A stretch of DNA of 62,465 bases, from positions 1 to 62,465 of the forward strand of contig JBGTIZ010000183.1 in the NCBI GenBank assembly GCA_041745395.1. The letters run 5' to 3'. Under the pieces are notes generated by a model, which did no database searches, was not told where the DNA came from, and saw only the letters and a list, made by a program, of their open reading frames with translations. The stretch is from Candidatus Promineifilaceae bacterium. Lineage in GTDB: Bacteria > Chloroflexota > Anaerolineae > Promineifilales > Promineifilaceae. Positions 1 through 62,465 of the stretch are shown here, one piece after another; positions within the stretch are counted from its first letter, which is position 1; each line of letters begins with the position of its first letter. The position numbers and the translations under genes were made by a program.

Positions 1-2015
1 CTGGTCAGCACCAAATCAGATGCTTGCGCCGCTTCGCGCAGGGCATCCCCTTGCAGGCGGTCGCTTCCTTGGTGGAGCAGGGTGCGCAGGTGGGGGGTGA
101 ACTTTTCCTTTTCCTGTTCCCAGTTGGTCACGACAGAGGTGGGGCAGATGAGCAAAATGGGGGCGGGCAGAGTGCCCATCTCTTCTTTCAGTTGTTGGGT
201 GAGGGTCAGGGTCTGGATGGTCTTGCCAAGGCCCATGTCGTCGGCCAAAATAACGCCCATCCCCCAGCGGCGGGCAAAGTGGAGCCATGAGTAGCCATAT
301 TGTTGATAGGGTCGCAGGGTCGCTTGCAGGCCGTTTGGCGGGGGAAGCACCTCCACTTTTTCGTCCCCTTGCAGGCGGTTGAGCCAGCTTTGGAGCCAAT
401 CATCTAGCTCGACCCCTTCAAAAGGCAGGCCAGTCTCGGTTTTGCTTTGGCCGGTCAGCCCCAGCTTGGCCGCTTCCTGTAGGGAGATTGTCCCCTCTAG
501 CTCTTGCTCTTCCCAGAAGCGAATGGCCGCCTCGATTTGCTCAGGGTCGAGCTGTACCCATTGGCCGCGAATTTGCACGAGGGGGGATTTGAGGGCGACC
601 AGCGCGTCGAATTCGTCTCGGTTTAGCTTGGTGTCGCCGAGGGCGAGTTCCCATTTGTATTGCACCAGATTATCGAGGGTGAGATGGCCGGAAGACACGG
701 CCGTGCCTCCTCCACTGCTCCCCTGCTTACTCAGCCGCAGACGCATCCCCAGCCGCGTGCCTGGCTTATTCCACCAGGGCGGCGTGAGCAGTCCAAAGCC
801 CGCCCTCTGCAACTGCGGCGCACATTGCCGCAAAAACGCATACGCCTCAGCCGTGGTCAGGGCGACCTGCGTCGGGTTGCGCTGTTGCAGACTGCGCTCA
901 ATCGGCTTGAAAAAGCGGGCGGCATACCCCAGACCCGTCAGGAGCCGCTCCTGTGGGCGGTCAAAATGACGGTCAAGCGTTTGCAGGACACTCCCCTTCG
1001 TTTTCCACACCTCACCAGCGGGCACAACCAAGCTCGCCTCGTCCCGCGCCTGCAATAAATAATGCAACTGCCACGCCGCTTCCCCCTTTTTGCTCTGTTT
1101 ATGTTTTTGCTGGGCAGGAGCCTCCAGCCGCAGGGCAACCCGATAAAATTTGTCGCCCGCCACGGTCAGGGCGCGTTCCCAAGCGCGGAAACTGCTGGCA
1201 AAATGTTGTAGTTGTCCCGCGCTGGCATTTTTCACGGTGGGGTCGGTGGCGAAGAGGGCGCGGAGCCAGGCACTGGCGGGGTCGTTGTCGGTGGGCAGGT
1301 ATAGCTCTTGCCGCGTGGCCCAATCACGCACGGCCGTGTCCAGCATATGATTCACAAAACTTTCCAAAATAGCTCGAGGGGGAAGCGTCTCCGCTGGGTC
1401 AGCCGCCTCCGCTCGACAGACGGGGGGCATGCCCAAAGCCAGCCGCGCCATGCGCTCCGCTTCGCTGTCCCCATCCACCACCGGTTGCCACCGCGCTTCA
1501 AACTGGGCTAGTGGCCCCTGTTGAACCAGCGTGGGGCGATACAACTGCCGCGCCAGCAGTTCCAGCACAAACGCAAACGTCGTTTGCCAATACTGGCTGT
1601 CCACGCCCAAGCGTACCTGCATCGGTAGCGGATGCTGATGCAAATGGAGCAGGAGTTGCCACGTCGCTTCGCTGGTTAGCGATAGGCCGGGCATAGACCA
1701 CGGCAATAGCTGGAGCGGTTTGTTGTCTTGCTCCCAGCTATGGGGCAGGCCGGGCGAGGGCACGGGGCCAAACTGGTTGGTCGGTAGCCAGAGGGTGAGG
1801 CTCTCGGTGGCGATTTTTTTGCCCAAGCTGGGGAGGAGCTGGCTAAGGCTGTGGCGCAAATCTTTGGCGCTGGCGGCGAAGGGGTGGGGCTGGCTGGATT
1901 TTTTGCGACGGTCGCGGCTGGGCTGGTCGGCGGTGGCTGTTTCAGCCCAGAGGAACACACGGCCGTGGGCTTGCGCGTCCGTCGGGGTTAACCAATGTAA
2001 ATGGAGAAGTAACAT
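1..2015 (-). CDS. SNF2/RapA-family helicase, N-terminal ~670 aa (partial; continues past the left edge)
   Basis: Absent from the ORF track because it has no stop codon inside the window. Manual minus-strand translation from ATG 2015-2013 is open down to position 3: MLLLHLHWLTPTDAQAHGRVFLWAE...ATLRPYQQYGYSWLHFARRWGMGVILADDMGLGKTIQTLTLTQQLKEE...LICPTSVVTNWEQEKEKF. LRPYQ and DDMGLGKT (219-242) are SNF2 ATPase motifs Q and I. The short ORFs listed for 16-2133 are shadows of this frame. Confidence 0.85.
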   Translation of the reverse strand, partial: MLLLHLHWLTPTDAQAHGRVFLWAETATADQPSRDRRKKSSQPHPFAASAKDLRHSLSQLLPSLGKKIATESLTLWLPTNQFGPVPSPGLPHSWEQDNKPLQLLPWSMPGLSLTSEATWQLLLHLHQHPLPMQVRLGVDSQYWQTTFAFVLELLARQLYRPTLVQQGPLAQFEARWQPVVDGDSEAERMARLALGMPPVCRAEAADPAETLPPRAILESFVNHMLDTAVRDWATRQELYLPTDNDPASAWLRALFATDPTVKNASAGQLQHFASSFRAWERALTVAGDKFYRVALRLEAPAQQKHKQSKKGEAAWQLHYLLQARDEASLVVPAGEVWKTKGSVLQTLDRHFDRPQERLLTGLGYAARFFKPIERSLQQRNPTQVALTTAEAYAFLRQCAPQLQRAGFGLLTPPWWNKPGTRLGMRLRLSKQGSSGGGTAVSSGHLTLDNLVQYKWELALGDTKLNRDEFDALVALKSPLVQIRGQWVQLDPEQIEAAIRFWEEQELEGTISLQEAAKLGLTGQSKTETGLPFEGVELDDWLQSWLNRLQGDEKVEVLPPPNGLQATLRPYQQYGYSWLHFARRWGMGVILADDMGLGKTIQTLTLTQQLKEEMGTLPAPILLICPTSVVTNWEQEKEKFTPHLRTLLHQGSDRLQGDALREAAQASDLVLT

Positions 2016-2140
2016 TTGTTTGTTTGGTGTTGGCTATGGTTGGTTTATGGGGATTGGCGGGTCAGCAACGATAATGACACGCTCGAATTATGACGTAAAA
2101 GCAATCTCCCTTCAACTCGCCCACCCGCGATGATTGAACC

Positions 2141-2150
2141 CACGGCCGTG
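2141..2150. repeat. One of 57 perfect copies of the iterated palindrome CACGGCCGTG
   Basis: Self-complementary decamer read directly from the sequence. The full coordinate list is in the first finding. This copy and the one at 2243 sit in inverted 17-nt contexts (TTGAACCCACGGCCGTG / CACGGCCGTGGGTTTCAA) that flank the terminator hairpin. Confidence 0.95.
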
Positions 2151-2182
2151 TCCACTTTTTAAGTGACGCGCTCCCCGTAGAT

Positions 2183-2215
2183 AAAAAGGGTGTCCATCTG
2201 ACCAGATGGACACCC
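2183..2215 (-). terminator. Rho-independent terminator downstream of the antitoxin gene
   Basis: Perfect 12-bp stem GGGTGTCCATCT (2188-2199) / AGATGGACACCC (2204-2215) with a 4-nt loop. On the minus strand the stem is followed by a T run (complement of AAAAA 2183-2187). Confidence 0.6.
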
Positions 2216-2294
2216 TTTGATGATAGGTGTTTGTGGATAAACCACGGCCGTGGGTTTCAATTCGTCTAGCTACCGCCCGTATTCACGCGCCAGC

Positions 2295-2624
2295 TTAGCT
2301 GGTCGCGTGCAATTGATTGTTAGAAGGCGGTTGTCGGAGCGTTTGCACGGTAATCTGCAAGCCAAGCGCCTTTGCGACTTTTGCAACTGTGCTGAACGTA
2401 GGGTTGCCTTCTGGTGATAAGGCTTTGTACAAGCCTTCTCGGTTAAGTCCTGTATCTCGTGCCAGTTGGCTCATGTTCCTAGAGCGTGCGATAACGCTCA
2501 ACGCATGCACAATGAAGGCAGGATCGTCACCAGCTTCCTCGATGCAGGCCTCAAGATACAGCTGAATATCTTCTTCCGTTTCAAGGTGCTCTGCTGAATC
2601 CCAGCGTGTCGTTTTAATACCCAT
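2295..2624 (-). CDS. higA: HigA-family antitoxin (addiction-module antidote protein, XRE-type HTH)
   Basis: MGIKTTRWDSAEHLETEEDIQLYLEACIEEAGDDPAFIVHALSVIARSRNMSQLARDTGLNREGLYKALSPEGNPTFSTVAKVAKALGL matches my recollection of the antidote family that lies downstream of HigB/RelE-like killers. I place the start at ATG 2624, not the track's 2651, because 2629-2679 reads as the tail of the partner toxin frame. Confidence 0.75.
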   Translation of the reverse strand: MGIKTTRWDSAEHLETEEDIQLYLEACIEEAGDDPAFIVHALSVIARSRNMSQLARDTGLNREGLYKALSPEGNPTFSTVAKVAKALGLQITVQTLRQPPSNNQLHATS

Positions 2625-2628
2625 AGCC

Positions 2629-2679
2629 TTATACCTCCAACTGTCTAGCAATTTCTTTGGCTTTGACGATATCAGCCTT
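2629..2679 (-). pseudogene. C-terminal 16-codon stub of the partner HigB/RelE-type killer gene
   Basis: The minus strand reads KADIVKAKEIARQLEV-stop, ending 4 nt before the antitoxin ATG. It resembles the conserved ...DI.KAK.LA.EL end of addiction-module killer proteins. An in-frame TAG lies immediately upstream (2680-2682), so only the stub remains. Confidence 0.35.
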
Positions 2680-2779
2680 CTAATTATGTATTATACTGCA
2701 CGAATGCGGTATAAAAAGTCGCCTGTTTTAGCAACGCATGACCAATACCCTTTTCCGCTAAATCAGCTACAATCCCCGC

Positions 2780-3697
2780 ATGTCATCCCCCACCCCATCC
2801 CTGCCCCGCCGCCTGTTGGACAATGCGCCCCTGGTGGTCTTTTTTTTACTGCTGTTCGATAGCTTTCACCTCATTTTTGCCCGCCTGCTGGCGCCGCTGT
2901 TGCCCCCGCTGGTCGCCTCCTTTTATGTCATGGCGATTGCCACGGTGCAGTTGGGGGTGGGCATGATTTGGCTAGGCCGATTGCGGTGGCGGGTGTTGTG
3001 GGATCATTTTTGGTTTTTTGCGGCCGTGGGCGGCTTGGTCGGGGGGGCGATGGTGTTCAGCTACACCTCGATGACCTACATTGACCCCGGTACGGGGTCT
3101 TTGCTGGCGCGGGCTTCGACCATTTTTTCGATTGGTTTTGGACTGGTGTGGTTGCGGGAGCGGCTCAATCGGTTGGGGTGGGTGGGCACGGCCGTGGCTC
3201 TGGTCGGCGTGGTCATCATCAGCTTTCAGCCGGGGGATTTTTGGCAGTTGGGGGCACTGTTTGTGCTGGGGTCGTCGTTTATGTACGCCCTGCACGCGGC
3301 CGTGGTCAAGCGGTATGGGGGGGAGATTGATTTCGCCAACTTCTTCTTTTTTCGGGTGCTGGGCACGTCGGTGATTTTGTTCACGGCCGTGGTAGCGGGG
3401 GGCGCGTGGGAATGGCCGAGTACGACGGCATGGCTCATCCTCCTGCTGACGGCCACGGTCGATGTCGTGCTGAGTCGGGTGCTGTATTACCTCGTCCTGC
3501 GCCGCATCGAGATGAGCTACCACGCCATTATTTTGACGCTCAGCCCGGTCATCACCATTTTTTGGTCGTGGCTCTTCTTTACCCAGTTGCCCACATGGCA
3601 AGGCATCGGCGGAGGGTTGCTGACCATTGCAGGCGTGGCTTTGGTCACGCGCAGTCGGCAAAAAGTCACTCCGCTTCAGCCTGCTCCAATAACGTAG
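2780..3697 (+). CDS. DMT-superfamily (EamA-like) transporter
   Basis: 305 aa with about 10 hydrophobic helices in two similar halves. Gly-rich helix ends are typical of EamA repeats. Confidence 0.7.
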   Translation: MSSPTPSLPRRLLDNAPLVVFFLLLFDSFHLIFARLLAPLLPPLVASFYVMAIATVQLGVGMIWLGRLRWRVLWDHFWFFAAVGGLVGGAMVFSYTSMTYIDPGTGSLLARASTIFSIGFGLVWLRERLNRLGWVGTAVALVGVVIISFQPGDFWQLGALFVLGSSFMYALHAAVVKRYGGEIDFANFFFFRVLGTSVILFTAVVAGGAWEWPSTTAWLILLLTATVDVVLSRVLYYLVLRRIEMSYHAIILTLSPVITIFWSWLFFTQLPTWQGIGGGLLTIAGVALVTRSRQKVTPLQPAPIT

Positions 3698-4847
3698 CCA
3701 AGCGGGTCATGCTACTGCTGACGAGCGGGGGCGGTGGCTCCTCCATGGTGACCAACATGGCCGCGACCTTGGCCTGTCGCGCTTTCAAGTCAGCTACGGC
3801 TACGCCTGCCCCTTTGCCCTCGACGGACTTCACGGCCGTGCGTCGGTTAACCACCAGCTGATCCCACAAAATTTGGCACACGGCCGCCAGTGGTGGGGCG
3901 ATAATCAAGCCCCACACCCCATACACATCCGCCAAGGCCAACAGCATCAGCAGGGTCAGGATGGGATTGTAGAGATGGTCGTTGGAGAGGTGTGGCGCCA
4001 CCAAATAGTGCAAAAAGAGAATGACCAATAGCGTATACACGACCGTCCAAAGCGTGACGGAGAGACCCGTTAGCAAGCCGAGTAGCAAGGGTGGGATCAG
4101 GGCTAAAATGACCCCCACCACGGGGATGATCAAAGCGAATGCACCCAGCATGGCCAGCAGGGCGGGATAGGGGGAGCCAATGACCCAATAGCCCACGCCC
4201 AGCAGGACGCCCGCCAAAAAGGCTTGCGCCAGCTCACTGCGAATATATGTGCCCAGACCCAACTCGACCAACCCCCAAATTTCACGCGCCTGTGTCCGCT
4301 GTCCAGCCGGCAACAGGGAGAGCCATAATCGCTCAAAATGGCTCTGGTCTATGCCCCAATAAATGCTCAAAAAGAGAATAATCAACGCCCCGCTAACAAA
4401 CCCGAAAATACCCTGGGTGAAGCCCAGAACGGCCGGCAACACAATCTCTCCCTGCTCGCCCAAAATGGTCGAAAATAGTTCGCTAGGGGGGGGCAGACGG
4501 GCATAGAGCAATTCTTGGAACGAGCTACCCACTAACCATTCTGGTTGATGCCATTTATCCTCGCTCGCAAGTTGTTGCCCCAACTCCTCAAGGTCAACGA
4601 TGGCGGCTCCTGTGCCCAGCACGAGCAGGGAACCAAGGCCAGCCAAGGCCGCTACCAGCAGAAAAATCACCCCCACGCGCATAATCCACGTTTGCCCGTG
4701 CGGCCGCCGCACGAGGGGGCGCACAGTTGCCACTACGGCCAAGGAGATGAAGACGTAGAGGACGACGACGCGAAATTGCCACAGTAAAGCCAAGGCAAGG
4801 AGGGTCGTCATCACGGCCGTGGCAATGCGCAAAAGTTGCTTGGTCAT
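3666..4847 (-). CDS. AI-2E family (PerM/UPF0118) transporter
   Basis: 393-aa polytopic protein. The core segment YIRSELAQAFLAGVLLGVGYWVIGSPYPALLAMLGAFALIIPVVGVILALIPPLLLGL is typical of the AI-2E family. The 3-prime end overlaps the convergent EamA gene by 32 nt. Confidence 0.8.
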   Translation of the reverse strand: MTKQLLRIATAVMTTLLALALLWQFRVVVLYVFISLAVVATVRPLVRRPHGQTWIMRVGVIFLLVAALAGLGSLLVLGTGAAIVDLEELGQQLASEDKWHQPEWLVGSSFQELLYARLPPPSELFSTILGEQGEIVLPAVLGFTQGIFGFVSGALIILFLSIYWGIDQSHFERLWLSLLPAGQRTQAREIWGLVELGLGTYIRSELAQAFLAGVLLGVGYWVIGSPYPALLAMLGAFALIIPVVGVILALIPPLLLGLLTGLSVTLWTVVYTLLVILFLHYLVAPHLSNDHLYNPILTLLMLLALADVYGVWGLIIAPPLAAVCQILWDQLVVNRRTAVKSVEGKGAGVAVADLKARQAKVAAMLVTMEEPPPPLVSSSMTRLATLLEQAEAE

Positions 4848-6145
4848 GCTTCCTCCGACTCGCTAGCGGATTCTAACAACGCGTCGAGTTCCGCTGTAAT
4901 CGCCTCAATTTCGTCCATCACCTGCTCCATTTGCGCCACTTGCTCCTCAGAGCCGTCGGGCTTCACCCGCGTCTGCTGGCGCAGGTCTTGGATCAGTTCC
5001 TGGGCGGCGTAGCGCAACCGACTAGCAAAATCACGGCCGCCGACACTCTCTGGCTCGCCGTTGGGCTTAAACACAAAATGATTCAGCAAAAGCTGAATCA
5101 TGGCCGCCATGGGAATAGCCATCAGCGCACCGGGCAAGCCCAGCAACGTGCTAAACGCAAACAACGCCAGCAAGGTAACAAAGGGGTTCACGCCCACCGT
5201 GCGGCGCATGATGCGCGGCACAAGAAAATAGTTTTCGATTTGTTGGATGATAACCGTGGCCACAATAACCCACAGGAGCTTGTCAGGGCCTAAGGTCAGA
5301 GCCACTAAGCCCGCCGGGATGGCTCCTAGCAGTGGTCCAATCAATGGCACAGCTTCCATCAGCCCCGCCACCAGGGCCAAAACAAGCAGAGAGGGCAATC
5401 CGATGAGCCAATAAGCCACGAAAGACATCACCCCGATGACGAGCATAAGTAGACCTTGCCCCGCCATATAAGCCCCAATTTTGGTCTCCATCGTGGTAAT
5501 TAGTTCGCCAATGCTTTCCCGCTGATCCTTGGGGCCGAGCATGAGCAGGGCGCGGATGATGCGCGGGCCGTCGAGTGTCCAATAATAGGCTAAAAGGAAG
5601 AGGACGATAACGGTGAAGAACCCGCTCACGGCCGTGGACAAATAAGCTAGCATTTGCTCGGCCGATTCTAGCATCCCACCCTCCGCGGGCCGGCCTATTT
5701 GTTGGATGGGGTCGAGAATGGATAATGTATCGGGCAAGAGGGCATTGAGGCTGTCCAGGAACAGGCCCGGATCATCCTCCCGCCATTCGCGCACGCTTTG
5801 GTAAGTAGCGGGCACAGATTTCGTAATCGCGGTCGTTTGTTCGACAATGAGCGGAAACAGCAGGAAGATGAACCCCGCCAACCCCGCTAGGAGCAAAAGG
5901 TAGACCAAAATCACGCCCACTTTGGGCGGCACACCGCGCCGATGCAACCACGCCACCACCAGCCTTAGCACGGTGCCGATGACGATGGCGATGAACAGCA
6001 CAAAGAGGATTTGGTAGAAGAGGTAGAGGAGCCAAAAGCCGAGACCCACGGCCGCTAAAACAAGCGTGCCCCACACCACTTGTCCAAATGTCCAATTTGC
6101 TGGAGATAGAGCTGGCGATGAAGCTGGGGTAGGCGTATCGGACAT
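4844..6145 (-). CDS. AI-2E family transporter (tandem paralogue)
   Basis: LIGLPSLLVLALVAGLMEAVPLIGPLLGAIPAGLVAL...IIQQIENYFLVPRIMRRTVGVNPFVTLLALFAF. It has an acidic coiled C-terminal tail. Its stop overlaps the next gene's start by 4 nt (ATGA), so the two are probably co-transcribed. Confidence 0.8.
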   Translation of the reverse strand: MSDTPTPASSPALSPANWTFGQVVWGTLVLAAVGLGFWLLYLFYQILFVLFIAIVIGTVLRLVVAWLHRRGVPPKVGVILVYLLLLAGLAGFIFLLFPLIVEQTTAITKSVPATYQSVREWREDDPGLFLDSLNALLPDTLSILDPIQQIGRPAEGGMLESAEQMLAYLSTAVSGFFTVIVLFLLAYYWTLDGPRIIRALLMLGPKDQRESIGELITTMETKIGAYMAGQGLLMLVIGVMSFVAYWLIGLPSLLVLALVAGLMEAVPLIGPLLGAIPAGLVALTLGPDKLLWVIVATVIIQQIENYFLVPRIMRRTVGVNPFVTLLALFAFSTLLGLPGALMAIPMAAMIQLLLNHFVFKPNGEPESVGGRDFASRLRYAAQELIQDLRQQTRVKPDGSEEQVAQMEQVMDEIEAITAELDALLESASESEEA

Positions 6146-6370
6146 ATCGTCCTCGCAATGGTGACAGTTACTAGCCGTTCAGCTTTTAACTATTGAACAC
6201 GCCTCGCCGCCTGCGGCGGCTCGGCCATAAAGGGGTATTTTTTCAGTGAGTCGTGACCGCAGGTCACGACTCACCAGTCTGTAAAAGTGTAAACATAGTG
6301 AGGCTCAAACAATACTCGAATGACACGGATTTTGAGAAATTCGCGTCATTCGAGACATTTGGGAAATGGC

Positions 6371-6562
6371 CTAAGACTTTGGTGGGGGTTCGTCTGCGGG
6401 GGGCGGTATTGCCCCACCATCATCAGCCCATGTCATTTTAGCCTGTTCGGCTGGGGGAGGTTGCACTGCGTTTGGTGAAGGGCTGGGTTTTTCCAACCAG
6501 TTCATTATCTTAGCCCACCATTGAGCGGGCTTGCTAGGGGGTGTTTGTTTATGTTCAGTCAT
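6371..6562 (-). CDS. Small Pro-rich hypothetical protein (63 aa)
   Basis: Strong SD upstream (AAAAGGAGTAACCG-ATG) and a low-complexity Pro/Ala sequence. I recognise no family. Confidence 0.4.
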   Translation of the reverse strand: MTEHKQTPPSKPAQWWAKIMNWLEKPSPSPNAVQPPPAEQAKMTWADDGGAIPPPADEPPPKS

Positions 6563-6678
6563 CGGTTACTCCTTTTAGGTAACTGCTAACCAGCAAGTCC
6601 GTTGCCCGAAGCTCTGTTGAAGGCAAATGGACAAGCTCTCGACAGGCTCAGCCCTCGAATGCGTTAGTCGTTCCCATT

Positions 6679-7020
6679 TTAGGAAGATGGGCCTTTTAGC
6701 TCTTCAGGCACGCCGTGCATAAAAGCCAAAAACACAAGCTCTTCATCCTTGGCCTGAACGGCGTGATATTCACCCATATCAAAGGTTAGCAACATGCCTT
6801 GCCCGAACTGTTGCGGCTCTTGGTCGCCGCCTGAAAACAGGCCACTGCCTTTTAGAATGAGAATGTGCAAGGGGGAATGGGGCGCATTGTGCTCGGCAAT
6901 AGATTGGCCGGGCTTGAGGGCAAAACGCAACACACGGCCGTGTTCATCTACAAATAACGGCTCGGCATGCGGATTGCGGTCGTGAAAGATGATGTTTTCA
7001 TAGACTGGAATGGTTAGCAT
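6679..7020 (-). CDS. Cupin-domain protein
   Basis: 113 aa with a small beta-barrel pattern: LKPGQSIAEHNAPHSPLHILILKGSG...MGEYHAVQA, i.e. His-containing cupin motifs 1 and 2. Confidence 0.7.
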   Translation of the reverse strand: MLTIPVYENIIFHDRNPHAEPLFVDEHGRVLRFALKPGQSIAEHNAPHSPLHILILKGSGLFSGGDQEPQQFGQGMLLTFDMGEYHAVQAKDEELVFLAFMHGVPEELKGPSS

Positions 7021-7023
7021 GGG

Positions 7024-7518
7024 TTAATCTCCTAATCGTTCGCGGGTTGTTGTTGTTTCGTTAAAAATGTCTGACTCATGGGTAACAGGCGTTACAGGCG
7101 TAACAGCGGTAACGGGCGTAACAGGGGTATGGGTCACTGTTTGGGTGACGCCCACCCCAGAACTACGGGGGCGATAGAATATGAGCCAGACGATGCGTTC
7201 GATGCCCCACGCTAGCAAAGCATAGACAATCATAGCGATGATGGAAGATAACTCTAGCATCATGTTGCCAGATGTGGGGGTGGCCACCAGCCCTGCGAAG
7301 GGGAAGAGCAAGATATCGCTCAAGTTGTAGATGAAGGCGGCAAAAGGACTTTCGGGGTTGGCTCCAATGAGCTTGAGGATAATGCGTATAGCGATGAGAG
7401 CCTGGACGATGCCCAGTGCTAGCCAAATGAGTTGGGTGACTTTGAAGGTGAAGAGGCGTTGCTCTTGGTCGGGGTCGCGTCGGGTTGTTCTTGTTTCAGA
7501 CGTGTGATTTTGGGGCAT
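7024..7518 (-). CDS. YggT-family membrane protein with a C-terminal P-V-T repeat tail
   Basis: LIWLALGIVQALIAIRIILKLIGANPESPFAAFIYNLSDILLFPFAG plus a second helix pair looks like YggT. I prefer ATG 7518, which is preceded by GAGGT at 5-nt spacing, over the track's GTG at 7602. Confidence 0.65.
   Translation of the reverse strand: MPQNHTSETRTTRRDPDQEQRLFTFKVTQLIWLALGIVQALIAIRIILKLIGANPESPFAAFIYNLSDILLFPFAGLVATPTSGNMMLELSSIIAMIVYALLAWGIERIVWLIFYRPRSSGVGVTQTVTHTPVTPVTAVTPVTPVTHESDIFNETTTTRERLGD
7082..7135. repeat. Six tandem 9-bp units inside the YggT-like gene
   Basis: GTAACAGGC GTTACAGGC GTAACAGCG GTAACGGGC GTAACAGGG GTATGGGTC. On the minus strand this encodes THTPVTPVTAVTPVTPVT. Confidence 0.85.
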
Positions 7519-7620
7519 GATTACCTCAGGGCATTCATGGGGTTTGAACTGGTTTTGGGAAAGGGTATTATTATCATGATACGCTCCACGGCCGTGGGGC
7601 ACATCAGCCGTTCAGCGGGT

Positions 7621-10600
7621 CTAGCTCTCCCCCACTTGGGGGATTCGCCCCACCACCACCTTATGCACCTGTCCATCATCCACCAGCGGAATAGAGGGAC
7701 TGGGTAACGGCACGCCATCCAAGCACACCCGCTGGAAATCCCCTGAGTTTTTCACCACAATGTGGTACGTCGCACGGCCGTGTCGATACCGCATCTCAAA
7801 CCCAGCCCAACTGGCAGGAATACACGGCTCTATCCGCAACGTCTCCCCCACCTTGCGCAAGCCCAAAATCCCCTCCACCCCCAGTCGCCACATCCAGCCC
7901 GCCGACCCCGTATACCACGTCCAGCCGCCCCGCCCCACATGCGGGGCTACCCCATACACATCGGCCGCCAGCACATATGGTTCTACTTTGTATTGGGCTA
8001 CCTCCACGGCCGTGTCCCCGTGGCTAATCGGGTTCAGCAGAGCAAACAAGCCGTGCGCCACATCCCCCTGCCCTAGCTCTGCAAACGCCCACGCCGTCCA
8101 CAGCGCGGCGTGGGTATACTGGCCGCCATTCTCCCGAATGCCCGGCAAATACCCCTTGATATAGCCGGGGTCGCGTGCTGTTTTATCAAACGGCGGCGTG
8201 AGCAATAGCACCAGCCGCTCCTGCTCTAGCACGAGGCGGTCATAGCTGGAAGCCATCGCCTGTTGCGCCCGTTGCGGGTCGGCCGCGCCCGAAAGCACCC
8301 CCCACGCTTGGGCCAGCCCATCAATCTGGCACTCCTGATTTTGGGCCGACCCCCACGCCACCCCCTCATCATCAAAAGCGCGGCGATACCCTTCCCCATC
8401 CCAGCCATGTTGCTCGATGGCCTTTTGGTAGGCCACCGCTTGCTGGCGATAGCCATCAGCACCGTCCGCTCCCACCCGCTCGCACAAATCCGCAAAATCG
8501 TTCAGCGTTTTGTAGAGGAACCAGCCCAGCCACACGCTTTCCCCGCGCCCTTCAATGCCTATCCGATTCATGCCGTCGTTCCAGTCGCCGCCGCCCATTA
8601 GCGGTAGGCCGTGTTGCCCCGTCGTAGACCCCTTCTGCAAGGCGCGGCGGCAATGCTCGAAGAGGCTATATTGTTCACTACCCGTCTCGTAGGCTCCATA
8701 CCGCTCTTCTTCCCCCTTAGCTAGCGGTGCGCCCAGCAAGAAGGGGATTTCCTCGGCCAAAATCGTCTCGTCCCCTGTGCTGACCACATAGGCGGCCGTC
8801 ACATAGGGCAACCACAGCAAATCGTCGCTGATGCGCGTGCGCACCCCGCGCCCCGAGGGGGGATGCCACCAGTGCAACACGTCGCCCGCGTCGAATTGGT
8901 GGTGGGCGGCGCGCAGAATGTGTGCCCGCGCCAAGTCGGGGCGGGTGTGGAACAGGGACAGCACATCTTGCAATTGGTCGCGGAAGCCATATGCCCCGCT
9001 AGACTGGTAGAGCGCGGAACGCCCCCATATCCGGCACGCCACGTTTTGGTACAACAGCCAGCGGTTGAGCATCACATTCATAGCGGGGTCGGGCGTGTTC
9101 ACCTTAACTGCTCCGAGCAGGTCATCCCACAGGGTTTGCACGTCGTTCCACACGGCCGTGCAACTCCCCTCCTGCTGGAACTCCTCAATCACCGCCAACG
9201 CTTCCTCTTGATTCGCGCCCTGCCCCAGTAGAAAATAAACTTCTTCACTGCCGCCCGGCGGCAAATCGAAATGCACTTGCAAAACGGCACAGCTATCCGT
9301 GCCCGCCGCCACCTGATTATTCAGGCCGATGCGCCCCAGCGCGGCCGGCTGGCGCAAATCTCCCAAGCGGCCGATAAACTCCGCCCTATCGGCCGTGAAA
9401 CTGTGCGGCTCTTTCGAGGCGGCCACAAAGGCCACCCGCTCCCCAAATTCCGTGTTGTACGGGTTACGCGCCAGCAGGGCATACTGCTCTCGCTCATAAC
9501 TGGGGATGAGATAGGGTTGGGTCGTGCCTCGGCTCGTGCCCAGCACCCATTCGGCATAGAGGGTGAGGGTGAGGGTGAGGCGACGCGGCCGTGTCGACTT
9601 ATTTTCCAAGCGCACCTGCATCATTTTGACGGGTGACTCGGGCGCGACAAACAGCCGCGTCTGCTGTTGCAGGCCGTGGCTGTGATGCTCAAAAATGGTG
9701 TAGCCTGCCCCGTGGCGCACCAAATAAGGCGCGTCAGCCGGGGCGGGTTGGGGGGTGGGCGACCAGATTTCGGCCGTTTCTTCATCGCGCAGGTAAAGCG
9801 CTTCGCTGGGAACGTCGCTGACAGGGTCGTTGCGCCATGATGTCAGCCGATTTTCGCCACTATTCACCGCCCACGTAAACCCGCCGCCCGTCTCGGAAAC
9901 GATAAAGCCCACTTCTTCGTTGGCAATCACATTGATCCACGGCGCGGGAGTGCTTTCTCTGGGCCGCAAGTAGATTTGGTACTCCTTGCCATCGGCGCTG
10001 AACCCGCCGAGGCCGTTGTCGAATTGCCAATCCGTCGGCCGTGGCAACCCGTCCTTCTGTCCCTCGTCCCTTTCGCCCCCGTCCCCTGTCGCCACAAAGG
10101 CGGGCAACGGCGTGGGCTGGGCTAAGAAATTGCCCAACTGCTCGCCAATCGTGCCCCCTGAGCCATCCAATACCACCCGCGCCGTCGTTTGGAGCAGGAT
10201 GCGGTCGGCCAGCCCCATTTGGTCTTCGCGCAAGACAAACAAGCCGCCCCGCCGATTGAGCCAGCTTTCGCTGTGGGTGCGGTGGATGAGGTGGTAGATG
10301 AACCCTTGCACCTCTTGGCCGTAATTTGATTCTTGCTGATTGAGAATGACCAAATCAATTTGCAAATCGCGCCGCCGCCAATAGGTGTGGGCGCGGAGCA
10401 GGTCTAGCAACAGTTCGCCATCTTCTTCGCGGTGCAATTTCACCAGCAAGATGGGGTAATCGCCCGAAATGCCAAAGGCCCACAGCCCTGTTTGCCCCTT
10501 TGTGTTGCTGGCTAAGATGTCTGCGTCGGCACGGCCGACGGGGTGCGGGTAGAGCAAGAGCGACAAAATTCGTTGGATTTGCTCCAGTTGCGGGGTGGAT

Positions 10601-13600
10601 AGCTCCAGTCGGCGCAACTCTTGCTCGGCCAAACTGCGGGCACGCACAAAAGTGCGCTCCAGCATGAGCCATTGCTGATAGCGGCCGCCCCACGCCACTG
10701 CTTGGCGGCGCGATGGGGAAGCAATGGTAATAAAGGCCAAGCGCACGGCCGTGTGGGGAGCCAGCGTCAGATCTTGGCTGAGCGACATAATGGGGTCGAG
10801 CGTCGCCCCCGTGCTTTGGCTAAGGCCGTGCACAAGGGCGGCGGGTTGGCGAGGGGTGCGGTTGCGCCCCACAAAATTAGCGCGGTTGCTTTCATAGCCA
10901 GACCCTAAGGGTTTTGACCCACTAGTTGGGTCATTTGGCGCGTCTAAACCCTTAGGGTCTTCCAGCACCAACATGTGGAGCAAATAGAGCGGCTCCTCGT
11001 GGGCGGAGCGCGGCCGACGGCGGAAGAGCAGGCCATTTAGCTCGGGCAGGTATTCGCTTTCCACAAACAAATTGGCAAAGGCGGGGTGGCGGGCATCGGC
11101 CGCGCCTGACCCCAAAACGACTTCGGCGTAGCTGGTTAGGCGCAAGTGACGGGTTTCGCCGCTGTCATTGGTCAGGTTGATTTGGCGGACTTCCACGTCG
11201 TCTTCGGGGGCGATGACCACGCTCATTTGCAGGGCGATGTGCTGGTCGTAGCGGCGAAACTCGACCATGTGGGGGTGGAAAAGCAGTTCTTGGCTTTCAG
11301 GAGACACGGCCGTGGGTTGCATCCCGGCCGACCAAACTGCGCCGCTCTCTAAATCTTGCACATAGAGCCACTGCCCCCAATTGTCCAACGTCGTATCGGG
11401 CCGCCAGCGGGTCAGCATCGTCTCATCCCAACTGCTGTACCCACTGCCCGTATTGGTCAGCAAGGTGTGGAGGTGGCCATTGGAGAGAAAATGGACGAGC
11501 GGCATGGGGGTATCGGTGGGCACACCCCACGGATAGAAGGTGACGGCCGCTTTCCCCGTACCAGCGGGAGCATCCTCGGGCTGAGACGGCCGTTTGTCGG
11601 GCAGGACAATGGGGATTTGTTCTTGCAGGAGCAACTCGATGCTTTGGATGTGGGGGTCGGCGTGGAACCGCGCCACCATTGGCTCCCCTTCTAAATAGTT
11701 GACTAGTGAGAGTAAAATCATGCCCTGATGGTGAGCCATATAGGAGCGCACAATGGCCGCATCTTGCCCCAATTCCAGCCGGACGGGGGAAAAGTCGAGC
11801 GCTTCAAACAGCCCGTAGCGCCCCATCATGCCCAACTCGGTCAGGTGAGCCAAGTTTTGGCTGACCGCCTGCGGGGCAAAGGGCAAAGCCAGCACCGAAG
11901 CATAGGGGGTGATGACCAAATCATTGGCCAAGCCCCGCTTAAAGCCCAGCCCTGGCGCACCAAACGCCCGATATTGGTAATTTTGGTTCGTATCAAAGGC
12001 ATAAAAACCCGATTCGGAGATGCCCCACGGCACTTTGTGGCTCTGCCCGTAGGCAATTTGATGGTTGACGATGTGGTGATAGCTTTGGTTGAGGAGGGTT
12101 CCCTCGTAGTTCTGCATCAGCAGGGGCGGCATGAGGTACTCGAACATCGTGCCGCTCCACGAAAGCAGAGCCAGCCCTTCGTGCAGGTCGGCAAGGGGAC
12201 GACCGAGATGCAACCAATGGCTTTGCGGCACTTGGTCGTGGGCGATGGCCACTAGGCTGGCGATGCGGGATTCGGAGGCGAGCAGGTCGTAGAAGTTGGC
12301 ATCTAAACGGCCGTTGGTCAAGCTGTAGCCAATGTGGAAAATTTCCCGTTGGGCATGAAAGAGGAAGCAAAAATCCATCTCGGTGAGAAAGCGAGCGCAT
12401 TGCTGGGCTAAATCGGTGTAACTGAGCAGGAGCGGGGTAATGAGCATGCGCGTTTCTAGCAAGGCGGCGGCGAGTTGGGCACACCAGGCATGAGCCTCGC
12501 TGTCTGTGGTGGGGAGCAAGGCTTGCAGGTGGGCGAGGGCGGTTTGCCCCTCATGGCACAACGTTACGATTTCGTCGAGGCGAGGGGTGAGCGGCAAAGT
12601 GGCTTGCAGGGTTTGCCACGCCGCTTGTATTTCCGTTTGTCTTTCTGTGGAGAGGCGGGCTTGTTTCAAAGAGGCGGGTGGCTGGTTAAAGAGGAATGCC
12701 CACGGGAGCAAGCTGTTTAGCTCGCGCACCATGCCTTGCAAATGGGTGTGGATGCGGTCGGCATAGATGCGCCACGTGTGGATTTGGGTGGGGGTAATGA
12801 TGTCATCGGCCGTGACCAAGGCCATGAGGTGAGTAGCAAGGATGGGTTGCTCGGTTGCCAACAAATGGTGCAATAAGGCGACCCATTGCTCGGGCTGGTC
12901 TTGTACGGCCAGCACCTGTTTCCTCATCTGTCCTAAATGGTCGTGTAAGGGGGGAGCGGCTTGGTCGGCCGTCAATAGAGCCTCATCCAGCAACGCCAGC
13001 GCATCCAACAGCCCCTGCCACGTTGCCCAACGCCATGCGGCGTGCTGGGGCATGGACAGACACCCTTGTCGGAGAACGAGTAGACAGCCTGCCAAATTGC
13101 CACTATCTACTGTAGAAACGTAGCTAGGATTGAGGGCGGATAAATCGCGGGTATCTATCCAGTTGAGGAAATGGCCGCGATACCGCTCCATTTTGTCGAG
13201 GGTATTGAAGGTAGAGCGCAGGCTGAGAGTGAGGGAGAGGGGGCTGAGATAGCCCAAATCATACGCGCCCAAGGCGGAGAGGAGGTAGAGACCGATATTG
13301 GTGGGGGAGGTACGGTGGGCGATGACCCCGCGCGGCGATTCTTGGAAATGGTCGGGCGGCAACCAGTTGTCATCGGGGCCGACAAACTCCTCGAAGAAGA
13401 GCCACGTGCGCCGGGCAAGGGTGCGGAGCTTTTGCTGTTGGTCGGGCTGAAGGGGGATGACCTGCGAGCTGGCTGGCTGGCTAATCCGATAGGCAATAAG
13501 GGGGCCAATGGCCCACAGAAAGAGGAGGGGCAAGGCGATGGGCAAGGCGGTCGAGTTGAGCCAATAGACCAAGAGGGCGAGGACTATGCCAAATAAGCTG

Positions 13601-16185
13601 GAGGGCACGAGTTGCTGTGCTAGCGATTTTCCACTATTGTCGTGTCTTAATTCGACCGAGGCGGCGGTTTGCCACTGTAGCAAATTGCGCCGCGAGATGA
13701 GCAACCGCCATAAGGTGGTGAGAATGGCGGTCATGGTGAGGGCGCTTTCGTAGGGTAAAAAGGCGAGAAATAGCACCCAGCGCAGGGCGGCATCTCGCAC
13801 TGGCCGAGCCAGCTCCGTCCATGTGGCTCCGTCAAACAGGCGCCGCAGGGAGCTGAGGATAGTGGTGGCGAGGGGGATGGCGGCCGTGAACAGCCCTAGC
13901 AAGGTCCACACAAGGGGGGAACCGGGAAGCAGAACCCAGCCCGCCACAAAGAGCAAAAGGAGCCACGGGGCGAGCAAACTGCGCCGCAAATTGTCGGCTA
14001 TTTTCCACTGTCCAATGGGGGATAAATCGTTGCGAATGTAGCGTGGGGGAGGGGACACGGCCGTGGGTACCCACGGCATCAGCCACGGCAAGAGTTGCCA
14101 ATCCCCCCTCACCCAGCGTTGGGAGCGGCGCACGCTGGTGAAAAAGTGAGAAGGGTATTCTTCGTATAGCACAATGTCGCTGACAAGACCGGCACGGCCG
14201 AGAATCCCCTCGAACAAATCGTGGCTGAGGAGCGTATTTTTGGGGATGCGTCCCGCCAAACTGCGCTCGAACGCATCCACGTCGTAGATGCCTTTGCCGA
14301 CGTAACTCCCTTCGCCAAATAAATCCTGATACACATCGGAGACGGCCAAGGTGTATAAATCGAAGCCGCTATCGCCTGAAAAGAGGCGGGTGAAAAAGGA
14401 GCGATTGGCACTGGTGGGCTTGATTTGGGTGCGCGGTTGCAGAATGGTGTAGCCTGCAATGACTTTGTTCGTGTTGGGGTCGAATTGAGCGTGGTTGAGC
14501 GGATGCGCCAGCGTGCCAATCAGCCGCTTGGCTCCTGCGTGGGGCAAAATGGTGTCGGCGTCGAGGGTGATGATGTAGCGGATGTGGGGCAATATGGCTA
14601 AATCACCCACCTGAATGATATAGGTGGTGTCGCTGTGGCCGCGTAAAAGCTGGTTGAATTCATGTAATTTACCTCGCTTGCGTTCCGAACCCATCCACTT
14701 ATTTTCGCGGGCATTCCAGACGGAGGCGCGGTGGAAAAAGTAAAAGGGCTGGCTGGGGTAGCGTTGGTTGAGGCTCTTGATACCCGCTTGGGTTTGGGCC
14801 AGCAGGGGAGAATCGGCCGTGGGTTCGGTGTCGCTATCGGCTAAATCAGTCAGCAGAGCAAAAGAGAGATGGGGGTCGGGGTTGCGGAGGTAGTGTAGCT
14901 CTAACTGCTTGAGCAGGGAGTCTGCCTCGGCCGAGTTGGTTAGCAGGGTGGGGATGACGACCATCGTGCGGGCGGTGGCGGGGACGCCGCTTTCCAAAAA
15001 GTCTAGTTTGGGTAGGGCGCGGGGGGCGACGAGGTGGGTGATGAGCCAATTGACGCTGTTGACGGCGATGGAGAGGGCGGGGATGAGGGCGCAAAACAGG
15101 GCAGCCATGGTCAGCCAGCCATTGGCACCCTGCCACTGGGCATAGCCTGCCAAGAGCAAGAGGATGAGGAAAGCGAGGCCGTTGAGAGTGCCTAAATAGA
15201 GGGGAATGGCATAGGGAGCCATGTCCCGTTGCCATTTGCCCATCCCGTGCGGCTGATACCCTATTTCTTGTTCTAGTTGGGGTAGACCATCGGCTAGTAG
15301 GTAGTAGCCGACATGGTTGGCGGGGCTGGTTGGGGCGGTTTGGGCAAGGGACACGGCCGTGTGCGCGACCACTGCCTCATCTTGCTGGGTGGCGCGGGCG
15401 AGCCGCTCGATGACTTTGCGGTACTGGTCGCGGGTCTTAAAATCCATCTCCTTATAGACCCGAGCGGGGTCGTGGCGCAAAATTTGCTCCACATGGCTGA
15501 TACGCTCGAAAAAGGTGCGCCAATCTTCGGCCGCCAGCAGGCGCAAACTGGGAATGCAGTTGGCGACCACATCGGTATCGCTACAGGTGTGGTTGTATTG
15601 CAGGGCGGGCGGCAATGGCTCGGGTTCGAGATTGGCCAAACGGCCGACCGACTGCGCCAAGCTTCCCAATAAAACCAGCCGCAACATAATCGGCAAAGCC
15701 CATAACTCGCCCGTTGTCAGCGGGGTGACGGCCCGATAGGCCCATATAAATTCGTGAACAGACTCTAAATCGAGTTGGCAGGTTTCGGTGATTAAAAATT
15801 GGCGGGCCAGCTCGTAGACACGGGGATAATTTTGCAGGGGCGTGTCGGCCGTTAATTTGGGCAGGTCATGATAAAAGGCGGGGGATAAATCATCTTCCAC
15901 TTGGCGTTGGGTTTGCTGGACGATGTAAAAGTTGTCGAGTAACCATTCGGCGGCGTAGGAGAAGACGAGGGCCTCGGCCGTGGTGTTGCGCAGGGTAAGA
16001 TACCCTTCTTGGAGAAGTTTGGCTTGGGCTGGCAAGGCGTCCAGCAGGTGTTGGCCGCGCTGGTCATAGGCAATGGCCTGTTGGCTGGCCGCGAATTTGG
16101 GGCCAGCCCACACCAGCGGGCTAAAGACCTCGGATGAGGGCAAGGAAGGCTGGTGTGCCTCAGTGGGAATAGTTGCTGTTGGCAA
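7621..16185 (-). CDS. cgs: Cyclic beta-1,2-glucan synthase (Cgs/NdvB/ChvB type: membrane GT84 domain plus C-terminal GH94 phosphorylase domain)
   Basis: 2854 aa, the characteristic size. N-terminal TM helices are followed by the glycosyltransferase motifs IITLDADTILPHAG and QRWVRGDWQLLPW. The C-terminal GH94 signature is LPLMGGGDWNDGMNRIG...GESVWLGWFLY. The track's start is a TTG at 16185 that overlaps the usp stop by 26 nt, so the exact start is uncertain. Confidence 0.85.
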   Translation of the reverse strand: MPTATIPTEAHQPSLPSSEVFSPLVWAGPKFAASQQAIAYDQRGQHLLDALPAQAKLLQEGYLTLRNTTAEALVFSYAAEWLLDNFYIVQQTQRQVEDDLSPAFYHDLPKLTADTPLQNYPRVYELARQFLITETCQLDLESVHEFIWAYRAVTPLTTGELWALPIMLRLVLLGSLAQSVGRLANLEPEPLPPALQYNHTCSDTDVVANCIPSLRLLAAEDWRTFFERISHVEQILRHDPARVYKEMDFKTRDQYRKVIERLARATQQDEAVVAHTAVSLAQTAPTSPANHVGYYLLADGLPQLEQEIGYQPHGMGKWQRDMAPYAIPLYLGTLNGLAFLILLLLAGYAQWQGANGWLTMAALFCALIPALSIAVNSVNWLITHLVAPRALPKLDFLESGVPATARTMVVIPTLLTNSAEADSLLKQLELHYLRNPDPHLSFALLTDLADSDTEPTADSPLLAQTQAGIKSLNQRYPSQPFYFFHRASVWNARENKWMGSERKRGKLHEFNQLLRGHSDTTYIIQVGDLAILPHIRYIITLDADTILPHAGAKRLIGTLAHPLNHAQFDPNTNKVIAGYTILQPRTQIKPTSANRSFFTRLFSGDSGFDLYTLAVSDVYQDLFGEGSYVGKGIYDVDAFERSLAGRIPKNTLLSHDLFEGILGRAGLVSDIVLYEEYPSHFFTSVRRSQRWVRGDWQLLPWLMPWVPTAVSPPPRYIRNDLSPIGQWKIADNLRRSLLAPWLLLLFVAGWVLLPGSPLVWTLLGLFTAAIPLATTILSSLRRLFDGATWTELARPVRDAALRWVLFLAFLPYESALTMTAILTTLWRLLISRRNLLQWQTAASVELRHDNSGKSLAQQLVPSSLFGIVLALLVYWLNSTALPIALPLLFLWAIGPLIAYRISQPASSQVIPLQPDQQQKLRTLARRTWLFFEEFVGPDDNWLPPDHFQESPRGVIAHRTSPTNIGLYLLSALGAYDLGYLSPLSLTLSLRSTFNTLDKMERYRGHFLNWIDTRDLSALNPSYVSTVDSGNLAGCLLVLRQGCLSMPQHAAWRWATWQGLLDALALLDEALLTADQAAPPLHDHLGQMRKQVLAVQDQPEQWVALLHHLLATEQPILATHLMALVTADDIITPTQIHTWRIYADRIHTHLQGMVRELNSLLPWAFLFNQPPASLKQARLSTERQTEIQAAWQTLQATLPLTPRLDEIVTLCHEGQTALAHLQALLPTTDSEAHAWCAQLAAALLETRMLITPLLLSYTDLAQQCARFLTEMDFCFLFHAQREIFHIGYSLTNGRLDANFYDLLASESRIASLVAIAHDQVPQSHWLHLGRPLADLHEGLALLSWSGTMFEYLMPPLLMQNYEGTLLNQSYHHIVNHQIAYGQSHKVPWGISESGFYAFDTNQNYQYRAFGAPGLGFKRGLANDLVITPYASVLALPFAPQAVSQNLAHLTELGMMGRYGLFEALDFSPVRLELGQDAAIVRSYMAHHQGMILLSLVNYLEGEPMVARFHADPHIQSIELLLQEQIPIVLPDKRPSQPEDAPAGTGKAAVTFYPWGVPTDTPMPLVHFLSNGHLHTLLTNTGSGYSSWDETMLTRWRPDTTLDNWGQWLYVQDLESGAVWSAGMQPTAVSPESQELLFHPHMVEFRRYDQHIALQMSVVIAPEDDVEVRQINLTNDSGETRHLRLTSYAEVVLGSGAADARHPAFANLFVESEYLPELNGLLFRRRPRSAHEEPLYLLHMLVLEDPKGLDAPNDPTSGSKPLGSGYESNRANFVGRNRTPRQPAALVHGLSQSTGATLDPIMSLSQDLTLAPHTAVRLAFITIASPSRRQAVAWGGRYQQWLMLERTFVRARSLAEQELRRLELSTPQLEQIQRILSLLLYPHPVGRADADILASNTKGQTGLWAFGISGDYPILLVKLHREEDGELLLDLLRAHTYWRRRDLQIDLVILNQQESNYGQEVQGFIYHLIHRTHSESWLNRRGGLFVLREDQMGLADRILLQTTARVVLDGSGGTIGEQLGNFLAQPTPLPAFVATGDGGERDEGQKDGLPRPTDWQFDNGLGGFSADGKEYQIYLRPRESTPAPWINVIANEEVGFIVSETGGGFTWAVNSGENRLTSWRNDPVSDVPSEALYLRDEETAEIWSPTPQPAPADAPYLVRHGAGYTIFEHHSHGLQQQTRLFVAPESPVKMMQVRLENKSTRPRRLTLTLTLYAEWVLGTSRGTTQPYLIPSYEREQYALLARNPYNTEFGERVAFVAASKEPHSFTADRAEFIGRLGDLRQPAALGRIGLNNQVAAGTDSCAVLQVHFDLPPGGSEEVYFLLGQGANQEEALAVIEEFQQEGSCTAVWNDVQTLWDDLLGAVKVNTPDPAMNVMLNRWLLYQNVACRIWGRSALYQSSGAYGFRDQLQDVLSLFHTRPDLARAHILRAAHHQFDAGDVLHWWHPPSGRGVRTRISDDLLWLPYVTAAYVVSTGDETILAEEIPFLLGAPLAKGEEERYGAYETGSEQYSLFEHCRRALQKGSTTGQHGLPLMGGGDWNDGMNRIGIEGRGESVWLGWFLYKTLNDFADLCERVGADGADGYRQQAVAYQKAIEQHGWDGEGYRRAFDDEGVAWGSAQNQECQIDGLAQAWGVLSGAADPQRAQQAMASSYDRLVLEQERLVLLLTPPFDKTARDPGYIKGYLPGIRENGGQYTHAALWTAWAFAELGQGDVAHGLFALLNPISHGDTAVEVAQYKVEPYVLAADVYGVAPHVGRGGWTWYTGSAGWMWRLGVEGILGLRKVGETLRIEPCIPASWAGFEMRYRHGRATYHIVVKNSGDFQRVCLDGVPLPSPSIPLVDDGQVHKVVVGRIPQVGES

Positions 16186-17131
16186 AGTCTTGCTCTCTTA
16201 TCCCTGCATTGGCCGACAGAACACCCATGTTGTTGGTCGCGAGCGGCCGCAGTTTAAGGGATGGCAAATCTTGAATAATGAGCAAGGGAATGTGCCCATA
16301 GGTGATAAAGTTGGTGGTGACGTTGCCATACGGTCGGGCATTACTCCCCGAATGGCCGTGGGCGCTGAGGAGTAATAAATCCCCCTGCTCTTGTTTGACA
16401 ATATCGTGCAAGGCGGCAATGACGCTGTCGCTAACTTGCAAACGGATTTGGGTATCGAGTGGTAGGCGTTTTTGGAGTTGTTCTAGGTAGCTGGTGGCGG
16501 CCTCTAAATTGTGCTGGGTGAGTTGCTCGCTAATAGCGTGGTCCTCGGCCGTGAGAGTGTGCGGCTGGGTTATTTCGGGGCGGGCGACGACATGCACCAA
16601 GAGCAGTTGGGCGTCTTGGGTTTGGGCAAGGCGCATACCGATGGGCAAAACGCTTTCAGCGCGTAAGGAGCCATCGAGGGGGACGATAACACGGCCGTGG
16701 TGCAGGTCAGTTAGCGGGTTGGCCGTGGGCCACTCCGCCCGTACCAGCAGAACCGATTTGCGGATTTGCCAGATGACTTTTTGAGCCACCCCGCTGTGGC
16801 TGTGGTTACTTAGGACGACCAAATCTACATCATTGTCATGCGCATACGCGACGACGCGCTCGGCCGCTGAGCCTTCCAACAACACGTTCGTAATGGACAA
16901 ATGGGTTTGTTCCCAATCGCGGCTTACTTGCCCCATGTAAGATTGGGCTTCGACTTTGCGCAAATACCAATTGAGAGGGTCTACCTGAGGCTTGCAATCA
17001 GTAGGATCCTCCTCCACGACATGCACAAAGAAGAGTTGTGCCCCCATAGCCTCGGCAATGGCTTTGGTATAAGGCAAGACGCACTCGGACAGGGTTGAGC
17101 CTTCTAAGGGGACGAGAATTCGGTCTAGCAT
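16160..17131 (-). CDS. Tandem universal stress protein (two UspA domains)
   Basis: Two repeats of the Usp pattern: ILVPLEGS...FFVHVVEE...DLVVLSNHSHSG and VIVPLDGS...LLLVHVV...DLLLLSAHGHSGS...GNVTTNFITYGHIPLLII. Confidence 0.85.
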   Translation of the reverse strand: MLDRILVPLEGSTLSECVLPYTKAIAEAMGAQLFFVHVVEEDPTDCKPQVDPLNWYLRKVEAQSYMGQVSRDWEQTHLSITNVLLEGSAAERVVAYAHDNDVDLVVLSNHSHSGVAQKVIWQIRKSVLLVRAEWPTANPLTDLHHGRVIVPLDGSLRAESVLPIGMRLAQTQDAQLLLVHVVARPEITQPHTLTAEDHAISEQLTQHNLEAATSYLEQLQKRLPLDTQIRLQVSDSVIAALHDIVKQEQGDLLLLSAHGHSGSNARPYGNVTTNFITYGHIPLLIIQDLPSLKLRPLATNNMGVLSANAGIREQDFANSNYSH

Positions 17132-17192
17132 AGGAATACTCCTTGGGCAAAGCGAAACCTAGCCAGTCTGGTAAGGCGAGCTAGGTGCTGGT

Positions 17193-17226
17193 TAGACCTC
17201 GCAGGGCATTAACCCTGCGAGGTCTA
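17193..17226 (-). terminator. Perfect 14-bp hairpin after the Lys-rich gene (possible terminator, no U tract)
   Basis: TAGACCTCGCAGGG (17193-17206), loop CATTAA, CCCTGCGAGGTCTA (17213-17226). It lies between the stop of 17270..17578 and the usp start. Confidence 0.35.
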
Positions 17227-17269
17227 GCGGGTAGGGTGAATCGACCAATACACGGGGATGGTCTTTGTC

Positions 17270-17578
17270 CTATTTCTTATCTTTTTTCTTGTCTCTCACG
17301 ACCTGTTGCTTCTCGTGGCCGGAATTGTCAGGCCTTGTTGTGTCATCTTTCTTGCCGTCTTGAGCTTTGGGAGAATTGGCAGGCTTTGTTTTATCGCCTT
17401 TCAGTTTGTCTTTATCTTTAGGGGAATTGGCAGACTTTCTTTTGTCGCCTTTCTTGCTGTCTTGATCTTGACTGGATTTGGCAGGCATTGTCTTATCTCC
17501 TTTTTTGCTAACTTGAGCTTTAGGTGAATTGGCAGGCTTTCTTTTATCGTCTTTCTTGCTGTCTTGATCTTTGGGCAT
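17270..17578 (-). CDS. Lys/Asp-rich intrinsically disordered small protein (102 aa) with internal repeats
   Basis: SD AGGAG lies 8 nt upstream. MPKDQDSKKDDKRKPANSPKAQ... carries the repeated unit KGDK(R/T)K(P/S)ANSPK. About 45-nt DNA units recur inside the gene. It has no hydrophobic core. Confidence 0.6.
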   Translation of the reverse strand: MPKDQDSKKDDKRKPANSPKAQVSKKGDKTMPAKSSQDQDSKKGDKRKSANSPKDKDKLKGDKTKPANSPKAQDGKKDDTTRPDNSGHEKQQVVRDKKKDKK

Positions 17579-17597
17579 AGTTTTTCTCCTACTACTT

Positions 17598-17629
17598 GAA
17601 GCCAGCGATGGCTGAAGCCAGCGATGGCT
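17598..17629. repeat. Perfect tandem duplication of a 16-mer in the spacer between the two Lys-rich genes
   Basis: GAAGCCAGCGATGGCT twice (17598-17613 and 17614-17629). Confidence 0.9.
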
Positions 17630-17630
17630 A

Positions 17631-17828
17631 TTAAAAATTGTTGTAAATTAGAGGTGAGCGTCCTGAAAAAAGTTTTGACGCAAAGCGGGGGGGGTACTTG
17701 ACCAATGTATTGGGATGATCTTTTTTACGCTTCTTCTCTTTTTTGTCCTGCTTCTTTTCCTTGGGGGTTTTAGCAGGCTTTGTTTTGTCGTCTTTCTTGT
17801 CTTTCTTGCTGTTTGGATCTTTGGACAT
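17631..17828 (-). CDS. Lys-rich small protein (65 aa), paralogous N-terminus to 17270..17578
   Basis: SD AGGAG upstream. MSKDPNSKKDKKDDKTKPAKTPKEKKQDKKEKKRKKD shares the M-[PS]-K-D-x-[DN]-S-K-K-D start with its neighbour. Confidence 0.55.
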   Translation of the reverse strand: MSKDPNSKKDKKDDKTKPAKTPKEKKQDKKEKKRKKDHPNTLVKYPPRFASKLFSGRSPLIYNNF

Positions 17829-17887
17829 GATGTTTCTCCTATGGTTTACATGGTCACTGTGGATGGGAAGTCATTAACCAAATACCG

Positions 17888-18208
17888 TTAGCGGCGGTCT
17901 TCTATCCGCCCAAAAGTGGTTTCGAGGGCATTCTTGACCTTGTCTGCCGCCCCATCGACGGCCTGCTCCCAAGTGGCGGCTTGTTCGCTGGCGATAGCCC
18001 GGGGCAGGCCCGCCAATGAAACTTCTAATAAGCAACGGATATCGTCATTGCCCCCTTTTTTGTTGCTGTTTTCATCGCTTAGGTGGACTTCTACCCAGGT
18101 GATTTTTTCGGTAAAGCGGTCAAGGGTTCCCCGCACGGCCGTTTCAATCTCAGCGATCATCGTGTCATTGCCTTCAATGTTTCCATCGGTGTTAACCTGA
18201 ATGTGCAT
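17888..18208 (-). CDS. hpf: Short HPF/RaiA-family ribosome-associated (hibernation) protein
   Basis: MHIQVNTDGNIEGNDTMIAEIETAVRGTLDRFTEKITWVEVHLSDENSNKKGGNDDIRCLLEVSLAG...AVDGAADKVKNALETTFGRIEDRR fits the stand-alone ~105-aa HPF/RaiA subfamily pattern (M.IQVN...RF...I..VEVHL.DEN..KGG.DD..C..E..L.G). Confidence 0.75.
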   Translation of the reverse strand: MHIQVNTDGNIEGNDTMIAEIETAVRGTLDRFTEKITWVEVHLSDENSNKKGGNDDIRCLLEVSLAGLPRAIASEQAATWEQAVDGAADKVKNALETTFGRIEDRR

Positions 18209-18370
18209 AGGGGTCTTCTCCTGTGGTAAACGTTCAGCTAGTCAGCATTTCAGCCAGCTAAACTGCGTACCAAACCTGATGTTTAAGTTCAATAACAGAC
18301 TGTTTGATGAGTTGCTTCCTGTTTTAAGCAACTTAGCCGCTCGAATATGGCTAAGTCGTGTCGAGAAAAA
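18209..18370 (-). promoter_or_regulatory. Conserved stress-gene leader/promoter module, copy 1 (upstream of hpf)
   Basis: Shares ordered blocks with 19613-19761 and 20481-20611. In mRNA sense these are TTTTCTCGACAC, TAAAACAGGAAGCAA, TCAAACA, ATCAGGTTTGGTACGCAGTTTAGC, then GCTGA pentamers every 8 nt (plus-strand TCAGC at 18234, 18242, 18250), then GAACGTTTA, the SD and ATG. Confidence 0.55.
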
Positions 18371-18442
18371 CGAGCAGAAGTGCTAATTGGCTAAGACGCC
18401 AAACGCTTGCCTTCTGTGATAATGGGTGCAAAAACTTAATAC

Positions 18443-19597
18443 TTAATAGCGGTAAATAGCCGCTACACCTGTCTGGGTCGGCATTTGTTCCGTGGAAACA
18501 ATCATCACTTCGCCGCCCATTTGGCGGGCTAACATGCCCAAGTCATTTAGCAGGTCATTTGCGGCGAGTTCGTCCAGTTCAATGTCGCCAGTGGCTGTAT
18601 CTAGTCTGCCGAGTATTTCTCGGTCGGCTTCGATGAGTAGGGTGGCGACACGTCCTGTTGCGGCCGCGACGGCCACCTCCGCCAGATTGTCTTGGCCGAG
18701 ATTTTTTGATTGCGCCTGGCCAAATGCTTCGGTCAAGGTGGCCAGTTTGGCCCGATAATGTGGCTCGACCACCTCCCATGCCCGCTGGCGTAGTTCATCG
18801 TCGGTTAGGGCATCGGGGTAAATATCAATGCCTTCAGCTATGAGGAAGGGGTTGCGGCTGACTTGCTGAAACATCTGCCGATGCTCGGGTAGGGTGGCTA
18901 AGATAAGCGGCAAGCCTGACGGCTGTGAATGGTGTTCTAAAACGTCACGGTCAACGGAGCGGAAGAACCGTTCGGCATCACTTTTTATATCCGCGTCTCG
19001 GCCACCGTGGCCGTGGTGCATGGCATTTTGTCCCCCACCCACACCCCCATATGAGGCTACAGTCAAGTGTGGTTCGGTTAGTTCACTTCCTAGAGCTTCG
19101 GTGATGGTCTCCGCTACGGCTGGGTTCAGTGCTATTTCGTCCAGCTTGTCCCGGTTGCCTTCGTAGAGCTTGATTTCGTGCCGACTGAGGCCGAGGATTT
19201 GGTAGCGGTCGCCTGATTGCAGGAGGCGTAGCAGGGGCGTGGTGTGAAATGTATCGGCCGCTACGGCCAACTCGGCCACAGGCCGTTGGAGTTTGTAAAC
19301 GCGAAATATGCCCTTGGCACTCAGTATGGCTAGCCCATCAAGCGTGTGATTCCAAAAGCTCTCGTCATCAGCCAAGTCGAGAAATGGCTCTAATAGTGGT
19401 TGAGTCTTTTCGTCTGGATAATTCTCTTCAAGAGACTCTTCAAGGAGTTTGACCAGATTGCCAAAACGGATCGGGTCTTGTTGGTTTTCGGGGTGGCGCC
19501 GATGCGTGGGCTGGTAGAGTGTGAGGCAGGGCGGTTCGTAGCGGCCTAACATAGCTAAGATCCCAGCGGGGGTGGTATGTTCAAGTGTGTGTATCAT
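18443..19597 (-). CDS. Bacterial archaeo-eukaryotic release-factor-like (baeRF) family protein
   Basis: The N-terminal signature LAMLGRYEPPCLTLYQPTHRRHPENQQDPIRFGNLVKLLEESL matches my recollection of baeRF proteins (..P.VS.Y.PTHR...E..Q..IR.KNLL). The exact subfamily is unverified. Start is placed at ATG 19597, preceded by AAGGAG; the track's 19612 ATG would sit inside that SD. Confidence 0.55.
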   Translation of the reverse strand: MIHTLEHTTPAGILAMLGRYEPPCLTLYQPTHRRHPENQQDPIRFGNLVKLLEESLEENYPDEKTQPLLEPFLDLADDESFWNHTLDGLAILSAKGIFRVYKLQRPVAELAVAADTFHTTPLLRLLQSGDRYQILGLSRHEIKLYEGNRDKLDEIALNPAVAETITEALGSELTEPHLTVASYGGVGGGQNAMHHGHGGRDADIKSDAERFFRSVDRDVLEHHSQPSGLPLILATLPEHRQMFQQVSRNPFLIAEGIDIYPDALTDDELRQRAWEVVEPHYRAKLATLTEAFGQAQSKNLGQDNLAEVAVAAATGRVATLLIEADREILGRLDTATGDIELDELAANDLLNDLGMLARQMGGEVMIVSTEQMPTQTGVAAIYRY

Positions 19598-19612
19598 GTC
19601 TTCTCCTTTCAT

Positions 19613-19761
19613 AAGCGTTCAGCTAGTCAGCATTTCAGCCAGTCAGCTAGCTAAACTGCGTACTAAACTTGATTTTTTGGCTTATTACGGATTGTTTGAC
19701 AATTTGCTTCCTGTTTTAGGCGACGCAGTCAGCCGTATATGACCAAATTGTGTCGAGAAAA
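19613..19761 (-). promoter_or_regulatory. Conserved stress-gene leader/promoter module, copy 2 (upstream of the baeRF-like gene)
   Basis: Same block order as copy 1. Four perfect plus-strand TCAGC pentamers at 19619, 19627, 19635 and 19643 (exact 8-nt period). CTAAACTGCGTACTAAACTTGAT and GTGTCGAGAAAA are conserved. Confidence 0.55.
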
Positions 19762-19865
19762 GGAAGCTGAGATGCTAAACGACTACATCCTTTCTATCTA
19801 TGATGTAGTAGTGAACCTAAATGAGTTGAGCCGCAGGAGGTTTCTCCTTGTGGATGTATGCTAAA

Positions 19866-20480
19866 TTATCCGCCAAGTGTTTGATCCTGCGTTTTGAACC
19901 AAGCGAGCGCTTGGTCAAAATGTTGTGGCTCAAAATCTGGCCAATATTTATCGACGATATAAAAATCCGCATAAACTGATTGCACGGGGAGAAAACCGCT
20001 CAAACGGCATGCGCCGCCCCACCGTACAATCAAATCTAGGCGCGAAACTTCATCTGAATACAGGCGGCCGTTTTTAAGACCATCCAGATCCCATTTCCAG
20101 CCATAGTTGACAAGTAGATTTACCTTCATCCCCTCGCCCCGGCGCTGGCGGAATTCTTTCAACGCCGTGGGGAATTGCAGCGACGTTTCATCGCCGACAA
20201 CCAGCAAAGCCGCCCCACGACGTATAATCTCGAGGGCAAAGGCCACGGTGGCCTCAATGAAGGCCTGTTTCTGGACTGAAGGCCGCTTGGTGTTATCTTG
20301 TGTGAAGCAAAAAATGGAAACTTCTTCAATCCCGTATTCTTTGCACTTCTCATAAAGTAGGAATCCAGGGTCGATGCCGTGAGCATAGCCAGATTCTTTG
20401 GACAGACCATGACCCACAGCCCAGCGGCGATTTCCATCGGGAATGAAACCCACGTGACTTGGGAATTTGTTATGTGTCAT
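19866..20480 (-). CDS. Short, divergent cis-prenyltransferase (UppS family)
   Basis: HVGFIPDGNRRWA (substrate-binding motif), SIFCFTQDN, and RWGGACRLSGFLPVQSVYADFYIVDKYWPDF (compare the canonical R.SNFLLWQ.AY.E..F...LWPDF). It is only 204 aa against about 250 for housekeeping UppS. Confidence 0.75.
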   Translation of the reverse strand: MTHNKFPSHVGFIPDGNRRWAVGHGLSKESGYAHGIDPGFLLYEKCKEYGIEEVSIFCFTQDNTKRPSVQKQAFIEATVAFALEIIRRGAALLVVGDETSLQFPTALKEFRQRRGEGMKVNLLVNYGWKWDLDGLKNGRLYSDEVSRLDLIVRWGGACRLSGFLPVQSVYADFYIVDKYWPDFEPQHFDQALAWFKTQDQTLGG

Positions 20481-20611
20481 TGCAAGCCTCTGATTTTTAG
20501 GTTTTTAGATAGAAAAAGATAAGCGTTCGGTTACTCCGCATTTCAGCCAGTCAGCTCGCTAAACTGCGTACCAAACTTGATTTTTTCGACTCAGGAACAG
20601 TTTGTTTGAGG
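20481..20611 (-). promoter_or_regulatory. Conserved stress-gene leader module, copy 3 (upstream of the uppS-like gene; shorter and more degenerate)
   Basis: CTAAACTGCGTACCAAACTTGAT is conserved. TCAGC occurs at 20543 and 20551, with two decayed units in register at 20527 and 20535. Confidence 0.45.
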
Positions 20612-20754
20612 ATTGGCTGTCCTGATCTACCTATTACCCACATCTTTTTCTCTCTGGAAAAATAGCCCTCACCCCGAGGGAGAGGGCTAGGGGTGAGGGC
20701 TTCATGCACCACAAAGGCAAACCTGTGGGTAATTCATAAAACATAGCTGTGCAG

Positions 20755-21420
20755 TTAGGTTCGGGGGCGTTGTTGTATGCTTTGCGCTGTACCACGGCCG
20801 TGAAACAAAAAGGTGAGTGCCAAGCCCGCCACAAAGCCACCGATATGAGCCATGTAGGCCACGCCGCCTGTATCGGCCGTATCCGCCATTGAGCCAAGGC
20901 CGCTAAAAAATTGGAGTACGAACCAGAGGCCAATGACCATGAGGGCGGGTACGTGCATGACCCGTCGCCCTTGCAACACGCGCACATTTTGCTTGGGGAA
21001 TAATAAAATGTAGCCGCCTAACACCCCTGCCACCGCACCCGATGCGCCCAAATTGGGGATGCTTGAGTCGGGGTTAAAGGCCAATTGGGCAAAGGTGGCG
21101 ACCACGCCGCAGACTAGATAGAAAATGAGAAACGGAATATGGCCAAAACGGTCTTCGACGTTGTCGCCAAAAATCCACAAGTAGAGCATGTTGCCGCCCA
21201 AGTGAAGCCAACCCGCGTGCATGAACATGGCCGTGAAGAGGGTTAGGGAATCGGCGATGGGGCTGGCCAAAAAACGGCTGGGTACGAAGGCCCATTTTTC
21301 GATAAACGCATTACCGCCGTTCATTTGGACGAAGAAAAAGAGGACATTTAGCGCAATCAGCGCATATGTCACGAAGGGCACGATACGACGGGTACTGTTG
21401 TCGTCACCAACGGGGAACAT
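20755..21420 (-). CDS. Rhomboid-family intramembrane serine protease
   Basis: HAGWLHLGGNMLYLWIFGDNVEDRFGH, the catalytic GASGAVAGVLGGY, and AHIGGFVAGLAL (the catalytic His helix). Confidence 0.85.
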   Translation of the reverse strand: MFPVGDDNSTRRIVPFVTYALIALNVLFFFVQMNGGNAFIEKWAFVPSRFLASPIADSLTLFTAMFMHAGWLHLGGNMLYLWIFGDNVEDRFGHIPFLIFYLVCGVVATFAQLAFNPDSSIPNLGASGAVAGVLGGYILLFPKQNVRVLQGRRVMHVPALMVIGLWFVLQFFSGLGSMADTADTGGVAYMAHIGGFVAGLALTFLFHGRGTAQSIQQRPRT

Positions 21421-21525
21421 GGACGTTCTCTCCTCTTCTTGTCAGATACGAATTTCACGAATGACACGCATTTTTGCCTATCAAATTGGTAAATTTTGTG
21501 TCTTTCGTCTCTACCTTTAATGCGT

Positions 21526-21813
21526 TTAGGCTGTTGCTTTTGCGCCTACCTGGAGTTCTTCTTTCGCTTCCCGCTCCATTTTGTCTAAACGGGTGTAGTA
21601 ATCGGGAAATTCATTGAGGTGGGCGAGAGCGATTTTGCCTGTCAGCAAGGGGTCGTTGTGGGTTACGTCGGTGGTAGGATCGCCACGGCCGTGTTCCAAC
21701 TCTACTTTTAAGCCCATGTGGAATTGCGTTACATCAAAGCGACTCCAATCAATGCCCAACTCGTCGCCAATGGCGCGGGCTTCATCGGCTGTAAAATAAG
21801 GTTTCGTTGACAT
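21526..21813 (-). CDS. DUF5661-like small protein
   Basis: GLKVELEHGRGDPTTDVTHNDPLLTGKIALAHLNEFPDYYTRLDKME resembles the DUF5661 core as I remember it. The family assignment is unverified. Confidence 0.5.
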   Translation of the reverse strand: MSTKPYFTADEARAIGDELGIDWSRFDVTQFHMGLKVELEHGRGDPTTDVTHNDPLLTGKIALAHLNEFPDYYTRLDKMEREAKEELQVGAKATA

Positions 21814-21871
21814 GTAAACCTCCTTGGTAATCAGTTGAGAGTTAAAAATTTAATTCGGTAATAAATACAGC

Positions 21872-21950
21872 GAGAAGTAAGAAGTAAAAAGTTGAGACTG
21901 TCTGGCAGTTAGCTCTTGAGCAGAACTCAAGACACTTCTCAACTTTTTAC
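21872..21950. repeat. Heptamer-array hairpin (RARAAGT family), probable terminator of the lmo0937-like gene
   Basis: GAGAAGT AAGAAGT AAAAAGT (21872-21892). The arm GTAAAAAGTTGAGA (21884-21897) pairs with TCTCAACTTTTTAC (21937-21950). An inner hairpin TCTTGAG/CTCAAGA is also present. Confidence 0.6.
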
Positions 21951-22003
21951 ATTTCACTCTGTTACCGAACTAATTTTTTAAAGTCCAAGTTATTGCCAAC
22001 CGC

Positions 22004-22162
22004 TTAGACTATGCCTAAGAGTTGCAACAGAACGAGGATAACCACAATGACGAGAATAATGTGAATCCAATTACCCGTGCGCGGGAAACTGGGGCTGATG
22101 TTGCCACCCAAAAAGCCGAGTAGCCACAGAATGATTAGAATAACGACGATTGTCCACAACAT
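22004..22162 (-). CDS. lmo0937-family small stress membrane protein (52 aa; below the ORF-track size cut-off)
   Basis: Manual translation gives MLWTIVVILIILWLLGFLGGNISPSFPRTGNWIHIILVIVVILVLLQLLGIV-stop. AAGGAAAAC lies upstream of the ATG. A near-identical paralogue is at 24955..25113. Confidence 0.7.
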   Translation of the reverse strand: MLWTIVVILIILWLLGFLGGNISPSFPRTGNWIHIILVIVVILVLLQLLGIV

Positions 22163-22224
22163 AATGTTTTCCTTGGGCGGTAGCCCTAAATTTTCGTTGC
22201 CAAGACCATAATTTATGTAGCTGT

Positions 22225-22253
22225 TCAGTATTTCAGCCAGTCAGCATTTCAGC
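22225..22253. repeat. 8-nt-period pentamer array (TCAGt, TCAGC, TCAGC, TCAGC) upstream of the lmo0937-like gene
   Basis: Units start at 22225, 22233, 22241 and 22249. A two-unit array in the opposite orientation (GCTGA at 22354 and 22362) lies 100 nt away and could pair with it. Confidence 0.7.
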
Positions 22254-22392
22254 TTCATTTTCATATAGCAAAGGTGGCCACATTTGCGTGACCAAACGGC
22301 GGGCAAAGCGGTTGTTAACCTAAAACAAGCGCGGTTAGCACGAAGTTTAGGTGGCTGACTCGCTGAACGCTTACAGATTTACTTCCGAGAGG

Positions 22393-22899
22393 CTAGGCAG
22401 TGGCCTTTTCATTCAAGCCTTCCGTCAACAAGCTACCCATCGCCAAATCATCCAGCTTCTGGTCGCTGTCGTATTCTTCGTCTAAGATACCTTGCAACTG
22501 GTCAGCCTCATCAGCAAAGCCCAAGGCTTTGGCATAAGTACGCAAACCCCCATAAGTGGCAATCTCATAGTGCTCCACTTTTTGAGCCGCTAAAATAAGT
22601 GCCGCATCTTTTGCTTGCGGATGGCCTTTCACATTGACAATTTCCAATGCTTCGTCTACCAGCCCTTCCATTGCTTTGCATTTTTTGGAGCCGGGGTTTT
22701 TGTCTAGCCCCTTCAGGATAGCTTGAACGGTGGTCATGTGATTTTCTGTCTGGTGCGAATGGTTTTGAAAGGCCTTCTTCAAATCAGCACTGGCGGCGGC
22801 TTCGGCCATTTTAGGCAAGATTTCCAGCAACTGTTTTTCAGCACTGTAGATATCTTTTAATTGGTCAACGTAGAAATTTTGAAGGGATTGGATAGTCAT
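22393..22899 (-). CDS. Ferritin-like YciE/YciF (DUF892) stress protein
   Basis: LQNFYVDQLKDIYSAEKQLLEILPKMAEAA...LKKAFQNHSHQTENH...AAQKVEHYEIATYGGLRTYA is the classic DUF892 pattern. Confidence 0.9.
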   Translation of the reverse strand: MTIQSLQNFYVDQLKDIYSAEKQLLEILPKMAEAAASADLKKAFQNHSHQTENHMTTVQAILKGLDKNPGSKKCKAMEGLVDEALEIVNVKGHPQAKDAALILAAQKVEHYEIATYGGLRTYAKALGFADEADQLQGILDEEYDSDQKLDDLAMGSLLTEGLNEKATA

Positions 22900-22979
22900 T
22901 TGATTATCTCCTTGGTGTAATGAGCAAGTTTTACTGCTTGCTCGGGAAATTTGTTTTTATAGGAAAGAGCGACTGTGGC

Positions 22980-23405
22980 TTAAATTGTTTCTAAAGCCAG
23001 CCTGACCATACTAGAAAGAAGATCTATCTGGTATGGCTTGTGTAGCAGGGGAGGCAATGGGTGTGGTGCGAACCGACGAACCACTTCCGCGTGGCTCAGG
23101 CCAGTAGAGATAATGACCTTGACCTCAGGGGCAATTTTTTGCAATTTGGCGTAGGTTTGTTCGCCGTTCATCAGGGGCATGTTTATGTCCAACATAACAA
23201 GACGAATGTGTTGTCGTTGTTCTTGGACAATGGCAAGACCTTCATGCCCATTGGTAGCCGTAAAAATCGACCCGTTCACCAGCCAACCGAGAATTTCGGT
23301 CAAGGCTTCGCGAATGCCAATGTCATCGTCAATAACCAAAATGGAATCCACCAGCGCACAGGTCTTTAAATCGGCCAAGGTGTCGAAGGTACACATGCTT
23401 TTCAT
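22980..23405 (-). CDS. Stand-alone response-regulator receiver (CheY-like) protein
   Basis: ILVIDDD...LVMLDINMPLMNG...VKVIISTG supplies the acidic pocket, the phospho-acceptor Asp and the T/K positions. There is no output domain. Confidence 0.85.
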   Translation of the reverse strand: MKSMCTFDTLADLKTCALVDSILVIDDDIGIREALTEILGWLVNGSIFTATNGHEGLAIVQEQRQHIRLVMLDINMPLMNGEQTYAKLQKIAPEVKVIISTGLSHAEVVRRFAPHPLPPLLHKPYQIDLLSSMVRLALETI

Positions 23406-23423
23406 TCTGTTCCTACATCATCG

Positions 23424-23831
23424 TTATAGATGTTGCGGGCTTGGTACAGGGATACTGGAATTATTAACGGCTGTTTTGCCCGCGTCTAACACAGGCGTCC
23501 AACGCTCTTTTTGTTGTTCAACCGCTTCGTGGCCACGTTGCTGGAGGTCATCGACCTGCTTATACAACTTAGCCGACACCTCGTTGGCTTTGGTCTGAGC
23601 TTTATCAACGCCACTTTCAATCGTGTGGACCGCTTGCTGGCTCATTTCCTTGCTCTTCTGCTCGATTTTTGACCGCGTCTTTTTGCCCGATTGGGGAGCC
23701 ATCAACAGCATGGCCAATGCCCCTGCCAGTGCGCCCACGAATGTGCCCACCAACACCGTACCAAAGCTTAATCTCTGTACTTGTTCTTGCTGTTTCTGTT
23801 TAGTCATTTTCCTTTTTCCCTTGTTGTCCAT
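23424..23831 (-). CDS. YtxH-domain general stress protein
   Basis: VGTFVGALAGALAMLLMAPQSGKKTRSKIEQKSKE is followed by a long helical region. The start is ambiguous: TTG 23864 in the track, ATG 23831, or ATG 23807 preceded by AAGGGAAAAAGGAAA. Confidence 0.7.
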   Translation of the reverse strand: MDNKGKRKMTKQKQQEQVQRLSFGTVLVGTFVGALAGALAMLLMAPQSGKKTRSKIEQKSKEMSQQAVHTIESGVDKAQTKANEVSAKLYKQVDDLQQRGHEAVEQQKERWTPVLDAGKTAVNNSSIPVPSPQHL

Positions 23832-23915
23832 GTTGCCATTGCCCCCCCTAAAAAAACCTGCCAAGCTTAGAAGCCCACGCTAGTTAGATTAGAGGGGGTA
23901 TGGGTTCAACCCTTT

Positions 23916-24188
23916 CTAGCGGGAGCGTACGCCGCCGCGAACGAGGTTAACTATGCCTAATAGAATGATGGCCCCCATGAAGGACACCAAAAGGCCGGGC
24001 AAGCTAAAGTCGTTCTGGTTGATGGTGCCAATGCCAAGCAGGGGGGTTATAAACATCCCTGCCACAAACGCACCGACAATACCCACAACGATGTTGAGGA
24101 TTAAGCCTTGTTGGCCGTCTGTCTTCATAACTAGGCTGGCCAGCCAGCCTATAATTCCACCTACGATAAGCCATATAATAAAGTTCAT
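23916..24188 (-). CDS. GlsB/YeaQ/YmgE-family stress membrane protein
   Basis: MNFIIWLIVGGIIGWLASLVMKTDGQQGLILNIVVGIVGAFVAGMFITPLLG. Confidence 0.9.
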   Translation of the reverse strand: MNFIIWLIVGGIIGWLASLVMKTDGQQGLILNIVVGIVGAFVAGMFITPLLGIGTINQNDFSLPGLLVSFMGAIILLGIVNLVRGGVRSR

Positions 24189-24276
24189 TTTGTACTCTCC
24201 TTGGTTTGGTAGTGTATGGAAGACACGGCCGTGGCCATGCCCTCAAAAATTGAAGTTTGTCAGTTTGGATACAGCA

Positions 24277-24483
24277 TTAATCAAGTTTGGCCGCTTCTAA
24301 ACGCCTGCTGAATTCCTTTTGGGTATACAGCCGGCTGGTGCCGTACCGCCTTTGGAGCAATGGGACTATTTCTGCGGCCGTGCCTTGCACTTGGTCTAAA
24401 TCTTCTTCGGTGAGTTCATCCCACCACTCTCTGATTTGATCCCGCATTTCAGGCCAAGTGCGCTCAAAAGTATCTTGATTCAT
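24277..24483 (-). CDS. CsbD-like general stress protein
   Basis: 68 aa. W.EMRDQIREWWDELTEEDLDQVQGTAAEIVPLLQRRYG follows the CsbD pattern (K..WGKLTDDDL..I.G....L.G.LQ..YG). Confidence 0.65.
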   Translation of the reverse strand: MNQDTFERTWPEMRDQIREWWDELTEEDLDQVQGTAAEIVPLLQRRYGTSRLYTQKEFSRRLEAAKLD

Positions 24484-24785
24484 GCTGTATTCTCCTGATG
24501 AAAATTGGTAAAAAACTCATTCACTAGTACTGGACTTGTCAACCTTGGCTGTTTTCAGCCGTTCGCTATATTCCTCACCCCGACGGTCGTACTCTGTCTA
24601 GGCGCGTAAATATCATGTGAATATCATACTATTTTGGTACTGAGGTAACATCAGTCGTTCAGGGGGTATACTCCTCCCCCACTTGGGGGATATTTAACGG
24701 ATAAACTCGAGGTGACGGCTACGTGCCTGACGCAGTTTTTTCCATCAGCGTGAGTGCGCGGTAGGTGTTTGGAGGTAAACAAAAA

Positions 24786-24819
24786 GGGTGTCTACCTGGT
24801 TAGGTAGACACCCTTTTTT
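24786..24819. terminator. Bidirectional rho-independent terminator
   Basis: GGGTGTCTACC (24786-24796), loop TGGTTA, GGTAGACACCC (24803-24813). AAAAA lies on the left and TTTTTT (24814-24819) on the right. The architecture and first 12 nt match the hairpin at 2188-2215. Confidence 0.7.
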
Positions 24820-24954
24820 GCTTTGTATAGTGGCCGTGCTTTAACTTCTTTGTTTTTCAGTAACTACTAAGAAGGCTATCGAGGGCTAAGCTTGTTGGTT
24901 AGCCGTTATGTTTGTAACCACGGCCGTGTTCATCCTACACCGCCATGCTCCCGC

Positions 24955-25113
24955 TTAAATGATGCCTAGCAGTTGCAACACAACGAGAATGAGAATAATG
25001 ACCAGCAGGGTGTGAATCCAATTGCCTGTACGTGGAAAGCTAGGGCTGATGTTCGGCCCTAGAAAACCGAGTAACCAGAGCACCAACAAAATGACAACGA
25101 GTGTCCATAACAT
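24955..25113 (-). CDS. lmo0937-family small stress membrane protein, second copy (52 aa; not in the ORF track)
   Basis: MLWTLVVILLVLWLLGFLGPNISPSFPRTGNWIHTLLVIILILVVLQLLGII-stop. SD AAGGAGAAAGACC-ATG. Confidence 0.7.
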   Translation of the reverse strand: MLWTLVVILLVLWLLGFLGPNISPSFPRTGNWIHTLLVIILILVVLQLLGII

Positions 25114-25287
25114 GGTCTTTCTCCTTGGATATTAGAAAGTGTCGCGGAAGTAAAACGTGAAAAGTAGAGCCAGCTACCTTTATAGAGCATCATACAGCAG
25201 GTTATGGTTGTTCACAAGAAGCAACACGGCCGTGTTCAGACTCAGCCCCACTCCCATTACGCCCCACTGAGTATAAAAACCACGCCT

Positions 25288-26064
25288 TCACGCCTGCAAC
25301 CGCGCCGCCAGCCACGTTAAACTAATTGCGTACCAACCCACGAGCTTGTTAAACCCCTGCTCCCCAAAATAGATAGCCAGCCCCGCCAGCACCGGGTGCC
25401 CCACATGGAAGCCCACCAGCGCGGGCACACAACTGTCCTCGCCCAGATTGAGCTGGTCACATAGCAGAGGCGTGCTACTGCTGAGGCTCGGTTCACTGAG
25501 CAAATGGCCGACTAAATCCACCCCGCTCAAAAGTTGCAGGCAGAGACCAGCAGGGAACAGGGCAAAGGCGCCTAGGGCAAGCGGAATGATGATGATAAGC
25601 TGACCGTAAATTTGCCACGTTTGCAGGGCAAAAGAGAGCGCGAATTTTGCTGGGGTGCGTGCGTATTTACCCTGATACAGGTCGCTGAGGCTGATACCAA
25701 GGGGGATGAGCAGAGTCAACCAAATGAGGGTAAATTCGGGACGGCCCAAAATGGTGGGCAGGGCGATGAGGTACAGGATGATTCGGAAGAGGAGCAGAAT
25801 CCCGGTGACACCAATGATAAGCAGGGTGAGGCGGGTGAGGTATTGCTCGACCATCTGCTGGGGGGTGAGTTGGTCATATTTTTGGCGCAGTTCAAGGGGC
25901 TTGAGCAGGGCAAAAATGCCGAGCATGATGAGCAGGATAAAGGCTGAGCCGCTTAGCCGGCGTTCTTCGAGCCACGCGCTTTGGTTGTAGACAGAGGCGA
26001 TGCCAGCGATAAGCAGGAAGAAGCCGCTGAGGGTGAGAATGATGAAGGTGTGTTGTTTGTTCAT
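25288..26064 (-). CDS. Polytopic membrane protein, unknown function
   Basis: 258 aa with about 7 hydrophobic helices. I recognise no family. Confidence 0.55.
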   Translation of the reverse strand: MNKQHTFIILTLSGFFLLIAGIASVYNQSAWLEERRLSGSAFILLIMLGIFALLKPLELRQKYDQLTPQQMVEQYLTRLTLLIIGVTGILLLFRIILYLIALPTILGRPEFTLIWLTLLIPLGISLSDLYQGKYARTPAKFALSFALQTWQIYGQLIIIIPLALGAFALFPAGLCLQLLSGVDLVGHLLSEPSLSSSTPLLCDQLNLGEDSCVPALVGFHVGHPVLAGLAIYFGEQGFNKLVGWYAISLTWLAARLQA

Positions 26065-26164
26065 ACTGATGTACAGGAGCTAAGTTCCTCAAAGGAACTT
26101 AGCTCCTAGGCAACCTAGGCCATGCGGTTGCGCAAATAAGACCAAGCTATCTGGCAAAAAAGAG

Positions 26165-26193
26165 GCTGAAATGCTGACGAGCTGAAGTGCTGA
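26165..26193. repeat. Four GCTGA pentamers at an exact 8-nt period, in the opposite orientation to the hpf and baeRF copies
   Basis: GCTGA at 26165, 26173, 26181 and 26189, in the spacer between the K+ channel stop and the next gene's start. Confidence 0.75.
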
Positions 26194-26197
26194 CCGC

Positions 26198-27910
26198 CTA
26201 TTTATCATGCCGACCCTTTGCCCCAAACTTGTGCAAAAATGCCTTTTCTGCTTCGGTCGTGCCAATGATGACTAACTCCGCATTAACGGGCAACGGCATA
26301 TCGGCGGGCGGGTTAATTTTTGACCCAGCGGCCGTGCGTAGGGCGACCACGTTACAGCCTGTTTCTTGGCGCACATTTGCCTCGGCCAGCGAACGCCCCA
26401 CCAGCGACTTGGGCACATGCACCTTAAACACGTCTACTCCTTCGGCCACCATGAGTACCGTACTGCGGTCGAGGATGCTGATAATGCTGTTGGCGCCCAT
26501 TGAAGCGTAAGATAGCACAAAATCTGCGCCGGCGCGGTGCAGGGTGGCGACGTTGCGCTCTAGCACGGCGCGGGTGATGATTTGAATGTCGGGGCGCAGG
26601 CGACGGCAATAAATGGTCAGGTAAATGTTGATGTCGTCGTCATGGGTGGTTATCACGGCCGTGCCTGTTTCTAAAATGCCCGCTTGCTCCAACACCTCCT
26701 TCTCGGCCGCATCCCCCAGAACATATTTGTGCGGGTCACGAATCCGCTCCTTATCTTTTTCCACAATGCGGTAATCGAGACCTCGTTGCGCCAAAGACAC
26801 GGCCGTGGCGCGACCCACGCGCCCCCCGCCAATAATAATCACCGGTACATCCCGTTCTGGCTCATGATACAAAAGCTCATTGTACTGCTTGAAACACCTC
26901 GGCGACCCCGCCAAAACCAGCACCGTGCCTTCATTTAATAACGTATCCGGCCCCGCGTTTTCATAATGACCCCGCTCCCACACCCCCAACACCGTTACGC
27001 CATACTTTTGGCGCAGGGCAACCTCCTTAATTGTCTTGCCCGCCAATGAATTATTGCCCACCGTTGCTTCTGCAATAATCAGGTCATCAATCTGTCCAAT
27101 TGGATGCGCCAGCGTCCCGCCGCCGCTAATGCGCCGCGCCAACGCTTGCCCCATCAAATGCCCCAACTGCAACACATGGTCACTCCCAGCCAGCTCTAAA
27201 ATATCGACCGACGCCGAGAAATTAGCCGTGGTCAAAACGGGCACGGTTTCCGAAATTTCCCGCACGGTAAAGGCCACGTTGGTATTGACCATGTCATTGG
27301 CGGTGCTGGCGACCAGCCGCGCGTTATTCACACGAATCCGCCGATAGGTTTCGGGGTCGTCTATGTCCCCCCACACCATTTTGTACCCGCTGTCGTGCAA
27401 ATCAAGCGTTTCGTTGAGGTCTGGATTGAGCAGAACATAGCTGTATTCATACCGTTTCAGCTTCTCGATGAGCGACTCTGTGACCGAATCAAGATGGGTC
27501 AAAATGATATGCCCTTCGGTGTTTGGCGGTAGCTCGCGGGGGGCACGGCCGGCCGCCTGGGCCTTCATCCACGGTGCGTAGAAAAATTCCATGAAGGTGA
27601 AGGGAAAGAGAACCAGCAAAAAGAGGATGCCGCTGAGCAGGACAACCGTTGAAAAAATACGGCCGATGTCGGATTGAAACGTAATATCTCCAAACCCTAG
27701 CGTAGACATGACGGTGAGCGTCCAGTAGAAGCCAGTTACCCAGCTATTGTTTTGCGTTTGCCCTTCGTAGGCCATGATGTAGTGGAAGATAACGCTGTAG
27801 ATTGTGACCAGCAGGGTGAGGGCCAAAATAAAGCGCAGGAGGCTGAGCAGGTTTACTCGCCCTGGCCCCTTGCGCATAAAGTAGTAGAGCAATGTGGGAA
27901 TTGATTTCAT
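26198..27910 (-). CDS. Potassium channel with two cytoplasmic RCK (TrkA-N/TrkA-C) domains
   Basis: Selectivity filter MSTLGFGDITF, followed by Rossmann motifs (IIIGGGRVGRATAVSL) and TrkA-C-like segments. Confidence 0.85.
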   Translation of the reverse strand: MKSIPTLLYYFMRKGPGRVNLLSLLRFILALTLLVTIYSVIFHYIMAYEGQTQNNSWVTGFYWTLTVMSTLGFGDITFQSDIGRIFSTVVLLSGILFLLVLFPFTFMEFFYAPWMKAQAAGRAPRELPPNTEGHIILTHLDSVTESLIEKLKRYEYSYVLLNPDLNETLDLHDSGYKMVWGDIDDPETYRRIRVNNARLVASTANDMVNTNVAFTVREISETVPVLTTANFSASVDILELAGSDHVLQLGHLMGQALARRISGGGTLAHPIGQIDDLIIAEATVGNNSLAGKTIKEVALRQKYGVTVLGVWERGHYENAGPDTLLNEGTVLVLAGSPRCFKQYNELLYHEPERDVPVIIIGGGRVGRATAVSLAQRGLDYRIVEKDKERIRDPHKYVLGDAAEKEVLEQAGILETGTAVITTHDDDINIYLTIYCRRLRPDIQIITRAVLERNVATLHRAGADFVLSYASMGANSIISILDRSTVLMVAEGVDVFKVHVPKSLVGRSLAEANVRQETGCNVVALRTAAGSKINPPADMPLPVNAELVIIGTTEAEKAFLHKFGAKGRHDK

Positions 27911-27968
27911 AGCTTCTATTGTAGGTGGGTTGGGCCTATTTCTTCAAATATTAGCTATGAGCCTACTG

Positions 27969-28093
27969 AAAAAAGGCAGAGGGCAGAGGGAAGAAGGAAG
28001 AAAAAGGGCGGGACTTCTCGAGAAAATCTCCGCGTTCTTGTATGGGCAATCTGTGACCAATACAGCTTTGTGCTCCTTGCGCTTTGGCGAGAG
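27969..28093. repeat. Intergenic dispersed repeat (MITE/REP-like), longest copy
   Basis: In reverse complement it shares both ends with 43190-43264 (CTCTCGCCAAAGCGCAAGGAGCA ... CCCGCCCTTTTTCTTCCTTCTTCCCTC). It shares an internal block (TCGAGAAAATCTCCGCGTTCT ... CAATCTGTGACCAATACA) with 45085-45208. Confidence 0.6.
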
Positions 28094-28216
28094 ATTTTAT
28101 CTTTTGGCCTGAGCCGCAAATTCTGAACGTTCTCTGAACGGTTGGTTGCTTACACTGGCAGGGTATCTTGAGTTGTCTACCCATCTATCAGTTGTATTGA
28201 AAAGGAGAACCAATCC

Positions 28217-30127
28217 ATGAGAAAGCATCTGTTGAGTACGCACCTGCGTTGGCTGGTTGTGTTGTTGGCTGTGGGGCTGTTGTCCACGGCCGTGTTGCCT
28301 GCCCCCGCCGCATCAACCACCCCCACCATTAACACGACCATTACCATTGATGCATCCGACGACCCCGACAACATTCAATCCCGCACCTGCACCTACAGCA
28401 GTGGCGGTACGGCCATACCCGCGCCCGATGGCCGCTGTACCCTGCGTCGCGCCCTCATCGAAGCGTCCGCTCGCCCACCAGCTGACCGCCCCATTGCGAT
28501 TGTGTTTGACCTAGCTACAGATGACCCCAACCGTGACCGGGATGCGACGGGCACATGGACAATTGTCATGGAGAGTGCCTTTCCTCCCCTTAGAACCCAG
28601 AGCATTCTAGATATCAATGGGGAAGTGATTATTAACGGCGATACGCAGAGCGGCGGCCGTGTTGAAGGCCCCAAAATCCTGATTGATACCAAAGATTATT
28701 CGTTGGAGATAGAAAGCGAAAACAACGAAATTCGCAATCTGGGCTTGATTAACGGGGGGGCTATTTTCCTCAAGGAAGATGGCAACCTAGTGGAGCATCT
28801 GTGGCTCGGTCTGAGCGGGGATGGACAATCTATCCAGCTACGCACGCCAGCCCAGCCCCAGCGGCTAGCAACAGGCGGCATCAATCTTCTTGCTAGCGAT
28901 AACATTGTGCGCCACAACACCATTGCCGGGGCGTTCAGTCCTGCTATCAACATAAATGGCGGCACGACCAATAACCAAATTCTGGATAACCAAATTGGCA
29001 CGCGGGCAGATGGTACAGTGCCCACCGTGCCGTCTGCGATTCAATGCTTGCGCAGTTTTAATTATGACCCCTCCAACTGGTATGGCGGCTGGGGTATTAA
29101 CCTAGCGGGCACGGGGCAAATTGTCTCGGGTAACCGCATTGCTGGCTTACACATTTTGCAGTCCGCCAACGATACGCCGCCGATGGCTCTGGAGATTTTC
29201 GGCTCAAGCCACACCATCGAGGAAAACATCATTGGGGTGGATAGTGCGGGGTCTCCCGTGGGCGTTTGTGGACAAGGTGTTAAAGTGAGCGGGAGCGGCA
29301 CGCAAATCGTGAACAACACCATCGTGCGCAGTCGCACCGGCTTTGAGGACACGTCCGGCAACGCTCTGAACGGGGCGATTTTGGCGAGCGATTCGTCGCC
29401 ACTATTTGGGCAAATCACGGTGCGCGGCAATATTGTCGAGGATGGGCCAGGCCAAATTTATGTCTTTGGACCACTAATCCCAATGTCTCTAAGCCAGTTC
29501 CGACCCGCGCGCATCACGGCTATTGACGGCACGGAGCTAACGGGCACAAACGGCAATGATAAAGACGGCAATGTGAGCGAGTGCCCCAACTGTGTCATTG
29601 ATTTTTATCTGGATGATTTGGACAACACGGGAGAGACGCTGGTTCATCTAGGTAGCACCACGGCCGATGCCAATGGCGATTTCACATTCAGCATGAGCCA
29701 GCCGTTGGGGCCAAATGAAGCGGTTCGCACCAGTAGCACGACGACTTCTTCGGGCGTGATTGGCACGCTGGGGTCAGGCACAACATCCCGCTTTTCGGGG
29801 CTGTATTTGCTCCAGACAGAGGTGTTGATGGCCGGGCCAACGACAGGGGACGAAGACGAGACGTATCAGTTCCCAGTGGGGGTTATTCCTGCGGAAACGG
29901 CCATTCCCATTAGCTACACCATTGCGGCCACGGATTACGAGACAGGGGTGGTGGTGCTAGACAGCACTTCGGCGGTCAGCTCTCTGCGCTGGACGACACC
30001 CGGCCTGAAAACGATTGAGATTACGGTGGATACAGGCTTGGCCACGGATACGGTGACGTATCAAATCCAGATTGGGGAGCCAGCCCCGCCCATGCAGGCG
30101 ATTTATTTGCCGCTGGTGACGCGGTAG
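28217..30127 (+). CDS. Secreted right-handed beta-helix protein (choice-of-anchor-Q-like N-terminus, PKD-like C-terminal domain, YLPLVTR tail)
   Basis: SD AAAAGGAG. Signal peptide MRKHLLSTHLRWLVVLLAVGLLSTAVLPAPAAS. The CTLRRALIEASARPPADRPIAIVFDL motif is followed by repeated NN.I..N.IG / GN.I.G turns. The protein ends ...EPAPPMQAIYLPLVTR. Confidence 0.7.
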   Translation: MRKHLLSTHLRWLVVLLAVGLLSTAVLPAPAASTTPTINTTITIDASDDPDNIQSRTCTYSSGGTAIPAPDGRCTLRRALIEASARPPADRPIAIVFDLATDDPNRDRDATGTWTIVMESAFPPLRTQSILDINGEVIINGDTQSGGRVEGPKILIDTKDYSLEIESENNEIRNLGLINGGAIFLKEDGNLVEHLWLGLSGDGQSIQLRTPAQPQRLATGGINLLASDNIVRHNTIAGAFSPAININGGTTNNQILDNQIGTRADGTVPTVPSAIQCLRSFNYDPSNWYGGWGINLAGTGQIVSGNRIAGLHILQSANDTPPMALEIFGSSHTIEENIIGVDSAGSPVGVCGQGVKVSGSGTQIVNNTIVRSRTGFEDTSGNALNGAILASDSSPLFGQITVRGNIVEDGPGQIYVFGPLIPMSLSQFRPARITAIDGTELTGTNGNDKDGNVSECPNCVIDFYLDDLDNTGETLVHLGSTTADANGDFTFSMSQPLGPNEAVRTSSTTTSSGVIGTLGSGTTSRFSGLYLLQTEVLMAGPTTGDEDETYQFPVGVIPAETAIPISYTIAATDYETGVVVLDSTSAVSSLRWTTPGLKTIEITVDTGLATDTVTYQIQIGEPAPPMQAIYLPLVTR

Positions 30128-30147
30128 TTTTGGGTGAAAAGAAAAAA

Positions 30148-30190
30148 GTTAGAAGCGAGAAGTAGGTTGATCCTACTTCTCACTTCTAAC
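30148..30190. terminator. Heptamer-array hairpin serving as a bidirectional terminator between convergent genes
   Basis: GTTAGAAGCGAGAAGTAGG (30148-30166), loop TTGAT, CCTACTTCTCACTTCTAAC (30172-30190). The stem is 19 bp with one mismatch. Confidence 0.65.
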
Positions 30191-30192
30191 TT

Positions 30193-31593
30193 CTAACTGC
30201 TCATGGGCAGGACAAAATAAAAACGGCTCCCACGGCCGAGTTCACTCTCTACCCCCACCCGACCGTCTAGCTTGTTGATAATCCGAGCCACGATGGTCAA
30301 GCCCAGTCCATGCCCTTCCGTTTTGGCATGAAGGCGGGCAAACTCCCGAAACAGTTGCTTCGTTTGTGCTTCGGATAGCCCCGCCCCGTTGTCTTGTATC
30401 CAAAACAGCAACTCCCCCGTTGCTTCGAGCCTATCCGCCCCCACGCTAATGTGACACGGCCGTCCCCCATATTTGAGCGCATTGCTCAGGTAGTTGACCC
30501 ATACCTCGACCAGCCACGGGGCGTAACCCACGGCCGTGGGCCAGCTCGGCGGCATCACAATTTCAGCCTCTGCCTGCTTGATCAACAAATCAAGCCGTAG
30601 CAGAGCAACCTCAACCACCTCAGCCATGTTGACTGGCTCCAGTTGCACCGCTTCGCGCCGAATCCGCGCCAGCAGGAGCAGTTCATCCACAATGTTAGAG
30701 GCGACTTTACTGCTGTGGGCGATTCTGCTGGTCACGTCGAGCAGTTCAGCGGGTTCCACGGCCGTGTGGGGCGTAAAAGACGCCTCGCTTATCTCTTCGT
30801 GTAGCAGGCCAGTGTAGCCATAAATGACGCCCAGCGGGGTTTTGAGGTCATGGGCCACGGTATGGGCGAAGGCGTCTAGCTCGTCGTTTTGCTGGGTAAG
30901 CTGGTCGTTGAGGGTTTCTAACACGGCCGTGTGTTCCTGCAACTGCTCATTCAACAAGGCCACATCCCGCTCCGCCAAAAACCCCTCCCACCGCTGATGC
31001 AACAGCGTACTGTGAAAAATGACGGCGATAGTCGCGCTACCCAGCACCGTCAGGAGCAAAAAAGGTTGCACCACTTGAATATATTCATTGGGGCTGTCCC
31101 ACACCACATTAAACAGCAGATAAGCCATGCTCGTACTCAAAATCATCGTGCGCGTGATGCGCGGCGGCCACGGCACAATCGGCAAAACGCTATTGGTCAA
31201 AATGACCAACGCCAAATATCCCACCACATCATCCACTACATAGCTAATCACCCCAGTTGCTATAAAAACAACCGCAAAGAGGGGGAAGAACACATGAACG
31301 GTGGGAATTTTGGGAAACCAGCGCAGAACGAGCGGCAGGCCAAGGAAGGCTAAGCCAATCGCCACATCAAGCAGAAGAACCATCCACAACAGCGGCTGGT
31401 CATAGTAGAACCAAGCGTTGGCGATGGTATACAGCACGATAATCACCGCCCCCACATAGCCAATTCCTGAAATCAGGGTGCGTCGGACAGGGCTAAGTGA
31501 GATGAAAAATTGCTCGACTAATGCGGGTTGGCCTGAGGGCAATGGTTGCCGCCAGACGGCCAGCCTGTCTTTTTCATTGGTGTTAACAGTCAT
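30193..31593 (-). CDS. Sensor histidine kinase with a multi-TM N-terminal sensor region
   Basis: H-box FAHTVAHDLKTPLGVIYGY. N and G boxes NALKYG...DNGAGL...GHGLGLTIVARIINKLDGRVGVESELGRGSRFYFVLP. About 6 N-terminal TM helices. Confidence 0.9.
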   Translation of the reverse strand: MTVNTNEKDRLAVWRQPLPSGQPALVEQFFISLSPVRRTLISGIGYVGAVIIVLYTIANAWFYYDQPLLWMVLLLDVAIGLAFLGLPLVLRWFPKIPTVHVFFPLFAVVFIATGVISYVVDDVVGYLALVILTNSVLPIVPWPPRITRTMILSTSMAYLLFNVVWDSPNEYIQVVQPFLLLTVLGSATIAVIFHSTLLHQRWEGFLAERDVALLNEQLQEHTAVLETLNDQLTQQNDELDAFAHTVAHDLKTPLGVIYGYTGLLHEEISEASFTPHTAVEPAELLDVTSRIAHSSKVASNIVDELLLLARIRREAVQLEPVNMAEVVEVALLRLDLLIKQAEAEIVMPPSWPTAVGYAPWLVEVWVNYLSNALKYGGRPCHISVGADRLEATGELLFWIQDNGAGLSEAQTKQLFREFARLHAKTEGHGLGLTIVARIINKLDGRVGVESELGRGSRFYFVLPMSS

Positions 31594-31934
31594 GCGCTCT
31601 GTTTTCTGGTTGTTTGGTCTGTTTTGTGGAGCGGGGAGGTTGGTGTGATTGTTTGGCGTGTTGCCCCATCAGTTGCTAATGCCCACAAATGCTGTATCGG
31701 ATAGCAGATGAGCAAGAGTATAACGGAAACTCGATTTTTGCAGTAATGCCCGTCTGGCAAAAGGGTGACTTGTTCAGCGATTTAGCCACAGCGTGCATCC
31801 GATGGCAGGTTTCGTCGGCCGTTTGGCTGGCATAGTGTGGGACGCTGGAAACTCTAACGGACTAAACAGGCGCGATTTTCACCAGTTTGAACAAGATATT
31901 TGCCTGATAGTTAGCCAATTTGCCCAAATTTTCC

Positions 31935-31963
31935 TTGACGTTGGTTTAGGCCAGTGATATAGT
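31935..31963 (+). promoter_or_regulatory. Sigma-70-like promoter for the amylopullulanase gene
   Basis: TTGACG (31935-31940), 17-nt spacer, TATAGT (31958-31963). Confidence 0.45.
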
Positions 31964-31978
31964 TGCCGCATCAACTAT
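31959..31978 (+). promoter_or_regulatory. Palindromic operator 1, overlapping the -10 box
   Basis: ATAGTTGCCGCATCAACTAT, with TAGTTG/CAACTA arms. It is part of a ~35-nt direct repeat whose other copy is 32008-32026. Confidence 0.45.
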
Positions 31979-32007
31979 TTACCTGTTTCTAACAGAAATG
32001 CAACCAG

Positions 32008-32026
32008 ATAGTTGCAGTATCAACTA
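32008..32026 (+). promoter_or_regulatory. Palindromic operator 2
   Basis: ATAGTTGCAGTATCAACTA, 49 nt downstream of operator 1. Both are followed by TTTACCTGT. Confidence 0.45.
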
Positions 32027-32231
32027 AATTTACCTGTCTGTTGGGGTGGTGGTCTAGGGGGTTTTGCCGAAATTTCTTGTTTGTTGACAGAGTTCGCCGC
32101 GCTTTGGCTATGCCTACGGGGCAGGGGGAGAACTCAAACGCTATAGGGTAAGCATCAAAATTTGTCGCGCTTTGGTCGCGCACAAACAAAGGCGATGTTT
32201 GCCCCGATATGTACGAAAGGAAGAAAGGTCG

Positions 32232-33107
32232 ATGAATAAATTATCGAAATACCGCTGGCAGTTTCTTTTTAGTCTAACCCTGCTCACCACGTTGTTTGGT
32301 GTAGTGGGGTTATTGTTTACAGGGGGGGGAACGGCCACGGCCGTGGAAAATGCCTCTCCCACGGCCGTGTCTAATACCAGCGCGGCCTTGGTTGGTAATT
32401 TGCAATCAGAACTTGGTTGTCCCGGTGATTGGCAACCAGACTGTGCCGAGACCGAATTGGTTAATGCTGGTAACGGTGTTTGGCGTGGTGAATTCACCAT
32501 TCCCACGGGCAGTTGGGAATATAAAATTGCCTTCAATGACACGTGGGACTACGCCATACCTAATGACAACGTGATCCTAGATGTGGTCACCGATACCATA
32601 GTTATTTTTTATGGGGATGACAAATCTAATGCGGTACTCGATACTGTAAATCATCCCCAAATCCCCGTGGCCGCTGGAAGCTTTCAAAGCGAACTCGGCT
32701 GTGCGGGCGATTGGCAACCCGAATGTGTGCTTTCCCTGCTGACCGATGCGGACAACAACGGCATTTACACCTTCGAGAACGACACTCTACCTGCTGGAAA
32801 CTATGAATTCAAAATCGCCTTCAACGAAATGTGGGGGGGCGATATTCCCGGTAACAACGTTCCCTTCACCATTGAAGCCGTAGGTGATCAACTTACCATT
32901 TCTTGGGATAGTAGCGACGATACGGTTACGGCTGATGTTGTTTACATAACGGAAGACCCTGTACTGGCCGCGCCCATCAGCCACACCATTCAGGACGAAA
33001 TCTTCTACTTTGTCCTGCCTGACCGGTTTGAAGATGGCGACCCCAGCAATAACGAAGGCCCCGCCCCCGGCGGAACCCCTCACCGAAACAGGGTATCTGC
33101 CCAATGA
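32232..33107 (+). CDS. Amylopullulanase N-terminal fragment (signal peptide, two starch-binding modules, start of the GH13 amylase domain), ended by a frameshift
   Basis: Start at ATG 32232 (MNKLSKYRWQFLFSLTLLTTLFG signal peptide, GGAAGAAAGG upstream). It has two copies of the LQSELGC.GDWQP.C...G.YEFKIAFN module. FYFVLPDRFEDGDPSNNEG then opens the GH13 domain, and the frame stops at 33105-33107. Confidence 0.8.
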   Translation: MNKLSKYRWQFLFSLTLLTTLFGVVGLLFTGGGTATAVENASPTAVSNTSAALVGNLQSELGCPGDWQPDCAETELVNAGNGVWRGEFTIPTGSWEYKIAFNDTWDYAIPNDNVILDVVTDTIVIFYGDDKSNAVLDTVNHPQIPVAAGSFQSELGCAGDWQPECVLSLLTDADNNGIYTFENDTLPAGNYEFKIAFNEMWGGDIPGNNVPFTIEAVGDQLTISWDSSDDTVTADVVYITEDPVLAAPISHTIQDEIFYFVLPDRFEDGDPSNNEGPAPGGTPHRNRVSAQ

Positions 33108-36100
33108 CAAATCCTTCTTCCACGGCGGCGACATAGCTGGTCTGGATGCGCAACTCGACTATATCGAAAATTTGGGCATCACCGCCCTGTGGTTAACCCC
33201 AGTCTTTGAAAACCGTCCTACTCAACAAGATGGCTCCACCAGCTTTGGCATTGGTGGGGCGTATCATGGGTATTGGATCCAAGACTTTGAAGGGATTGAC
33301 CCCCATCTGGGCACAGAGCAAGAGGTGATTGACTTCATATCCGCCGCCCACGTGCGGGGAATCAAAGTTTTCTTTGACATTGTGGCGAACCACACGGCCG
33401 ATTACATCATCTACGCCGAAGGTCAATACAGCTACCGCGACAAAGAGACTTACCCCTTCCGCGATGCTGATGGCAACCCGTTTGACGATCTCGATTACGT
33501 CAACGACCCCAACTTCCCCGCGCTGGATCCCGCTATCAGCTTCCCCTATACCCCCGTCTTTGCCGACCCCAACCACGCCACGATTAAAAATCCTGCTTGG
33601 CTGAATGATGTCACCCTGTATCACAATCGCGGGGACTCCACCTTTGCTGGTGAAAGCTCGCTTTACGGGGATTTCTTCGGCTTGGATGACCTCTTCACGG
33701 CGCATCCCGACGTGGTGGCGGGCTTTACTGATATTTTCACCAACGCCATCGCTACCTATGACATTGATGGGTATCGCGTAGACACGGTAAAGCATGTCAA
33801 CCCTGAATTTTGGGAAGCGTTGGTTCCCGTGGTGATGGATTACGCCGCCAATAACGGCAAGCCGGACTTCTTCATCTTTGGGGAAGTGTTTGACGGCAAC
33901 CCGGCCGTGTTGAGCCAATTCACCACTGATTTGCCCTTCCCCAGCGTGCTGGACTTTGGGCTACACGGCACGGCCAACAGCTTTGCCGCTAATAACTCGG
34001 CCACCAATAATCTGCGCGATTTCTTTGCCAATGATGACTATTTCACCGATGCGGACAGCAATGCCTATCTGCTGGCGAACTTCATCAGTAACCATGATGT
34101 CGGCCGTATCGGGCGCAACATTGTCAACAGCAACGGCTCTGAAATGGATGCAAGCTGGGTGAGTCGCTCTGAACTTGGTCACGCGCTGATGTATTTTGCG
34201 CGTGGGTTCCCCGTGGTGTACTACGGGGATGAGCAAGGCTTCACGGGCGGCGGCGGCGACAAAGATGCTCGCCAAGATATGTTCGCTAGCCAAGTCACCG
34301 AGTATGACCTGTATGAAATGATTGGGACGAATGCCCAATATAGTGATAGCAACTTTGACGAAACGCACCCGCTGTTTGGGACGTTGGCGGATTATGCGGC
34401 TGTCTTGAATAACCATGAAGCTCTGCGGCGTGGGGCGCAAATCCATCGCTATAGCCAAGCGTCGGCTGGGGTGTATGCGTTCTCCCGCATTGACCGGGTG
34501 GAGCAGGTGGAGTATCTGGTGTTGTTGAATAACAGCACCAGCAATGCGGCTGTCAGCGTGCCGACTTGGTCGTTGAGTACGGGTTTCACGGCCGTGTATC
34601 CCCTCTCTGCCGCCCCCATCACCGCTGGCGCCAACGGTGACGTGTCCGTGACCGTGCCCGCCCTCGGCGTGCAAATCTACCGCGCCGACGCCATTTTGCC
34701 CGCCAGCGTCACTCCTCCCGCTAACCCCGTCTTCAACACCTTGGGCAATAACCTGCTGGCTAACCAACAGGTTTCCGGCCGTGTTGAAGTCGGCGTGGCC
34801 CTCGACGCAGACCGCTTCGCCGAAGTGACCTTCGCCGTTAGCATTGACGGGGCGCCCTACGAAGTGATTGGGACAGATACCAATGCTCCCTATCGCGTCT
34901 TTTACGACGTGAGTCATTTACCCGCTGACACGACGCTCCGCTTCAAAGCGACCGTCCATGACTTGCTCTATCCCGACCCAGAATATGGTGTCGCTACCAT
35001 CTCCGTCGTGACCACCGAGCCAGTCGAACCTGGCTCAGGTGACTACTTTATCTTCCATTACTATCGCCCCGACGGGGACTATGGCGACTTCAGTAGCAAC
35101 GACTACAACGACTTCTGGGGTCTTCACCTCTGGGGCGACGCCATTGACCCCACCGAACTACCCACATGGACAGAGCCGCGCAAATTCACAGGCTTTGACA
35201 GCTACGGCGCGTTCTTGGCCGTCCGTTTGGTGGATGACACTCAGAATGTGAACTTTATTATTCACCGAGGTGATACCAAAGACACGGATGCGGATAGATC
35301 GTTTGACCCGGCCGTGGCTAAAGAAATTTGGCTGGTCGCTGGCGACCCGAACGCCTACACCTCTGCCGCCGAAGCGTTGCAACAAACCCTCGTCCATTAC
35401 CAACGGGACGATGATGATTACACCGATTGGGGCCTGCACCTCTGGCAAGATGGCAATCCATCATTGACCAATTGGCCAGACCGCCACATGGTAGACAGCT
35501 ACGACGATTTTGGCGCAGTCTACTCCATCACCGTGGCGCAGTACCCCACCTTGACTTTGAGCAGTGGCCTCAACTTCATCATTCATGACGGCATGGGAAC
35601 ACAAGACCCCACCCGTACCTACACCCCCACCGTGAACTACGAAGTGTGGGTGCGCGACGGCCGTGATAATTTGTACACTCAAGAAGGGGCGGCCATTGGT
35701 GATTTCGGTGTAGCGACCATCCATTACCATCGTTGCTTTGGCGACTATGGGGATTACGACAGCACCGACTACAACGACTTCTGGGGCTTGCACACCTGGG
35801 GCGCGGCTCCCGACCCCGGTTGGACAACGCCTCGCAAGCCCGCTGGCACAGATGAATTTGGCGTTTATTTTGAAGTGACGCTCACCAATGATAGTGGCAC
35901 TTTGAACTACATCCTGCATCGGGGCGACGAAAAAGATGTTGACCCCGACCAATCGCTCAACCTGAACAGTACGGGGTATGAAATTTGGATTGTTCAGAAT
36001 GATGACGGCTTCCAGCACGTCTCCCCCGCTATTGCTCACAACGTGATTGGGCAAGTGTGTGGTGGTGCAGGCGATATTACCCAGCAACGCGCTTACTGGC

Positions 36101-39100
36101 TCAGTGAAGAGACAATCGGTTGGCAAGCATCGGCTGTGCCTGCTGACATTGCCGAGTATCGTCTTTACTACGATGCCAACGCCGGCATTACGCTCGGCCA
36201 AGCAGGTATCAGCGGTGGTAGCTACATCACCCTGACTCTTGACCCCGGTGGCCTAAGTGGCGACATTGTGGCGAAGTTCCCCCATTTGACGGGCTTGCCC
36301 GCTTTGGCGATTGGGGCGGCTGATTTGGCTCTTGTGCCCGATATGCTCAAGGGGCAATTTGTTATCGCCGCGTATGATAGTGGGGGCGAGGTACTCGACG
36401 CGACTGGGTTGCAAATTCCAGGCGTGTTGGATGACCTGTACACCTACACTGGTGAGTTAGGGGTGGTCTGGGATGGCACAACACCCAGCGTCCATTTGTG
36501 GGCGCCCACCGCGCAAAATGTGACCTTCCATCTGTTTGCCGACAGCGCTCCCGCGACGACCAGCACGACGTATACCATGACGTGGGATGCGGCGACAGGC
36601 GTCTGGAGCGTGATGGGTGAACCAAGTTGGGATGAGCAATATTACCTGTTCGAGATTGATGTGTTTGCGCCCACCACGGGCAACATCGAAACGAACATTG
36701 TGACTGACCCATATGCCGTCAGCTTGGCGATGAACAGCACGCGGAGCCAAATCCTAGATTTGAGCGATGCAGACTGGGCGCCTGCGGGTTGGGACACGCT
36801 GACCAAGCCTGAATTGGTCGGTCCGCAAGACATCTCGATTTACGAAGTGCACGTGCGTGACTTCAGCGCGTTTGATGAAAGCGTGCCCGCAGATGAGCGC
36901 GGCACGTTCAAGGCGTTTACCTACACGGATACCAACGGGATGAGCCATCTGCTCAGCCTAGCGGATGCGGGTATGACCCATCTGCATCTGTTGCCTGTGT
37001 TTGATATTGCCACGATTGATGAAGACAAAACGACGTGGCAGACGCCAGATTATGACCTGTTAGCCAGCTTGCCGCCGACCTCGACGCAACAGCAGGCGGC
37101 TATTAACGCCATTCGGGATATGGATGCGTTTAACTGGGGATATGATCCCTTCCATTACAACGTGCCCGAAGGTAGCTACAGCACTGACCCAGACGGCCCG
37201 ACGCGCATCATTGAGTTCCGCGAGATGGTGCAAGCGGTGAATGAACAAGGTCTGCGGCTGGTGGTGGACGTGGTTTATAACCATACCAACGCTGGTGGTC
37301 AGGCAGAGAAATCTGTCTTGGATAAAGTAGTGCCTGGGTATTACCATCGCCTAAATGCCATTGGGCAGATTGAAAGCAGTACCTGCTGTGCCAACACGGC
37401 CACGGAACACGCGATGATGGAGAAACTCATGGTTGACTCCATTGTCTTGTGGGCGGTTCAGTACAAGGTGGATTCCTTCCGCTTTGACCTGATGGGCCAC
37501 CATATGAAGAGCAACATGCTGGCCGTGCGCGACGCGCTGGATGCGCTGACCCTTGAGGAAGATGGCGTAGATGGTTCGGCTATCTATGTGTATGGCGAGG
37601 GTTGGAACTTTGGCGAGGTGGAGAATGATGCGCGGGGCGTGAACGCGACCCAACTGAACATGGCGGATACGGGGATTGGCACGTTTAGTGACCGTCTGCG
37701 TGACGCGGTGCGCGGTGGTGGCCCCTTCGACAATGGGGAAACTCTGAAGACGCAAGGGTTTGCCAATGGGTTGTTCTATGACCCGAATGATTTGAATCAG
37801 CCCGATGCTTTGGCGCGGCTGTTGCTGTACAGTGACCAGATTCGGGTCGGTATGGCTGGCAATCTGGCTGATTATGAGTTTGTGGACCGTTCAGGCAATA
37901 CGGTGACGGGGGCTGACGTGGATTACAACGGCCAACCAGCGGGGTATACCGCACGGCCGTATGAAGCGATCACCTACATCTCCAAGCATGACAACCAGAC
38001 TCTGTATGACATCAACGTGTATGGCCTGCCGGCTGAAACGACGATGGATGAGCGGGTGCGGGCGCAGATTGTCGGTCTTAGCACCGTCGCTCTGGGTCAG
38101 GGTGTGCCCTTCTTCCACGCGGGGAGCGAGATGTTGCGCTCCAAGTCGCTAGACCGGGATAGTTATAACTCGGGCGACTGGTTCAATCGCTTGGACTACA
38201 CCTACCAGACCAACAATTTTGGCGTTGGTTTGCCGATTGCGGAAAAGAATGAGGAAAATTGGCCGATTATGGTTCCGTACTTGGCTGACCCCGCGCTCGT
38301 AGCGGAGGAGATTGCCATTGTGCGGACGACGGCCATGTTTGAGGAGCTGTTGCAGGTGCGGTATAGCTCGCCGCTGTTCCGACTGGGCACGGCCGCGCTG
38401 GTGCAAGAGCGAGTGGCGTTCCACAACACGGGGCCAAGCCAGTTGCCGGGCCTGCTGGTGATGAGCATCAGCGATATGGTTGGGGCGGATTTAGACCCGA
38501 ATCATGAGTTGATTGTGGCGCTGATTAATGCCAATGATGAGGCGCAGACGTTTACGGAAGCGGCTTTGATTGGGGCGGATTTGGTTCTGCATCCTGTGTT
38601 GGCTGATTCGATAGACGACGTGGTGAAGACGACGACGTTTAACGAAACGACTGGTTCGTTTGTGGTTCCGGGTCGCACCACGGCCGTGTTTGTGGTCGAG
38701 CAAGAGCAACTGCCTCAAGCGACGTTGGTTGTCACGGAAGACGGCGTGGCTTTGGTGAATGGGGTCAGCGAGATTGACTTCATGACCACCGAGGTTGGGT
38801 CGGCTGTGGCGAAAACGTTCACCGTGTCGAATCAAGGCACGGCCGTGTTGAACCTCTCTAACCTAACGGTTACGGGGACTGGTTTCAGCATGGTGAACTT
38901 TGGCAACACGGCCGTGGCTCCTGGTGAATCTACCACCTTCCAAGTCGTGGTAGACGCCGACGCGGCGGGTGCGTACAGCGCTACCGTCAGCTTTGCCCAT
39001 AACGGCGCGACAACGGCCACACCCTTCACCTTCACCGTCATGGGTGAGGTTGAAGAACTGCCCGTGACTGAGTATTACTCATTCTCCCCGATAGTTATTC

Positions 39101-39114
39101 ACACGGCTCCGTAA
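33010..39114 (+). CDS. Amylopullulanase main body: GH13 alpha-amylase domain, three PUD/CBM41-like modules, GH13 pullulanase domain, choice-of-anchor-D-like Ig domain, C-terminal tail
   Basis: Amylase regions: FFDIVANHTA, GYRVDTVKHV, FIFGEVF, FISNHDVGR. PUD-like modules: IFHYYRPDGDYGD...FWGLHLWG, LVHYQRDDDDYTDWGLHLWQ, TIHYHRCFGDYGD...FWGLHTWG. Pullulanase regions: NWGYDPFHYNVPEGSY, VVDVVYNHT, SFRFDLMGHH, YGEGWNFGE, YISKHDNQT. The real reading frame is entered from 32232..33107 near 33060-33080; the track's N-terminus MSCLTGLKMATP is an artefact. Confidence 0.85.
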   Translation: MSCLTGLKMATPAITKAPPPAEPLTETGYLPNDKSFFHGGDIAGLDAQLDYIENLGITALWLTPVFENRPTQQDGSTSFGIGGAYHGYWIQDFEGIDPHLGTEQEVIDFISAAHVRGIKVFFDIVANHTADYIIYAEGQYSYRDKETYPFRDADGNPFDDLDYVNDPNFPALDPAISFPYTPVFADPNHATIKNPAWLNDVTLYHNRGDSTFAGESSLYGDFFGLDDLFTAHPDVVAGFTDIFTNAIATYDIDGYRVDTVKHVNPEFWEALVPVVMDYAANNGKPDFFIFGEVFDGNPAVLSQFTTDLPFPSVLDFGLHGTANSFAANNSATNNLRDFFANDDYFTDADSNAYLLANFISNHDVGRIGRNIVNSNGSEMDASWVSRSELGHALMYFARGFPVVYYGDEQGFTGGGGDKDARQDMFASQVTEYDLYEMIGTNAQYSDSNFDETHPLFGTLADYAAVLNNHEALRRGAQIHRYSQASAGVYAFSRIDRVEQVEYLVLLNNSTSNAAVSVPTWSLSTGFTAVYPLSAAPITAGANGDVSVTVPALGVQIYRADAILPASVTPPANPVFNTLGNNLLANQQVSGRVEVGVALDADRFAEVTFAVSIDGAPYEVIGTDTNAPYRVFYDVSHLPADTTLRFKATVHDLLYPDPEYGVATISVVTTEPVEPGSGDYFIFHYYRPDGDYGDFSSNDYNDFWGLHLWGDAIDPTELPTWTEPRKFTGFDSYGAFLAVRLVDDTQNVNFIIHRGDTKDTDADRSFDPAVAKEIWLVAGDPNAYTSAAEALQQTLVHYQRDDDDYTDWGLHLWQDGNPSLTNWPDRHMVDSYDDFGAVYSITVAQYPTLTLSSGLNFIIHDGMGTQDPTRTYTPTVNYEVWVRDGRDNLYTQEGAAIGDFGVATIHYHRCFGDYGDYDSTDYNDFWGLHTWGAAPDPGWTTPRKPAGTDEFGVYFEVTLTNDSGTLNYILHRGDEKDVDPDQSLNLNSTGYEIWIVQNDDGFQHVSPAIAHNVIGQVCGGAGDITQQRAYWLSEETIGWQASAVPADIAEYRLYYDANAGITLGQAGISGGSYITLTLDPGGLSGDIVAKFPHLTGLPALAIGAADLALVPDMLKGQFVIAAYDSGGEVLDATGLQIPGVLDDLYTYTGELGVVWDGTTPSVHLWAPTAQNVTFHLFADSAPATTSTTYTMTWDAATGVWSVMGEPSWDEQYYLFEIDVFAPTTGNIETNIVTDPYAVSLAMNSTRSQILDLSDADWAPAGWDTLTKPELVGPQDISIYEVHVRDFSAFDESVPADERGTFKAFTYTDTNGMSHLLSLADAGMTHLHLLPVFDIATIDEDKTTWQTPDYDLLASLPPTSTQQQAAINAIRDMDAFNWGYDPFHYNVPEGSYSTDPDGPTRIIEFREMVQAVNEQGLRLVVDVVYNHTNAGGQAEKSVLDKVVPGYYHRLNAIGQIESSTCCANTATEHAMMEKLMVDSIVLWAVQYKVDSFRFDLMGHHMKSNMLAVRDALDALTLEEDGVDGSAIYVYGEGWNFGEVENDARGVNATQLNMADTGIGTFSDRLRDAVRGGGPFDNGETLKTQGFANGLFYDPNDLNQPDALARLLLYSDQIRVGMAGNLADYEFVDRSGNTVTGADVDYNGQPAGYTARPYEAITYISKHDNQTLYDINVYGLPAETTMDERVRAQIVGLSTVALGQGVPFFHAGSEMLRSKSLDRDSYNSGDWFNRLDYTYQTNNFGVGLPIAEKNEENWPIMVPYLADPALVAEEIAIVRTTAMFEELLQVRYSSPLFRLGTAALVQERVAFHNTGPSQLPGLLVMSISDMVGADLDPNHELIVALINANDEAQTFTEAALIGADLVLHPVLADSIDDVVKTTTFNETTGSFVVPGRTTAVFVVEQEQLPQATLVVTEDGVALVNGVSEIDFMTTEVGSAVAKTFTVSNQGTAVLNLSNLTVTGTGFSMVNFGNTAVAPGESTTFQVVVDADAAGAYSATVSFAHNGATTATPFTFTVMGEVEELPVTEYYSFSPIVIHTAP

Positions 39115-39174
39115 CTAGCCTGTTGGTGCAGGCATCCACTTTTTGCCTGCTTGTTTTATTCATGAAACAAAATG

Positions 39175-39213
39175 CGCTCCCGTTGACCGGTCACAGTCAG
39201 CGGGAGCGTTTTT
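39175..39213 (+). terminator. Rho-independent terminator of the amylopullulanase gene
   Basis: CGCTCCCG (39175-39182) pairs with CGGGAGCG (39201-39208), with extra TTGAC/GTCAG pairing, followed by TTTTT (39209-39213). Confidence 0.65.
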
Positions 39214-39346
39214 GTTGCCAATGTGTTAGCGGCGCACTTCAGCTATAATGGCTACCTATTGATTTTGATTGATGTTGGCGCGATTGGTGCAAACGAGCGC
39301 ATCGCGTATTTCTAAGGCACCCTTTAAGAGGTTGAAAACTTATCTT

Positions 39347-40006
39347 ATGAGTAAAAAAGAGTTTGCCGTGATTGGTCTCGGCCGTTTTGGCAGTAGTGTC
39401 GCACTGACTGTCGAGTCACACGGCTATCCTGTGCTGGGTATTGATGTAAACCCGGACTTCGTACAAAAATATGCCCATTTGCTGACGCACGCGGTTGTTT
39501 TGGATGCAACCAGCGTGGAGGCTCTCAAGGCCGTAGACATTGCCTCTTTTGATACGGTCGTGGTGGCGATTGGCTCTGATTTTGAAAACAGCCTGATGAC
39601 GGTCGTGTCGTTAAAAGAGCTTGGCGTAAGGCATGTGGTTGCCAAATCCCCGACCGAGCGGCAGAAAAGCATTCTCATGCGCGTGGGGGCGGACAGAGTG
39701 ATTCGCCCTGAGCATGAGTCGGGTAAACGGCTGGCTGACTCTCTCATTACGCCACATATGCTGGAGCATTTTGGGCTGGGGCCGGACACCGATTATGGGA
39801 TTGCTGAGTTTATTGTGCCAGATAGCTTGGCCTGCCAAAGCTTGCGTCAGGCGAATATTCGGCAACGGTTTGGGCTGAATGTGCTGGTAATTAAGCGGGG
39901 TAAACAGGTCATTGTCTCGCCGCCAGCGGATACGATTTTACAGCCGAAAGATATTTTGATTGTGCTGGGGCATGATGGGGATATTGAACGCTTTTCTCGT
40001 TTTTAA
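39347..40006 (+). CDS. ktrA: KtrA/TrkA-type K+ uptake regulatory subunit (RCK, NAD-binding)
   Basis: MSKKEFAVIGLGRFGSSVA (GxGxxG Rossmann motif) plus a TrkA-C segment. At 219 aa it fits KtrA. I prefer ATG 39347 over the track's 39269. A perfect TATAAT sits at 39244-39249. Confidence 0.8.
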   Translation: MSKKEFAVIGLGRFGSSVALTVESHGYPVLGIDVNPDFVQKYAHLLTHAVVLDATSVEALKAVDIASFDTVVVAIGSDFENSLMTVVSLKELGVRHVVAKSPTERQKSILMRVGADRVIRPEHESGKRLADSLITPHMLEHFGLGPDTDYGIAEFIVPDSLACQSLRQANIRQRFGLNVLVIKRGKQVIVSPPADTILQPKDILIVLGHDGDIERFSRF

Positions 40007-40024
40007 GACAGGGTTGGCACAATA

Positions 40025-41470
40025 ATGAGTTCATCTTTTACCCCGCCTCCGCCCTCGCCGAAGCGGCGTTCATGGCGGAGCAGATTGCTGAATCTGTTCC
40101 GCGACCCGCGCGAGAGCGAGACAATTCGTAAGTTCCCAGCGGCGATGCGCATTGTGCTGGGGCTGGTTATTTTGATTGTGCTAGGCACGAATTTGCTAAT
40201 GTTGCCGCCGATGCAGGCGACGGGGAGTGAGTTTGGTCTGTCGGAGGCGTTCTTCACGGCCGTGTCCGCGCTTACCGTCACGGGGCTGAGTGTGATAACG
40301 GCGGGCACAGACCTGACCTTTGCAGGGCAATTGGTGTTACTGGGGCTGATTCAGGTAGGGGGGGTGGGGTATATGTTTATCGCTTCGGCTATGATGCGGC
40401 TGATTGGGCGGCGCATCTCTTTGCTAGACCGGTTGGCACTGTCTAATTCGCTGGGGTTGAGTACGCCCGAGGCGATTTTGCGGATTTTGCGCTATGTGCT
40501 GGTCGGTATTTTGGTGACAGAGGCGATAGGCACGGCCGTGTTGTATATCCATTGGAGCGTGAACGATATTGTGCCCGCCGACCGTCGCCTCTTTTTTGCT
40601 CTTTTTCACGCTATTTCTGCCTTTTGCAACGCTGGGTTTGACCTTTTTGGCGGCCAGCCAGACCTGTTTCCCATTGGGGTTCCTCAAGATGACATCACGC
40701 TGATTATTTTGGGCATTCTTATCTTTTTTGGTGGCCTCGGTATTCCTATTTTGTCAGAATTATTGACCTGGCGGCCAAAGCATCGCTGGTCACTGCATAC
40801 CAAAGTGAACATGTTGGTCATTGCCATTTTGTTGCTGGTGGGCTGGGCGGGTATTTGGCTGGCGGAGACGCAATCAGCGGCAGGGGTGTTGGTGACACGG
40901 CCGTGGTACAGTCAACTCGTGCAGGCTCTCTTCCAATCTGTCTCGGCTCGCACGGCCGGGTTTGCGGGACTGCCCACCTTTGACCAAATCACCCCCGCTA
41001 CTCAGCTTTTGATTTTGGTGCTCATGTTTATCGGCTGTGCCCCCGCCTCGATGGGGGGGGGCATCACCACGGGCACATTTAGCGTCATTGGGCTAATGTT
41101 GTCTGGCTATGCGCGGAATCATGATTACACGCAAGCGTTTGGGCGGCGCATTTCCGCCAATACCGTGCGGCGGGCGGGGGCGGTGCTGGCGATTTCCGTG
41201 GGGCTGGTCATGCTGTCCACCTTCCTTATCTTGTTAACCCATCCAACCCTGCGGCTAGATATGGCTCTGTTTGAGGTGGTGTCGGCCTTTGCCACATGTG
41301 GCTTGTCGTTGGGCGTGACTGGTGAACTCAACGAGTTTGGGCGGCTGATTATTGCCCTGATGATGTTTTGGGGACGGCTGGGCGCGTTGACGATTGTGAT
41401 TGCCGTCTCCCAAGTTCATCCCACCCCGCAGTTGGTATCTTACCCGGAAGAGTCAATTTTGATTGGGTAG
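40025..41470 (+). CDS. ktrB: TrkH/KtrB-family K+ transporter membrane subunit
   Basis: 481 aa. It has repeated M1-P-M2 units with pore-loop glycines (ALTVTGLS, AFCNAGFDLF, ARTAGFA, FATCGLSLG). Confidence 0.85.
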   Translation: MSSSFTPPPPSPKRRSWRSRLLNLFRDPRESETIRKFPAAMRIVLGLVILIVLGTNLLMLPPMQATGSEFGLSEAFFTAVSALTVTGLSVITAGTDLTFAGQLVLLGLIQVGGVGYMFIASAMMRLIGRRISLLDRLALSNSLGLSTPEAILRILRYVLVGILVTEAIGTAVLYIHWSVNDIVPADRRLFFALFHAISAFCNAGFDLFGGQPDLFPIGVPQDDITLIILGILIFFGGLGIPILSELLTWRPKHRWSLHTKVNMLVIAILLLVGWAGIWLAETQSAAGVLVTRPWYSQLVQALFQSVSARTAGFAGLPTFDQITPATQLLILVLMFIGCAPASMGGGITTGTFSVIGLMLSGYARNHDYTQAFGRRISANTVRRAGAVLAISVGLVMLSTFLILLTHPTLRLDMALFEVVSAFATCGLSLGVTGELNEFGRLIIALMMFWGRLGALTIVIAVSQVHPTPQLVSYPEESILIG

Positions 41471-41570
41471 GAACAAGGTGCATGGTGCAAGGTGCAGGGG
41501 GCAAAAAATTGGCCGCTGGCTGAGCTTGTCGAAGCCAACCGACTGAATGAGTGACTGAGAGAGTAAAAAA

Positions 41571-42215
41571 ATGACGCTTCAAATACATCAATATGAATTA
41601 GGTAATTACGACAATTTTGTTTATATCTTGGCCGATAGCGCGACGGGGGAAGCGGCCGTGGTTGACCCCGCGTGGGATGTGCCGTTTTTGCTGGCTGAAT
41701 GTGAACGGCTAGGCTCTACGCTGACCAAGATTATTCTGACGCACGGCCATATGGATCACATCGAAGGGGTGCCGGCGATGCTGGAAGCGCATCCAGCGTT
41801 GCCCGTGTATCTGTCGGTATATGAAACGAACCCGAACTATCGGCCAGATGTGCCGCGTCTGCTGGATATAGCGGATGGGGATGAGGTGGCGGTGGGTGAG
41901 GTGCGTTTGCGGGCGATTCATACGCCGGGGCATTCGCCGGGCTGTACGAGCTTTTTACACGGCCGTGATCTCATCGCCGGTGACACCCTCTTTATAGATG
42001 GCTGTGGCCGATGCGACCTGCCCGGCAGTGATGTGGAAGCGCAATACCATAGTTTGCACAGCGTGTTATGGGCACTGCCCGACGATACGGTGATTTACCC
42101 TGGCCATGATTATGGGCCGACACCCACGGCCGTGCTGGGCGACCAAAAGCAAAGCAATCCGTATCTGCTAGCGCGAGATAAAGCGGCGTTTGTGCAGTTG
42201 CGAATGGGAGGATAA
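41571..42215 (+). CDS. MBL-fold metallo-hydrolase (glyoxalase-II-like)
   Basis: ILTHGHMDHIEG (HxHxDH), IHTPGHSPG, GDTLFIDGCGR, YPGHDY. Confidence 0.85.
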   Translation: MTLQIHQYELGNYDNFVYILADSATGEAAVVDPAWDVPFLLAECERLGSTLTKIILTHGHMDHIEGVPAMLEAHPALPVYLSVYETNPNYRPDVPRLLDIADGDEVAVGEVRLRAIHTPGHSPGCTSFLHGRDLIAGDTLFIDGCGRCDLPGSDVEAQYHSLHSVLWALPDDTVIYPGHDYGPTPTAVLGDQKQSNPYLLARDKAAFVQLRMGG

Positions 42216-42224
42216 GGAAATCTT

Positions 42225-43169
42225 ATGACGATTGACAGCATGATTCATTTGGAAAAAACGGCGTATGCCGGTTGGGAAAACTGCTACCGCTTTACTAATG
42301 GACTGGTTGAGCTAATTATCACGGCCGATGTCGGGCCGCGCATTTTGCGCTTTGGGTTTGTGGGCGGCGAAAACCAGTTCGCCCAGTTTGCCGAACAGAG
42401 TGGGCAAACGGGCGGGGACGACTGGCGCATTTATGGCGGTCATCGCCTGTGGCACGCGCCCGAAAAGCCGGGGCGGACTTATTACCCCGACAACGCGCCC
42501 GTCACCGTTGAGGCGCAGGATGGGTTGGTGCGCATCACCCAACCCATCGAGCCGACGACGGGTTTGCAGAAAGAGATGGATGTGCGCCTCTGGCTAGATG
42601 AGGCGCAGGTGCGGGTGACGCATCGGCTGATAAATCATAATTTATGGACGGTCGAGGTTGCCCCGTGGGCATTATCGGTGATGGCTCCAGGCGGCACGGC
42701 CGTGGCCCCGCTTCCGCCTCGTTTGCAACACGGCGACACCTTTCTGCCCTCCGCCGCGCTGGTCATTTGGCCTTACACTGACCTGAGCGACCCGCGCTAC
42801 CAGTTTGGGCGTGAGTATATTTTTCTGCACCAAGACCCTGCCCGCGCCACACCGCAAAAAATCGGCCTAGCGGGTGTGCCGGGCTGGGCCGCTTATCAGC
42901 GGGGACATCATTTATTCATCAGTTCATTTGTACCCCAGCCAGATGCGACCTATCCTGATATGGGCAGTCGGCTGGAGTTTTTCACCAATGATCGTATGTT
43001 GGAGGTGGAAACGCTGGGGCCGCTGACCAAGTTGCCGCCACAGGGACAGGTCGAACATATCGAAAAATGGTCGCTGTTTCGTGACGTGCCGCCGTTACAA
43101 GATGACACGGCCGTGGGGGAGCAAATTTTACCCCGCCTGCTGGCCGTGAAACCCCGCGCAGGTGCGTGA
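42225..43169 (+). CDS. Hypothetical protein, possibly galactose-mutarotase-like fold
   Basis: SD GGGAGGA upstream. 314 aa, predicted beta-rich, with WRIYGGHRLWHAPE and LEVETLGPL segments. The fold guess is weak. Confidence 0.5.
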   Translation: MTIDSMIHLEKTAYAGWENCYRFTNGLVELIITADVGPRILRFGFVGGENQFAQFAEQSGQTGGDDWRIYGGHRLWHAPEKPGRTYYPDNAPVTVEAQDGLVRITQPIEPTTGLQKEMDVRLWLDEAQVRVTHRLINHNLWTVEVAPWALSVMAPGGTAVAPLPPRLQHGDTFLPSAALVIWPYTDLSDPRYQFGREYIFLHQDPARATPQKIGLAGVPGWAAYQRGHHLFISSFVPQPDATYPDMGSRLEFFTNDRMLEVETLGPLTKLPPQGQVEHIEKWSLFRDVPPLQDDTAVGEQILPRLLAVKPRAGA

Positions 43170-43189
43170 TTTATTTATTAAGAAGCAGG

Positions 43190-43264
43190 CTCTCGCCAAG
43201 ACGCAGAGGAGCAAAGAGAAGACCCGCCCCTTTTCGTCCTTCTTCCCTCGTCCTTCGTCCTTTG
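43190..43264. repeat. Short copy of the intergenic dispersed repeat seen at 27969-28093
   Basis: CTCTCGCCAAGACGCAGAGGAGCAAAGAGAAGACCCGCCCCTTTTCGTCCTTCTTCCCTCGTCCTTCGTCCTTTG aligns end-to-end with the reverse complement of the 27969-28093 copy, minus its internal ~50 nt. Confidence 0.6.
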
Positions 43265-43295
43265 ATAGTTTACTGATCCAACTTGGAGAAAAAAC

Positions 43296-43721
43296 ATGGC
43301 TGACTTAAAAACCAAACCTACCAAAAATGATGTTGAAGTGTATCTGGAGCAGGTCGAAGATGAAAAACGACGCGCTGATAGTTTTGAATTACTGACCCTA
43401 ATGGCCGAAGCAACTGGCTACGAAGGGCAGATGTGGGGCAATAGCATCGTCGGCTTTGGGCAGTATCATTACAAATATAAGAGCGGCCGCGAGGGGGAGT
43501 GGTTTTTGGTCGGTTTTGCGCCGCGCAAGCAGAAGCTGACCCTGTATATTATGTCTGGCTTTGAAGCGTATGATGGATTGCTGGCCAAGCTGGGCAAGCA
43601 TAAAACGGGTAAATCTTGTCTTTATTTAAACAAGCTGGCGGACGTGGACACGGCCGTGTTAAAAGACCTCATCGCCCAATCCGTCGCCCACATGCAAGCC
43701 ACCTATCCCACCACTCCCTAA
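43296..43721 (+). CDS. DUF1801 (YdhG-like) domain protein
   Basis: KPTKNDVEVYLEQVEDEKRRADSFELLTLMAEATGYEGQMWGNSIVGFGQYHYKYKSGREGEWFLVGFAPRKQKLTLYI. Confidence 0.75.
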   Translation: MADLKTKPTKNDVEVYLEQVEDEKRRADSFELLTLMAEATGYEGQMWGNSIVGFGQYHYKYKSGREGEWFLVGFAPRKQKLTLYIMSGFEAYDGLLAKLGKHKTGKSCLYLNKLADVDTAVLKDLIAQSVAHMQATYPTTP

Positions 43722-43765
43722 CACCTGCGCCGCTTGCAAGTTAAGAAACAGATCGGTAAACGAGT

Positions 43766-43841
43766 AAAAAGTGAAAGGTCAGAAGTAAGAAGTAGCTGGG
43801 CAACCAGTCGCCCACTTCTTACTTTTCACGTCTTACTTCTT
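43766..43841. repeat. Heptamer-array hairpin (RARAAGT family)
   Basis: AAAAAGT GAAAGGT CAGAAGT AAGAAGT (43766-43793) faces ACTTCTT ACTTTTC ACGTCTT ACTTCTT (43814-43841). It lies in the intergenic region after the DUF1801 gene. Confidence 0.65.
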
Positions 43842-43928
43842 ACTCAGCTTATTGCCCGATTCGTTTTTTAGTTTACAACAGGCACACTCATCGCTCAGCA
43901 CTCAGCACTAAAAAAAGGATTCCTTCCC

Positions 43929-44951
43929 ATGAAATTCGACACCGGACTGCTCACCCCCGTCCTGACCGACATGCCCACCTACACCCGCGCCGCCGAAGCA
44001 ATCGGCTTCGATGGCCTGTGGACATCTGAAACCAATGCCGACCCCTTTCTGCCCCTCGCCGTGGCCGCCGAGCACAGCCAAAAAATAGAGCTAGGCACGG
44101 CCATCGCCGTCGCTTTTCCCCGTAGCCCCACAACCCTCGCCTATCTGGCGTGGGATTTGGCACGGGCGAGCAACGGCCGTTTTATCCTCGGCTTGGGTAC
44201 ACAGGTACGCGCCCACAACGAACGTCGCTTTGGGGTCAAATGGGAAAAACCTGTGCGCAAACTGCGCGAAATGATTGAAGCGATGCACGCCATTTGGGAC
44301 TGTTGGGAAAACGGCACGCCGCTCAACTACGAAGGGGAATTTTTCCAGCTTAACCTGATGACTCCCTTTTTCAGCACTGGCCCTCTTGGTTTTGCGCGAC
44401 CGCCGATTTATATCTCGGCCGTGAATGAACTCATGCTCCAGCTAGCCGGGCGGCGGTGCGATGGGGTGCATCTGCACGCTTTTCACACCGCCAAATATAT
44501 GCGCGAATTTGCTTTGCTCAATTTGCATAAAGGATTGGCGCGAGAGGGACGCGACCCGAGCGCATTGACCGTGAACAGCGGCGTGTTTGTTGTGCCCACG
44601 GACGATGTCAAACCAGCCAGTGCGCATGAGCAATATGCCAAACAGCAAATTTCGTTCTACATGAGCACGCCCGCCTATCGCGTCGTCACGGAACTGCATG
44701 GTTGGGAGGCGACCGCTTTTGAGCTGAGCAAATTGGCGCGGCGCGGGGACTGGGCGGCGATGCCCGGCTTGATTACCGACGAAATTTTGGATGAAATGGC
44801 TCTGAGTGGCACGTGGGCGGAATTGCCACACAAAATACACGACCGTTATGGTGATATGCTCGGCCGTGTGAGCTACTATTTGCCCTTCGTGCCGGGGGAA
44901 AGTGATGAGGGCTGGCGGGCTTCTATCGAAGCGTTTCAGCAGTTCAGCTAA
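43929..44951 (+). CDS. LLM-class (luciferase-like) F420-dependent oxidoreductase
   Basis: AEAIGFDGLWTSETNADPFLPLAVAAEHSQKIELGTAIAVAFPRSPTTLAYLAWDLARASNGRFILGLGTQVRAHNERRFG fits the TIM-barrel LLM family. Confidence 0.8.
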   Translation: MKFDTGLLTPVLTDMPTYTRAAEAIGFDGLWTSETNADPFLPLAVAAEHSQKIELGTAIAVAFPRSPTTLAYLAWDLARASNGRFILGLGTQVRAHNERRFGVKWEKPVRKLREMIEAMHAIWDCWENGTPLNYEGEFFQLNLMTPFFSTGPLGFARPPIYISAVNELMLQLAGRRCDGVHLHAFHTAKYMREFALLNLHKGLAREGRDPSALTVNSGVFVVPTDDVKPASAHEQYAKQQISFYMSTPAYRVVTELHGWEATAFELSKLARRGDWAAMPGLITDEILDEMALSGTWAELPHKIHDRYGDMLGRVSYYLPFVPGESDEGWRASIEAFQQFS

Positions 44952-45084
44952 GGACTTGGCAATTTTAGATGTTCAACTTCTTTAGAGAAGTTGAACATCT
45001 TGGTCGCTTCCCAAGATGCGTGTTTGGGCAACTAGCGTTACACTTGGTCGGCTCGTGGTGATTGCGAGCTGTTCTGTATCAATC

Positions 45085-45208
45085 TGTATTAGTCACGAAT
45101 TAAATTATTAAACCACAGAGAACTCAGAGAAATTTTCGAGAAAAACTCCGCGTTCTCCGCGCCCTCCGCGGTGAATCCTTTGTTCAAGCAATTTGTGACT
45201 AATATACA
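45085..45208. mobile_element. MITE-like element with ~17-bp terminal inverted repeats
   Basis: Left end TGTATTAGTCACGAATT (45085-45101); right end AATTTGTGACTAATATACA (45190-45208). The internal TCGAGAAAAACTCCGCGTTCT block is shared with 28017-28040. Confidence 0.4.
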
Positions 45209-45418
45209 TTCTTGGTTCTTCAGGAATTCAGGGGGTTGACATCAAATGATGCGCAAAACGCCATGTGCGTCCAGAGAGACCCGCGCATCACGTATTCCAT
45301 TTCAGACCAAACCCCATGAGATCCCAAAGAGCCACATTCTTTATCAATCCATACATCTTGCCTAACATGCTAACAAGATGACTTGTTAATCAATAATCAA
45401 AAGTGAGGAAACATCGTT

Positions 45419-46387
45419 ATGAAGACCATTCGTGTCGAACGGTCATTTTTTGCGGCTGAGGCCGTGGCTGAACTGGTAGCTAGCGAATACGATATTGAAG
45501 GTAATCCAGAGTGCAAACTCTTTACCAAAATGTTGCGCACGCAAGACAATGACCATTATCGAGTCAAAGTTGACGGGGAAAAACAGTACGTCTTACGTAT
45601 TTACCAAATCGGTCGTTATCTGCAGCGAGAGCGCAGTGATTATGAATTTGAGATGGAGTGGCTAACCTATTTGACTGATAACAGTTATCGTGTGGCCCAG
45701 CCTATTCGGCGGCGCAACGGGGAGTTTTTGGGTGAGCTAGATGCGCCTGAAGGGTTGCGCTACTATGCCCTGTTTAATTATGTAGAAGGGGAGGAGATGT
45801 CCCCCACCAATGAGGATTTGTTCTACGAATTAGGCAAAGATATGGCGCGGATGCACAAAGCGTCGGCTGGTTTCCAGACTGACCAAGAGCGGCAGGTGTG
45901 GGATTTGGCCTATTTAGTAGATGGCCCGCTCGACCGCCTAAAGCGTAATTGGAGCACCAAGCGGTGGGGGGATTATGATATTGTGCTGGCTTCGGCGGAT
46001 GATGCGCGGGCGGAGATTATGCGTTTGCTGGGGGGCAAGCAGTCGCCAGACCGGTGGGGAGTGATTGGCGGAGATTTCCATACGGTCAACACATTTGCCA
46101 ATGAAGAAGGGAAACTGAGCTTTATTAACTTTGATTTGTGTGGTTACGGCTGGTTTGCGTATGACATTGCCATCTTTTTGCTGAATTCAGATTTGTTGAA
46201 TCAGTCGGTGGAGCTGTCTGAGGCGTTTTTCGCGGGCTATTTCTCGGAACGGCCGCTCTCTAATGAAGAGCATGAAGCTATTTCGTCGTTTATGACCTTG
46301 CGACGCCTGTGGCTGATGGGTCATTTTGCGATGGGTGGCGGGTTTGCGGGGCATACGTTTATTGCTTCAGCAAATCGTGATGATTAG
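45419..46387 (+). CDS. Aminoglycoside-phosphotransferase-fold (APH/choline-kinase-like) kinase
   Basis: VIGGDFHTVNTF (catalytic loop) and INFDLCGYGWFAYDIAIFL (DxxxxG plus helix). 322 aa. Confidence 0.75.
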   Translation: MKTIRVERSFFAAEAVAELVASEYDIEGNPECKLFTKMLRTQDNDHYRVKVDGEKQYVLRIYQIGRYLQRERSDYEFEMEWLTYLTDNSYRVAQPIRRRNGEFLGELDAPEGLRYYALFNYVEGEEMSPTNEDLFYELGKDMARMHKASAGFQTDQERQVWDLAYLVDGPLDRLKRNWSTKRWGDYDIVLASADDARAEIMRLLGGKQSPDRWGVIGGDFHTVNTFANEEGKLSFINFDLCGYGWFAYDIAIFLLNSDLLNQSVELSEAFFAGYFSERPLSNEEHEAISSFMTLRRLWLMGHFAMGGGFAGHTFIASANRDD

Positions 46388-46392
46388 GCGAT

Positions 46393-46457
46393 AAGAAGTG
46401 AGAAGTTAAAAGTAAAAAGTAAAAAGTGAGAAGTGGATGACCTACTTCTCACTTTTT
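46393..46457. repeat. Six tandem heptamers plus a complementary arm (RARAAGT-family hairpin) between convergent genes
   Basis: AAGAAGT GAGAAGT TAAAAGT AAAAAGT AAAAAGT GAGAAGT (46393-46434). AAAAAGTGAGAAGT pairs with ACTTCTCACTTTTT (46444-46457). Confidence 0.7.
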
Positions 46458-46476
46458 GCTTTCTGTTTTGCTCGGC

Positions 46477-47334
46477 CTAATTTTGAATCACACGGCCGTG
46501 TGCCCGTCCTCCAAACATCATCCCCTGTTCAGCTAGGGTGGGGTAGACCATCGTCACCCCCATCTTGCCCATTCGCTGAATCCGCTCCAACTCAATTAAA
46601 CGCTCCACATCCGCATCCGAAAACTGACTAATGACCTTGTGCAAACGCTCCAGCGCTTGTGCCTCTTGCTCCGCCTGAATCGTGCGTTCGTGCGCCGCTT
46701 CCAGCGTGGCGCGGACGTGGGCGGGCAGATGGATCGCGTCGAGCATGAAGTTGTTTAGTTCGTAGCCAAGCGGCTCTAAGCGTGTGCGTGCCATTTGGCG
46801 CACCTGCCGTTCGAGGCGACGGTGGGTGCCCGGCTCGCTCAGTTGCTCTATCGTATAGTCACCAATGACGTGGTGCAAAATGTTGTTGATTTGCTGGCGG
46901 GCGATAGCGTCTGCTTTATGGGGCAGGGCGCGGGCTAGCTTGGGACGCTTGGCGGTGGCGATTTTCTCGGGGCGCAGGGTGTAGGCCACTGTCCATTCTG
47001 CATTAACGGTGAGGCCGCCAATCGCTTGCACGCTTTTGGCGTGGCCGCTGGCACTTTGCCCGGCCGTGTTGATGTAGGTGGTGATGGTTTCGCGGTAGGG
47101 GTTGAACCAATGGGTGCCAGGTTCGAGGAAGCGGTCGAATTGGTTGCCTTTTTTGCGGAAAACGACGCCGACGCTCAGTTCGGGGATGGTGATTTTGCCG
47201 CGTGTTTCGATGAAGTAGCCAGTGCTGACCAGACCGACGAGCATGACCACGGCCGTGAAGCCGACCCAACCCCAAAATCCACCAGCGGCTAAAGCGACAG
47301 CTAGGGTGCTAAGACCAATTAGTTTTGTGAACAT
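46477..47334 (-). CDS. SPFH/band-7 (prohibitin/HflC-like) membrane protein
   Basis: An N-terminal TM anchor is followed by LSVGVVFRKKGNQFDRFLEPGTHWFNPYRE and a C-terminal coiled coil. SD GGAGAAAC upstream. Confidence 0.8.
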   Translation of the reverse strand: MFTKLIGLSTLAVALAAGGFWGWVGFTAVVMLVGLVSTGYFIETRGKITIPELSVGVVFRKKGNQFDRFLEPGTHWFNPYRETITTYINTAGQSASGHAKSVQAIGGLTVNAEWTVAYTLRPEKIATAKRPKLARALPHKADAIARQQINNILHHVIGDYTIEQLSEPGTHRRLERQVRQMARTRLEPLGYELNNFMLDAIHLPAHVRATLEAAHERTIQAEQEAQALERLHKVISQFSDADVERLIELERIQRMGKMGVTMVYPTLAEQGMMFGGRAHGRVIQN

Positions 47335-47520
47335 GATGTTTCTCCTCGGCCGTGAGCCTATGACTTAGTGTATTGTTAACACAATATGTTTATATAATAG
47401 TGTTGTCTGTACACTTTGTCAAGCCCCAATTTACGACAGCCATCCAATAAACGAGAGCAATCTGCTATAATGCGGTTGGCTCATCGTGCTCACGCTTAAA
47501 TCATTTACATGAGGTCAGAT

Positions 47521-47754
47521 ATGTCACTCATCACTTATGAGGGCACAGTTGAACAAGGACAAGTCAAGCTACTTGAGGATATTCGCTTGCCAGAAAAGGC
47601 AACTGTATACATCATCATTCTGGATCCAAGCACAGAACAGGGTTTTGCACAGAGAACAAAGCCTGATTTGGACGAGATGGTTGCCCACATGCCGGCTGAT
47701 TATCAAGTTCAAGAAGAAAATTTTGGCTCACCTGTGGGAAATGAAGCATGGTAG
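47521..47754 (+). CDS. Orphan antitoxin: DUF104/AF2212-like N-terminus with a MazE/PemI-like C-terminal toxin-binding tail
   Basis: ITYEGTVEQGQVKLLEDIRLPEKATVYIII is the DUF104-type beta domain. The end ...EENFGSPVGNEAW resembles the MazE/PemI tail (..DWG.P.GKEVW). Start at ATG 47521, preceded by GAGG. Confidence 0.55.
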   Translation: MSLITYEGTVEQGQVKLLEDIRLPEKATVYIIILDPSTEQGFAQRTKPDLDEMVAHMPADYQVQEENFGSPVGNEAW

Positions 47755-47780
47755 ATCCATTTGCTATTGTTGATGTCTAG
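47748..47780 (+). pseudogene. 10-codon stub where the MazF/PemK-type toxin gene would start
   Basis: An ATG overlaps the antitoxin stop (ATGGTAG), which is typical TA coupling. It reads MVDPFAIVDV-stop. Confidence 0.25.
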
Positions 47781-47852
47781 TAGATGCTCTTTTCATAGGT
47801 TGACGATACGGCTGACAGTTATTTGACTCACTTACCCAAAGGAGGATAGGCA

Positions 47853-48632
47853 ATGTTGAAAAATGGCTCATTTGAAGAACCTTGGACTGATTTACCCCCG
47901 CAACCCGGTTATCTTATCAACCAACAGCCCGCTGGCTGGACGCTGAGCTGGGTGGAACCCGGCCAAATGCTGTATGACAGCCAAGATAAAGCGGACGGCG
48001 TGCCTGAATGTGTGCATAAACTGTCTACCCAACTGCCGCCCAGCGAGCAACTGGGCGCGAAAGACGCGCTCATTTTGGATGGGTCGGTGACGTATAAAAT
48101 TTTTCATTTTGCCGCGCCCTTTGGGGCCGAATTGCGTCAAACGGTGCGTGGTTTGCAACCCGGGACGGAAGGATTGCTCAAGGTGCCGATTTTGGCTGTT
48201 TTATATGGGGAGCAGGATGATTATGGCATTGAAACGGGGGCGTGGGTGGATACGGTGGGCAGTGATAAAACGGATGATTGGGCGGGGCAATGGCTAACGG
48301 GGCGCAAAATGGGGGATCATCGTTGGCATACGCATGAAGTGCCGTTTATCGTGCCGGCTAGCGGGTCGGTGACGGTGATTGTGCGCGTGAAAGGGAAATG
48401 GCCGCGTGCCAAAGATTTCTTCTTTGACAATATCACGCTGGAAGCTGTGCCAGCCGTTGATTCTGGGGCTGGTAGTGGGGAAACAGGGGGGACAACCACG
48501 GCCGTGGCCACGCTCCATTTGCCCATCGGCTATGAAGTCCGCACCGAACTTGCGGGCGGTACAGAGCAGACCATTGTCGTGCAACTGCCGCCGGGCGTGA
48601 CTTTGAACGTGGTTAATTCGGATGCGGGGTAG
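47853..48632 (+). CDS. Hypothetical protein with a CBM4_9-like / galactose-binding-like jelly-roll, no signal peptide
   Basis: Strong SD AAAGGAGG. It starts MLKNGSFEEPW, and DNITLEAV comes at the end of the domain, both typical of CBM_4_9-type modules. The tail is Gly/Thr-rich. Confidence 0.6.
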   Translation: MLKNGSFEEPWTDLPPQPGYLINQQPAGWTLSWVEPGQMLYDSQDKADGVPECVHKLSTQLPPSEQLGAKDALILDGSVTYKIFHFAAPFGAELRQTVRGLQPGTEGLLKVPILAVLYGEQDDYGIETGAWVDTVGSDKTDDWAGQWLTGRKMGDHRWHTHEVPFIVPASGSVTVIVRVKGKWPRAKDFFFDNITLEAVPAVDSGAGSGETGGTTTAVATLHLPIGYEVRTELAGGTEQTIVVQLPPGVTLNVVNSDAG

Positions 48633-48674
48633 GGGGGATTAAGAGGGTAAGAGAGGAAGGGAGAAAGAGAGTAT

Positions 48675-49610
48675 CTATTTCCAGAGGCGGTCGAGCGCGG
48701 GTTCGACCGTCTTTTTTTGTGCCTGGTGTCGCTGGCGTTCGTTGAGTAGGGCGATGCCAATGGCGATGAGCAACATGCCCCCCAGCATCCCCAGGGTGAT
48801 GATTTCCCCCAGAAAAAGTGCCCCGCCGAGGCTGGCGACGACCGGAATGACATAAGAGGTCATGGCGGAGGCGGTCGCGCCAAAATGCTTGATGTTGTAG
48901 AAGTTGAGGAGCAGGCCGCTAAAGGTGCCAATCAGGGCGGCATAAATCAGGCCAGCGATGCCCCATTCATCCACGGCCGTGGTGTCAAACCCTACCACCA
49001 CCAGCGATAGGGGCAACACAGTCAGGGCGGCCGACACCATGCGAATGCTGGCCGCATCAAACGAATCCATCTCACTCATATATTTGCGGGCAAAAACGGT
49101 CGCCCCCCCGCCAAATAGCATGGCGGTCAGGAGCAAAGCGTAGCCAATGGGATTAGCCGTTTCTTCCGTCGATAAGCCGTTTTCGCCCATGAGAGCCAGC
49201 AGGGTTGCCCCACTCAACGCCAACCCGATGCCCAGCACTTTGCGCCGATTGAGCTTTTCGTCACTGAGAAAAAAATGCGCCAGCAGAACGGTAAAGGCGG
49301 GGTTGGTGGTGATGACAATGGAGGCGACGCCGCTGGATAAATATTGCAGACCGGTGACGATGCAGGTCATGGGCACGGCCGTGCCCAACACCCCTAACAC
49401 AATGGCATGGCGCCACACACGGCCGTGGCGCGACCATTGTCGACTGCGAAGCAGAGCATACACCAGCCCATGCGCCAGCGCGGCGATGAACAGCCGCAGG
49501 CCAATATAGGTCGAAGGCTCCCACTGCCCCACGCTAAAGCGGGAAACTACCAGAGTGGAGCCATAAAAAAAGCCGAGCAGGATAATGAAAGGTAACGCTT
49601 GCCAAGTCAT
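48675..49610 (-). CDS. DMT-superfamily (EamA) transporter
   Basis: 311 aa with 10 TM helices in two EamA halves. Confidence 0.8.
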   Translation of the reverse strand: MTWQALPFIILLGFFYGSTLVVSRFSVGQWEPSTYIGLRLFIAALAHGLVYALLRSRQWSRHGRVWRHAIVLGVLGTAVPMTCIVTGLQYLSSGVASIVITTNPAFTVLLAHFFLSDEKLNRRKVLGIGLALSGATLLALMGENGLSTEETANPIGYALLLTAMLFGGGATVFARKYMSEMDSFDAASIRMVSAALTVLPLSLVVVGFDTTAVDEWGIAGLIYAALIGTFSGLLLNFYNIKHFGATASAMTSYVIPVVASLGGALFLGEIITLGMLGGMLLIAIGIALLNERQRHQAQKKTVEPALDRLWK

Positions 49611-49805
49611 GTCGGGGCTTGTCCTATGTCGGAAAAAATAGAGATAAGCCCTATTTTGATAGACATTTGTCTAACTGCCCATCTTCGTGTCTAGCTCTAA
49701 TGAAAATCAGATGCAGGGGACACGGCCGTGGGATTCCCTACACTGGCTATACCACCGTTACGTATCTATAACCTCCCTAAACTGTCACCAAAATGCGCTT
49801 TTTGG

Positions 49806-49833
49806 TTGACGATTTTGCGAACGATGGTATATT
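49806..49833 (+). promoter_or_regulatory. Near-consensus sigma-70-like promoter in the ORF-free AT-rich region
   Basis: TTGACG (49806-49811), 16-nt spacer, TATATT (49828-49833). The next plus-strand gene starts 1.1 kb downstream. Confidence 0.3.
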
Positions 49834-50953
49834 GCATACGTTAGAAGCTAGCCCAATTAAGAATTTTTGCTAACCGCACCACTACCCCGCATAGACGCAA
49901 AATTCACGCTATCAACCCTAGTTATTCAATACACCATTGCCCAATTTCCCCCGATAAAACACATGACTATGGGTACTACCCTCTCTGCAAAATCTTGAGA
50001 ATAGTACCAAATAGAGATCAGGAGATAAAAACATTGGGTTTGCCCCAAACAACCTTCCACCACCATCAAATCCTGTATGATTTAGCCATCTATCGTCCTG
50101 CATCCCTCCCCCATAAAGGGCGATAATGTTTCTGTAATGTCATGGGCGAGTCAGCCTAACCACCCGTCCCGCTATACCTGCTTTCTTAATTTGTAACGGC
50201 ATTTGCAAGCTAAGAAGCAAACCAGATAAATGATGCAAGAAGTCAGCGTTAAGTGTAAAAATCGTCGGTGTTGCCTTCAGACTCAGTCACACAGAATATT
50301 TTTTCACTTTTCACCCAAGTCGCTAAATTATTTGGCTCTTTTGGGAATTCACGGGATCAATTAGCAACTGTTGTGGCTAAACAAGCCACATCCAGAGAAA
50401 AGCCACATGACACATGAAACATGACACCGTTCAAAACCCCACAAAATCCCAAAGACTATTTTTAATTTGCTATACGCTTGTTTCCCACCCACACCAACCG
50501 TTGACACACAGCATGTTTACCCAAACTCACCCTTATCTACAGAGCACAAAAAGAGTACAGAGTCAAAACTCTGCATTCTTTTTGTTCCCTGTGGTGGTTC
50601 AGTTTAAGGCCTAGACCGACTGACTCATTACTTATAAAAAGGGGGGCTAGCCCAGTCACCCGTAATGAAAAAGAGACGACGTCTATTTACTGGTTGTCAT
50701 TGAAGCAAGGAGGTTAGCTTATTGTTCCCATTTTCATTACTATAACCCCCCATTACCTCGTAAAAAGTGTTCCCGCTCTCTTGTCTACCGCGCCAAAACC
50801 TATTTGGCCTAACATAAGTAAGGTAGCACTTGTTACACATTCATTATGATGCGATATGTGACTTTGTCATATTGTAACGACACAGACGCTACGCGCTAAA
50901 GCCTAGCTTTCCTCTGTGTTGTTACCCAACCTTTTTAAGAAGGAGATTGACCA

Positions 50954-53900
50954 ATGAGAAAACCAAATAGGGCTAAATCAGCTTCCTATTTCTCTGTATT
51001 TATGGCTATGCTAGCCGTCTTTGGCCTTGTAGTGGCCGTCAGCACCTCTGTCAGCTTTGCCCAACAGGCCGATGCTGAAAAACTAGTGTCAACTGATGCC
51101 AACAATGAAGCGGCCATTTACCTTGTTCGTTTACAAGACCCTCCCCTTGCTTTATATCGTGGTGGTATCAACGGGATTGCCCCGACAAGCCCTGTTGTCA
51201 ACAATACCCGTGGTCTTGACCTAAACAGCCAAGCTGTTCAAGCTTACTCTGACCATTTGGCTACTCAACGAGCCAATTTTGTCACAGAAGCTCAAACGTT
51301 GCTTGGTCGTAACCTTGACGTTGTTTATGAGTACGCCGTAGCTAACAATGGGATGGCTGTTTGGCTTACGCCCACAGAAGCGGCTCAAGTAGCCAAAATC
51401 GAAGGAGTTATTTTCATCAAACAAGATGAAGAAAAGGAACTCCATACCGATAATGGCCCCGAGTGGATTGGCGCACCAGTCGTGTGGGATGGATCTAGCG
51501 TCCCCAGCGGCATGGGCACATTTGGCGAAGGCACTGTGGTCGGTATCATTGATACAGGCATCAACTACAGTAACCCATCCTTTGCCGAAGTTGGCCCTAT
51601 TGATGGGTATGTGCATACCAACCCCCTAGGCAGTGGCAACTTTATTGGTAACTGTGCCCCCAGTGGTGGATATGAGAGCTACTGTAATGACAAGCTGATT
51701 GGTGTACGCGGTTATGCTACCGTGAATGGCGGTGACCCCGTTGACTATAATGGGCATGGCTCCCATGTGGGAGGCACGGCCGCTGGTAACTTTGTTACGG
51801 CAACGGTTTCTGCCCCTACCACCACCATTACGCGCACCATCTCTGGTGTGGCTCCCCATGCCAACCTCATCGCCTACAGCGCATGTTGTACAGAGTCTGC
51901 TTTGACAGCCGCTATTGAAGACATCGTCCTTGACTATGCCACCTTGTTAGCCGCCGACTCCAGCGTGCGCATGAGTGTCAACTACTCCATTGGTAGTCCG
52001 GGCGCAACACCCGATATGTGGAATGATTTTGACACGGCTGGCTACCTTGCCGCACGTGATGCTGGTATTTTTGTGGCTACCTCGGCGGGTAACAATGGCC
52101 CCGGAGCCAGTACTGTCGGCTCACCTGCAGATGCGCCGTGGTTGACTTCCGTTGGTAACTCTACACATAACCGCGTTTGGTCTAACAACTTAATTGATAT
52201 GAGTGGTGGTGATACAGCCGCTCCTGCCAATATTAGTGGTAAAGGCCTTACCAGTGGTTATGGCTCTGCAGATATCGTTTATGCGGGTGATTTCCCCTCA
52301 GGTTCGACCTCAACACCGCAATTGTGCGGTGTGGGTACCATTGGTTCTTTCATCTCGCCGTGGCCTGCGGGAACATTCAACGGTGAAATCGTTGTCTGTG
52401 ACCGTGGCACTTACGGTCGGGTTGAAATGGGTGCCAACGTCTTGGCCGCTGGTGCTGGTGGTTATGTGTTAGCAAACCATGCCGCTGCTGGCAACGCTTT
52501 GGTTGGTGACGCCCATGAATTACCTGGTGTCCACATCACTTATGCTGACGGTGTGGTATTGAAAGCGTGGTTGGCTTCTGGTACGGGTCATATGGCTACC
52601 ATTACTGGCTCAACAATCAATGAAGACCCCAGTAATGGCGATATTATGTCCTCTAGCAGTTCCCGCGGTCCAAATCGCGCTCTGCCTGATATTATTTCGC
52701 CCAATGTAACTGCACCAGGAACTGATATTTTGGCACCCTATGGCGTCAATAATGCTATCGCCTGGGATATGATTAGTGGTACCTCGATGGCTAGTCCCCA
52801 TGTAGCTGGTGCCGCCGCGTTGCTCATGGCGACTTATCCTGACTGGACGCCAGCCCAAGTGCAATCGGCATTAATGCTAACAGCATGGCAAGACATGCTG
52901 AAAGAAGATGGTGCGACCCCAGCCGATCCCTTTGATATGGGCTCGGGGCGGATTGACTTGAATGTGGCCGCTCTGACAGGCTTGGTCATGGATGAAACAA
53001 CGGCCAACTACGAAAATGCTAATCCTGCCATCGGTGGCGACCCTAAAACACTCAACTTACCGAGTATGGGTAATGCCAGTTGTGTGGGGCAATGTAGTTG
53101 GACGCGCTCCTTCCAGAGTGTTTTGTCTACCCCCGCGACCTATACCATTACTTTTGATGTGCCCGTTTCTATGACCATGACGGCCAGCCCTGCTGTTTTC
53201 ACCATTAACCCCGGTGCGACGCAGGTGGTTGAGTTCACGGCCAATGTGTCTGACTTGCCGGTAAACGTACACGCCTTTGGTACGGTTGTGTTAGAGACAG
53301 ATGCCTCCCATAGCTTGCCTCTCCCACCGGGCGTTGATTTTGTGGAGCTAGGTGAAGCTTATGATCGTGCTGATGCATGGACCCAAAAAACCCATGACAT
53401 AAGTGCTTATGCCAATCAAGAGGTGTGTTTCGCCTTCCGCCACGAAGGAAGTGATAGTCATTCATGGCGTATAGATGACATTTTGGTTACGTCTGATTCG
53501 GGAACACACCTTGATGAGTCGTTTGATGATACAACTTTCCCGCCCACAGGTTGGGCATACTATCAGTTAGGAAACAACCCGCAACGGTCATGGGTTCGGA
53601 GTGTGACAACGCCCAATACGGCTCCTGCGGCCGCCTTCTACAATTGGAATAATGCCTCAAACCATGATGATGGCTGGTTGGTTACTCCACCACTCACTTT
53701 GGGTGATAACCCCGAATTGACCTACTTTGACCGTGTGGGCTTCCTGTCATTCTATACCTATAGTGGTGTGTGGATTTCTACAGGTAGTTGCGACCCATCG
53801 CCAATACCAGGAGTTGAGGCAGTCGATAACCACCTCCCAGTTATGGTTGTGCCAACTGCGGCTATCCTGCCTAGTGCAGTTTCTATTGAAACGATGTTCC

Positions 53901-56245
53901 GTACTGGTTCAGTGGATGTGACGGATCTGATAGCTGGTGAGGAAATCACCGACCTGACCGTCGAATACGGTGGTCTTTTTGCCGCACAGATGGTGGAAGA
54001 AGAATTAAACCAAGACCCTACCCGCAATGATCCCTATAACAACTTGGCGGAAGTCTTCTATATGACCGTCACTGTCCCTGCGGATACGGTGCGTTTGATA
54101 GCGGAAATTCTCGAGTCTGAAGCACCAGACCTTGACCTGTTTGTCGGTACGGGTGATACGCCTAGTGCCGCAACGGAAGAATGTTTTGGTGCGACCGCTT
54201 CTTGGAATGAGTATTGTGCCATTGAGAATCCTGCCCCCGGGACATGGTGGATCTTGGTACAAAATTGGGGTGGTTCAGCTAACCAACCCGACGCCTTTAC
54301 TTTGGCTGGGGCAGTTGTGACGGATATGGACGCGGGCAACATGACGGTTGATGGCCCCGCCACAGTCGCTCCTGGCACGCCCTTCGACCTAACCGTCAAC
54401 TGGGATGAACCAGCTTTGATGGTTGGCGAAAAGTGGTATGGTTTCTTCACCCTTGGTACGGATGCTGGCAACCCCGGCAATCTCGGTACTGTATGGGTAG
54501 ATTTGCTGTACACTGGAGCGGCCACCGCAAGTGTAGACCCCACTGTTACCAACTCCCAGACCGTAGGTATGGTGATGACCGGTACACTGCACATTACCAA
54601 CACGGGTGATGTGCCGTTGACGTGGAACATTTCGGAAGAGGCCCCTGCCCCGGCAATGGCGGTTGCGCCAGCTAGCGCACCTGCTTTTGTGCCCGATATG
54701 GCTCGCTTGACTGGCCTGACGGCGGAAGCAAACGTGCCCGCTGTAGCGACAGCCCCCCGCACCATAAACAGTACGGTGTTGTGGGAGCAGGTTGTCAATG
54801 GCACAAGTGGTATCGTGTCTGACTTCTTCATTGGTAGCAATGCTGGGGCTTACAGCGCTAGCGACTTTGTGTTTGACAACCCCGCTACCATTGAGTACAT
54901 CTACACACCAGGGTTTGACAACACGAATTCACTGGCGGCACAGCCAGCCATTAACTGGGCCATTTACGCGGATGCTGGTGGTGTACCTGCTGGCAACCCT
55001 GAAGATGGCACAGGCATGGCTAGCGCGTTATGGGCCTACACCGCCCCTATGACTGGTACTGGGGTCATTCTTGATGGCAGTGAGATATCGCTAGACCTCG
55101 TAGCGGCTGGCGAACTGCTGAATCTGCCTCCGGGCACCTACTGGCTCACTGTTTACCCAGACTATAATGTCACTGGTGCGGGTGGTGCGCGCTGGAACTG
55201 GTATCAGGCGGCGCAAGTTGGCGCAGAGACACAGCTTATCTCCCCCGGAATTTTTGGGGTTAATAGCTGGACGTCGCTTAGCGCACTGGGCGTGACTTTT
55301 TCAGATACCGCTTTCCGCCTAGAAGGGACACCCGGAGCAATCTGTGACCCTGGCGACATCTCTTGGCTGAACTTACCTGTAACCAGCGGTACGCTGGCCG
55401 CAGGTGAGAGTGCGATGGTGGATGTGGTCTTTGACTCTACAGGTCTGGCGAATGGCATGTACAGTGGTCAACTCTGTGTAGCGACCAATGACCCAGTGAA
55501 TCCGACCACTTTTGTGGATGTTGAGTTGGAAGTTCTTGACGCGACTTATGGGGTTGGACTCCATGCGGCGACTATGGCGATTACCGACACTGTGGGTTCG
55601 ACCGTGACCTACACCGTCCACATTACCAACACGGGCAACATGATTGACACCTTCGACCTAGACGCAACGGGTACGTGGACAACCACCGCCCCCGCCACGA
55701 TAGAGTTGGGTGCGGGTGAAATGGGCATGTTCTACGTCACCGTCGAAATCCCCGCCGATGCGGATGATGGCGACAGCGACATGGCTACCGTCACCGCTAC
55801 CTCGCAAGGGGACAACACGGAAAGTAACAGCGTCATGCTGACGACTACGGCCGAAGTGCCTGTAGCACCTCCGACTTATGGAGTCGAACTCCATGCGGTG
55901 GTGATGGCGATTACCGACACTGTGGGTTCGACTGTTACTTACACGGTTCATGTCACCAACACGGGTAACTTCACTGATACCTTTGACATGAGCTTGGCTG
56001 GTAATGATTGGACCACCACGGCTCCGATGAGCGTGATGCTCGGCGCGGGTGAAACGGCGATGGCTTATGTCACCGTGGAGATCCCGGCTGATGCGGCTGA
56101 TGGTGACAGTGACATGGTGACTATCACCGCTACCTCGCAAGGGGATGATAGCGTGATGGCTAGCGTGATGCTGACCACTACGGCTTCTGAAGTACCAGGG
56201 CCAACTGAGTACACCAGCTACTTGCCGATTGTTGTTCGTCCGTAA
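50954..56245 (+). CDS. Giant secreted S8 (subtilisin-family) serine protease with PA insert, MAM/choice-of-anchor-J-like domain, two CARDB/NEW3-like Ig modules and a YLPIVVRP tail
   Basis: SD AAGAAGGAG. Signal peptide ...FGLVVAVSTSVSFAQQ, then an I9-like propeptide. Catalytic residues: D (VVGIIDTGIN), H (YNGHGSHVGGTAAG), S (SGTSMASPHVAGAAALL). The ~105-aa module TVTYTVH.TNTGN..DTFD...WTTTAP...AGE...YVTVEIPADA.DGDSDM.T.TATSQGD occurs twice. The protein ends PGPTEYTSYLPIVVRP. Confidence 0.9.
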   Translation: MRKPNRAKSASYFSVFMAMLAVFGLVVAVSTSVSFAQQADAEKLVSTDANNEAAIYLVRLQDPPLALYRGGINGIAPTSPVVNNTRGLDLNSQAVQAYSDHLATQRANFVTEAQTLLGRNLDVVYEYAVANNGMAVWLTPTEAAQVAKIEGVIFIKQDEEKELHTDNGPEWIGAPVVWDGSSVPSGMGTFGEGTVVGIIDTGINYSNPSFAEVGPIDGYVHTNPLGSGNFIGNCAPSGGYESYCNDKLIGVRGYATVNGGDPVDYNGHGSHVGGTAAGNFVTATVSAPTTTITRTISGVAPHANLIAYSACCTESALTAAIEDIVLDYATLLAADSSVRMSVNYSIGSPGATPDMWNDFDTAGYLAARDAGIFVATSAGNNGPGASTVGSPADAPWLTSVGNSTHNRVWSNNLIDMSGGDTAAPANISGKGLTSGYGSADIVYAGDFPSGSTSTPQLCGVGTIGSFISPWPAGTFNGEIVVCDRGTYGRVEMGANVLAAGAGGYVLANHAAAGNALVGDAHELPGVHITYADGVVLKAWLASGTGHMATITGSTINEDPSNGDIMSSSSSRGPNRALPDIISPNVTAPGTDILAPYGVNNAIAWDMISGTSMASPHVAGAAALLMATYPDWTPAQVQSALMLTAWQDMLKEDGATPADPFDMGSGRIDLNVAALTGLVMDETTANYENANPAIGGDPKTLNLPSMGNASCVGQCSWTRSFQSVLSTPATYTITFDVPVSMTMTASPAVFTINPGATQVVEFTANVSDLPVNVHAFGTVVLETDASHSLPLPPGVDFVELGEAYDRADAWTQKTHDISAYANQEVCFAFRHEGSDSHSWRIDDILVTSDSGTHLDESFDDTTFPPTGWAYYQLGNNPQRSWVRSVTTPNTAPAAAFYNWNNASNHDDGWLVTPPLTLGDNPELTYFDRVGFLSFYTYSGVWISTGSCDPSPIPGVEAVDNHLPVMVVPTAAILPSAVSIETMFRTGSVDVTDLIAGEEITDLTVEYGGLFAAQMVEEELNQDPTRNDPYNNLAEVFYMTVTVPADTVRLIAEILESEAPDLDLFVGTGDTPSAATEECFGATASWNEYCAIENPAPGTWWILVQNWGGSANQPDAFTLAGAVVTDMDAGNMTVDGPATVAPGTPFDLTVNWDEPALMVGEKWYGFFTLGTDAGNPGNLGTVWVDLLYTGAATASVDPTVTNSQTVGMVMTGTLHITNTGDVPLTWNISEEAPAPAMAVAPASAPAFVPDMARLTGLTAEANVPAVATAPRTINSTVLWEQVVNGTSGIVSDFFIGSNAGAYSASDFVFDNPATIEYIYTPGFDNTNSLAAQPAINWAIYADAGGVPAGNPEDGTGMASALWAYTAPMTGTGVILDGSEISLDLVAAGELLNLPPGTYWLTVYPDYNVTGAGGARWNWYQAAQVGAETQLISPGIFGVNSWTSLSALGVTFSDTAFRLEGTPGAICDPGDISWLNLPVTSGTLAAGESAMVDVVFDSTGLANGMYSGQLCVATNDPVNPTTFVDVELEVLDATYGVGLHAATMAITDTVGSTVTYTVHITNTGNMIDTFDLDATGTWTTTAPATIELGAGEMGMFYVTVEIPADADDGDSDMATVTATSQGDNTESNSVMLTTTAEVPVAPPTYGVELHAVVMAITDTVGSTVTYTVHVTNTGNFTDTFDMSLAGNDWTTTAPMSVMLGAGETAMAYVTVEIPADAADGDSDMVTITATSQGDDSVMASVMLTTTASEVPGPTEYTSYLPIVVRP

Positions 56246-56292
56246 GGATTGAACAGCATCAGCCCGTAGTGGCTCTACAGAAATAACCCCGA

Positions 56293-56326
56293 GGGGGTGG
56301 TTCGTTACGAACCACCCCCTTTTTTT
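56293..56326 (+). terminator. Rho-independent terminator of protease gene 1
   Basis: GGGGGTGGTTCG (56293-56304), loop TTA, CGAACCACCCCC (56308-56319), then TTTTTTT (56320-56326). Confidence 0.85.
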
Positions 56327-56659
56327 ATTCGTGCAATTAGCATGAATTTTTGTTAATACTTTGTTATACTCCCCCTTCTTTAGAGATTTTCTTGGGTATC
56401 AATTTTAGGGAGAGGGACAGCCTACATCTCTCTGTTCTGTCAACATAGCTTGCAACGATGCCCTTAACCGTTACCTTTCCTAAGGAGGTGCTTTAGCTCA
56501 TTTTTGTAACCCCACTGACGCTTCCCCCATTGGTTAATGTGTGATTGAAACACGTTAACTACCTTAAATTCGCTCTTGCTTGTCAATACACTCTAGCTTT
56601 ACCCAGCCCAGCTTTCTTGACAAGCAAATAATCGTTCGTTCAGACAAGGATTACACCCA

Positions 56660-59600
56660 ATGAAACGTTATGTATCTAATCAAACTGGTTTTGTCAGCTT
56701 TCTGCTGGCTAGCTTGCTAATGGTTGTCGCTTTGAGCCTGTGGGCTTCGGCGGCAGTAGCTGATGAACCGAAACTGGAAGAATACACGGCCGTGGTAGAG
56801 CCAGCTCTCTTGGCCGAAATAGAAGCCAACGGCAAAGCCAGTTATCTTGTTTATCTTAAAGAAACAGCCGACCTCTCCCCCGCCGTCAACATGGATTGGG
56901 AAGCGCAGGGTTGGTTTGTTTACAACACCCTCCGCGAAGTCGCTCAGCGTTCACAAGCGGACATCGTTTCACTCCTCAAAAATGATGATGTCGAATATAA
57001 AACATTCTTCATTGCCAACGCCATTCAGGTTACTTCTGGCGTAGAAACCTTAAACTCCCTTGCCGCACACCCCAGCGTGGCTTCCATCGAAGCCTCTAAA
57101 ACCTACGCTGTGCCTGAGCCAGAGCGTATTTCTCCCAATAGCCCTCTAGCCATAGAGTGGGGTGTTTCTATCATTCGTGCAGACGAAGTGTGGAACGATT
57201 TGGGCGTTTTCGGGGCTGGCATCGTGGTGGCCTCCATTGATACCGGTGTGCAATATGACCACCCCGCCCTGCAAGGCAAATACCGGGGTACACACACGGG
57301 TAGCCATGACTTCAACTTCTTTGATCCATCCAATACCTGTGGTGGCGTAGTCTGTGACAACAATAACCACGGCACGCACGTCACCGGAAGCATGCTAGGT
57401 GACGATGGCGGCGCGAACCAGATTGGTGTTGCCCCCGAGGCTATCTGGATTGCCGCCAAAGGGTGCGAAGCTAATTCCTGTAGTGATGCTTCTCTGCTTA
57501 GCTCTGCTGAGTGGATGCTGGCTCCCTGCGGTTTTGGTGATGTGCCCGGTGACCCCAGTTGTAATCCCAATATGCGTCCCCATGTCCTAAACAACTCTTG
57601 GGGCGGTGGCGGTGGCAATAGCTGGTATCAGGCGTCAGTTGATGCTTGGCGTGCGGTTAGCATTATTCCCGTCTTTTCCGCAGGCAATAGTGGCCCCGGC
57701 ACGGGCACAATTGGCTCTCCAAGTGACTACTGCAATGTGATGAGCATTGGTGGTACAAACATCAGTGATGGTATGTACCCTTCTAGTAGCCGTGGGCCTG
57801 GCGCTTTCGCTGGCTGTACCGATAAGCCTGATATTAGTGCCCCCGGTCAAGGTGTGCGCTCTTCGGTAGCTGGCAGTGGCTACGCTACGTTTAGCGGTAC
57901 TTCGATGGCCTCTCCGCATGTTTCTGGCTGTATTGCGTTGATGATGTCAGTTGCCCCCAATCTTGACTATGACCAAATTTACACGATTCTGACCACCACG
58001 GCCGAAGACCTTGGTGCGCCCGGATTTGATTACAATTACGGTAATGGTCGCATAGATTGTTATGAAGCGGTCTTGGAAGCGCAGATTTTAGCTGGGCCGA
58101 CAGGCACCATTGAAGGAACCGTGACGGCTGATGGCAGTGGTGATCCACTGGCTGGCGTGAGCGTCGTAGCGACCCTGAATGTGACCACGACCAAGAACGC
58201 GACGACCAATGGTGCGGGTGAATACACCATGACCTTCTCCCCTGAAGGCACCTACACCATGACGGCTTCTGTGTTTGGGTATTTGCCGCAAACGATCTCT
58301 GGGGTACAGGTTATTTCTGGCTCTGTTACCACCCGAGATTTTGTTTTGGAGCAGGCACCTAGCCACACGGTGAGTGGTGTCGTAACGGATGCAACCACAG
58401 GCTGGCCGCTTTATGCCTCCATCGAAATTGGTGGAGCCGATATAGACCCCATTTGGACAGACCCCGTAAATGGTAGCTACAGCATCTTGTTACCAGAAGG
58501 TATGACGTATACCTTCGCCGTTAACGCTTGGGTGGCTGGGTATGAAACCGCTATGCGCGAAGTCGGCCCGCTGACGAGCGACCAGACCGAAGATTTTGGA
58601 CTTGACGTAGACGCAGTTGCCTGTATCGCTCCAGGTTATGTTGTTTCTGGCGGTTTTCTCGAAAACTTCAACAGTGGTGCATTGCCAGCAGGCTGGGCGG
58701 TGATAGATAACCTTGGTGGTGGGCACGATTGGCGTTTTAATAACCCTGGTAATCGTGCCAACCTGACTGGTGGTACAGACGGCTTCGCCATTGTGGATAG
58801 TGACTTCTACGGCTCGGGCAACAGCCAAGATACAGAGCTATGGACACCCTCCTTGGATATGTCTGGCCAAGCCAGCGTGACGCTGGAATTCAAGTATGAT
58901 TTCCGCTGGTGGTCCGGCGGTGGTGACGAAGTTGCCAATGTGGATGTCAGCATCGATGGTGGCACCATTTGGACGAATGTTTGGACTCGCTCTGGCGCGA
59001 GTGACCGTGGTCCAAAAACGGCCGTGGTCGATATTTCCGCCATTGCCGCTAATGAGGCGGATGTTATCGTCCGTTTCCACTATTTTGATGCTACCTTTGA
59101 TTATTGGTGGCAAGTTGATGATGTCAAAATCGGTAACATCATTTGTACACCAGAAGCTGGGGGCTTGCTGGTCGGTCAGGTGTATGATGGCAACACGGCC
59201 GCGACCTTAACCGGCGCGATGGTTAATGGTGAGGAAGACAGCACGACCACGGCCGAGACACCCAATGACTCGAACGTGGATGATAGCTTCTACACCCTCT
59301 TTGTGCCCGCAGGAAGCAGTGTCGTTACAGCCAGCATGTCTGGTGGGTACGTTGACCAAGTAGAAACGGTTAACATCACCGATGGCACAACAACGGCGCA
59401 AGACTTCTATTTGGATGCGGGCTGGCTGATGGCTAACCCGACCGAGATAGAGCTTACTTTAGAGTTTGGCGACAGCGCGACTGTGCCCTTGACGCTGACC
59501 AACAGTGGCAATGTGCCCGCTAGCTACGCGCTAATGGTTGGAGCCGCCAGCGAAGATTTTGAGACGGCCTTCCCGCCAGCAGACTGGACGGTTGTTAACA

Positions 59601-62212
59601 ATGGTGGCACATGCGTGTGGCAACGCAACGATGCGTGGCCGAATGAGAACTATGCGGGTGGGGATGGCTTCTCCGCCGCCGCTGATTCTGACGCATGTGG
59701 TCAGGGCACGACAATGAACACAGAGTTGCATAGCCCAGCTCTGGATTTATCAGCGGCCTCTGTGGCCAGTCTGGAGTTCGTGGCTTCCTATTTCCACCTG
59801 GGTAGTAGCTCCTTCCGTGTCCACGTGAGCGATGATGGGGGTAGCAGTTGGGACACCCTGCTGACTTGGACGGCTAGCTCTTCAGCGCAAGGGCCGGGTA
59901 CACTCGTCTCCCTTGACCTGACGCCTTATGTGGGTTCTAGTGAGGTCATCGTTAGCTTCCATTACCAAGCTGGCTGGGATTGGTGGGTCCAAGTAGACCA
60001 AGTGCGCGTGTTGGCTGATGTCGGCCCGTGGCTGGCGTTAAACCCCAGCAATGGGAATATTGGCGACAACAGTGATGTGATGGTCGATGTTGACGTGACC
60101 ACCAGCAATTTGCCCTCGCCGGGAATTTACACGGCCGTGATTGCCGTCACTGAAGATACCCCCTACATGGTTCCCAGCATCCCCGTCACCTTAACCGTGA
60201 CCGCTTCCCCCGACTTGGCCTTCCTCGAAGGGACAGTCCACAGCACCGGTTACTGTGATGTGAATTCATTCCCCGCCGCCGGCGCGGAAGTGGTTGTTAG
60301 CAGTGGCATGGACAGTTGGACAACCTATGCTGATGGTAACGGCTATTACTCACTCTATATCAACGACAGCTACAGCCCAGTTGATATTGACGTGACCGCT
60401 CCTAACCATGAAGCGGGCAGTGCCACAGGCGTGGTCTTGGTTGGTCAACAAACCACTACCCAAGATTTCGATTTACGCTTGTTGGAACCCTGCGTTGACG
60501 TTGCCTCCGAAGAGTTCGATGTTACGCTGACGGCTGATACAGTCGCCACCTATACGTTGACCATCAATAACCATGGTGGTGCGGCCTTGAACTGGACGGT
60601 TGACGAAGCCGAAGGCACTGCGGCTGGCTTGAGTGCGGCCTCCGCGCCCGTGGTGGACACGGTGTCAATCCCCAATAATGCGGGTAATGCCGTTGATTTG
60701 GTCGGTTTACTTGGCGAGGCGTTGACCTTTAACACAGATTCCACGGCCGTGACCGGTATGGTGGTTGATTGTAATGCGGAGCCAGGCATTTTGATTACGG
60801 ATGATGGCTCGGTTGAGAATGGCTATAGTGGCAACCCAGCTACAATCAGTCAGGTTATCTTTGTAGACCGGTTCACGCCAGACAGCTACCCCGCTTCGTT
60901 TAGCGCAGTGTGTGTGGCTTTTGTTAGCCTTGGACCCAGCAGTGTGAACTTTAGCATTGTGCTGTATGCGGCGGATGGCCCCAGTGGCCAACCCGGTACC
61001 TTGTTAGGCTCTCTGCCCGCCACGGCTACCGGCTTACCCGGTGGTACTGGTGCGCCAGTTTGGCACAGCTATGACATCTCCAGCTTGGGTGTTTCCGTGG
61101 CCTCTGGGGATGTTTATATTGGGGTAACGTATGCGCCATCTAACCCGAACGTCTTCATCGCTTCGGATGAGTCTACGGGTAACCCTGTGGGCTTTGGCGG
61201 TGGCTATTGGTGGAATAACAGTGCCGCAGCTTGGGCGACGGTGCAGTCTACTTATCCTGCGTATCGCTCCTTGATGGTTCGTCCAGTCCAGGCTCTGGGC
61301 GGTTGTAACGTGCCCACCGATTTGCCGTGGTTGAGCGTCATGCCAGAGATGGGGACAACGGCCGCTGATAGTAGCGACCAAGTATCCGTCACCTTTGATA
61401 CCACGGGGCTGATGCTGGGAAGCACCTACACAGGTACATTGTGTATCAACAGCGATGACCCCATGAATCCACAGGTGACCGTGCCCGTTACTTTGACGAT
61501 TGAAGCTCCTGAGCCGGCTATCACGCTTGATGTGACGGTGGGTACGGAAGCTGGCATGTGCGGTACGGATAGCGCCATTACCGTGGTAGAAGGCACCGTG
61601 GTGTACTACTGCTACACCGTCGAAAACACGGGTAATGTGACGTTGCCCACACATGTCATCACTGACACGGTTTGGGGTCATATCGATACATTCGTGTATG
61701 ATCTGCATCCTGGTATGAGTGAATCAGTCGTCTATAGCCAAACGATGGCGACGTCGGTTGACTCCGTGGCAACGTGGGAGGCTTCCCATGCTGGCCTTGG
61801 TGTCTCCGCAATGGCGACAGATGATGTCGCGGTCATGGTGGTAACGCCGGGTGTGGTGGTAGACACGGCCGTGGACGCGCAAAGCGGCCTGGCTGGTTCT
61901 ACGGTCACCTACACGGTTCACATTACCAACACAGGCGACCTGACCGACACCTTCGACATTGCCCTGAGCAACGAGACGTGGGACACCACAGCCCCAGCTA
62001 GCGTTACGCTGGCGGCGGGTGAACACGCCATGTTTGATGTCGTGGTGACGATTGCGGCGGATGCGCAAGCGGATGACAGCGATAGTGTGCTAGTCACGGC
62101 AACCTCGCAAATGGATGACACGGTGATGGGTGGGGTAACGTTGACCACCACGGCCGTGGAACCCGAACCAACCGAATACACCAGCTACTTGCCGATTGTT
62201 GTTCGTCCGTAA
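56660..62212 (+). CDS. Giant secreted S8 serine protease, paralogue (CarboxypepD_reg-like domains, MAM/choice-of-anchor-J-like domains, one CARDB/NEW3-like module, identical YLPIVVRP tail)
   Basis: Signal peptide MKRYVSNQTGFVSFLLASLLMVVALSLWASAAVA. Catalytic residues: D (VVASIDTGVQ), H (NNHGTHVTGSM), S (SGTSMASPHVSGCIALM). GTIEGTVTADGSGDPLAGVSVVA is the regulatory-like beta sandwich. GWAVIDNLGGGHDWRF and DWTVVNNGGTCVWQRN mark the MAM-like domains. The protein ends EPEPTEYTSYLPIVVRP. Confidence 0.9.
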   Translation: MKRYVSNQTGFVSFLLASLLMVVALSLWASAAVADEPKLEEYTAVVEPALLAEIEANGKASYLVYLKETADLSPAVNMDWEAQGWFVYNTLREVAQRSQADIVSLLKNDDVEYKTFFIANAIQVTSGVETLNSLAAHPSVASIEASKTYAVPEPERISPNSPLAIEWGVSIIRADEVWNDLGVFGAGIVVASIDTGVQYDHPALQGKYRGTHTGSHDFNFFDPSNTCGGVVCDNNNHGTHVTGSMLGDDGGANQIGVAPEAIWIAAKGCEANSCSDASLLSSAEWMLAPCGFGDVPGDPSCNPNMRPHVLNNSWGGGGGNSWYQASVDAWRAVSIIPVFSAGNSGPGTGTIGSPSDYCNVMSIGGTNISDGMYPSSSRGPGAFAGCTDKPDISAPGQGVRSSVAGSGYATFSGTSMASPHVSGCIALMMSVAPNLDYDQIYTILTTTAEDLGAPGFDYNYGNGRIDCYEAVLEAQILAGPTGTIEGTVTADGSGDPLAGVSVVATLNVTTTKNATTNGAGEYTMTFSPEGTYTMTASVFGYLPQTISGVQVISGSVTTRDFVLEQAPSHTVSGVVTDATTGWPLYASIEIGGADIDPIWTDPVNGSYSILLPEGMTYTFAVNAWVAGYETAMREVGPLTSDQTEDFGLDVDAVACIAPGYVVSGGFLENFNSGALPAGWAVIDNLGGGHDWRFNNPGNRANLTGGTDGFAIVDSDFYGSGNSQDTELWTPSLDMSGQASVTLEFKYDFRWWSGGGDEVANVDVSIDGGTIWTNVWTRSGASDRGPKTAVVDISAIAANEADVIVRFHYFDATFDYWWQVDDVKIGNIICTPEAGGLLVGQVYDGNTAATLTGAMVNGEEDSTTTAETPNDSNVDDSFYTLFVPAGSSVVTASMSGGYVDQVETVNITDGTTTAQDFYLDAGWLMANPTEIELTLEFGDSATVPLTLTNSGNVPASYALMVGAASEDFETAFPPADWTVVNNGGTCVWQRNDAWPNENYAGGDGFSAAADSDACGQGTTMNTELHSPALDLSAASVASLEFVASYFHLGSSSFRVHVSDDGGSSWDTLLTWTASSSAQGPGTLVSLDLTPYVGSSEVIVSFHYQAGWDWWVQVDQVRVLADVGPWLALNPSNGNIGDNSDVMVDVDVTTSNLPSPGIYTAVIAVTEDTPYMVPSIPVTLTVTASPDLAFLEGTVHSTGYCDVNSFPAAGAEVVVSSGMDSWTTYADGNGYYSLYINDSYSPVDIDVTAPNHEAGSATGVVLVGQQTTTQDFDLRLLEPCVDVASEEFDVTLTADTVATYTLTINNHGGAALNWTVDEAEGTAAGLSAASAPVVDTVSIPNNAGNAVDLVGLLGEALTFNTDSTAVTGMVVDCNAEPGILITDDGSVENGYSGNPATISQVIFVDRFTPDSYPASFSAVCVAFVSLGPSSVNFSIVLYAADGPSGQPGTLLGSLPATATGLPGGTGAPVWHSYDISSLGVSVASGDVYIGVTYAPSNPNVFIASDESTGNPVGFGGGYWWNNSAAAWATVQSTYPAYRSLMVRPVQALGGCNVPTDLPWLSVMPEMGTTAADSSDQVSVTFDTTGLMLGSTYTGTLCINSDDPMNPQVTVPVTLTIEAPEPAITLDVTVGTEAGMCGTDSAITVVEGTVVYYCYTVENTGNVTLPTHVITDTVWGHIDTFVYDLHPGMSESVVYSQTMATSVDSVATWEASHAGLGVSAMATDDVAVMVVTPGVVVDTAVDAQSGLAGSTVTYTVHITNTGDLTDTFDIALSNETWDTTAPASVTLAAGEHAMFDVVVTIAADAQADDSDSVLVTATSQMDDTVMGGVTLTTTAVEPEPTEYTSYLPIVVRP

Positions 62213-62259
62213 GGATTAAACAACATCAGCCCGTAGTGGCTCTACAGAAGTAACCTTGA

Positions 62260-62293
62260 GGAGGTGGTTCGTTACGAACCACCTCCTTTTTTT
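62260..62293 (+). terminator. Rho-independent terminator of protease gene 2
   Basis: GGAGGTGGTTCG (62260-62271), loop TTA, CGAACCACCTCC (62275-62286), then TTTTTTT (62287-62293). It differs from the gene-1 copy by a compensatory pair (G-C to A-T). Confidence 0.85.
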
Positions 62294-62406
62294 GTGCATG
62301 AAATTAGCATGAAAAATTATGACTAGTAGTGTCTTGTCATGCTTAATTTGATAATAATCTCTTTGCCGTGTATTCTTCTCGCCAAACAATCAAAAGGAGA
62401 AAAAAC

Positions 62407-62465
62407 ATGGCAAGAAAACAGGATTATAAGGTTTGTTTAGCTGAAGCAGAACGCGATCATCTTAA
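62407..62465 (+). CDS. 5-prime end of an ORF cut by the window edge; possibly an IS630-type transposase or other HTH protein
   Basis: SD AAAAGGAGAAAAAAC-ATG. MARKQDYKVCLAEAERDHL resembles the M.RK..Y.V.L...ER..L N-terminus of IS630-family transposases. Only 19 codons are visible. Confidence 0.3.
   Translation, partial: MARKQDYKVCLAEAERDHL

What the first reader, a model, noticed from the sequence alone, without database searches (positions are those of the whole stretch)
1..62465. Hyper-abundant 10-bp palindrome CACGGCCGTG (HIP1-like highly iterated palindrome with a new word)
I found 57 perfect copies of the self-complementary decamer CACGGCCGTG. Start positions: 696, 1329, 1958, 2141, 2243, 3187, 3382, 3831, 4812, 5627, 6933, 7587, 7773, 8005, 9151, 10744, 11305, 14056, 15352, 16690, 20793, 21684, 24224, 24919, 25225, 26654, 26798, 28285, 30529, 30757, 30922, 32336, 32360, 34587, 38679, 38838, 38907, 40255, 40531, 40896, 41958, 42125, 42695, 43106, 43649, 46491, 47248, 48497, 48972, 49374, 49418, 49721, 56785, 60130, 60742, 61864, 62149. 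There are also many 9/10 variants, such as CACGGCCGCC and ACGGCCGTGG. With equiprobable bases a given 10-mer is expected 62465/4^10, about 0.06 times.

The copies lie in genes on both strands and in all three reading frames. They are translated as T-A-V (GTAVALV, NTAVAPG), as H-G-R (EHGRVLRF, AHGRVIQN), or as x-R-P-x (VTRPWY). They also lie in spacers (2141, 2243, 24224, 24919, 25225, 49721). The flanking sequence is not conserved. The word is therefore selected at the DNA level. It is neither a peptide motif nor part of a longer mobile repeat.

This is how HIP1 (GCGATCGC) behaves in cyanobacteria, but the word here is different. It embeds CGGCCG and GGCC, which are typical methyltransferase or restriction target cores.
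Basis: partly seen in the sequence, partly recalled or inferred. Interest (0 to 1): 0.8.

Follow-up and report, generated by a model that had tools for sequence, protein, structure and literature searches.

The report
New iterated palindrome family in Chloroflexota
A 10-letter DNA palindrome, CACGGCCGTG, occurs about once per kilobase in this Chloroflexota chromosome piece, and relatives carry sister versions built on the same CGGCCG core, which gives a second, independent case of the unexplained cyanobacterial "HIP1" phenomenon.

Summary
There are 57 exact copies of CACGGCCGTG (0.91 per kb). Dinucleotide shuffles expect 0.08. An order-3 Markov model expects 0.44. A synonymous-codon shuffle leaves 3 copies inside ORFs where 52 are observed.

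The flanks are unrelated, so this is neither a mobile repeat nor a peptide motif. The word does leave a mark on proteins: T-A-V is the most over-represented tripeptide, and 40 of 44 T-A-V are spelled by the word.

The window comes from an Ardenticatenales/Anaerolineae-like Chloroflexota genome. In all but the most distant TrkH- or Cgs-sampled relatives, CGGCCG is the top 6-bp palindrome, but the flanks differ by lineage:
- none: bare CGGCCG
- NACGGCCGTN
- AACGGCCGTT, in the syntenic relatives at 71-74% amino-acid identity
- CACGGCCGTG, here and in a 76%-identical relative

Codon alignments show that sites arise by point substitution, some of it non-synonymous. At five orthologous positions only the outer base pair differs between this genome and its relatives.

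So this is a genuine HIP-like system with a new word, in a new phylum, with lineage-specific "dialects". The best mechanistic guess is a sequence-specific drive tied to a CGGCCG-reading enzyme, such as a methyltransferase plus repair, or transformation. That is inferred only: no methyltransferase could be located or tested. I found no prior report in the searchable literature.

The parts
696..705 (.). CACGGCCGTG copy
   Evidence: ORF 3-2015(-), T-A-V frame
1329..1338 (.). CACGGCCGTG copy
   Evidence: ORF 3-2015(-), T-A-V frame
1958..1967 (.). CACGGCCGTG copy
   Evidence: ORF 3-2015(-), H-G-R frame
2141..2150 (.). CACGGCCGTG copy
   Evidence: between ORFs
2243..2252 (.). CACGGCCGTG copy
   Evidence: between ORFs
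3187..3196 (.). CACGGCCGTG copy
   Evidence: ORF 2780-3697(+), T-A-V frame
3382..3391 (.). CACGGCCGTG copy
   Evidence: ORF 2780-3697(+), T-A-V frame
3831..3840 (.). CACGGCCGTG copy
   Evidence: AI-2E transporter 3666-4847(-), T-A-V frame; window-only gain versus L186/L187
4812..4821 (.). CACGGCCGTG copy
   Evidence: AI-2E transporter 3666-4847(-), T-A-V frame; L187 has AACGGCCGTT at the aligned position
5627..5636 (.). CACGGCCGTG copy
   Evidence: AI-2E transporter 4844-6145(-), T-A-V frame; window-only gain
6933..6942 (.). CACGGCCGTG copy
   Evidence: ORF 6679-7020(-), H-G-R frame
7587..7596 (.). CACGGCCGTG copy
   Evidence: ORF 7024-7602(-), H-G-R frame
7773..7782 (.). CACGGCCGTG copy
   Evidence: glucan synthase 7621-16185(-), H-G-R frame; relatives have AACGGCCGTT/TACGGCCGTG here (alignment position 8524)
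8005..8014 (.). CACGGCCGTG copy
   Evidence: glucan synthase, T-A-V frame; window-only gain (alignment position 8292)
9151..9160 (.). CACGGCCGTG copy
   Evidence: glucan synthase, T-A-V frame; relatives have AACGGCCGTT/C here (alignment position 7146)
10744..10753 (.). CACGGCCGTG copy
   Evidence: glucan synthase, T-A-V frame; window-only gain (alignment position 5550)
11305..11314 (.). CACGGCCGTG copy
   Evidence: glucan synthase, T-A-V frame; core shared with relatives, L188 has the identical 10-mer (alignment position 4959)
14056..14065 (.). CACGGCCGTG copy
   Evidence: glucan synthase, T-A-V frame; window-only gain (alignment position 2190)
15352..15361 (.). CACGGCCGTG copy
   Evidence: glucan synthase, T-A-V frame; all three relatives have AACGGCCGTT here (alignment position 840)
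16690..16699 (.). CACGGCCGTG copy
   Evidence: Usp-domain ORF 16160-17131(-), H-G-R frame; relatives have TACGGCCGTA here
20793..20802 (.). CACGGCCGTG copy
   Evidence: ORF 20755-21420(-), H-G-R frame
21684..21693 (.). CACGGCCGTG copy
   Evidence: ORF 21526-21813(-), H-G-R frame
24224..24233 (.). CACGGCCGTG copy
   Evidence: in a doubtful 116-aa ORF 23953-24300(+); probably non-coding
24919..24928 (.). CACGGCCGTG copy
   Evidence: between ORFs
25225..25234 (.). CACGGCCGTG copy
   Evidence: between ORFs
26654..26663 (.). CACGGCCGTG copy
   Evidence: K+ channel/TrkA ORF 26198-27910(-), T-A-V frame
26798..26807 (.). CACGGCCGTG copy
   Evidence: ORF 26198-27910(-), T-A-V frame
28285..28294 (.). 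CACGGCCGTG copy
   Evidence: ORF 28217-30127(+), T-A-V frame
30529..30538 (.). CACGGCCGTG copy
   Evidence: histidine kinase 30193-31593(-), T-A-V frame
30757..30766 (.). CACGGCCGTG copy
   Evidence: histidine kinase, T-A-V frame
30922..30931 (.). CACGGCCGTG copy
   Evidence: histidine kinase, T-A-V frame
32336..32345 (.). CACGGCCGTG copy, first of a pair 14 nt apart
   Evidence: doubtful ORF; the pair folds as an 11-bp stem, -25.8 kcal/mol, z -3.4
32360..32369 (.). CACGGCCGTG copy, second of the pair
34587..34596 (.). CACGGCCGTG copy
   Evidence: amylase/pullulanase ORF 33010-39114(+), T-A-V frame
38679..38688 (.). CACGGCCGTG copy
   Evidence: ORF 33010-39114(+), T-A-V frame
38838..38847 (.). 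CACGGCCGTG copy
   Evidence: ORF 33010-39114(+), T-A-V frame
38907..38916 (.). CACGGCCGTG copy
   Evidence: ORF 33010-39114(+), T-A-V frame
40255..40264 (.). CACGGCCGTG copy
   Evidence: TrkH, FTAVSAL where most orthologues have FTATSAL or FTAISAL; shared with L103
40531..40540 (.). CACGGCCGTG copy
   Evidence: TrkH, GTAVLY where orthologues have GALLLY or GAIALY; window-only
40896..40905 (.). CACGGCCGTG copy
   Evidence: TrkH, x-R-P-x frame (TRPW); shared with L103
41958..41967 (.). CACGGCCGTG copy
   Evidence: ORF 41571-42215(+), H-G-R frame
42125..42134 (.). CACGGCCGTG copy
   Evidence: ORF 41571-42215(+), T-A-V frame
42695..42704 (.). CACGGCCGTG copy
   Evidence: ORF 42225-43169(+), T-A-V frame
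43106..43115 (.). CACGGCCGTG copy
   Evidence: ORF 42225-43169(+), T-A-V frame
43649..43658 (.). CACGGCCGTG copy
   Evidence: ORF 43296-43721(+), T-A-V frame
46491..46500 (.). CACGGCCGTG copy
   Evidence: ORF 46477-47334(-), H-G-R frame
47248..47257 (.). CACGGCCGTG copy
   Evidence: ORF 46477-47334(-), T-A-V frame
48497..48506 (.). CACGGCCGTG copy
   Evidence: ORF 47853-48632(+), T-A-V frame
48972..48981 (.). CACGGCCGTG copy
   Evidence: EamA transporter 48675-49610(-), T-A-V frame
49374..49383 (.). CACGGCCGTG copy
   Evidence: EamA transporter, T-A-V frame
49418..49427 (.). CACGGCCGTG copy
   Evidence: EamA transporter, H-G-R frame
49721..49730 (.). CACGGCCGTG copy
   Evidence: between ORFs
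56785..56794 (.). CACGGCCGTG copy
   Evidence: S8 peptidase ORF 56660-62212(+), T-A-V frame
60130..60139 (.). CACGGCCGTG copy
   Evidence: ORF 56660-62212(+), T-A-V frame
60742..60751 (.). CACGGCCGTG copy
   Evidence: ORF 56660-62212(+), T-A-V frame
61864..61873 (.). CACGGCCGTG copy
   Evidence: ORF 56660-62212(+), T-A-V frame
62149..62158 (.). CACGGCCGTG copy
   Evidence: ORF 56660-62212(+), T-A-V frame
11585..11594 (.). 8-mer ACGGCCGT with other outer bases (GACGGCCGTT)
12306..12315 (.). AACGGCCGTT, the relatives' dialect, in the glucan synthase gene
   Evidence: relatives have no core at this aligned position (alignment position 3958)
18134..18143 (.). 9/10 variant CACGGCCGTT
30455..30464 (.). 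9/10 variant CACGGCCGTC
35656..35665 (.). 9/10 variant GACGGCCGTG
37952..37961 (.). 9/10 variant CACGGCCGTA
44172..44181 (.). AACGGCCGTT, the relatives' dialect
59017..59026 (.). 9/10 variant AACGGCCGTG

Best explanation
Shown. CACGGCCGTG is one lineage's version ('dialect') of a family of highly iterated palindromes built on the core CGGCCG. The family is spread through an Ardenticatenales/Anaerolineae-like clade of Chloroflexota. Copies are made in place by point substitutions, synonymous where possible and amino-acid-changing where tolerated. They are not made by insertion of a repeat. The core is kept intact while the two outer base pairs on each side are set by the lineage: none, NA..TN, AA..TT or CA..TG. 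Orthologous sites differ between lineages in only that outer base pair.

Inferred. The word is the target of a sequence-specific protein system whose recognition module reads two 5-bp half-sites and has diverged between lineages. The most likely candidate is a CGGCCG-specific (EagI-type) cytosine methyltransferase without a cognate restriction enzyme. It would be coupled to a process that preferentially fixes or keeps the methylatable word: biased mismatch or nick-directed repair in the spirit of Elhai's HIP1 model, or methylation-dependent preference for self DNA in recombination or transformation, as now reported for HIP1. Over time that bias acts as a ratchet and fills the genome to about one site per kb.
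For: - Hyper-abundance against all nulls.
- Unrelated flanks.
- Imprint on proteins: T-A-V occurs 44 times against 9.6 expected; 40 of 44 T-A-V and 10 of 10 H-G-R are spelled by the word.
- Taxon: best named TrkH and glucan synthase hits are Ardenticatenaceae, Anaerolineae or Chloroflexota.
- In relatives sampled through TrkH or glucan synthase down to about 55% identity, without regard to the word, CGGCCG is the top 6-bp palindrome at 3 to 10 times its dinucleotide expectation. In about 65 TrkH loci from more distant organisms the observed/expected ratio is about 1, and CGGCCG is top-ranked in only one of them, L167.
- Lineage-specific flanks.
- Of 11 window copies in the genes alignable with the AACGGCCGTT-type relatives (Cgs, Usp, two AI-2E), 5 align with AACGGCCGTT or TACGGCCGTA in relatives, 1 with a core only, and 5 are new. 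Relatives have many sites that the window lacks.
- Amino-acid changes create sites: FTATSAL to FTAVSAL and GALLLY to GTAVLY.
- One-off variants occur almost only at positions 1, 2, 9 and 10. A broken core occurs at chance level, 1 case. Sites therefore do not decay neutrally.
- The same-dialect relative L103 shares 2 of 3 TrkH sites, while only 5.5% of all 10-mers are conserved (P = 0.009).
- The word stands alone against strong avoidance of nearly all other short palindromes, a genome style typical of heavy restriction-modification traffic. A neighbouring lineage avoids CGGCCG completely (L106).
- HIP1 precedents: an orphan CGATCG methyltransferase inside HIP1, and one-off deviations at the outer positions (PMC4390886). 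HIP1 raises transformation only when methylated (bioRxiv 10.1101/2024.09.10.611283).
Against: - No methyltransferase, Vsr-like or MutH-like gene is present in the window or in any fetched locus, and none could be searched for in the source genome.
- A continuous 10-bp specificity exceeds that of the Type II methyltransferases I know of, so a second reader would be needed.
- Elhai's specific rule, G before the methylated C, is not met. Position -1 is A in 66% of cores and G in 15%, and GCGGCCGC has only 6 copies.
- The classic very-short-patch-repair signature, depletion of the T variants of the site, is absent: TGGCCG/CGGCCA has observed/expected 1.66.
- Core positions are no better conserved between the window and the 72%-identical relatives than other GC-only 6-mers: 34% against 29 to 36%.
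- Only 62 kb of this genome was available.
Confidence: 0.5

Rival explanations
1. DNA-uptake-type watermark. The word is the preferred ligand of a competence or DNA-uptake receptor (or of a recombination step). It accumulates because fragments carrying it are taken up and recombined more often. Dialects reflect receptor divergence, as with DUS in Neisseriaceae.
For: - Density of about 1 per kb, 10-bp length, frame preference and imprint on peptides.
- Conserved core with lineage-specific outer bases, which parallels DUS dialects (PMC3630211).
- HIP1 itself is now proposed as an uptake or recombination signal.
Against: - Known uptake sequences are not palindromes. They are enriched between genes, often as inverted pairs. 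Here the density between ORFs (0.56 per kb) is below the density inside ORFs (0.97 per kb).
- Competence is unknown in these uncultured filaments, and no competence gene was seen in the fetched loci.
- Uptake does not by itself explain the bare 6-bp CGGCCG enrichment of 3 to 5 per kb in relatives.
Confidence: 0.2
2. Selected binding site of a chromosome-organising or nucleoid protein. This would be a dimer reading a roughly 28-bp footprint, kept by selection for chromosome structure, as Xu et al. proposed for HIP1.
For: - A symmetric extension beyond the word: G at -9 / C at +9 in 60% of half-sites (z 7.9) and G at -15. It is seen in both coding frames and in the AACGGCCGTT relatives.
- Sites are shared with the same-dialect relative more often than background.
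- Xu et al. 2018 argue for selection and a nucleoid role for HIP1.
Against: - About half of the sites differ between lineages at 72% nucleotide identity.
- Spacing in the window looks random, with a coefficient of variation of 1.15. Periodicity cannot be tested in 62 kb.
- The G at -9 signal is weak or absent at half-sites.
Confidence: 0.15
3. By-product of composition, codon usage or a frequent peptide motif (T-A-V / H-G-R).
For: 77% of copies in ORFs are in one frame, and ACG, GCC and GTG are common codons.
Against: - A synonymous shuffle gives 3.0 copies against 52 observed. Copies occur in three frames and between ORFs.
- T-A-V is over-represented only because of the word (40 of 44), whereas SAV, TAL and TAI are at or below expectation.
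- Orthologues lack T-A-V at these positions.
Confidence: 0.01
4. Core of a dispersed mobile repeat (MITE/REP-like), or an assembly artefact.
For: None beyond the high copy number.
Against: - There is no flank conservation.
- Copies align with orthologous codons without indels.
- The same sites appear in an independent assembly, L001, and in a 76%-identical relative, L103.
Confidence: 0.01

Closest known systems
HIP1 (GCGATCGC) and alternate HIPs of cyanobacteria (Robinson 1995; Elhai 2015, PMC4390886; Xu, Lawrence and Durand 2018, PMC5861425)
   Same: - A short GC-rich perfect palindrome at about 1 per kb. HIP1 occurs at 0.2 to 2.7 per kb and is 16 to 317 times over expectation.
- It lies in genes and spacers with unrelated flanks, and is created by substitution.
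- It has a 6-bp restriction/methylation-type core (CGATCG there, CGGCCG here).
- One-off variants are concentrated at the outermost positions.
- Variant words replace it in some lineages.
- The host genomes otherwise avoid palindromes.
   Different: - The phylum is Chloroflexota.
- The word and core are different, and the word is 10 bp long, not 8.
- The bare 6-bp core is itself 3 to 10 times enriched in relatives. Elhai reports that CGATCG is not enriched outside HIP1.
- There is a graded series of dialects among close relatives, with switching of the outer base pair at orthologous sites.
- Elhai's rule of G before the methylated C is not met.
- The resident methyltransferase is unknown.
DNA uptake sequences: DUS of Neisseriaceae and USS of Pasteurellaceae, with their dialects (Frye et al. 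2013, PMC3630211)
   Same: Words of 10 to 12 nt at about 1 per kb. Frame preference and a proteome imprint. An invariant core with lineage-specific outer positions.
   Different: DUS and USS are asymmetric. They are enriched between genes as inverted pairs, and they are tied to a known competence receptor. Here the word is a perfect palindrome, is denser inside ORFs, and competence is unknown.
Dcm/Vsr very-short-patch repair shaping CCWGG abundance in E. coli (established knowledge: Bhagwat and McClelland 1992; Merkl et al. 1992)
   Same: It is a precedent for methyltransferase-linked biased repair raising the frequency of the methylated word.
   Different: The effect in E. coli is modest and comes with depletion of the T-containing variants. 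Here the enrichment is 100-fold or more and no such depletion is seen.
EagI/XmaIII/Eco52I-type restriction-modification target CGGCCG (established knowledge from REBASE, recalled and not tested)
   Same: The core hexamer is identical.
   Different: Targets of active restriction systems are normally avoided, as relative L106 does with 0 copies against 8.7 expected. Here the target is hyper-abundant, which implies modification without restriction or another reader.

Membership tests
Highly iterated palindrome (HIP) elements | Short GC-rich perfect palindrome | tested here: met
   CACGGCCGTG is its own reverse complement and is 80% G+C.
Highly iterated palindrome (HIP) elements | At least 0.2 copies per kb and more than 16 times an order-2 Markov expectation (criterion of Xu et al. 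2018) | tested here: met
   0.91 per kb. 57 observed against 0.14 (order 2), 0.44 (order 3) and 2.9 (order 4). Measured on the window only.
Highly iterated palindrome (HIP) elements | Dispersed in coding and non-coding DNA with unrelated flanks | tested here: met
   52 copies in ORFs (three frames) and 5 between ORFs. Flank information content is near zero except at -1 and -9.
Highly iterated palindrome (HIP) elements | Copies arise by nucleotide substitution, not insertion | tested here: met
   Codon alignments of TrkH, glucan synthase, Usp and AI-2E orthologues show substitutions only, some of them non-synonymous.
Highly iterated palindrome (HIP) elements | One-off variants biased to the outermost positions | tested here: met
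   21 of 22 one-off variants are at positions 1, 2, 9 or 10. One is at position 3 and none is at positions 4 to 8.
Highly iterated palindrome (HIP) elements | Sites conserved between related genomes above background | tested here: inconclusive
   2 of 3 sites are shared with L103 against a 5.5% background (P = 0.009). AACGGCCGTT is conserved at 11 of 19 sites among its three carriers, against about 22% for all 10-mers. Core conservation from the window to the relatives equals that of GC-only 6-mers.
Highly iterated palindrome (HIP) elements | Contains the target of a resident, usually orphan, DNA methyltransferase | not testable with these tools
   No methyltransferase is present in the window or the fetched loci.
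Highly iterated palindrome (HIP) elements | Abundance holds genome-wide and clade-wide | tested here: inconclusive
   Only 62 kb of this genome was available. The same word occurs in L001, L103 and probably L086. Sister dialects occur in L105, L186 to L188, L206, L007, L032 and L059. The bare core is enriched in L098 to L102, L104 and L107.
DNA uptake sequences (DUS/USS) | Asymmetric word, enriched between genes, often as inverted pairs at terminators | tested here: not met
   The word is a perfect palindrome. Density between ORFs is 0.56 per kb against 0.97 per kb inside ORFs. One close pair exists, at 32336/32360.
DNA uptake sequences (DUS/USS) | Lineage dialects around an invariant core | tested here: met
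   The CGGCCG core is invariant and the outer bases are CA, AA, N or none, by lineage.
DNA uptake sequences (DUS/USS) | Competent host with a cognate receptor | not testable with these tools
   The lineage is uncultured and no whole genome is at hand.
REP / MITE / REPIN dispersed repeats | Conserved unit of 20 to 40 bp or more, mostly extragenic | tested here: not met
   Only 10 bp are conserved, and 91% of copies lie inside ORFs.
Vsr-type very-short-patch repair footprint | Depletion of the T:G-derived variants of the methylated word | tested here: not met
   Observed/expected ratios are 1.66 for TGGCCG/CGGCCA, 1.59 for CAGCCG/CGGCTG and 1.42 for CGACCG/CGGTCG.

The most novel reading that the evidence does not exclude
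An independent, Chloroflexota-wide genome 'watermarking' system. A single recognition protein, or a methyltransferase plus a reader, with a 5-bp half-site specificity drives its own target to about one copy per kb. It rewrites thousands of codons and has shifted specificity several times among close relatives: bare CGGCCG, NACGGCCGTN, AACGGCCGTT and CACGGCCGTG. Because the dialects differ between genomes only about 25-30% diverged, comparative genomics could identify the responsible gene. That would also test the competing models for HIP1: repair ratchet, transformation signal or nucleoid site.
Probability: 0.5. Interest if true: 0.85.

Novelty: new variant of a known kind. Interest (0 to 1): 0.78.

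Why it matters
HIP1 has been known for about 30 years, and its origin and function are still argued over: repair ratchet, chromosome structure, or uptake/recombination signal.

- A second, unrelated case in another phylum shows that the phenomenon is not a cyanobacterial peculiarity.
- The graded dialects, and the differences confined to the outer base pair at orthologous sites, are a natural experiment. Whatever protein reads the word must differ between genomes that use CA..TG, AA..TT, N..N or no flank, and must be absent or paired with restriction in the neighbour that avoids CGGCCG. That makes the responsible gene findable by comparative genomics plus existing Nanopore methylation data from wastewater MAGs.
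- The case also shows how strongly a DNA-level process can reshape proteins, since T-A-V has become the most over-represented tripeptide.
- Practically, the word and its dialects could serve as binning and host-assignment markers for these abundant wastewater filaments. Whether their phages or plasmids carry the word was not established here.

Tried and rejected
- Literature. The exact word returns only immunoglobulin and primer hits. ACGGCCGT, CGGCCG with Chloroflexi, HIP1 with Chloroflexota, and general palindrome surveys gave no prior report.
It was mostly chance hits in high-GC actinomycetes, but it flagged the Chloroflexota relatives.
- The metagenome scan with TrkH alone found nothing. 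The alignment-based scan returned mostly distant TrkH loci, which I used as controls.
- The viral-contig scan gave 17 hits, none with window-like density, so there is no information on phages of this lineage.
- A regex search for C5 and N4/N6 methyltransferase motifs in all fetched loci found none.
- I looked for a very-short-patch-repair footprint and did not find one.
- The substitution spectrum at orthologous cores is dominated by the synonymous ACC/ACG change, so it says nothing about which base is methylated.
- Core conservation is not above that of GC-only 6-mers.
- The P0107 (Oscillochloris) look-up failed.
- The peptide-motif, mobile-repeat, compositional and assembly-artefact readings are rejected, as described under the rival explanations.

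Full report

A pattern search finds exactly 57 copies of CACGGCCGTG at the listed positions. One hundred dinucleotide-preserving shuffles give a mean of 0.08 and never more than 1. The window has 54% G+C.

Markov expectations computed from the window itself are 0.09 to 0.14 for orders 0 to 2, 0.44 for order 3 and 2.9 for order 4. Only at orders 6 to 8, where the model has effectively memorised the word, does the expectation approach the count. The word is the commonest 10-mer. The next ranks are its one-base shifts.

I drew a greedy ORF map of 38 ORFs covering 86% of the window. Of the 57 copies, 52 lie in ORFs. Shuffling synonymous codons within each ORF, which keeps proteins and codon usage unchanged, leaves on average 3.0 copies (maximum 8). 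Shuffling codon order leaves 0.3. The excess is therefore not explained by base, dinucleotide or codon composition, or by the encoded proteins.

**2. What the copies look like**

The 25 nt on either side of the copies show no shared sequence. Information content per flank position is about zero, except that -1 is A or C in 39% of half-sites each.

Spacing ranges from 24 to 7064 nt with a coefficient of variation of 1.15, so it looks roughly random.

Frame use is very uneven:
- 40 copies read xxC-ACG-GCC-GTG (T-A-V)
- 10 read CAC-GGC-CGT-G (H-G-R)
- 2 read xCA-CGG-CCG-TGx

The last frame forces R-P followed by C, W or stop, which explains why it is rare. Five copies are between ORFs. Density there is 0.56 per kb, against 0.97 per kb inside ORFs.

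The DNA word leaves a mark on the proteins. T-A-V occurs 44 times against 9.6 expected and is the most over-represented tripeptide. 40 of 44 T-A-V and all 10 H-G-R are spelled by the word. SAV, TAL, TAI and TGV are at or below expectation.

Only 22 one-mismatch variants exist. Twenty-one of them differ at positions 1, 2, 9 or 10, one at position 3, and none at positions 4 to 8. In total there are 139 CGGCCG cores against 26 expected from dinucleotides, and 156 of 278 half-sites carry the CA flank.

If full sites decayed neutrally, broken-core one-off variants should be about as numerous as the sites themselves. They are at chance level. Sites are therefore actively kept or restored. This last step is my inference.

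**3. Whose genome is it?**

The window encodes ordinary chromosomal genes:
- AI-2E transporters, TrkA/TrkH, a histidine kinase and a baeRF protein
- a 2854-aa GH94 cyclic beta-1,2-glucan synthase (Cgs)
- a 2034-aa amylase/pullulanase
- two giant S8 peptidases

The best named TrkH and glucan synthase relatives are Ardenticatenaceae, Anaerolineae, Caldilineaceae or Chloroflexota MAGs at 55 to 60% identity. A few unnamed relatives reach 70 to 76%. The window is the whole contig. A Logan contig from run SRR28170463 (L001) matches 38962-41498 with 3 mismatches and carries the same three copies. This argues against an assembly artefact.

**4. Relatives: one core, several dialects**

Most hits were chance hits in high-GC actinomycetes. 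The hits of moderate G+C were repeatedly Chloroflexota: three Ardenticatenaceae MAGs, Chloroflexota BJ8 and CFX8, Anaerolineae CHL1, Ca. Leptofilum gracile and Ca. Hadersleviella danica.

The loci fetched through TrkH or glucan synthase homology are more telling, because they were not chosen for the word. In relatives down to about 55% identity, CGGCCG is the top 6-bp palindrome:

| Locus | CGGCCG copies | Length |
|---|---|---|
| L098 | 62 | 17 kb |
| L100 | 63 | 13 kb |
| L102 | 35 | 7 kb |
| L107 | 47 (4.8 expected) | 16.8 kb |
| L104 | 43 | 19 kb |
| L105 | 39 | 21 kb |

In about 65 TrkH loci from more distant organisms the observed/expected ratio scatters around 1, and CGGCCG is top-ranked in only one (L167). 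The 53%-identical L106 has 0 copies against 8.7 expected, which is avoidance.

The flanks differ by lineage:
- **No preference:** L098, L100, L101, L104.
- **Partial preference:** L102 and L046 almost never have C at -1 and show partial C-A.
- **A at -1 in about 80% of half-sites (ACGGCCGT):** L007, L032, L059. L206 has the same 8-mer with mixed outer bases.
- **AACGGCCGTT:** L105 (14 copies in 21 kb) and the three syntenic relatives at 71 to 74% glucan synthase identity. These are L186 (20 in 28 kb), L187 (10 in 25 kb) and L188 (8 in 17 kb). Together they hold at most one CACGGCCGTG.
- **CACGGCCGTG:** the window, L001, L103 (TrkH 76% identical) and probably L086.

**5. How sites arise and change**

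In TrkH the window has FTAVSAL where most orthologues have FTATSAL or FTAISAL. It has GTAVLY where they have GALLLY, GAIALY or GTMLLY. No length change is involved.

L103 shares two of the three TrkH sites. Only 5.5% of all aligned 10-mers are identical at 70% nucleotide identity, so P = 0.009.

I made codon alignments of glucan synthase, Usp and the two AI-2E genes with L186, L187 and L188, which are about 72% identical in nucleotides. They place the window's 11 copies as follows:
- 5 sit exactly where relatives have AACGGCCGTT, AACGGCCGTC or TACGGCCGTA. These are Cgs alignment positions 840, 7146 and 8524, Usp 433 and AI-2E 27.
- 1 sits where relatives have a core with other flanks.
- 5 sit where relatives have no core at all.

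The relatives in turn have many AACGGCCGTT sites where the window has none. The third 71% relative, L206, shows mixed outer bases at the same positions.

The 8-bp centre is thus older than the dialects. The outer base pair has changed at many orthologous sites, and sites are continually gained and lost. In the T-A-V frame the switch is silent (GTT to GTG, NNA to NNC).

Core conservation from the window to the relatives is 34%. This is above the 17% for all 6-mers, but it equals the 29 to 36% for other GC-only 6-mers. Positional conservation of cores at this distance is therefore not demonstrated.

**6. Extra structure around the sites (unexplained)**

I pooled the 114 half-sites so that the two sides of each palindrome are treated alike. 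In the pooled set, G stands at -9 in 60% of half-sites (z 7.9; the mirror is C at +9) and at -15 in 49% (z 5.3). This holds for T-A-V-frame copies, where these are third codon positions, and for H-G-R-frame copies, where they are first positions. It also holds for the relatives' AACGGCCGTT sites, at 58% and 54%.

The 5' flank of each strand has G over C. The skew is about +0.2 over 36 nt here and up to +0.39 in the AACGGCCGTT relatives, and it fades by about 100 nt. No such skew surrounds the flank-less CGGCCG of the 6-mer-type relatives.

The G at -9 is weaker at half-sites, 29 to 38%. This may reflect a larger protein footprint or strand-specific repair tracts. I could not decide between these.

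**7. Mechanism**

What is shown: a DNA-level, substitution-based process, specific for a 10-bp palindrome with a clade-wide CGGCCG core and lineage-set outer bases, fills the genome to about one site per kb and overrides weakly constrained amino acids.

What is inferred: the agent is a sequence-reading protein system. My preferred version (confidence 0.5) is an EagI-type CGGCCG methyltransferase without restriction. It would be coupled to biased repair, or to methylation-dependent preference for self DNA in recombination or transformation.

In favour:
- the restriction-site-like core
- the lone over-represented palindrome in a genome that avoids GATC and CCGG (observed/expected 0.28 and 0.40) and, more strongly, CGATCG, GGGCCC, TCCGGA, GCGCGC and many other 6-mers
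- a neighbouring lineage that avoids the core
- the outer-position bias of one-off variants, as in HIP1
- the methylation-dependent effect of HIP1 on transformation

Against:
- no methyltransferase could be found or searched for
- 10 bp of continuous specificity is beyond the methyltransferases I know
- Elhai's rule of G before the methylated C fails
- no very-short-patch-repair-type depletion of T variants is seen

Rivals:
- **Uptake-sequence-like drive (0.2).** The dialect pattern resembles DUS. But the word is palindromic and is not enriched between ORFs.
- **Selected nucleoid-protein site (0.15).** This is consistent with the extended footprint and with Xu et al. 2018.
- **Composition, peptide, mobile-repeat or artefact readings.** These are refuted.

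**8. Comparison with what is known, and novelty**

By the operational criteria used for HIP1, the word behaves as a HIP:
- a perfect GC-rich palindrome
- at least 0.2 copies per kb and more than 16 times an order-2 Markov expectation
- dispersed with unrelated flanks
- made by substitution
- one-off variants at the outer positions

The methyltransferase criterion and the genome-wide criterion could not be tested.

It differs from HIP1 in phylum, word and length, in the enrichment of the bare core in relatives, and in the graded dialects with differences confined to the outer base pair at orthologous sites.

No paper in the searchable library reports this word, or any CGGCCG-based iterated palindrome in Chloroflexota. 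The library is incomplete, so absence of a report is not proof of novelty.

I rate it a new variant of a known kind, with interest 0.78. It turns the long-standing HIP1 question into a comparative problem that existing MAGs and Nanopore data could answer.

Noticed in passing
window 1-62465: Nearly every other short palindrome is avoided. GATC occurs 58 times against 204 expected and CCGG 124 against 311. CGATCG, CTTAAG, GAGCTC, GGGCCC, TCCGGA and TTCGAA have 0 copies against 10 to 33 expected. ACGCGT, ATGCAT, GCGCGC and GTGCAC have 1 to 3 copies against 15 to 32 expected. This suggests many restriction systems in this lineage.
   Followed up: partly
window, +/-9 and +/-15 nt from each copy; also L186, L187, L188, L105: There is a symmetric flank signal: G at -9 / C at +9 in 60% of half-sites and G at -15 in 49%. 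Each strand also has a G>C skew of about +0.2 over 36 nt on the 5' side. Both are shared by the relatives' AACGGCCGTT sites and absent around flank-less CGGCCG.
   Followed up: partly
window 18234-18254, 19619-19647, 22233-22253, 26165-26194 (also 20543): Arrays of 3 to 5 GCTGA units with an 8-nt period (GCTGAnnn). GCTGAAATGCTGAC occurs 4 times exactly. Some arrays sit 15 to 35 nt upstream of the ribosome-binding sites of stress-type genes (the ORF at 17888-18208 and baeRF at 18443-19612). They may be a regulator-binding or 5'-UTR element. The strict pattern was not found in L186 to L188 or L206.
   Followed up: partly
window 50954-56245: This 1763-aa S8 peptidase gene has no copy of the word and only 3 cores in 5.3 kb, where about 5 copies are expected (Poisson P about 0.006). 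Its GC3 is 0.52, against 0.65 to 0.71 in neighbouring genes. It may be a more recent arrival.
   Followed up: no
L106 (FMSI01023738.1, TrkH 53% identical): This relative has 0 CGGCCG in 7.9 kb at 62% G+C, against 8.7 expected. That is avoidance in a lineage next to the enriched clade. L146, L162 and L136 also avoid the core.
   Followed up: no
window 32336-32369: Two copies lie 14 nt apart and form an 11-bp stem-loop (-25.8 kcal/mol, z -3.4). They sit upstream of the amylase/pullulanase gene, in a region whose ORF assignment is doubtful.
   Followed up: partly
window 17321-17572 and 55542-56145: There is a 51-bp unit repeated 4.9 times inside the small ORF 17270-17578 (42% G+C). There is also a 333-bp unit repeated 1.8 times inside the S8 peptidase gene, probably a repeated Ig-like domain.
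   Followed up: no
window versus L102+L046 versus L098/L100/L101/L104/L107: CCGG is strongly depleted in the window (observed/expected 0.37) and in L102+L046 (0.21), but not in the 6-mer-type relatives (1.35). Correspondingly, C is almost excluded at position -1 of the core (1 to 4%) in the window, L102 and L046.
   Followed up: no
L195/L204 (IMGVR_UViG_3300034158_000061): This viral contig has 69% G+C, 69 CGGCCG in 13 kb (5.3 per kb) and 6 copies of the 10-mer. Its host is unknown, and the flank pattern is not the window's.
   Followed up: no

What the first reader, a model, noticed from the sequence alone, without database searches (positions are those of the whole stretch)
18209..22366. Conserved leader with GCTGA pentamers at a strict 8-nt period upstream of separately transcribed stress genes
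The hpf-like, baeRF-like and uppS-like genes each carry their own copy of a 130-160-nt upstream module (18209-18370, 19613-19761, 20481-20611).

In mRNA sense the shared blocks are TTTTCTCGACAC, TAAAACAGGAAGCAA, TCAAACA and ATCA(G/A)GTTT(G/A)GTACGCAGTTTAGC. These are followed by GCTGA repeated every 8 nt. On the plus strand the pentamer reads TCAGC at 18234/18242/18250; at 19619/19627/19635/19643; and at 20543/20551 plus two decayed units in register. The module ends with GAACG(C/T)TTA, the SD and ATG.

The same 8-nt-period array recurs upstream of the lmo0937-like gene (22225-22253). It recurs in the opposite orientation at 22354-22366 and 26165-26193, and as two-unit versions at 7604-7616 (YggT leader) and, decayed, at 24653-24665.

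An 8-nt period is off the DNA helical repeat. It is more reminiscent of sites for an oligomeric RNA-binding regulator (the TRAP, HutP or CsrA concept), or of a self-propagating mini-repeat. I could not place a convincing -35/-10 pair, so the module may contain an alternative-sigma promoter.
Basis: seen in the sequence. Interest (0 to 1): 0.65.

Follow-up and report, generated by a model that had tools for sequence, protein, structure and literature searches.

The report
Jumping-DNA copies mistaken for gene leaders
The shared "leader" in front of the three stress genes is a small non-coding transposable element (a MITE with IS66-type ends) present in over a hundred intergenic copies in this hot-spring bacterium, so it is ordinary mobile DNA; its one unusual feature is that its inverted-repeat arms are built of GCTGA words spaced every 8 bases.

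Summary
GCTGA-N3-GCTGA occurs 576 times in the genome, against 5-72 for most other spacings.

The modules are not gene-specific leaders. They are copies of a ~194-bp dispersed element with 167 profile hits, 160 of them intergenic. Its ends are GTAAGCGTTCAGC...GCTGAACGCTTAC. The GCTGA array is the inner part of both inverted-repeat arms and points outward, so any gene starting next to either end sees "GCTGA x4, GAACGCTTAC, SD, ATG".

- GTAAGCG termini and 8-bp target duplications are the IS66-family signature.
- An IS66-family insertion sequence with the same termini is in the genome, though disrupted.
- A 93-bp sister element with a perfect 8-bp duplication sits inside a 194-bp copy.
- Window copy 1 has a 7/8 duplication overlapping the hpf Shine-Dalgarno.
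- Orientation relative to genes is unbiased, and downstream gene functions are unrelated.
- 54 hpf loci and 11 baeRF loci elsewhere lack the module.

Related genera carry the same arms around unrelated cores. Other genera carry a different octamer word.

Still open: why the arms are 8-nt phased, and why most 194-bp copies lack duplications.

Verdict: a new MITE family of a known kind; moderate to low interest.

The parts
18226..18410 (-). MITE copy 1, full length (185 bp), directly upstream of hpf. The right arm (18226-18262) is intact with 3 GCTGA units, one 8-nt unit fewer than the consensus. The left arm (18372-18410) is decayed: GCAAGCGTTTGGCGTCTTAGCCAATTAGCACTTCTGCTCG.
   Evidence: nhmmer model positions 2-193, E 2.8e-51. 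87% identical to the consensus. Alignment.
18218..18225 (.). Target-site duplication of copy 1: CTCCTGTG here and CTTCTGTG at 18411-18418 (7/8). In mRNA sense it reads CACAGGAG and overlaps the hpf Shine-Dalgarno.
   Evidence: Read; termini located.
19611..19786 (-). MITE copy 2 upstream of the baeRF-family gene. The right arm has 4 GCTGA units (19619-19647). The left arm is decayed. Flanks are CTCCTTTC / ATCCTTTC (6/8) and overlap the SD (GAAAGGAG).
   Evidence: nhmmer positions 17-193, E 1.1e-49. Flanks read. Logan word depth is 364 here against about 8 in the flanking genes.
20519..20640 (-). MITE copy 3, right half only (model positions ~78-193), 40 nt upstream of the UppS-like gene. The array is partly decayed (20535-20555).
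   Evidence: nhmmer positions 95-193, E 1e-23. Alignments.
22217..22374 (+). MITE copy 4, a 158-bp subfamily member with both arms, between the DUF5670 (lmo0937-like) gene start and the DUF892 gene end. Arms: GTAGCTGTTCAGTATTTCAGCCAGTCAGCATTTCAGC ... GGCTGACTCGCTGAACGCTTAC.
   Evidence: nhmmer positions 2-178, E 5.3e-17. 80% identical to the consensus. Flanks match 5/8.
26116..26201 (-). MITE copy 5, left half only, with 4 GCTGA units at 26165-26193. Its degenerate terminus GACCGCCTAT contains the TAG stop codon (26198-26200, minus strand) of the TrkA-type channel gene.
   Evidence: nhmmer positions 2-86, E 3e-09. Sequence; ORF list.
17888..18208 (-). hpf-like gene (Ribosomal_S30AE), host gene next to copy 1.
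   Evidence: Pfam PF02482, 6.7e-08.
18443..19612 (-). baeRF family 3 gene, host gene next to copy 2.
   Evidence: Pfam PF18845, 5.7e-48.
19866..20480 (-). UppS-like prenyltransferase gene, host gene next to copy 3.
   Evidence: Pfam PF01255, 1.2e-37.

Best explanation
**What it is.** Each 'leader' is a copy of a ~194-bp non-autonomous DNA transposon, a MITE.
- Its outermost 12-13 bp (GTAAGCGTTCAGC / GCTGAACGCTTAC) are the terminal inverted repeat of a single-ORF IS66-family insertion sequence found in the same genome.

**How it most likely moves (inferred).**
- That transposase, supplied in trans, recognises both ends.
- It inserts the element at AT-rich 8-bp targets, which are duplicated on insertion.

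**Why it looks like a leader.**
- The genome is 86% coding, so tolerated AT-rich targets lie between genes.
- Many lie at the Shine-Dalgarno region or beside stop codons.
- Copies therefore accumulate 14-60 nt upstream of start codons and within a few nt of stop codons.

**The GCTGA array.**
- It is the inner part of both arms, typically four units of GCTGAMNK on each side, pointing outward.
- Either end therefore presents 'GCTGA x4, GAACGCTTAC' to a neighbouring gene start.
- The arrays change length by whole 8-nt units (shown).
- They are conserved across genera while the cores differ (shown).
- I infer that they help the element propagate, most likely as reiterated binding sites for the transposase.

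**Effect on genes.** Any effect on hpf, baeRF or uppS expression would be a by-product of insertion into their 5' regions. None was tested.
For: **Copy number and location**
- 167 nhmmer hits with sharp common termini.
- About 200 left-type and 194 right-type termini at 2 or fewer mismatches.
- 160 of 167 hits are intergenic, in a genome that is 86% coding.
- Logan contigs break at the arms, and word depth there is 364 against about 8.

**One set of termini, several unrelated cores**
- The same termini bound elements of 48, about 93 (two families), 157-178 and 191-201 bp.

**8-bp target duplications**
- 13 of the 14 copies 93-94 bp long match 7/8 or 8/8.
- So do 194-bp-class copies at C388, C447, C138, C43, C290 and C434.
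- Window copy 1 matches 7/8.
- A 173-bp array-armed element in another genus has a perfect CAAAGTAA duplication.

**Paralogous empty site**
- Removing the 93-bp element plus one AAAAGGAA at C400:9832-9924 restores a gapless match to the 194-bp consensus.

**IS66 signature and a cognate IS**
- The IS66-family IR starts GTAAGCG and gives 8-bp direct repeats (PMC11946415).
- The IS in C37/C414 has a PF03050 transposase at 1.7e-29. Its stop codon lies inside ...CACCTGAACGCTTAC.
- A 636-bp deletion derivative shows both IRs: GTAAGCGTTCGGGGGGTATGC and GTAAGCGTTCAGGTGGTGTGC.
- An intact 1598-bp, one-ORF relative (59% identity) occurs in a related genome, and a second ~1.56-kb relative (56%, 377-aa open frame) in another; both are array-bearing genomes.

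**No link to gene orientation or function**.

**Not conserved at orthologous loci**
- Absent from hpf and baeRF loci elsewhere.
- The core is absent from the same-genus genome.
- The orthologous gap at the C388 locus in that genome is short and empty.
Against: - Only about 7 of 34 paired 130-260-bp copies keep a 7/8 or better duplication. Several copies with perfect termini and unique flanks have none. Classical insertion is therefore not shown for most 194-bp copies.
- The only cognate transposase gene seen in this assembly is interrupted by another repeat. No intact partner is visible in this fragmented MAG.
- The IS ends themselves carry no GCTGA arrays, so the arrays are not needed for the IS.
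- The two related IS copies examined show no clear duplication.
- No strain-level presence/absence polymorphism was found.
Confidence: 0.85

Rival explanations
1. **Host-maintained or recombination-spread repeat.** The octamer arrays would be a lineage-wide short-tandem-repeat phenomenon, like cyanobacterial STRR. The 194-bp unit would spread or be homogenised mainly by recombination or gene conversion between array-bearing intergenic sites. The IS66-like terminus would be incidental, or used only occasionally.
For: - Most 194-bp copies lack target duplications.
- The same-genus genome has 383 three-unit arrays but no core. They are often head-to-head hairpins or abut other 7-8-nt arrays, with no GTAAGCG terminus.
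- The orthologous intergenic region of the C290 copy in that genome holds a different octamer-array hairpin.
- Other genera carry (TAGTCGRR)n octamer arrays and CCACTGT-type heptamer arrays with no IS66 ends.
- Arrays gain and lose whole units.
Against: - In this genome nearly every array of 3 or more units is followed by an intact or decayed GAACGCTTAC-type terminus.
- Clean 8-bp duplications exist for array-armed copies in two genera.
- The termini equal the IRs of a resident IS66-family element.
Confidence: 0.1
2. **First reader's reading.** The module would be a transcribed regulatory leader. Its 8-nt-phased GCUGA motifs would be bound by an oligomeric RNA-binding protein (TRAP, HutP or CsrA concept), or it would hold an alternative-sigma promoter, co-regulating stress genes.
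For: - In the window, three adjacent stress-related genes each have a copy in the same orientation, with the array 10-40 nt from the SD.
- TAACTGA heptamer repeats just upstream of start codons have been proposed as regulator sites in Beggiatoaceae (PMC4679880).
- The element folds into a long hairpin, -41 kcal/mol with z -6.1.
Against: - There is no orientation bias toward start codons (54:45 and 43:40). In the Beggiatoa case about 147 of 170 repeat sets point toward a start codon.
- Downstream genes have unrelated functions.
- The module is absent from orthologous leaders and from the same-genus genome.
- None of the arm pairs shows a compensatory change.
- No Rfam family matches.
- No sigma-70-like promoter lies inside the copies.
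- Three same-orientation copies have a 1-in-4 chance probability.
Confidence: 0.03
3. **Gene-less remnants of octamer-armed hairpin cassettes.** Earlier unchecked notes of this scan describe such cassettes in many phyla, with a small GxxExxY (PF13366) nuclease as their own enzyme.
For: The architecture is similar: inverted arrays of 8-nt words flanking a short core (earlier notes). Head-to-head arrays occur in the same-genus genome.
Against: No PF13366 match anywhere in this 97%-complete genome. The termini and duplications fit IS66 instead.
Confidence: 0.02

Closest known systems
MITEs derived from IS66-family insertion sequences (single-ORF group of the family)
   Same: - Small (about 93-200 bp), non-coding, high copy number and intergenic.
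- Terminal inverted repeats begin GTAAGCG, and 8-bp target-site duplications occur.
- A resident IS with a DDE_Tnp_IS66 transposase has the same termini.
- Several unrelated cores share one set of ends.
   Different: - The arms are extended to about 45 bp by four phased GCTGAMNK octamers that the parent IS does not have.
- Most 194-bp copies lack duplications.
- The cognate transposase copy seen here is disrupted.
I found no description of such elements there.
STRR (short tandemly repeated repetitive) heptamers of filamentous cyanobacteria, and the TAACTGA heptamer repeats of Beggiatoaceae, Cyanobacteria and Bacteroidetes (PMC4679880)
   Same: - Short 7-8-nt words in tandem arrays of 2-6 units, occasionally about 20 or more.
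- Almost exclusively intergenic and close to gene boundaries.
- Patchy, lineage-specific distribution, with different words in different genera.
- Indels occur in whole units.
- A shared CTGA core (GCTGACTA against TAACTGA).
   Different: - The period is 8, not 7.
- In this genome the arrays are the arms of a transposon with defined termini, not free-standing.
- There is no bias toward start codons, unlike the Beggiatoa repeats.
REP / BIME / REPIN elements with RAYT transposases
   Same: Abundant intergenic repeats that occur as inverted pairs able to form hairpins. One variant terminus begins GTAG.
   Different: - Individual arms are not palindromes, because all pentamers in an arm point the same way.
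- The elements have 8-bp duplications and IS66-type IRs.
- No RAYT association was looked for or seen.
Transposons with multiple subterminal transposase-binding repeats (Tn7, Mu, IS21; my own knowledge, not tested here)
   Same: Reiterated short motifs inside each end, in the same orientation relative to the tip.
   Different: Those sites are about 20 bp long and irregularly spaced. Here the word is 5 bp at a strict 8-bp step. Binding has not been shown.

Membership tests
MITE (miniature inverted-repeat transposable element) | Small (<~300 bp) and non-coding | tested here: met
   The consensus is 194 bp. Sister families are 48-201 bp. No ORF lies inside.
MITE (miniature inverted-repeat transposable element) | Terminal inverted repeats | tested here: met
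   GTAAGCGTTCAGC...GCTGAACGCTTAC, with boundaries shared by all copies.
MITE (miniature inverted-repeat transposable element) | Target-site duplication of fixed length | tested here: inconclusive
   An 8-bp duplication is present in 13 of the 14 copies 93-94 bp long. It is present in only about 7 of 34 paired 130-260-bp copies. Window copy 1 matches 7/8 and copy 2 matches 6/8.
MITE (miniature inverted-repeat transposable element) | High copy number with family-level sequence identity | tested here: met
   167 nhmmer hits. About 400 termini. Full-length copies are 85-94% identical to the consensus.
MITE (miniature inverted-repeat transposable element) | Autonomous element with the same termini | tested here: met
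   The IS in C37/C414 and its deletion derivative in C116 have these termini, and so does one related genome's intact IS plus a second, ~1.56-kb relative whose open frame is shorter. The copy in this assembly is interrupted.
MITE (miniature inverted-repeat transposable element) | Evidence of mobility (filled versus empty sites) | tested here: met
   A gapless paralogous empty site exists for the 93-bp sister element nested in a 194-bp copy. For the 194-bp family itself the evidence is indirect: absence from the same-genus genome and an empty orthologous gap.
IS66 family | DDE_Tnp_IS66 transposase | tested here: met
   PF03050 at 1.7e-29 for the C414 ORF. The N-terminal LEEQLGKNSRNSSKLPSSD segment is in the C116 derivative.
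IS66 family | IR of about 20-30 bp starting GTAAGCG | tested here: met
   IRL GTAAGCGTTCGGGGGGTATGC and IRR GTAAGCGTTCAGGTGGTGTGC. The literature statement is in PMC11946415.
IS66 family | 8-bp direct target repeats | tested here: met
   Seen for the MITEs. Also seen for the second resident IS66-family IS, with GAATAATG. Not evident for the two related full-length IS copies.
IS66 family | Accessory tnpA/tnpB ORFs of canonical IS66 | tested here: not met
   The 1598-bp relative has a single 484-aa ORF. It therefore falls in the single-ORF group of the family, not canonical three-ORF IS66.
Leader with phased sites for an RNA-binding regulator (TRAP / HutP / CsrA concept; TAACTGA-type repeats) | Motif lies in sense orientation upstream of start codons of a defined gene set | tested here: not met
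   Arrays point toward starts versus stops 54:45 and 43:40. Downstream functions are unrelated.
Leader with phased sites for an RNA-binding regulator (TRAP / HutP / CsrA concept; TAACTGA-type repeats) | Conservation in orthologous leaders | tested here: not met
   0 of 54 hpf loci and 0 of 11 baeRF loci carry it.
Leader with phased sites for an RNA-binding regulator (TRAP / HutP / CsrA concept; TAACTGA-type repeats) | Array is transcribed as part of the 5' UTR | not testable with these tools
   No usable RNA run holds this organism.
STRR-like short tandem repeats | Tandem 7-8-nt units, intergenic, lineage-specific word, unit-wise length variation | tested here: met
   In this genome, however, the arrays are parts of a transposon's arms.
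GxxExxY (PF13366) octamer-armed cassettes (earlier scan notes, unpublished) | A PF13366 nuclease gene bracketed by the arms somewhere in the genome | tested here: not met
   No PF13366 match in the genome.

The most novel reading that the evidence does not exclude
The 8-nt phase is functional and not accidental.
- Octamer arrays form a lineage-wide, protein-read DNA code: GCTGAMNK in some genera of this family and TAGTCGRR in others.
- Alternatively, the arrays could be a by-product of that enzyme's 8-bp staggered cut.
- Either version would explain why termini plus arrays are conserved across genera while cores are swapped. It would also explain why 8-nt-periodic arms recur with IS66-type ends elsewhere.
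Probability: 0.15. Interest if true: 0.6.

Novelty: new member of a known kind. Interest (0 to 1): 0.3.

Why it matters
- **Annotation.** It removes a false lead: there is no stress-gene riboregulator here. It also shows how a symmetric MITE with outward-facing arms can mimic a conserved 5' leader.
- **Assembly.** These elements, together with a second ~225-bp repeat, explain why this MAG is broken into 524 contigs.
- **Gene expression.** Insertions sit on or next to ribosome-binding sites and stop codons, so they may alter expression of the neighbouring genes.
- **Transposon biology.** The array-built arms are conserved across genera around unrelated cores. This offers a tractable question for IS66-family transposition, which is poorly understood mechanistically: do reiterated 5-bp words at an 8-bp step recruit the transposase?

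Tried and rejected
- **Rfam.** A scan of the whole window gave no hit at gathering thresholds.
- **RNA evidence.** The only strong holder is the DNA sample the MAG came from, a hot-springs metagenome. The RNA runs hold 6% of words, which is uninformative.
- **Strain-level empty alleles.** Laying Logan contigs found none. Contigs simply break at the arms.
- **Empty sites in the same-genus genome.** A joined-flank DNA query found only 3 of 8 loci alignable, at 73-79% identity. One locus shows a short empty gap and one shows a different octamer hairpin. No base-level empty site was obtained.
- **Orthologous leaders.** The baeRF gene has no orthologue in the array-bearing relatives. The hpf homologues found in metagenomes are 61% identical or less.
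- **Flank swapping by recombination.** No 8/8 cross-matches were found between left and right flanks of different copies. The test is weak because many ends lie at contig breaks.
- **Adjacent repeats.** Abutting repeats explain some duplication-less copies (C122, C275, C276, C238, C195, C335) but not others (C106, C448, C163, C331, C362).
- **Cargo between distant terminus pairs.** ORFs lying between termini 0.6-3 kb apart look like ordinary host genes by eye. These are neighbouring independent copies.
- **GxxExxY nuclease lead from earlier notes.** No PF13366 match in the genome.
- **Promoter scan.** No sigma-70-like site lies in any copy.
- **Organism name.** Two identity look-ups returned only anonymous Logan contigs. 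'Chloroflexota' rests on an earlier unchecked note.

Full report
**1.

Reading 17800-22600 and aligning the reverse complements of the three upstream regions confirms the shared blocks and the GCTGA pentamers at a strict 8-nt step.
- Exact positions are listed.
- GCTGA-N3-GCTGA occurs 576 times on both strands of the genome (5.43 Mb, 54.5% GC, 524 contigs; the window is contig C183). Spacings 0-2 and 4-10 give 5-72. A second peak of 338 at spacing 11 is the two-unit step.
- Three-unit arrays occur 286 times, against 0-1 for the reversed control word.

**2. What the module is**

- blastn of the three regions against the genome gave 67-116 hits each, with sharp common edges.
- Aligning 24 long copies shows a ~194-bp element with invariant boundaries: GTAAGCGTTCAGC GTCTCAGC CAGTCAGC ACTTCAGC TTG...core...GTTTAGC TAGCTGAC TGGCTGAA ATGCTGAC TAGCTGAACGCTTAC.
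- The 8-nt array is therefore the inner part of both terminal inverted repeats, pointing outward on each side.
In copies 1 and 2 the distal arm is decayed but recognisable (18372-18410 and 19762-19786).
- A profile search finds 167 hits, 160 of them outside predicted ORFs in a genome that is 86% coding.
- The window holds five copies: 18226-18410, 19611-19786, 20519-~20640 (right half), 22217-22374 (158-bp subfamily) and 26116-26201 (left half). They are 69-89% identical to the consensus.
- Logan contigs of the source sample break at the arms. Word depth there rises from about 8 to 364.

**3. It carries the marks of IS66-type transposition**

- Termini matching GTAAGCGTTCAG with 2 or fewer mismatches occur about 200 and 194 times in the two orientations.
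- They bound several element families with unrelated interiors: 48 bp, two ~93-bp families, 157-178 bp and 191-201 bp.
- Of the 14 copies 93-94 bp long, 13 are flanked by an 8-bp direct repeat matching 7/8 or 8/8.
- Copies of the 194-bp class at C388, C447, C138, C43, C290 and C434 have the repeat too.
- Window copy 1 is flanked by CTCCTGTG/CTTCTGTG, which in mRNA sense is CACAGGAG, part of the hpf Shine-Dalgarno. Copy 2 is flanked by CTCCTTTC/ATCCTTTC.
- The duplicated targets are AT-rich.
- A 93-bp element with the duplication AAAAGGAA lies inside a 194-bp copy at C400. Removing it and one repeat restores a gapless alignment to the 194-bp consensus, a paralogous empty site.
- The literature states that IS66-family IRs are 20-30 bp, start GTAAGCG, and give 8-bp direct repeats (PMC11946415; an example IR is).

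**4. A cognate insertion sequence is present**

- PF03050 (DDE_Tnp_IS66) matches three places in the genome.
- The ORF on C414 (1.7e-29) ends with its TGA inside ...CACCTGAACGCTTAC.
- Its 5' part lies at the end of C37, behind the IR GTAAGCGTTCAGAGGGTATGC. The gene is split by an unrelated high-copy repeat.
- A 636-bp internal-deletion derivative on C116 shows both IRs and the fused N- and C-terminal coding remnants.
- A 1598-bp relative with a single intact 484-aa ORF (59% identity) occurs in one related genome, and a second ~1.56-kb relative (56%, 377-aa open frame) in another. Both have ends GTAAC/GCGTTCAG, and both genomes also carry GCTGA arrays.
- The element therefore belongs to the single-ORF group of the family, not canonical three-ORF IS66.
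- A second, intact IS66-family IS in this genome has a different IR (GTAACTACTAACCCTCTC) and an 8-bp duplication.

**5. It is not a gene-specific leader**

- The core's right end faces a gene start 37 times and a gene end 31 times. The left end does so 49 and 53 times.
- Of 203 arrays with 3 or more units, 107 are directly followed by a GAACGCTTAC-type terminus. Most of the rest are followed by decayed or variant termini and preceded by the element's inner junctions.
- Arrays point toward starts versus stops 54:45 and 43:40.
- Ten randomly chosen downstream genes encode a D-serine-dehydratase-like enzyme, a solute-binding protein, a TPR protein, an ABC-2/SpoIIM membrane protein, a sugar dehydrogenase, a DivIC-like protein, a PhoD phosphatase and unknowns.
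- None of 54 hpf-homologue loci and none of 11 baeRF loci from other organisms carries the module or any array.
- No Rfam family matches. No sigma-70-like promoter lies inside the copies.
- The predicted arm pairing shows no compensatory change.
- The DNA or RNA can fold back, with -41 kcal/mol and z -6.1. That is expected of any element with long inverted repeats.

**6. The arrays beyond this genome**

- In relatives, only the arm and terminus (consensus positions ~155-194) is found, never the core.
- Two other genera have elements of about 173 bp with the same termini and arrays but unrelated cores. One has a perfect 8-bp duplication, CAAAGTAA.
- Across 81 genomes of the family, GCTGA arrays number in the tens to hundreds in about seven genera and are absent or rare in most others.
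- The reversed control word revealed that other genera carry hundreds of (TAGTCGRR)n octamer arrays instead. Some adjoin CCACTGT-type heptamer arrays or form hairpins after stop codons.
- In the same-genus genome the GCTGA arrays occur as head-to-head hairpins, or next to other 7-8-nt arrays. They end in GCTAC/GCTAA-like tips and not GTAAGCG.
- Array length differs between copies by whole 8-nt units. One locus has about 20 units.
- These Chloroflexota (phylum from an earlier unchecked note; sample is a hot-springs metagenome) thus have an STRR-like landscape of short-period repeats.
- In this genome the GCTGA type is embodied in the arms of a MITE.
- That arms and termini are kept while cores differ suggests the arrays matter for propagation. 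This is an inference, not a result.

**7. What remains unexplained**

- Only about 7 of 34 paired 130-260-bp copies keep a duplication.
- Some abut other repeats, but several with unique flanks have none.
- Ectopic recombination between the many near-identical copies, or gene conversion onto older array sites, could account for this. Neither is shown.
- The reason for the 8-nt phase is open. It equals the family's target-duplication length, and that may or may not be a coincidence.

**8. Comparison with known systems, and verdict**

- The closest known kind is a bacterial MITE with IS66-family ends.
- The arrays resemble cyanobacterial STRR and the TAACTGA repeats of Beggiatoaceae (PMC4679880). 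They lack the latter's orientation toward start codons.
- The GxxExxY-cassette idea from earlier scan notes fails here, because the genome has no PF13366 gene.
The regulatory reading is not supported, and the 'self-propagating repeat' alternative is.
- It is a new MITE family of a known kind with unusually structured arms. Interest is moderate to low.

Noticed in passing
genome contigs C37:30430-30581, C414:1-96, C486:15895-16119, C273:1529-1753, C205:5981-6360 (only a weak partial match in the window at 6198-6242): A different ~225-bp MITE-like repeat has TIR TGTAGTGGTCAC...GTGACCAATACA and a central palindrome. It has 60 left and 97 right ends at 97-99% identity, mostly within 100 nt of contig ends. 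It is probably the main cause of the 524-contig fragmentation. Three of five resolvable copies are flanked by 15-16-bp direct repeats, an unusual length. One copy interrupts the IS66-family transposase gene.
   Followed up: partly
window 7600-7650 and 24648-24700: A separate conserved motif, ATCAGYCGTTCAGSGGGT.TA..CCCCCACTTGGGGGAT, has 5 copies in the genome (also on C240, C347 and C443). The copies on C240, C347 and C443 share an upstream TAGTACG.TAGTCACA block; the two window copies lack it. Its function is unknown, and there is no Rfam hit.
   Followed up: partly
window ~21850-21985: Another foldback built of short-period words (GAGAAGTAAGAAGTAAAAAGTTGAGA ... TCTCAACTTTTTACATTTCACTC) lies between the DUF5661 and DUF5670 genes. 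One Logan contig of the source sample skips 21863-21962 (98 bp), a possible length variant. Similar GTGAAAG/GTGAGAA hairpin arrays occur in the same-genus genome (locus L094).
   Followed up: no
genome contigs C95:15501-17070 joined to C347:1-140: A second IS66-family insertion sequence has an intact 491-aa transposase, an 18-bp perfect IR GTAACTACTAACCCTCTC and an 8-bp duplication GAATAATG. Contig ends suggest at least four copies.
   Followed up: partly
related genomes G010 (L028) and G056 (L029): Other genera of the family carry hundreds of (TAGTCGRR)n octamer arrays, 321 three-unit matches in one genome. Some sit beside CCACTGT-type heptamer arrays or form hairpins right after stop codons. 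They have no IS66-type termini. This is an STRR-like repeat landscape that I did not find described for this phylum.
   Followed up: partly
window 26198-26201: The TAG stop codon of the TrkA-type channel gene (26198-27910, minus strand) lies inside the degenerate terminus of the half MITE copy. Genome-wide, many termini overlap or abut stop codons, with distances of -3 to +10 nt.
   Followed up: no
window-wide, e.g. 18132, 19008, 20793, 21684: The decamer palindrome CACGGCCGTG is very frequent in this genome and its relatives. It also occurs next to or inside repeat-bearing intergenic regions. Another first-stage note has already flagged it.
   Followed up: no

What the first reader, a model, noticed from the sequence alone, without database searches (positions are those of the whole stretch)
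50954..62212. Shared extreme C-terminal tail Y-[LS]-P-[IL]-V-x-[RH] on every secreted protein in the window: candidate undescribed sorting or anchoring signal
Four proteins in the window have an obvious Sec signal peptide, and all four end in the same short motif after a Pro/Glu linker:
- Protease 1 ends ...VPGPTEYTSYLPIVVRP-stop (56245).
- Protease 2 ends ...EPEPTEYTSYLPIVVRP-stop (62212).
- The amylopullulanase ends ...ELPVTEYYSFSPIVIHTAP-stop (39114).
- The beta-helix protein ends ...EPAPPMQAIYLPLVTR-stop (30127).

None of the roughly 45 cytoplasmic or polytopic membrane proteins ends this way.

The tail is only 7-9 residues after the linker. It has no transmembrane helix and no basic cluster, so it does not fit the known tripartite C-terminal sorting signals (LPXTG, PEP-CTERM, GlyGly-CTERM, PGF-CTERM, MYXO-CTERM and similar).

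The domains immediately upstream look like the choice-of-anchor D, J and Q families. By definition those families precede varied C-terminal anchors. My assignment of them is from recollection only.

I infer a lineage-specific export, attachment or processing tag whose cognate enzyme is not obvious here.
Basis: inference. Interest (0 to 1): 0.78.

Follow-up and report, generated by a model that had tools for sequence, protein, structure and literature searches.

The report
Chloroflexota secreted-protein C-terminal YLPLV tag
Secreted proteins of filamentous Chloroflexota bacteria, including four in this window, end in a conserved eight-residue tag (roughly I-Y-L-P-L-V-x-R) that fits no described sorting signal and is probably how these bacteria process or keep exported enzymes on their poorly understood cell envelope.

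Summary
All four signal-peptide proteins in the window end in the motif, and no other ORF does. The two protease tails are one event, because their 3' ends are about 97% identical DNA. The amylopullulanase tail is off-consensus.

The refined consensus is hydrophobic-[YF]-[LM]-P-[LIVF]-[VI]-x-[RK], followed by 0-5 polar residues.

- It ends most members of three unrelated protein families: 260 of 360 homologues, with 240 distinct sequences.
- In a scan of 185,579 species genomes, it ended long ORFs almost only in Anaerolineae and Chloroflexia.
- 36 of 39 complete carriers have a signal-peptide-like N-terminus, against 94 of 294 background genes.
- Carriers span 82 Pfam families typical of surface proteins.
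- The motif follows hypervariable linkers of 6 to over 100 residues, uses synonymous codons freely, and is modelled as disordered.
- It has no transmembrane helix, and no Pfam or NCBIfam model or searchable paper covers it.

Best reading: a lineage-specific, modular sorting, retention or processing signal that works without the usual membrane-spanning segment. Function and partner enzyme are inferred, not shown. One lead is a PorU-like C25 peptidase family widespread in Anaerolineae.

The parts
50954..56245 (+). Protease 1: 1763-aa secreted subtilase (S8 + PA + fn3 + choice-of-anchor J + two FixG_C-like Ig repeats) ending in the tail
   Evidence: Translation; Pfam and NCBIfam
50954..51061 (+). 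Protease 1 signal-peptide-like N-terminus (MRKPNRAKSASYFSVFMAMLAVFGLVVAVSTSVSFA); the cleavage site is an estimate
   Evidence: heuristic, no SignalP available
56216..56242 (+). Tail of protease 1: S-Y-L-P-I-V-V-R-P, then the stop codon
56291..56321 (+). Intrinsic-terminator hairpin plus T-run after protease 1. It lies in the ~150-nt 3' block that is ~97% identical to the block after protease 2
56660..62212 (+). Protease 2: 1850-aa secreted subtilase (S8 + CarboxypepD_reg + choice-of-anchor J + Ig-like domains) ending in the same tail
56660..56761 (+). Protease 2 signal-peptide-like N-terminus (…FLLASLLMVVALSLWASAAVA); the cleavage site is an estimate
62183..62209 (+). Tail of protease 2: S-Y-L-P-I-V-V-R-P. 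Its DNA is identical to the protease 1 tail (gene conversion or duplication)
28217..30127 (+). 636-aa secreted right-handed beta-helix protein with a CSLREA-like motif (CTLRRALIEA) and a C-terminal Ig-like domain, ending in the tail
   Evidence: AF2 model has mean pLDDT 92.8. 109 of 120 homologues keep the tail
30101..30124 (+). Canonical tail I-Y-L-P-L-V-T-R, followed directly by the stop codon
   Evidence: Modelled as coil with pLDDT 60-67
32232..33107 (+). N-terminal fragment of the amylopullulanase: signal peptide (~32232-32342) plus two X25 domains, in a different frame from the rest of the gene
33010..39114 (+). Main part of the amylopullulanase (alpha-amylase + PUD + pullulanase + HYDIN/DUF1573 Ig-like domain). 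A frameshift near 33055-33080 separates it from the N-terminal fragment
39079..39111 (+). Divergent tail S-F-S-P-I-V-I-H plus trailing T-A-P. It has Ser where the consensus has Leu, and His where it has Arg/Lys

Best explanation
The tail is a lineage-specific, modular short linear signal of Sec-exported surface or extracellular proteins in filamentous Chloroflexota (Anaerolineae in the broad sense, and Chloroflexia).

Anatomy (shown): an N-terminal signal peptide, any of many extracellular domain sets, a freely evolving flexible spacer, a hydrophobic hexapeptide centred on an invariant proline (hydrophobic-Y-L-P-hydrophobic-hydrophobic), one variable residue, one Arg or Lys, then 0-5 polar residues.

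Most likely mechanism (inferred): after Sec export the disordered tail is bound in extended form by a dedicated envelope factor. That factor processes the tail and keeps the protein on the cell envelope. The tail therefore fills the niche that LPXTG, PEP-CTERM, T9SS-CTD or GPI signals fill elsewhere, but without a membrane-spanning retention segment.

I put about 0.55 on 'sorting or retention signal recognised by a dedicated partner'. Within that, about half goes to covalent, cleavage-coupled attachment (the sortase, PorU or transamidase logic) and half to non-covalent docking. The partner is unknown. A PorU-like C25 cysteine peptidase family in the same lineage is the only concrete lead.
For: Shown:
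1. Position and specificity in the window.
2. The tail ends most members of three unrelated families: FixG-type Ig proteins, beta-helix proteins and C25 peptidases. That is 260 of 360 homologues with 240 distinct 12-mers. Pro is invariant, and 97% have at most 5 trailing residues.
3. The genome scan hits long ORFs almost only in Chloroflexota-named assemblies. None is named Dehalococcoidia or Ktedonobacteria.
4. 36/39 carriers have a signal-peptide-like N-terminus against 94/294 background genes, p = 2e-13.
5. Carriers cover 82 Pfam families typical of surface proteins (DUF11, PKD, Big, Calx-beta, FG-GAP, NHL, LRR, beta-helix, S8, C25). They also include choice-of-anchor Q, B, Z and J domains.
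6. In the beta-helix orthologues, tail columns have 0-1.2 bits of entropy. The preceding spacer has 3.0-3.7 bits and ranges from 6 to over 100 residues, including PT-rich and Gly-rich tethers.
7. All synonymous codons and all three stop codons are used, so selection acts on the peptide.
8. AF2 models leave the tail as low-confidence coil.
9. Non-seed genes in Chloroflexota loci carry a relaxed tail in 4/281 cases, against 0/241 in other phyla. The internal background rate is ~7e-5 per residue.

Context:
- In situ studies tie peptidase and polysaccharide hydrolysis to Chloroflexota cells (PMC11495043).
- The lineage has a PorU-like C25 peptidase with an intact His/Cys dyad. Foldseek's best match is PorU 6ZA2, E = 4.5e-34 over ~1080 columns.
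Against: - No experiment or proteomic datum shows that the tail is cleaved, modified or needed for localisation.
- No partner gene was found next to tail genes. All-against-all clustering of 432 genes from the Chloroflexota loci and the window gave only histidine kinases and ABC ATPases as recurrent neighbours.
- The hydrophobic stretch is only 6-7 residues, so the retention logic of classical sorting signals cannot apply.
- Conserved internal copies are followed by 130-680 residues (L038/L077, L048/L087, L047, L062). A 'discard everything downstream' transpeptidation would be odd for those proteins.
- The PorU-like gene itself carries the tail. It sits in conserved synteny with proteins that carry a different, classical signal (transmembrane segment plus RKRK), which may be its real substrates.
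- The signal-peptide calls come from a liberal heuristic with a 32% background rate.
- Taxon labels are submitters' names for metagenome-assembled genomes.
Confidence: 0.55

Rival explanations
1. Self-sufficient docking or retention peptide. The uncleaved tail binds non-covalently to an envelope polymer, sheath or S-layer protein, or to the membrane interface (a hydrophobic hexapeptide flanked by basic residues). No dedicated enzyme is involved.
For: - Internal copies at domain boundaries are tolerated and conserved.
- One protein carries a tandem double tail (L035).
- Position -2 is K/R in 34% of tails and the final R/K is near-invariant, so basic residues flank the hydrophobic core.
- Nearly half of all tails end exactly at R/K, which leaves nothing to remove.
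- No neighbouring enzyme gene was found.
Against: - Six or seven hydrophobic residues interrupted by Pro give weak membrane affinity (inference).
- Near-invariance of Pro, Tyr/Phe and Leu across 240 distinct tails suggests a specific binding pocket rather than generic hydrophobicity.
- No receptor candidate was identified.
Confidence: 0.2
2. Proteolytic maturation site only. An Arg/Lys-specific protease (gingipain-like C25 or subtilase) cuts after the conserved R/K, or within the motif, to trim propeptides or separate domains. Localisation is unaffected.
For: - The last conserved residue is always R or K, and what follows is unconstrained in length: 0-5 polar residues, or whole domains.
- C25 peptidases with the catalytic dyad are abundant in the lineage.
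- In L038/L077 the motif precedes two domains I judged by eye to resemble the pre-peptidase C-terminal (PPC) type; no profile search was run on them. PPC domains are removed after secretion in other bacteria (general knowledge).
Against: - 47% of tails have nothing after R/K, so there is nothing to cleave.
- A cleavage site would not need a conserved hydrophobic hexapeptide held at the extreme C-terminus of about a hundred unrelated architectures, after long tether-like spacers.
Confidence: 0.1
3. Second-step export signal. After Sec transport, the tail targets proteins to or across the atypical outer-membrane-like layer or sheath reported in some filamentous Chloroflexota.
For: - Cryo-electron tomography shows an outer-membrane-like layer in Chloroflexus aggregans and 'Ca. 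Viridilinea', with the envelope architecture unresolved (PMC7332563).
- A structural homologue of PorU, which works at the Bacteroidota outer surface, occurs in the lineage.
- The tail is confined to the filamentous classes.
Against: - Roseiflexus apparently lacks that layer, yet a Roseiflexaceae assembly carries the tail (L119).
- No translocon candidate was seen.
- No known two-step secretion signal is this short (general knowledge).
Confidence: 0.08
4. Structural element: the tail is the last beta-strand or a plug of the preceding domain.
For: It often follows Ig-like or PKD-like domains.
Against: - Preceding domains are highly diverse.
- Spacers vary from 6 to over 100 residues.
- AF2 gives coil with pLDDT 50-67 for the tail in two otherwise confident models.
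Confidence: 0.03
5. Not a protein signal: a translated by-product of a conserved 3' DNA element (terminator or repeat), or chance.
For: Within the window, the two protease tails sit in a ~150-nt near-identical DNA block that includes a terminator.
Against: - Across genomes, every degenerate codon position varies and all three stop codons are used.
- There are 240 distinct peptide versions.
- The tail is conserved among orthologues of only 45-60% identity.
- Matches in other phyla fall in short random ORFs.
Confidence: 0.02

Closest known systems
Tripartite C-terminal sorting signals and their enzymes (LPXTG/sortase, PEP-CTERM/exosortase, PGF-CTERM/archaeosortase, GlyGly-CTERM/rhombosortase, MYXO-CTERM/myxosortase)
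   Same: - It sits at the extreme C-terminus of signal-peptide proteins.
- There are dozens of unrelated surface-type architectures, by extrapolation about 1% of genes.
- It is lineage-restricted and preceded by tether-like spacers.
- It contains a Leu-Pro core and ends with a basic residue.
- It occurs on choice-of-anchor domain proteins.
   Different: - There is no 15-20-residue transmembrane helix; the hydrophobic run is 6-7 residues.
- It has a single basic residue instead of a cluster.
- No signature motif (T-G, PEP, GG or Cys) is present.
- No curated HMM matches.
- Internal copies exist.
- The same genomes also carry separate classical signals with a transmembrane segment plus RKRK.
T9SS C-terminal domain (CTD) and its sortase PorU (Bacteroidota)
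   Same: - It is a C-terminal signal on Sec-exported hydrolases and adhesins.
- The lineage encodes a full-length structural homologue of PorU (C25 family, His/Cys intact) that itself carries the signal, as PorU carries a CTD.
   Different: - The T9SS signal is a folded beta-sandwich of ~70-100 residues, not an 8-residue peptide.
- No T9SS CTD model matched the window proteins or ranked among the 25 most frequent NCBIfam families in the carriers.
- The PorU HMM score (~200 bits) is below the 420-bit equivalog cut-off.
- T9SS translocon components were not searched for here. Chloroflexota are not known to have them (general knowledge).
Eukaryotic GPI-attachment signal and GPI transamidase (C13, same clan CD as C25)
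   Same: A C-terminal signal removed by a clan-CD cysteine transamidase would be the same logic if the PorU-like lead is right.
   Different: The GPI signal has an omega site, a polar spacer and a 15-20-residue hydrophobic tail. None of these is present here.
Outer-membrane-protein C-terminal beta-signal and PDZ-recognised C-terminal tails (DegS, Tsp/CtpA)
   Same: It is a short hydrophobic C-terminal peptide on exported proteins.
   Different: - Those signals need a terminal aromatic or hydrophobic residue with a free carboxylate.
- Here the end is R/K plus 0-5 polar residues, the distance to the C-terminus varies, and internal copies exist.

Membership tests
LPXTG / sortase substrates | LPXTG-like pentapeptide (Thr-Gly or an equivalent scissile pair after L-P-x) | tested here: not met
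   The positions after Pro are L/I/V/F then V/I in 260 tails, never T-G
LPXTG / sortase substrates | A hydrophobic transmembrane segment of about 15-20 residues after the motif, then a cluster of basic residues | tested here: not met
   The median uncharged run is 7 residues. There is a single R/K, then 0-5 polar residues
LPXTG / sortase substrates | A cognate sortase gene in the genome | not testable with these tools
No sortase was found in the window
PEP-CTERM, GlyGly-CTERM, MYXO-CTERM, PGF-CTERM and other curated C-terminal sorting domains | A match to the curated NCBIfam/TIGRFAM model (signature motif + transmembrane segment + basic cluster) | tested here: not met
   No such model hits the four window proteins at E <= 0.01. 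None is among the 25 most frequent of the 60 NCBIfam families matched by the 55 carriers
GlyGly-CTERM / rhombosortase | A rhombosortase-type rhomboid | tested here: not met
   The window rhomboid (20755-21420, minus strand) scores 42.1 bits against TIGR03902, whose cut-off is 84
T9SS CTD cargo | A folded C-terminal beta-sandwich domain of ~70-100 residues (type A or B CTD) | tested here: not met
   The tail is 8-13 residues and modelled as coil. No CTD model hit
T9SS sortase PorU (for the Anaerolineae C25 family, not a window gene) | Score above the NF033707 equivalog cut-off, PorU-like multidomain fold, and a catalytic His/Cys dyad | tested here: inconclusive
   The HMM score is ~200 bits against a 420-bit cut-off. 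Foldseek's best hit is PorU 6ZA2, E = 4.5e-34 over ~1080 columns, ahead of gingipains at E = 3e-21. GHG and the catalytic Cys align
Choice-of-anchor domain proteins (NCBIfam) | Score above the curated cut-off for a choice-of-anchor model | tested here: met
   Choice_anch_J scores 50.5 and 57.1 bits (cut-off 30) in the two proteases, but mid-protein. Choice_anch_T scores 33.4, below its cut-off of 70. Among the 55 genome-scan carriers, choice_anch_Q matches 5 and B and Z one each at E <= 1e-4; whether they pass the curated cut-offs is not shown. D and Q were not found in window proteins
OMP beta-signal / PDZ-type C-terminal tails | A terminal aromatic or hydrophobic residue at a fixed distance from the free carboxylate | tested here: not met
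   Tails end in R/K or polar residues. Trailing length ranges from 0 to 13, and internal copies exist
Type I secretion C-terminal signals | Substrates lack Sec signal peptides | tested here: not met
   36/39 carriers have signal-peptide-like N-termini

The most novel reading that the evidence does not exclude
The YLPLV-R tail defines a new protein-sorting system specific to filamentous Chloroflexota. An eight-residue signal with no transmembrane segment would be recognised by a dedicated envelope enzyme, possibly the PorU-like clan-CD transpeptidase. That enzyme would cleave the tail and attach dozens of hydrolases and adhesins per cell to the wall polymer or to the atypical outer layer. If so, the tail gives a direct molecular handle on the long-debated architecture of the Chloroflexota envelope, and possibly a compact tag for surface display.
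Probability: 0.3. Interest if true: 0.9.

Novelty: new variant of a known kind. Interest (0 to 1): 0.77.

Why it matters
C-terminal sorting signals have repeatedly led to new enzymes: sortases, exosortases, archaeosortases, rhombosortase, myxosortase and PorU. This motif has the genomic behaviour of such a signal. It sits on many unrelated secreted proteins, it is restricted to one lineage, and it follows tether-like spacers. But it lacks the membrane-spanning segment on which all of those systems depend, so its recognition mechanism must differ.

Filamentous Chloroflexota are abundant in wastewater sludge, sediments and hot springs. Their hydrolase activities are linked to the cells in situ (PMC11495043). 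Their envelope, monoderm or carrying an atypical outer layer, is still debated (PMC7332563).

A sequence tag that marks their surface proteome would improve localisation prediction for thousands of metagenome-assembled genomes. It would allow partner discovery by phylogenetic profiling. It would also make the envelope question experimentally approachable.

Tried and rejected
A first degenerate DNA pattern had too few plain bases.
- Literature searches on motif strings and on Chloroflexi with sorting, sortase, exosortase or PorU terms found nothing relevant. Haft's myxosortase preprint does not mention Chloroflexi.
- The search for a partner by gene neighbourhood used all-against-all clustering of 432 genes from the Chloroflexota loci and the window. 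It gave only histidine kinases and ABC ATPases.
- The window rhomboid was considered as a rhombosortase analogue and rejected.
- The 'last beta-strand' idea was rejected by AF2.
- The 'DNA element' idea was rejected by codon analysis, except for the local protease pair.
- The listing of cluster members returned no organism names, so no cultured carrier species could be named.
- The PorU-like peptidase remains only a lead. Its conserved neighbours carry a different, classical signal (transmembrane segment plus RKRK), which may be its substrates.
Full report
**1. Observation**

Translating the four ORFs reproduces the reported endings:
- ...PTEYTSYLPIVVRP* for both subtilases (50954-56245 and 56660-62212)
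- ...MQAIYLPLVTR* for the beta-helix protein (28217-30127)
- ...TEYYSFSPIVIHTAP* for the amylopullulanase (ends at 39114)

I scanned the whole window in six frames, covering 403 stop-to-stop ORFs of at least 60 aa. Only these four end this way. The core [YF][LS]P[ILV][VI] occurs five times in all, and four of those are these C-termini.

All four proteins have signal-peptide-like N-termini. For the amylopullulanase the signal peptide lies in a separate ORF (32172-33107), because a frameshift in a C-rich run near 33055-33080 splits the gene.

Pfam annotation of the other ~30 genes shows transporters, kinases, a GH94 glucan synthase-like giant, a rhomboid, an SPFH protein and similar. These are cytoplasmic or membrane proteins, and none carries the tail.

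Two qualifications apply. First, the two protease tails are one evolutionary event. The final ~45 nt of the ORFs and ~105 nt downstream, including a terminator hairpin, are ~97% identical, while the coding DNA upstream is ~65-70% identical. Second, the amylopullulanase tail deviates at two otherwise strongly conserved positions.

**2. The motif generalises across unrelated families**

I searched with the last 234 residues of protease 1 (two FixG_C-like Ig repeats plus tail). This returned 120 listed homologues, and 98 of them end in the same kind of tail, with 88 distinct heptamers. Every named source is a Chloroflexota assembly: Anaerolineales, Ardenticatenaceae, Oscillochloridaceae or Ca. 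Chloroploca.

The beta-helix protein has no similarity to that family. Its 120 best homologues (Caldilineaceae and relatives, 45-92% identity) keep the tail in 105-109 cases.

A third family, C25 peptidases of Anaerolineae, keeps it in 83-86 of 120.

Pooling these gives 260 tails with 240 distinct 12-mers. The consensus is:
- [I/V/L] at position -1
- [Y 79%, F 19%]
- [L 91%]
- P (100%)
- [L/I/V/M/F]
- [V/I/L]
- x
- [R 67%, K 33%]

Trailing residues number 0 in 47%, 1 in 26% and at most 5 in 97%. They are polar or proline. Position -2 is often K/R.

**3. Lineage restriction**

I scanned one genome per species (185,579 species) with a degenerate DNA pattern for I-Y-L-P-[LF]-V-x-R-x-(stop or Trp).

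Sixty-nine of the 120 loci carry Chloroflexota names: Anaerolineae/-ales/-aceae, Caldilineaceae, Thermoflexia/-ales, Ardenticatenaceae, Promineifilaceae, Ca. Hadersleviella, Chloroflexia and Roseiflexaceae. None is named Dehalococcoidia or Ktedonobacteria. To my knowledge the phylum makes up only a few per cent of bacterial species.

In Chloroflexota loci, 50 of 70 matches terminate an ORF of at least 150 aa. Most of the rest are cut by contig ends, or are small ORFs or internal copies. In other phyla 6 of 47 do so (Fisher p = 1.8e-10). Three of those six look like mis-binned Chloroflexota contigs: L028 = L043, and L120, which is 82% identical to Anaerolineae proteins. The remaining non-Chloroflexota hits are short random ORFs, or an unrelated family that carries an internal IYLPFVWRGW.

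**4. Association with export, and modularity**

Of the N-terminally complete carriers, 36 of 39 have a signal-peptide-like N-terminus. The figure for other genes in the same loci is 94 of 294 (odds ratio 25, p = 2e-13). The heuristic is liberal and also counts N-terminal membrane anchors.

Fifty-five carriers hit 82 Pfam families: DUF11, Peptidase_C25, Beta_helix, CarboxypepD_reg, PKD, Big_5/9/13, Calx-beta, PD40, FG-GAP, NHL, LRR, TIG and others. They also hit NCBIfam choice-of-anchor Q, B and Z. The window proteases contain choice-of-anchor J.

Genes other than the seeds in Chloroflexota loci carry a relaxed tail in 4 of 281 cases, against 0 of 241 elsewhere. The background rate at internal positions is ~7e-5 per residue. 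Extrapolated, roughly 1% of genes, or some tens per genome, would carry the tail. That figure is an inference.

**5. Selection acts on a flexible peptide**

In the beta-helix orthologues the tail columns have 0 (P), 0.6 (L), 0.9 (Y/F) and 1.2 (R/K) bits of entropy. The 12 residues before them have 2.6-3.7 bits (3.0-3.7 for the nine nearest the tail). The spacer ranges from 6 to over 100 residues, including PT-rich and poly-Gly tethers.

Across 50 genomic tails, every degenerate codon position uses all synonymous options, and TAA, TAG and TGA all occur.

AlphaFold2 models are confident for the folds (mean pLDDT 92.8 and 89.4). They leave the spacer and tail as coil, with pLDDT 60-67 in one model and about 50 in the other.

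The tail is therefore a short linear motif. It is not a strand of the preceding domain and not a by-product of a DNA element.

**6. It is not any described signal**

The uncharged run before the basic residue has a median of 7 residues, so it cannot span a membrane. There is no T-G, PEP, GG or Cys signature.

No NCBIfam or Pfam model covers the tail in the window proteins. No sorting-domain model is among the 25 most frequent NCBIfam families in the carriers.

The window's rhomboid is generic, scoring 42 bits on the rhombosortase HMM against a cut-off of 84.

Full-text searches for the motif strings, and for Chloroflexi combined with sorting terms, found nothing.

The same genomes do carry classical C-terminal anchors, with a transmembrane segment plus RKRK. 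The tail is therefore an additional system, not a replacement.

**7. Clues to mechanism**

(a) The motif is not strictly terminal. Six Chloroflexota proteins have a full-consensus IYLPLVxR[NG]W at a domain boundary, followed by 130-680 residues. These include two orthologue pairs: L038/L077, where the motif precedes two domains I judged by eye to resemble the pre-peptidase C-terminal (PPC) type, and L048/L087, with the order signal peptide, PKD-like domain, motif, large beta-propeller-like region. All four of those have signal peptides. This argues against recognition of a free carboxylate. It fits either a docking motif or a processing site.

(b) One protein has two tails in tandem (L035).

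(c) The last conserved residue is always Arg or Lys, and whatever follows is unconstrained. That would suit cleavage by an Arg/Lys-specific enzyme, or a charge that ends a hydrophobic binding segment.

(d) Six of the 55 genome-scan carriers belong to a C25 family that is widespread in Anaerolineae. Its best matches are:
- NCBIfam 'T9SS sortase PorU', at ~200 bits over profile positions 8-734 of 1095, below the 420-bit cut-off
- PDB PorU 6ZA2 by sequence
- PorU 6ZA2 by fold, at E = 4.5e-34 over ~1080 aligned columns, against 3e-21 and ~500 columns for gingipains

The GHG histidine and the catalytic cysteine are aligned. PorU is the enzyme that removes C-terminal signals and attaches cargo in Bacteroidota. 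Clan CD also contains the GPI transamidase. This family is therefore a mechanistically plausible candidate.

However, the family itself carries the tail. Its conserved upstream neighbours carry the other signal type, with a transmembrane segment plus RKRK, and those may be its substrates. The named homologues among those listed were Anaerolineae or unclassified Chloroflexota, and I could not test co-occurrence.

(e) Gene-neighbourhood clustering gave no recurrent partner.

**8. Interpretation**

The tail behaves like a protein-sorting signal in every way that can be tested from sequence. I therefore favour a dedicated recognition event after Sec export that retains the protein at the envelope, with or without processing (confidence ~0.55).

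The rivals are self-sufficient non-covalent docking (0.2), a maturation site only (0.1), a second-step export signal toward the outer-membrane-like layer (0.08), a structural strand (0.03), and a DNA by-product or chance (0.02).

Two papers give context. In situ work links peptidase and polysaccharide hydrolysis to filamentous Chloroflexota cells (PMC11495043). Cryo-tomography leaves their envelope architecture unresolved, with an atypical outer layer in some species (PMC7332563).

**9. Novelty and limits**

Within the libraries and literature available here, the motif is undescribed. I rate it a new variant of a known kind, namely C-terminal sorting or processing signals. There is a real chance (~0.3) that it marks a mechanistically new system.

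The limits are:
- There is no functional evidence.
- Signal peptides were called heuristically.
- Taxon names come from metagenome-assembled-genome submitters.
- The genome scan was truncated.
- Whole-genome phylogenetic profiling was not possible.

Noticed in passing
window 56200-56350 and 62167-62320: The 3' ends of the two protease genes share a ~150-nt block that is ~97% identical. It covers the tail codons, the stop codon and a strong intrinsic-terminator hairpin (56291-56321). The rest of the genes is ~65-70% identical. This points to recent gene conversion or duplication of the 3' end.
   Followed up: yes
window 32172-33107 and 33010-39114 (junction ~33055-33080): The amylopullulanase is split into two frames by an indel in a C-rich run (ccccgccccc). 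This is either a sequencing or assembly error, or a pseudogene. Its tail is also off-consensus (FSPIVIH).
   Followed up: partly
L121 2908-9701; L001 206-2602; L014 5452-6303; L040 664-2253: In Anaerolineae genomes, the PorU-like C25 peptidase gene is preceded by 1-4 genes whose products end in a classical tripartite signal: ...[ST][FL][ST]GL..[ST][AS]P, then ~18 hydrophobic residues, then RKRK or RRRRR. These include an S8 peptidase and an LTD-domain protein. This is a second, apparently unnamed C-terminal sorting signal in synteny with a candidate sortase-like enzyme.
   Followed up: partly
P0241-P0360 (e.g. P0246; L001 2777-5716): A C25 peptidase family widespread in Anaerolineae is a full-length structural homologue of PorU, the T9SS sortase of Bacteroidota (Foldseek E = 4.5e-34 to 6ZA2, catalytic His/Cys conserved). 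Chloroflexota are not known to have a T9SS (general knowledge; T9SS components were not searched for here).
   Followed up: partly
P0286-P0289, P0292, P0294, P0301: Some members of the C25 family do not end in the short tail. They end in ...GYLPSGLLIAALVNFLKK... or ...AYLPIGLSVAALATLQEKLLRRRR..., that is YLP followed by 11-14 hydrophobic residues and a basic cluster. This may be an intermediate between the short tail and a tripartite signal. Alternatively it may result from a 3' insertion read in different frames.
   Followed up: no
L038, L077, L048, L087, L047, L062: Internal, full-consensus copies of the motif (IYLPLVxR[NG]W) lie at domain boundaries of secreted multidomain proteins. They are conserved between orthologues.
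   Followed up: partly
L035 5174-6883 (-): One protein carries two tails in tandem: ...VLYLPVVMRNSSGRILIYLPLVLRR*.
   Followed up: no
L011, L056, L103, L109: A family of small tail-bearing ORFs (~113-135 aa; signal-peptide-like N-termini scored for L056 and L103) shares ...IGQPDAG.L.GG.Y.L.GGFW.G... immediately before the tail.
   Followed up: no
window 7621-16185 (-): A 2854-aa polytopic protein carries GH94 supersandwich, GH94 catalytic and glucoamylase-like domains, resembling a cyclic beta-1,2-glucan synthase. A universal stress protein gene (16160-17131, same strand) lies directly upstream of it and overlaps its start.
   Followed up: no
window 18443-21420 (-): Three genes lie in a row on the minus strand: a bacterial archaeo-eukaryotic release-factor family 3 protein (18443-19612), a short undecaprenyl-diphosphate-synthase-like gene (19866-20480) and a generic rhomboid protease (20755-21420).
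   Followed up: partly
window 28217-30127: The beta-helix protein carries a CSLREA-like motif (DGRCTLRRALIEA) and many invariant Cys, Gly and Asn positions across 98 orthologues. It appears to be a conserved envelope protein or enzyme of unknown function in Caldilineaceae-like Chloroflexota. The closest relative is 92% identical (P0121).
   Followed up: partly
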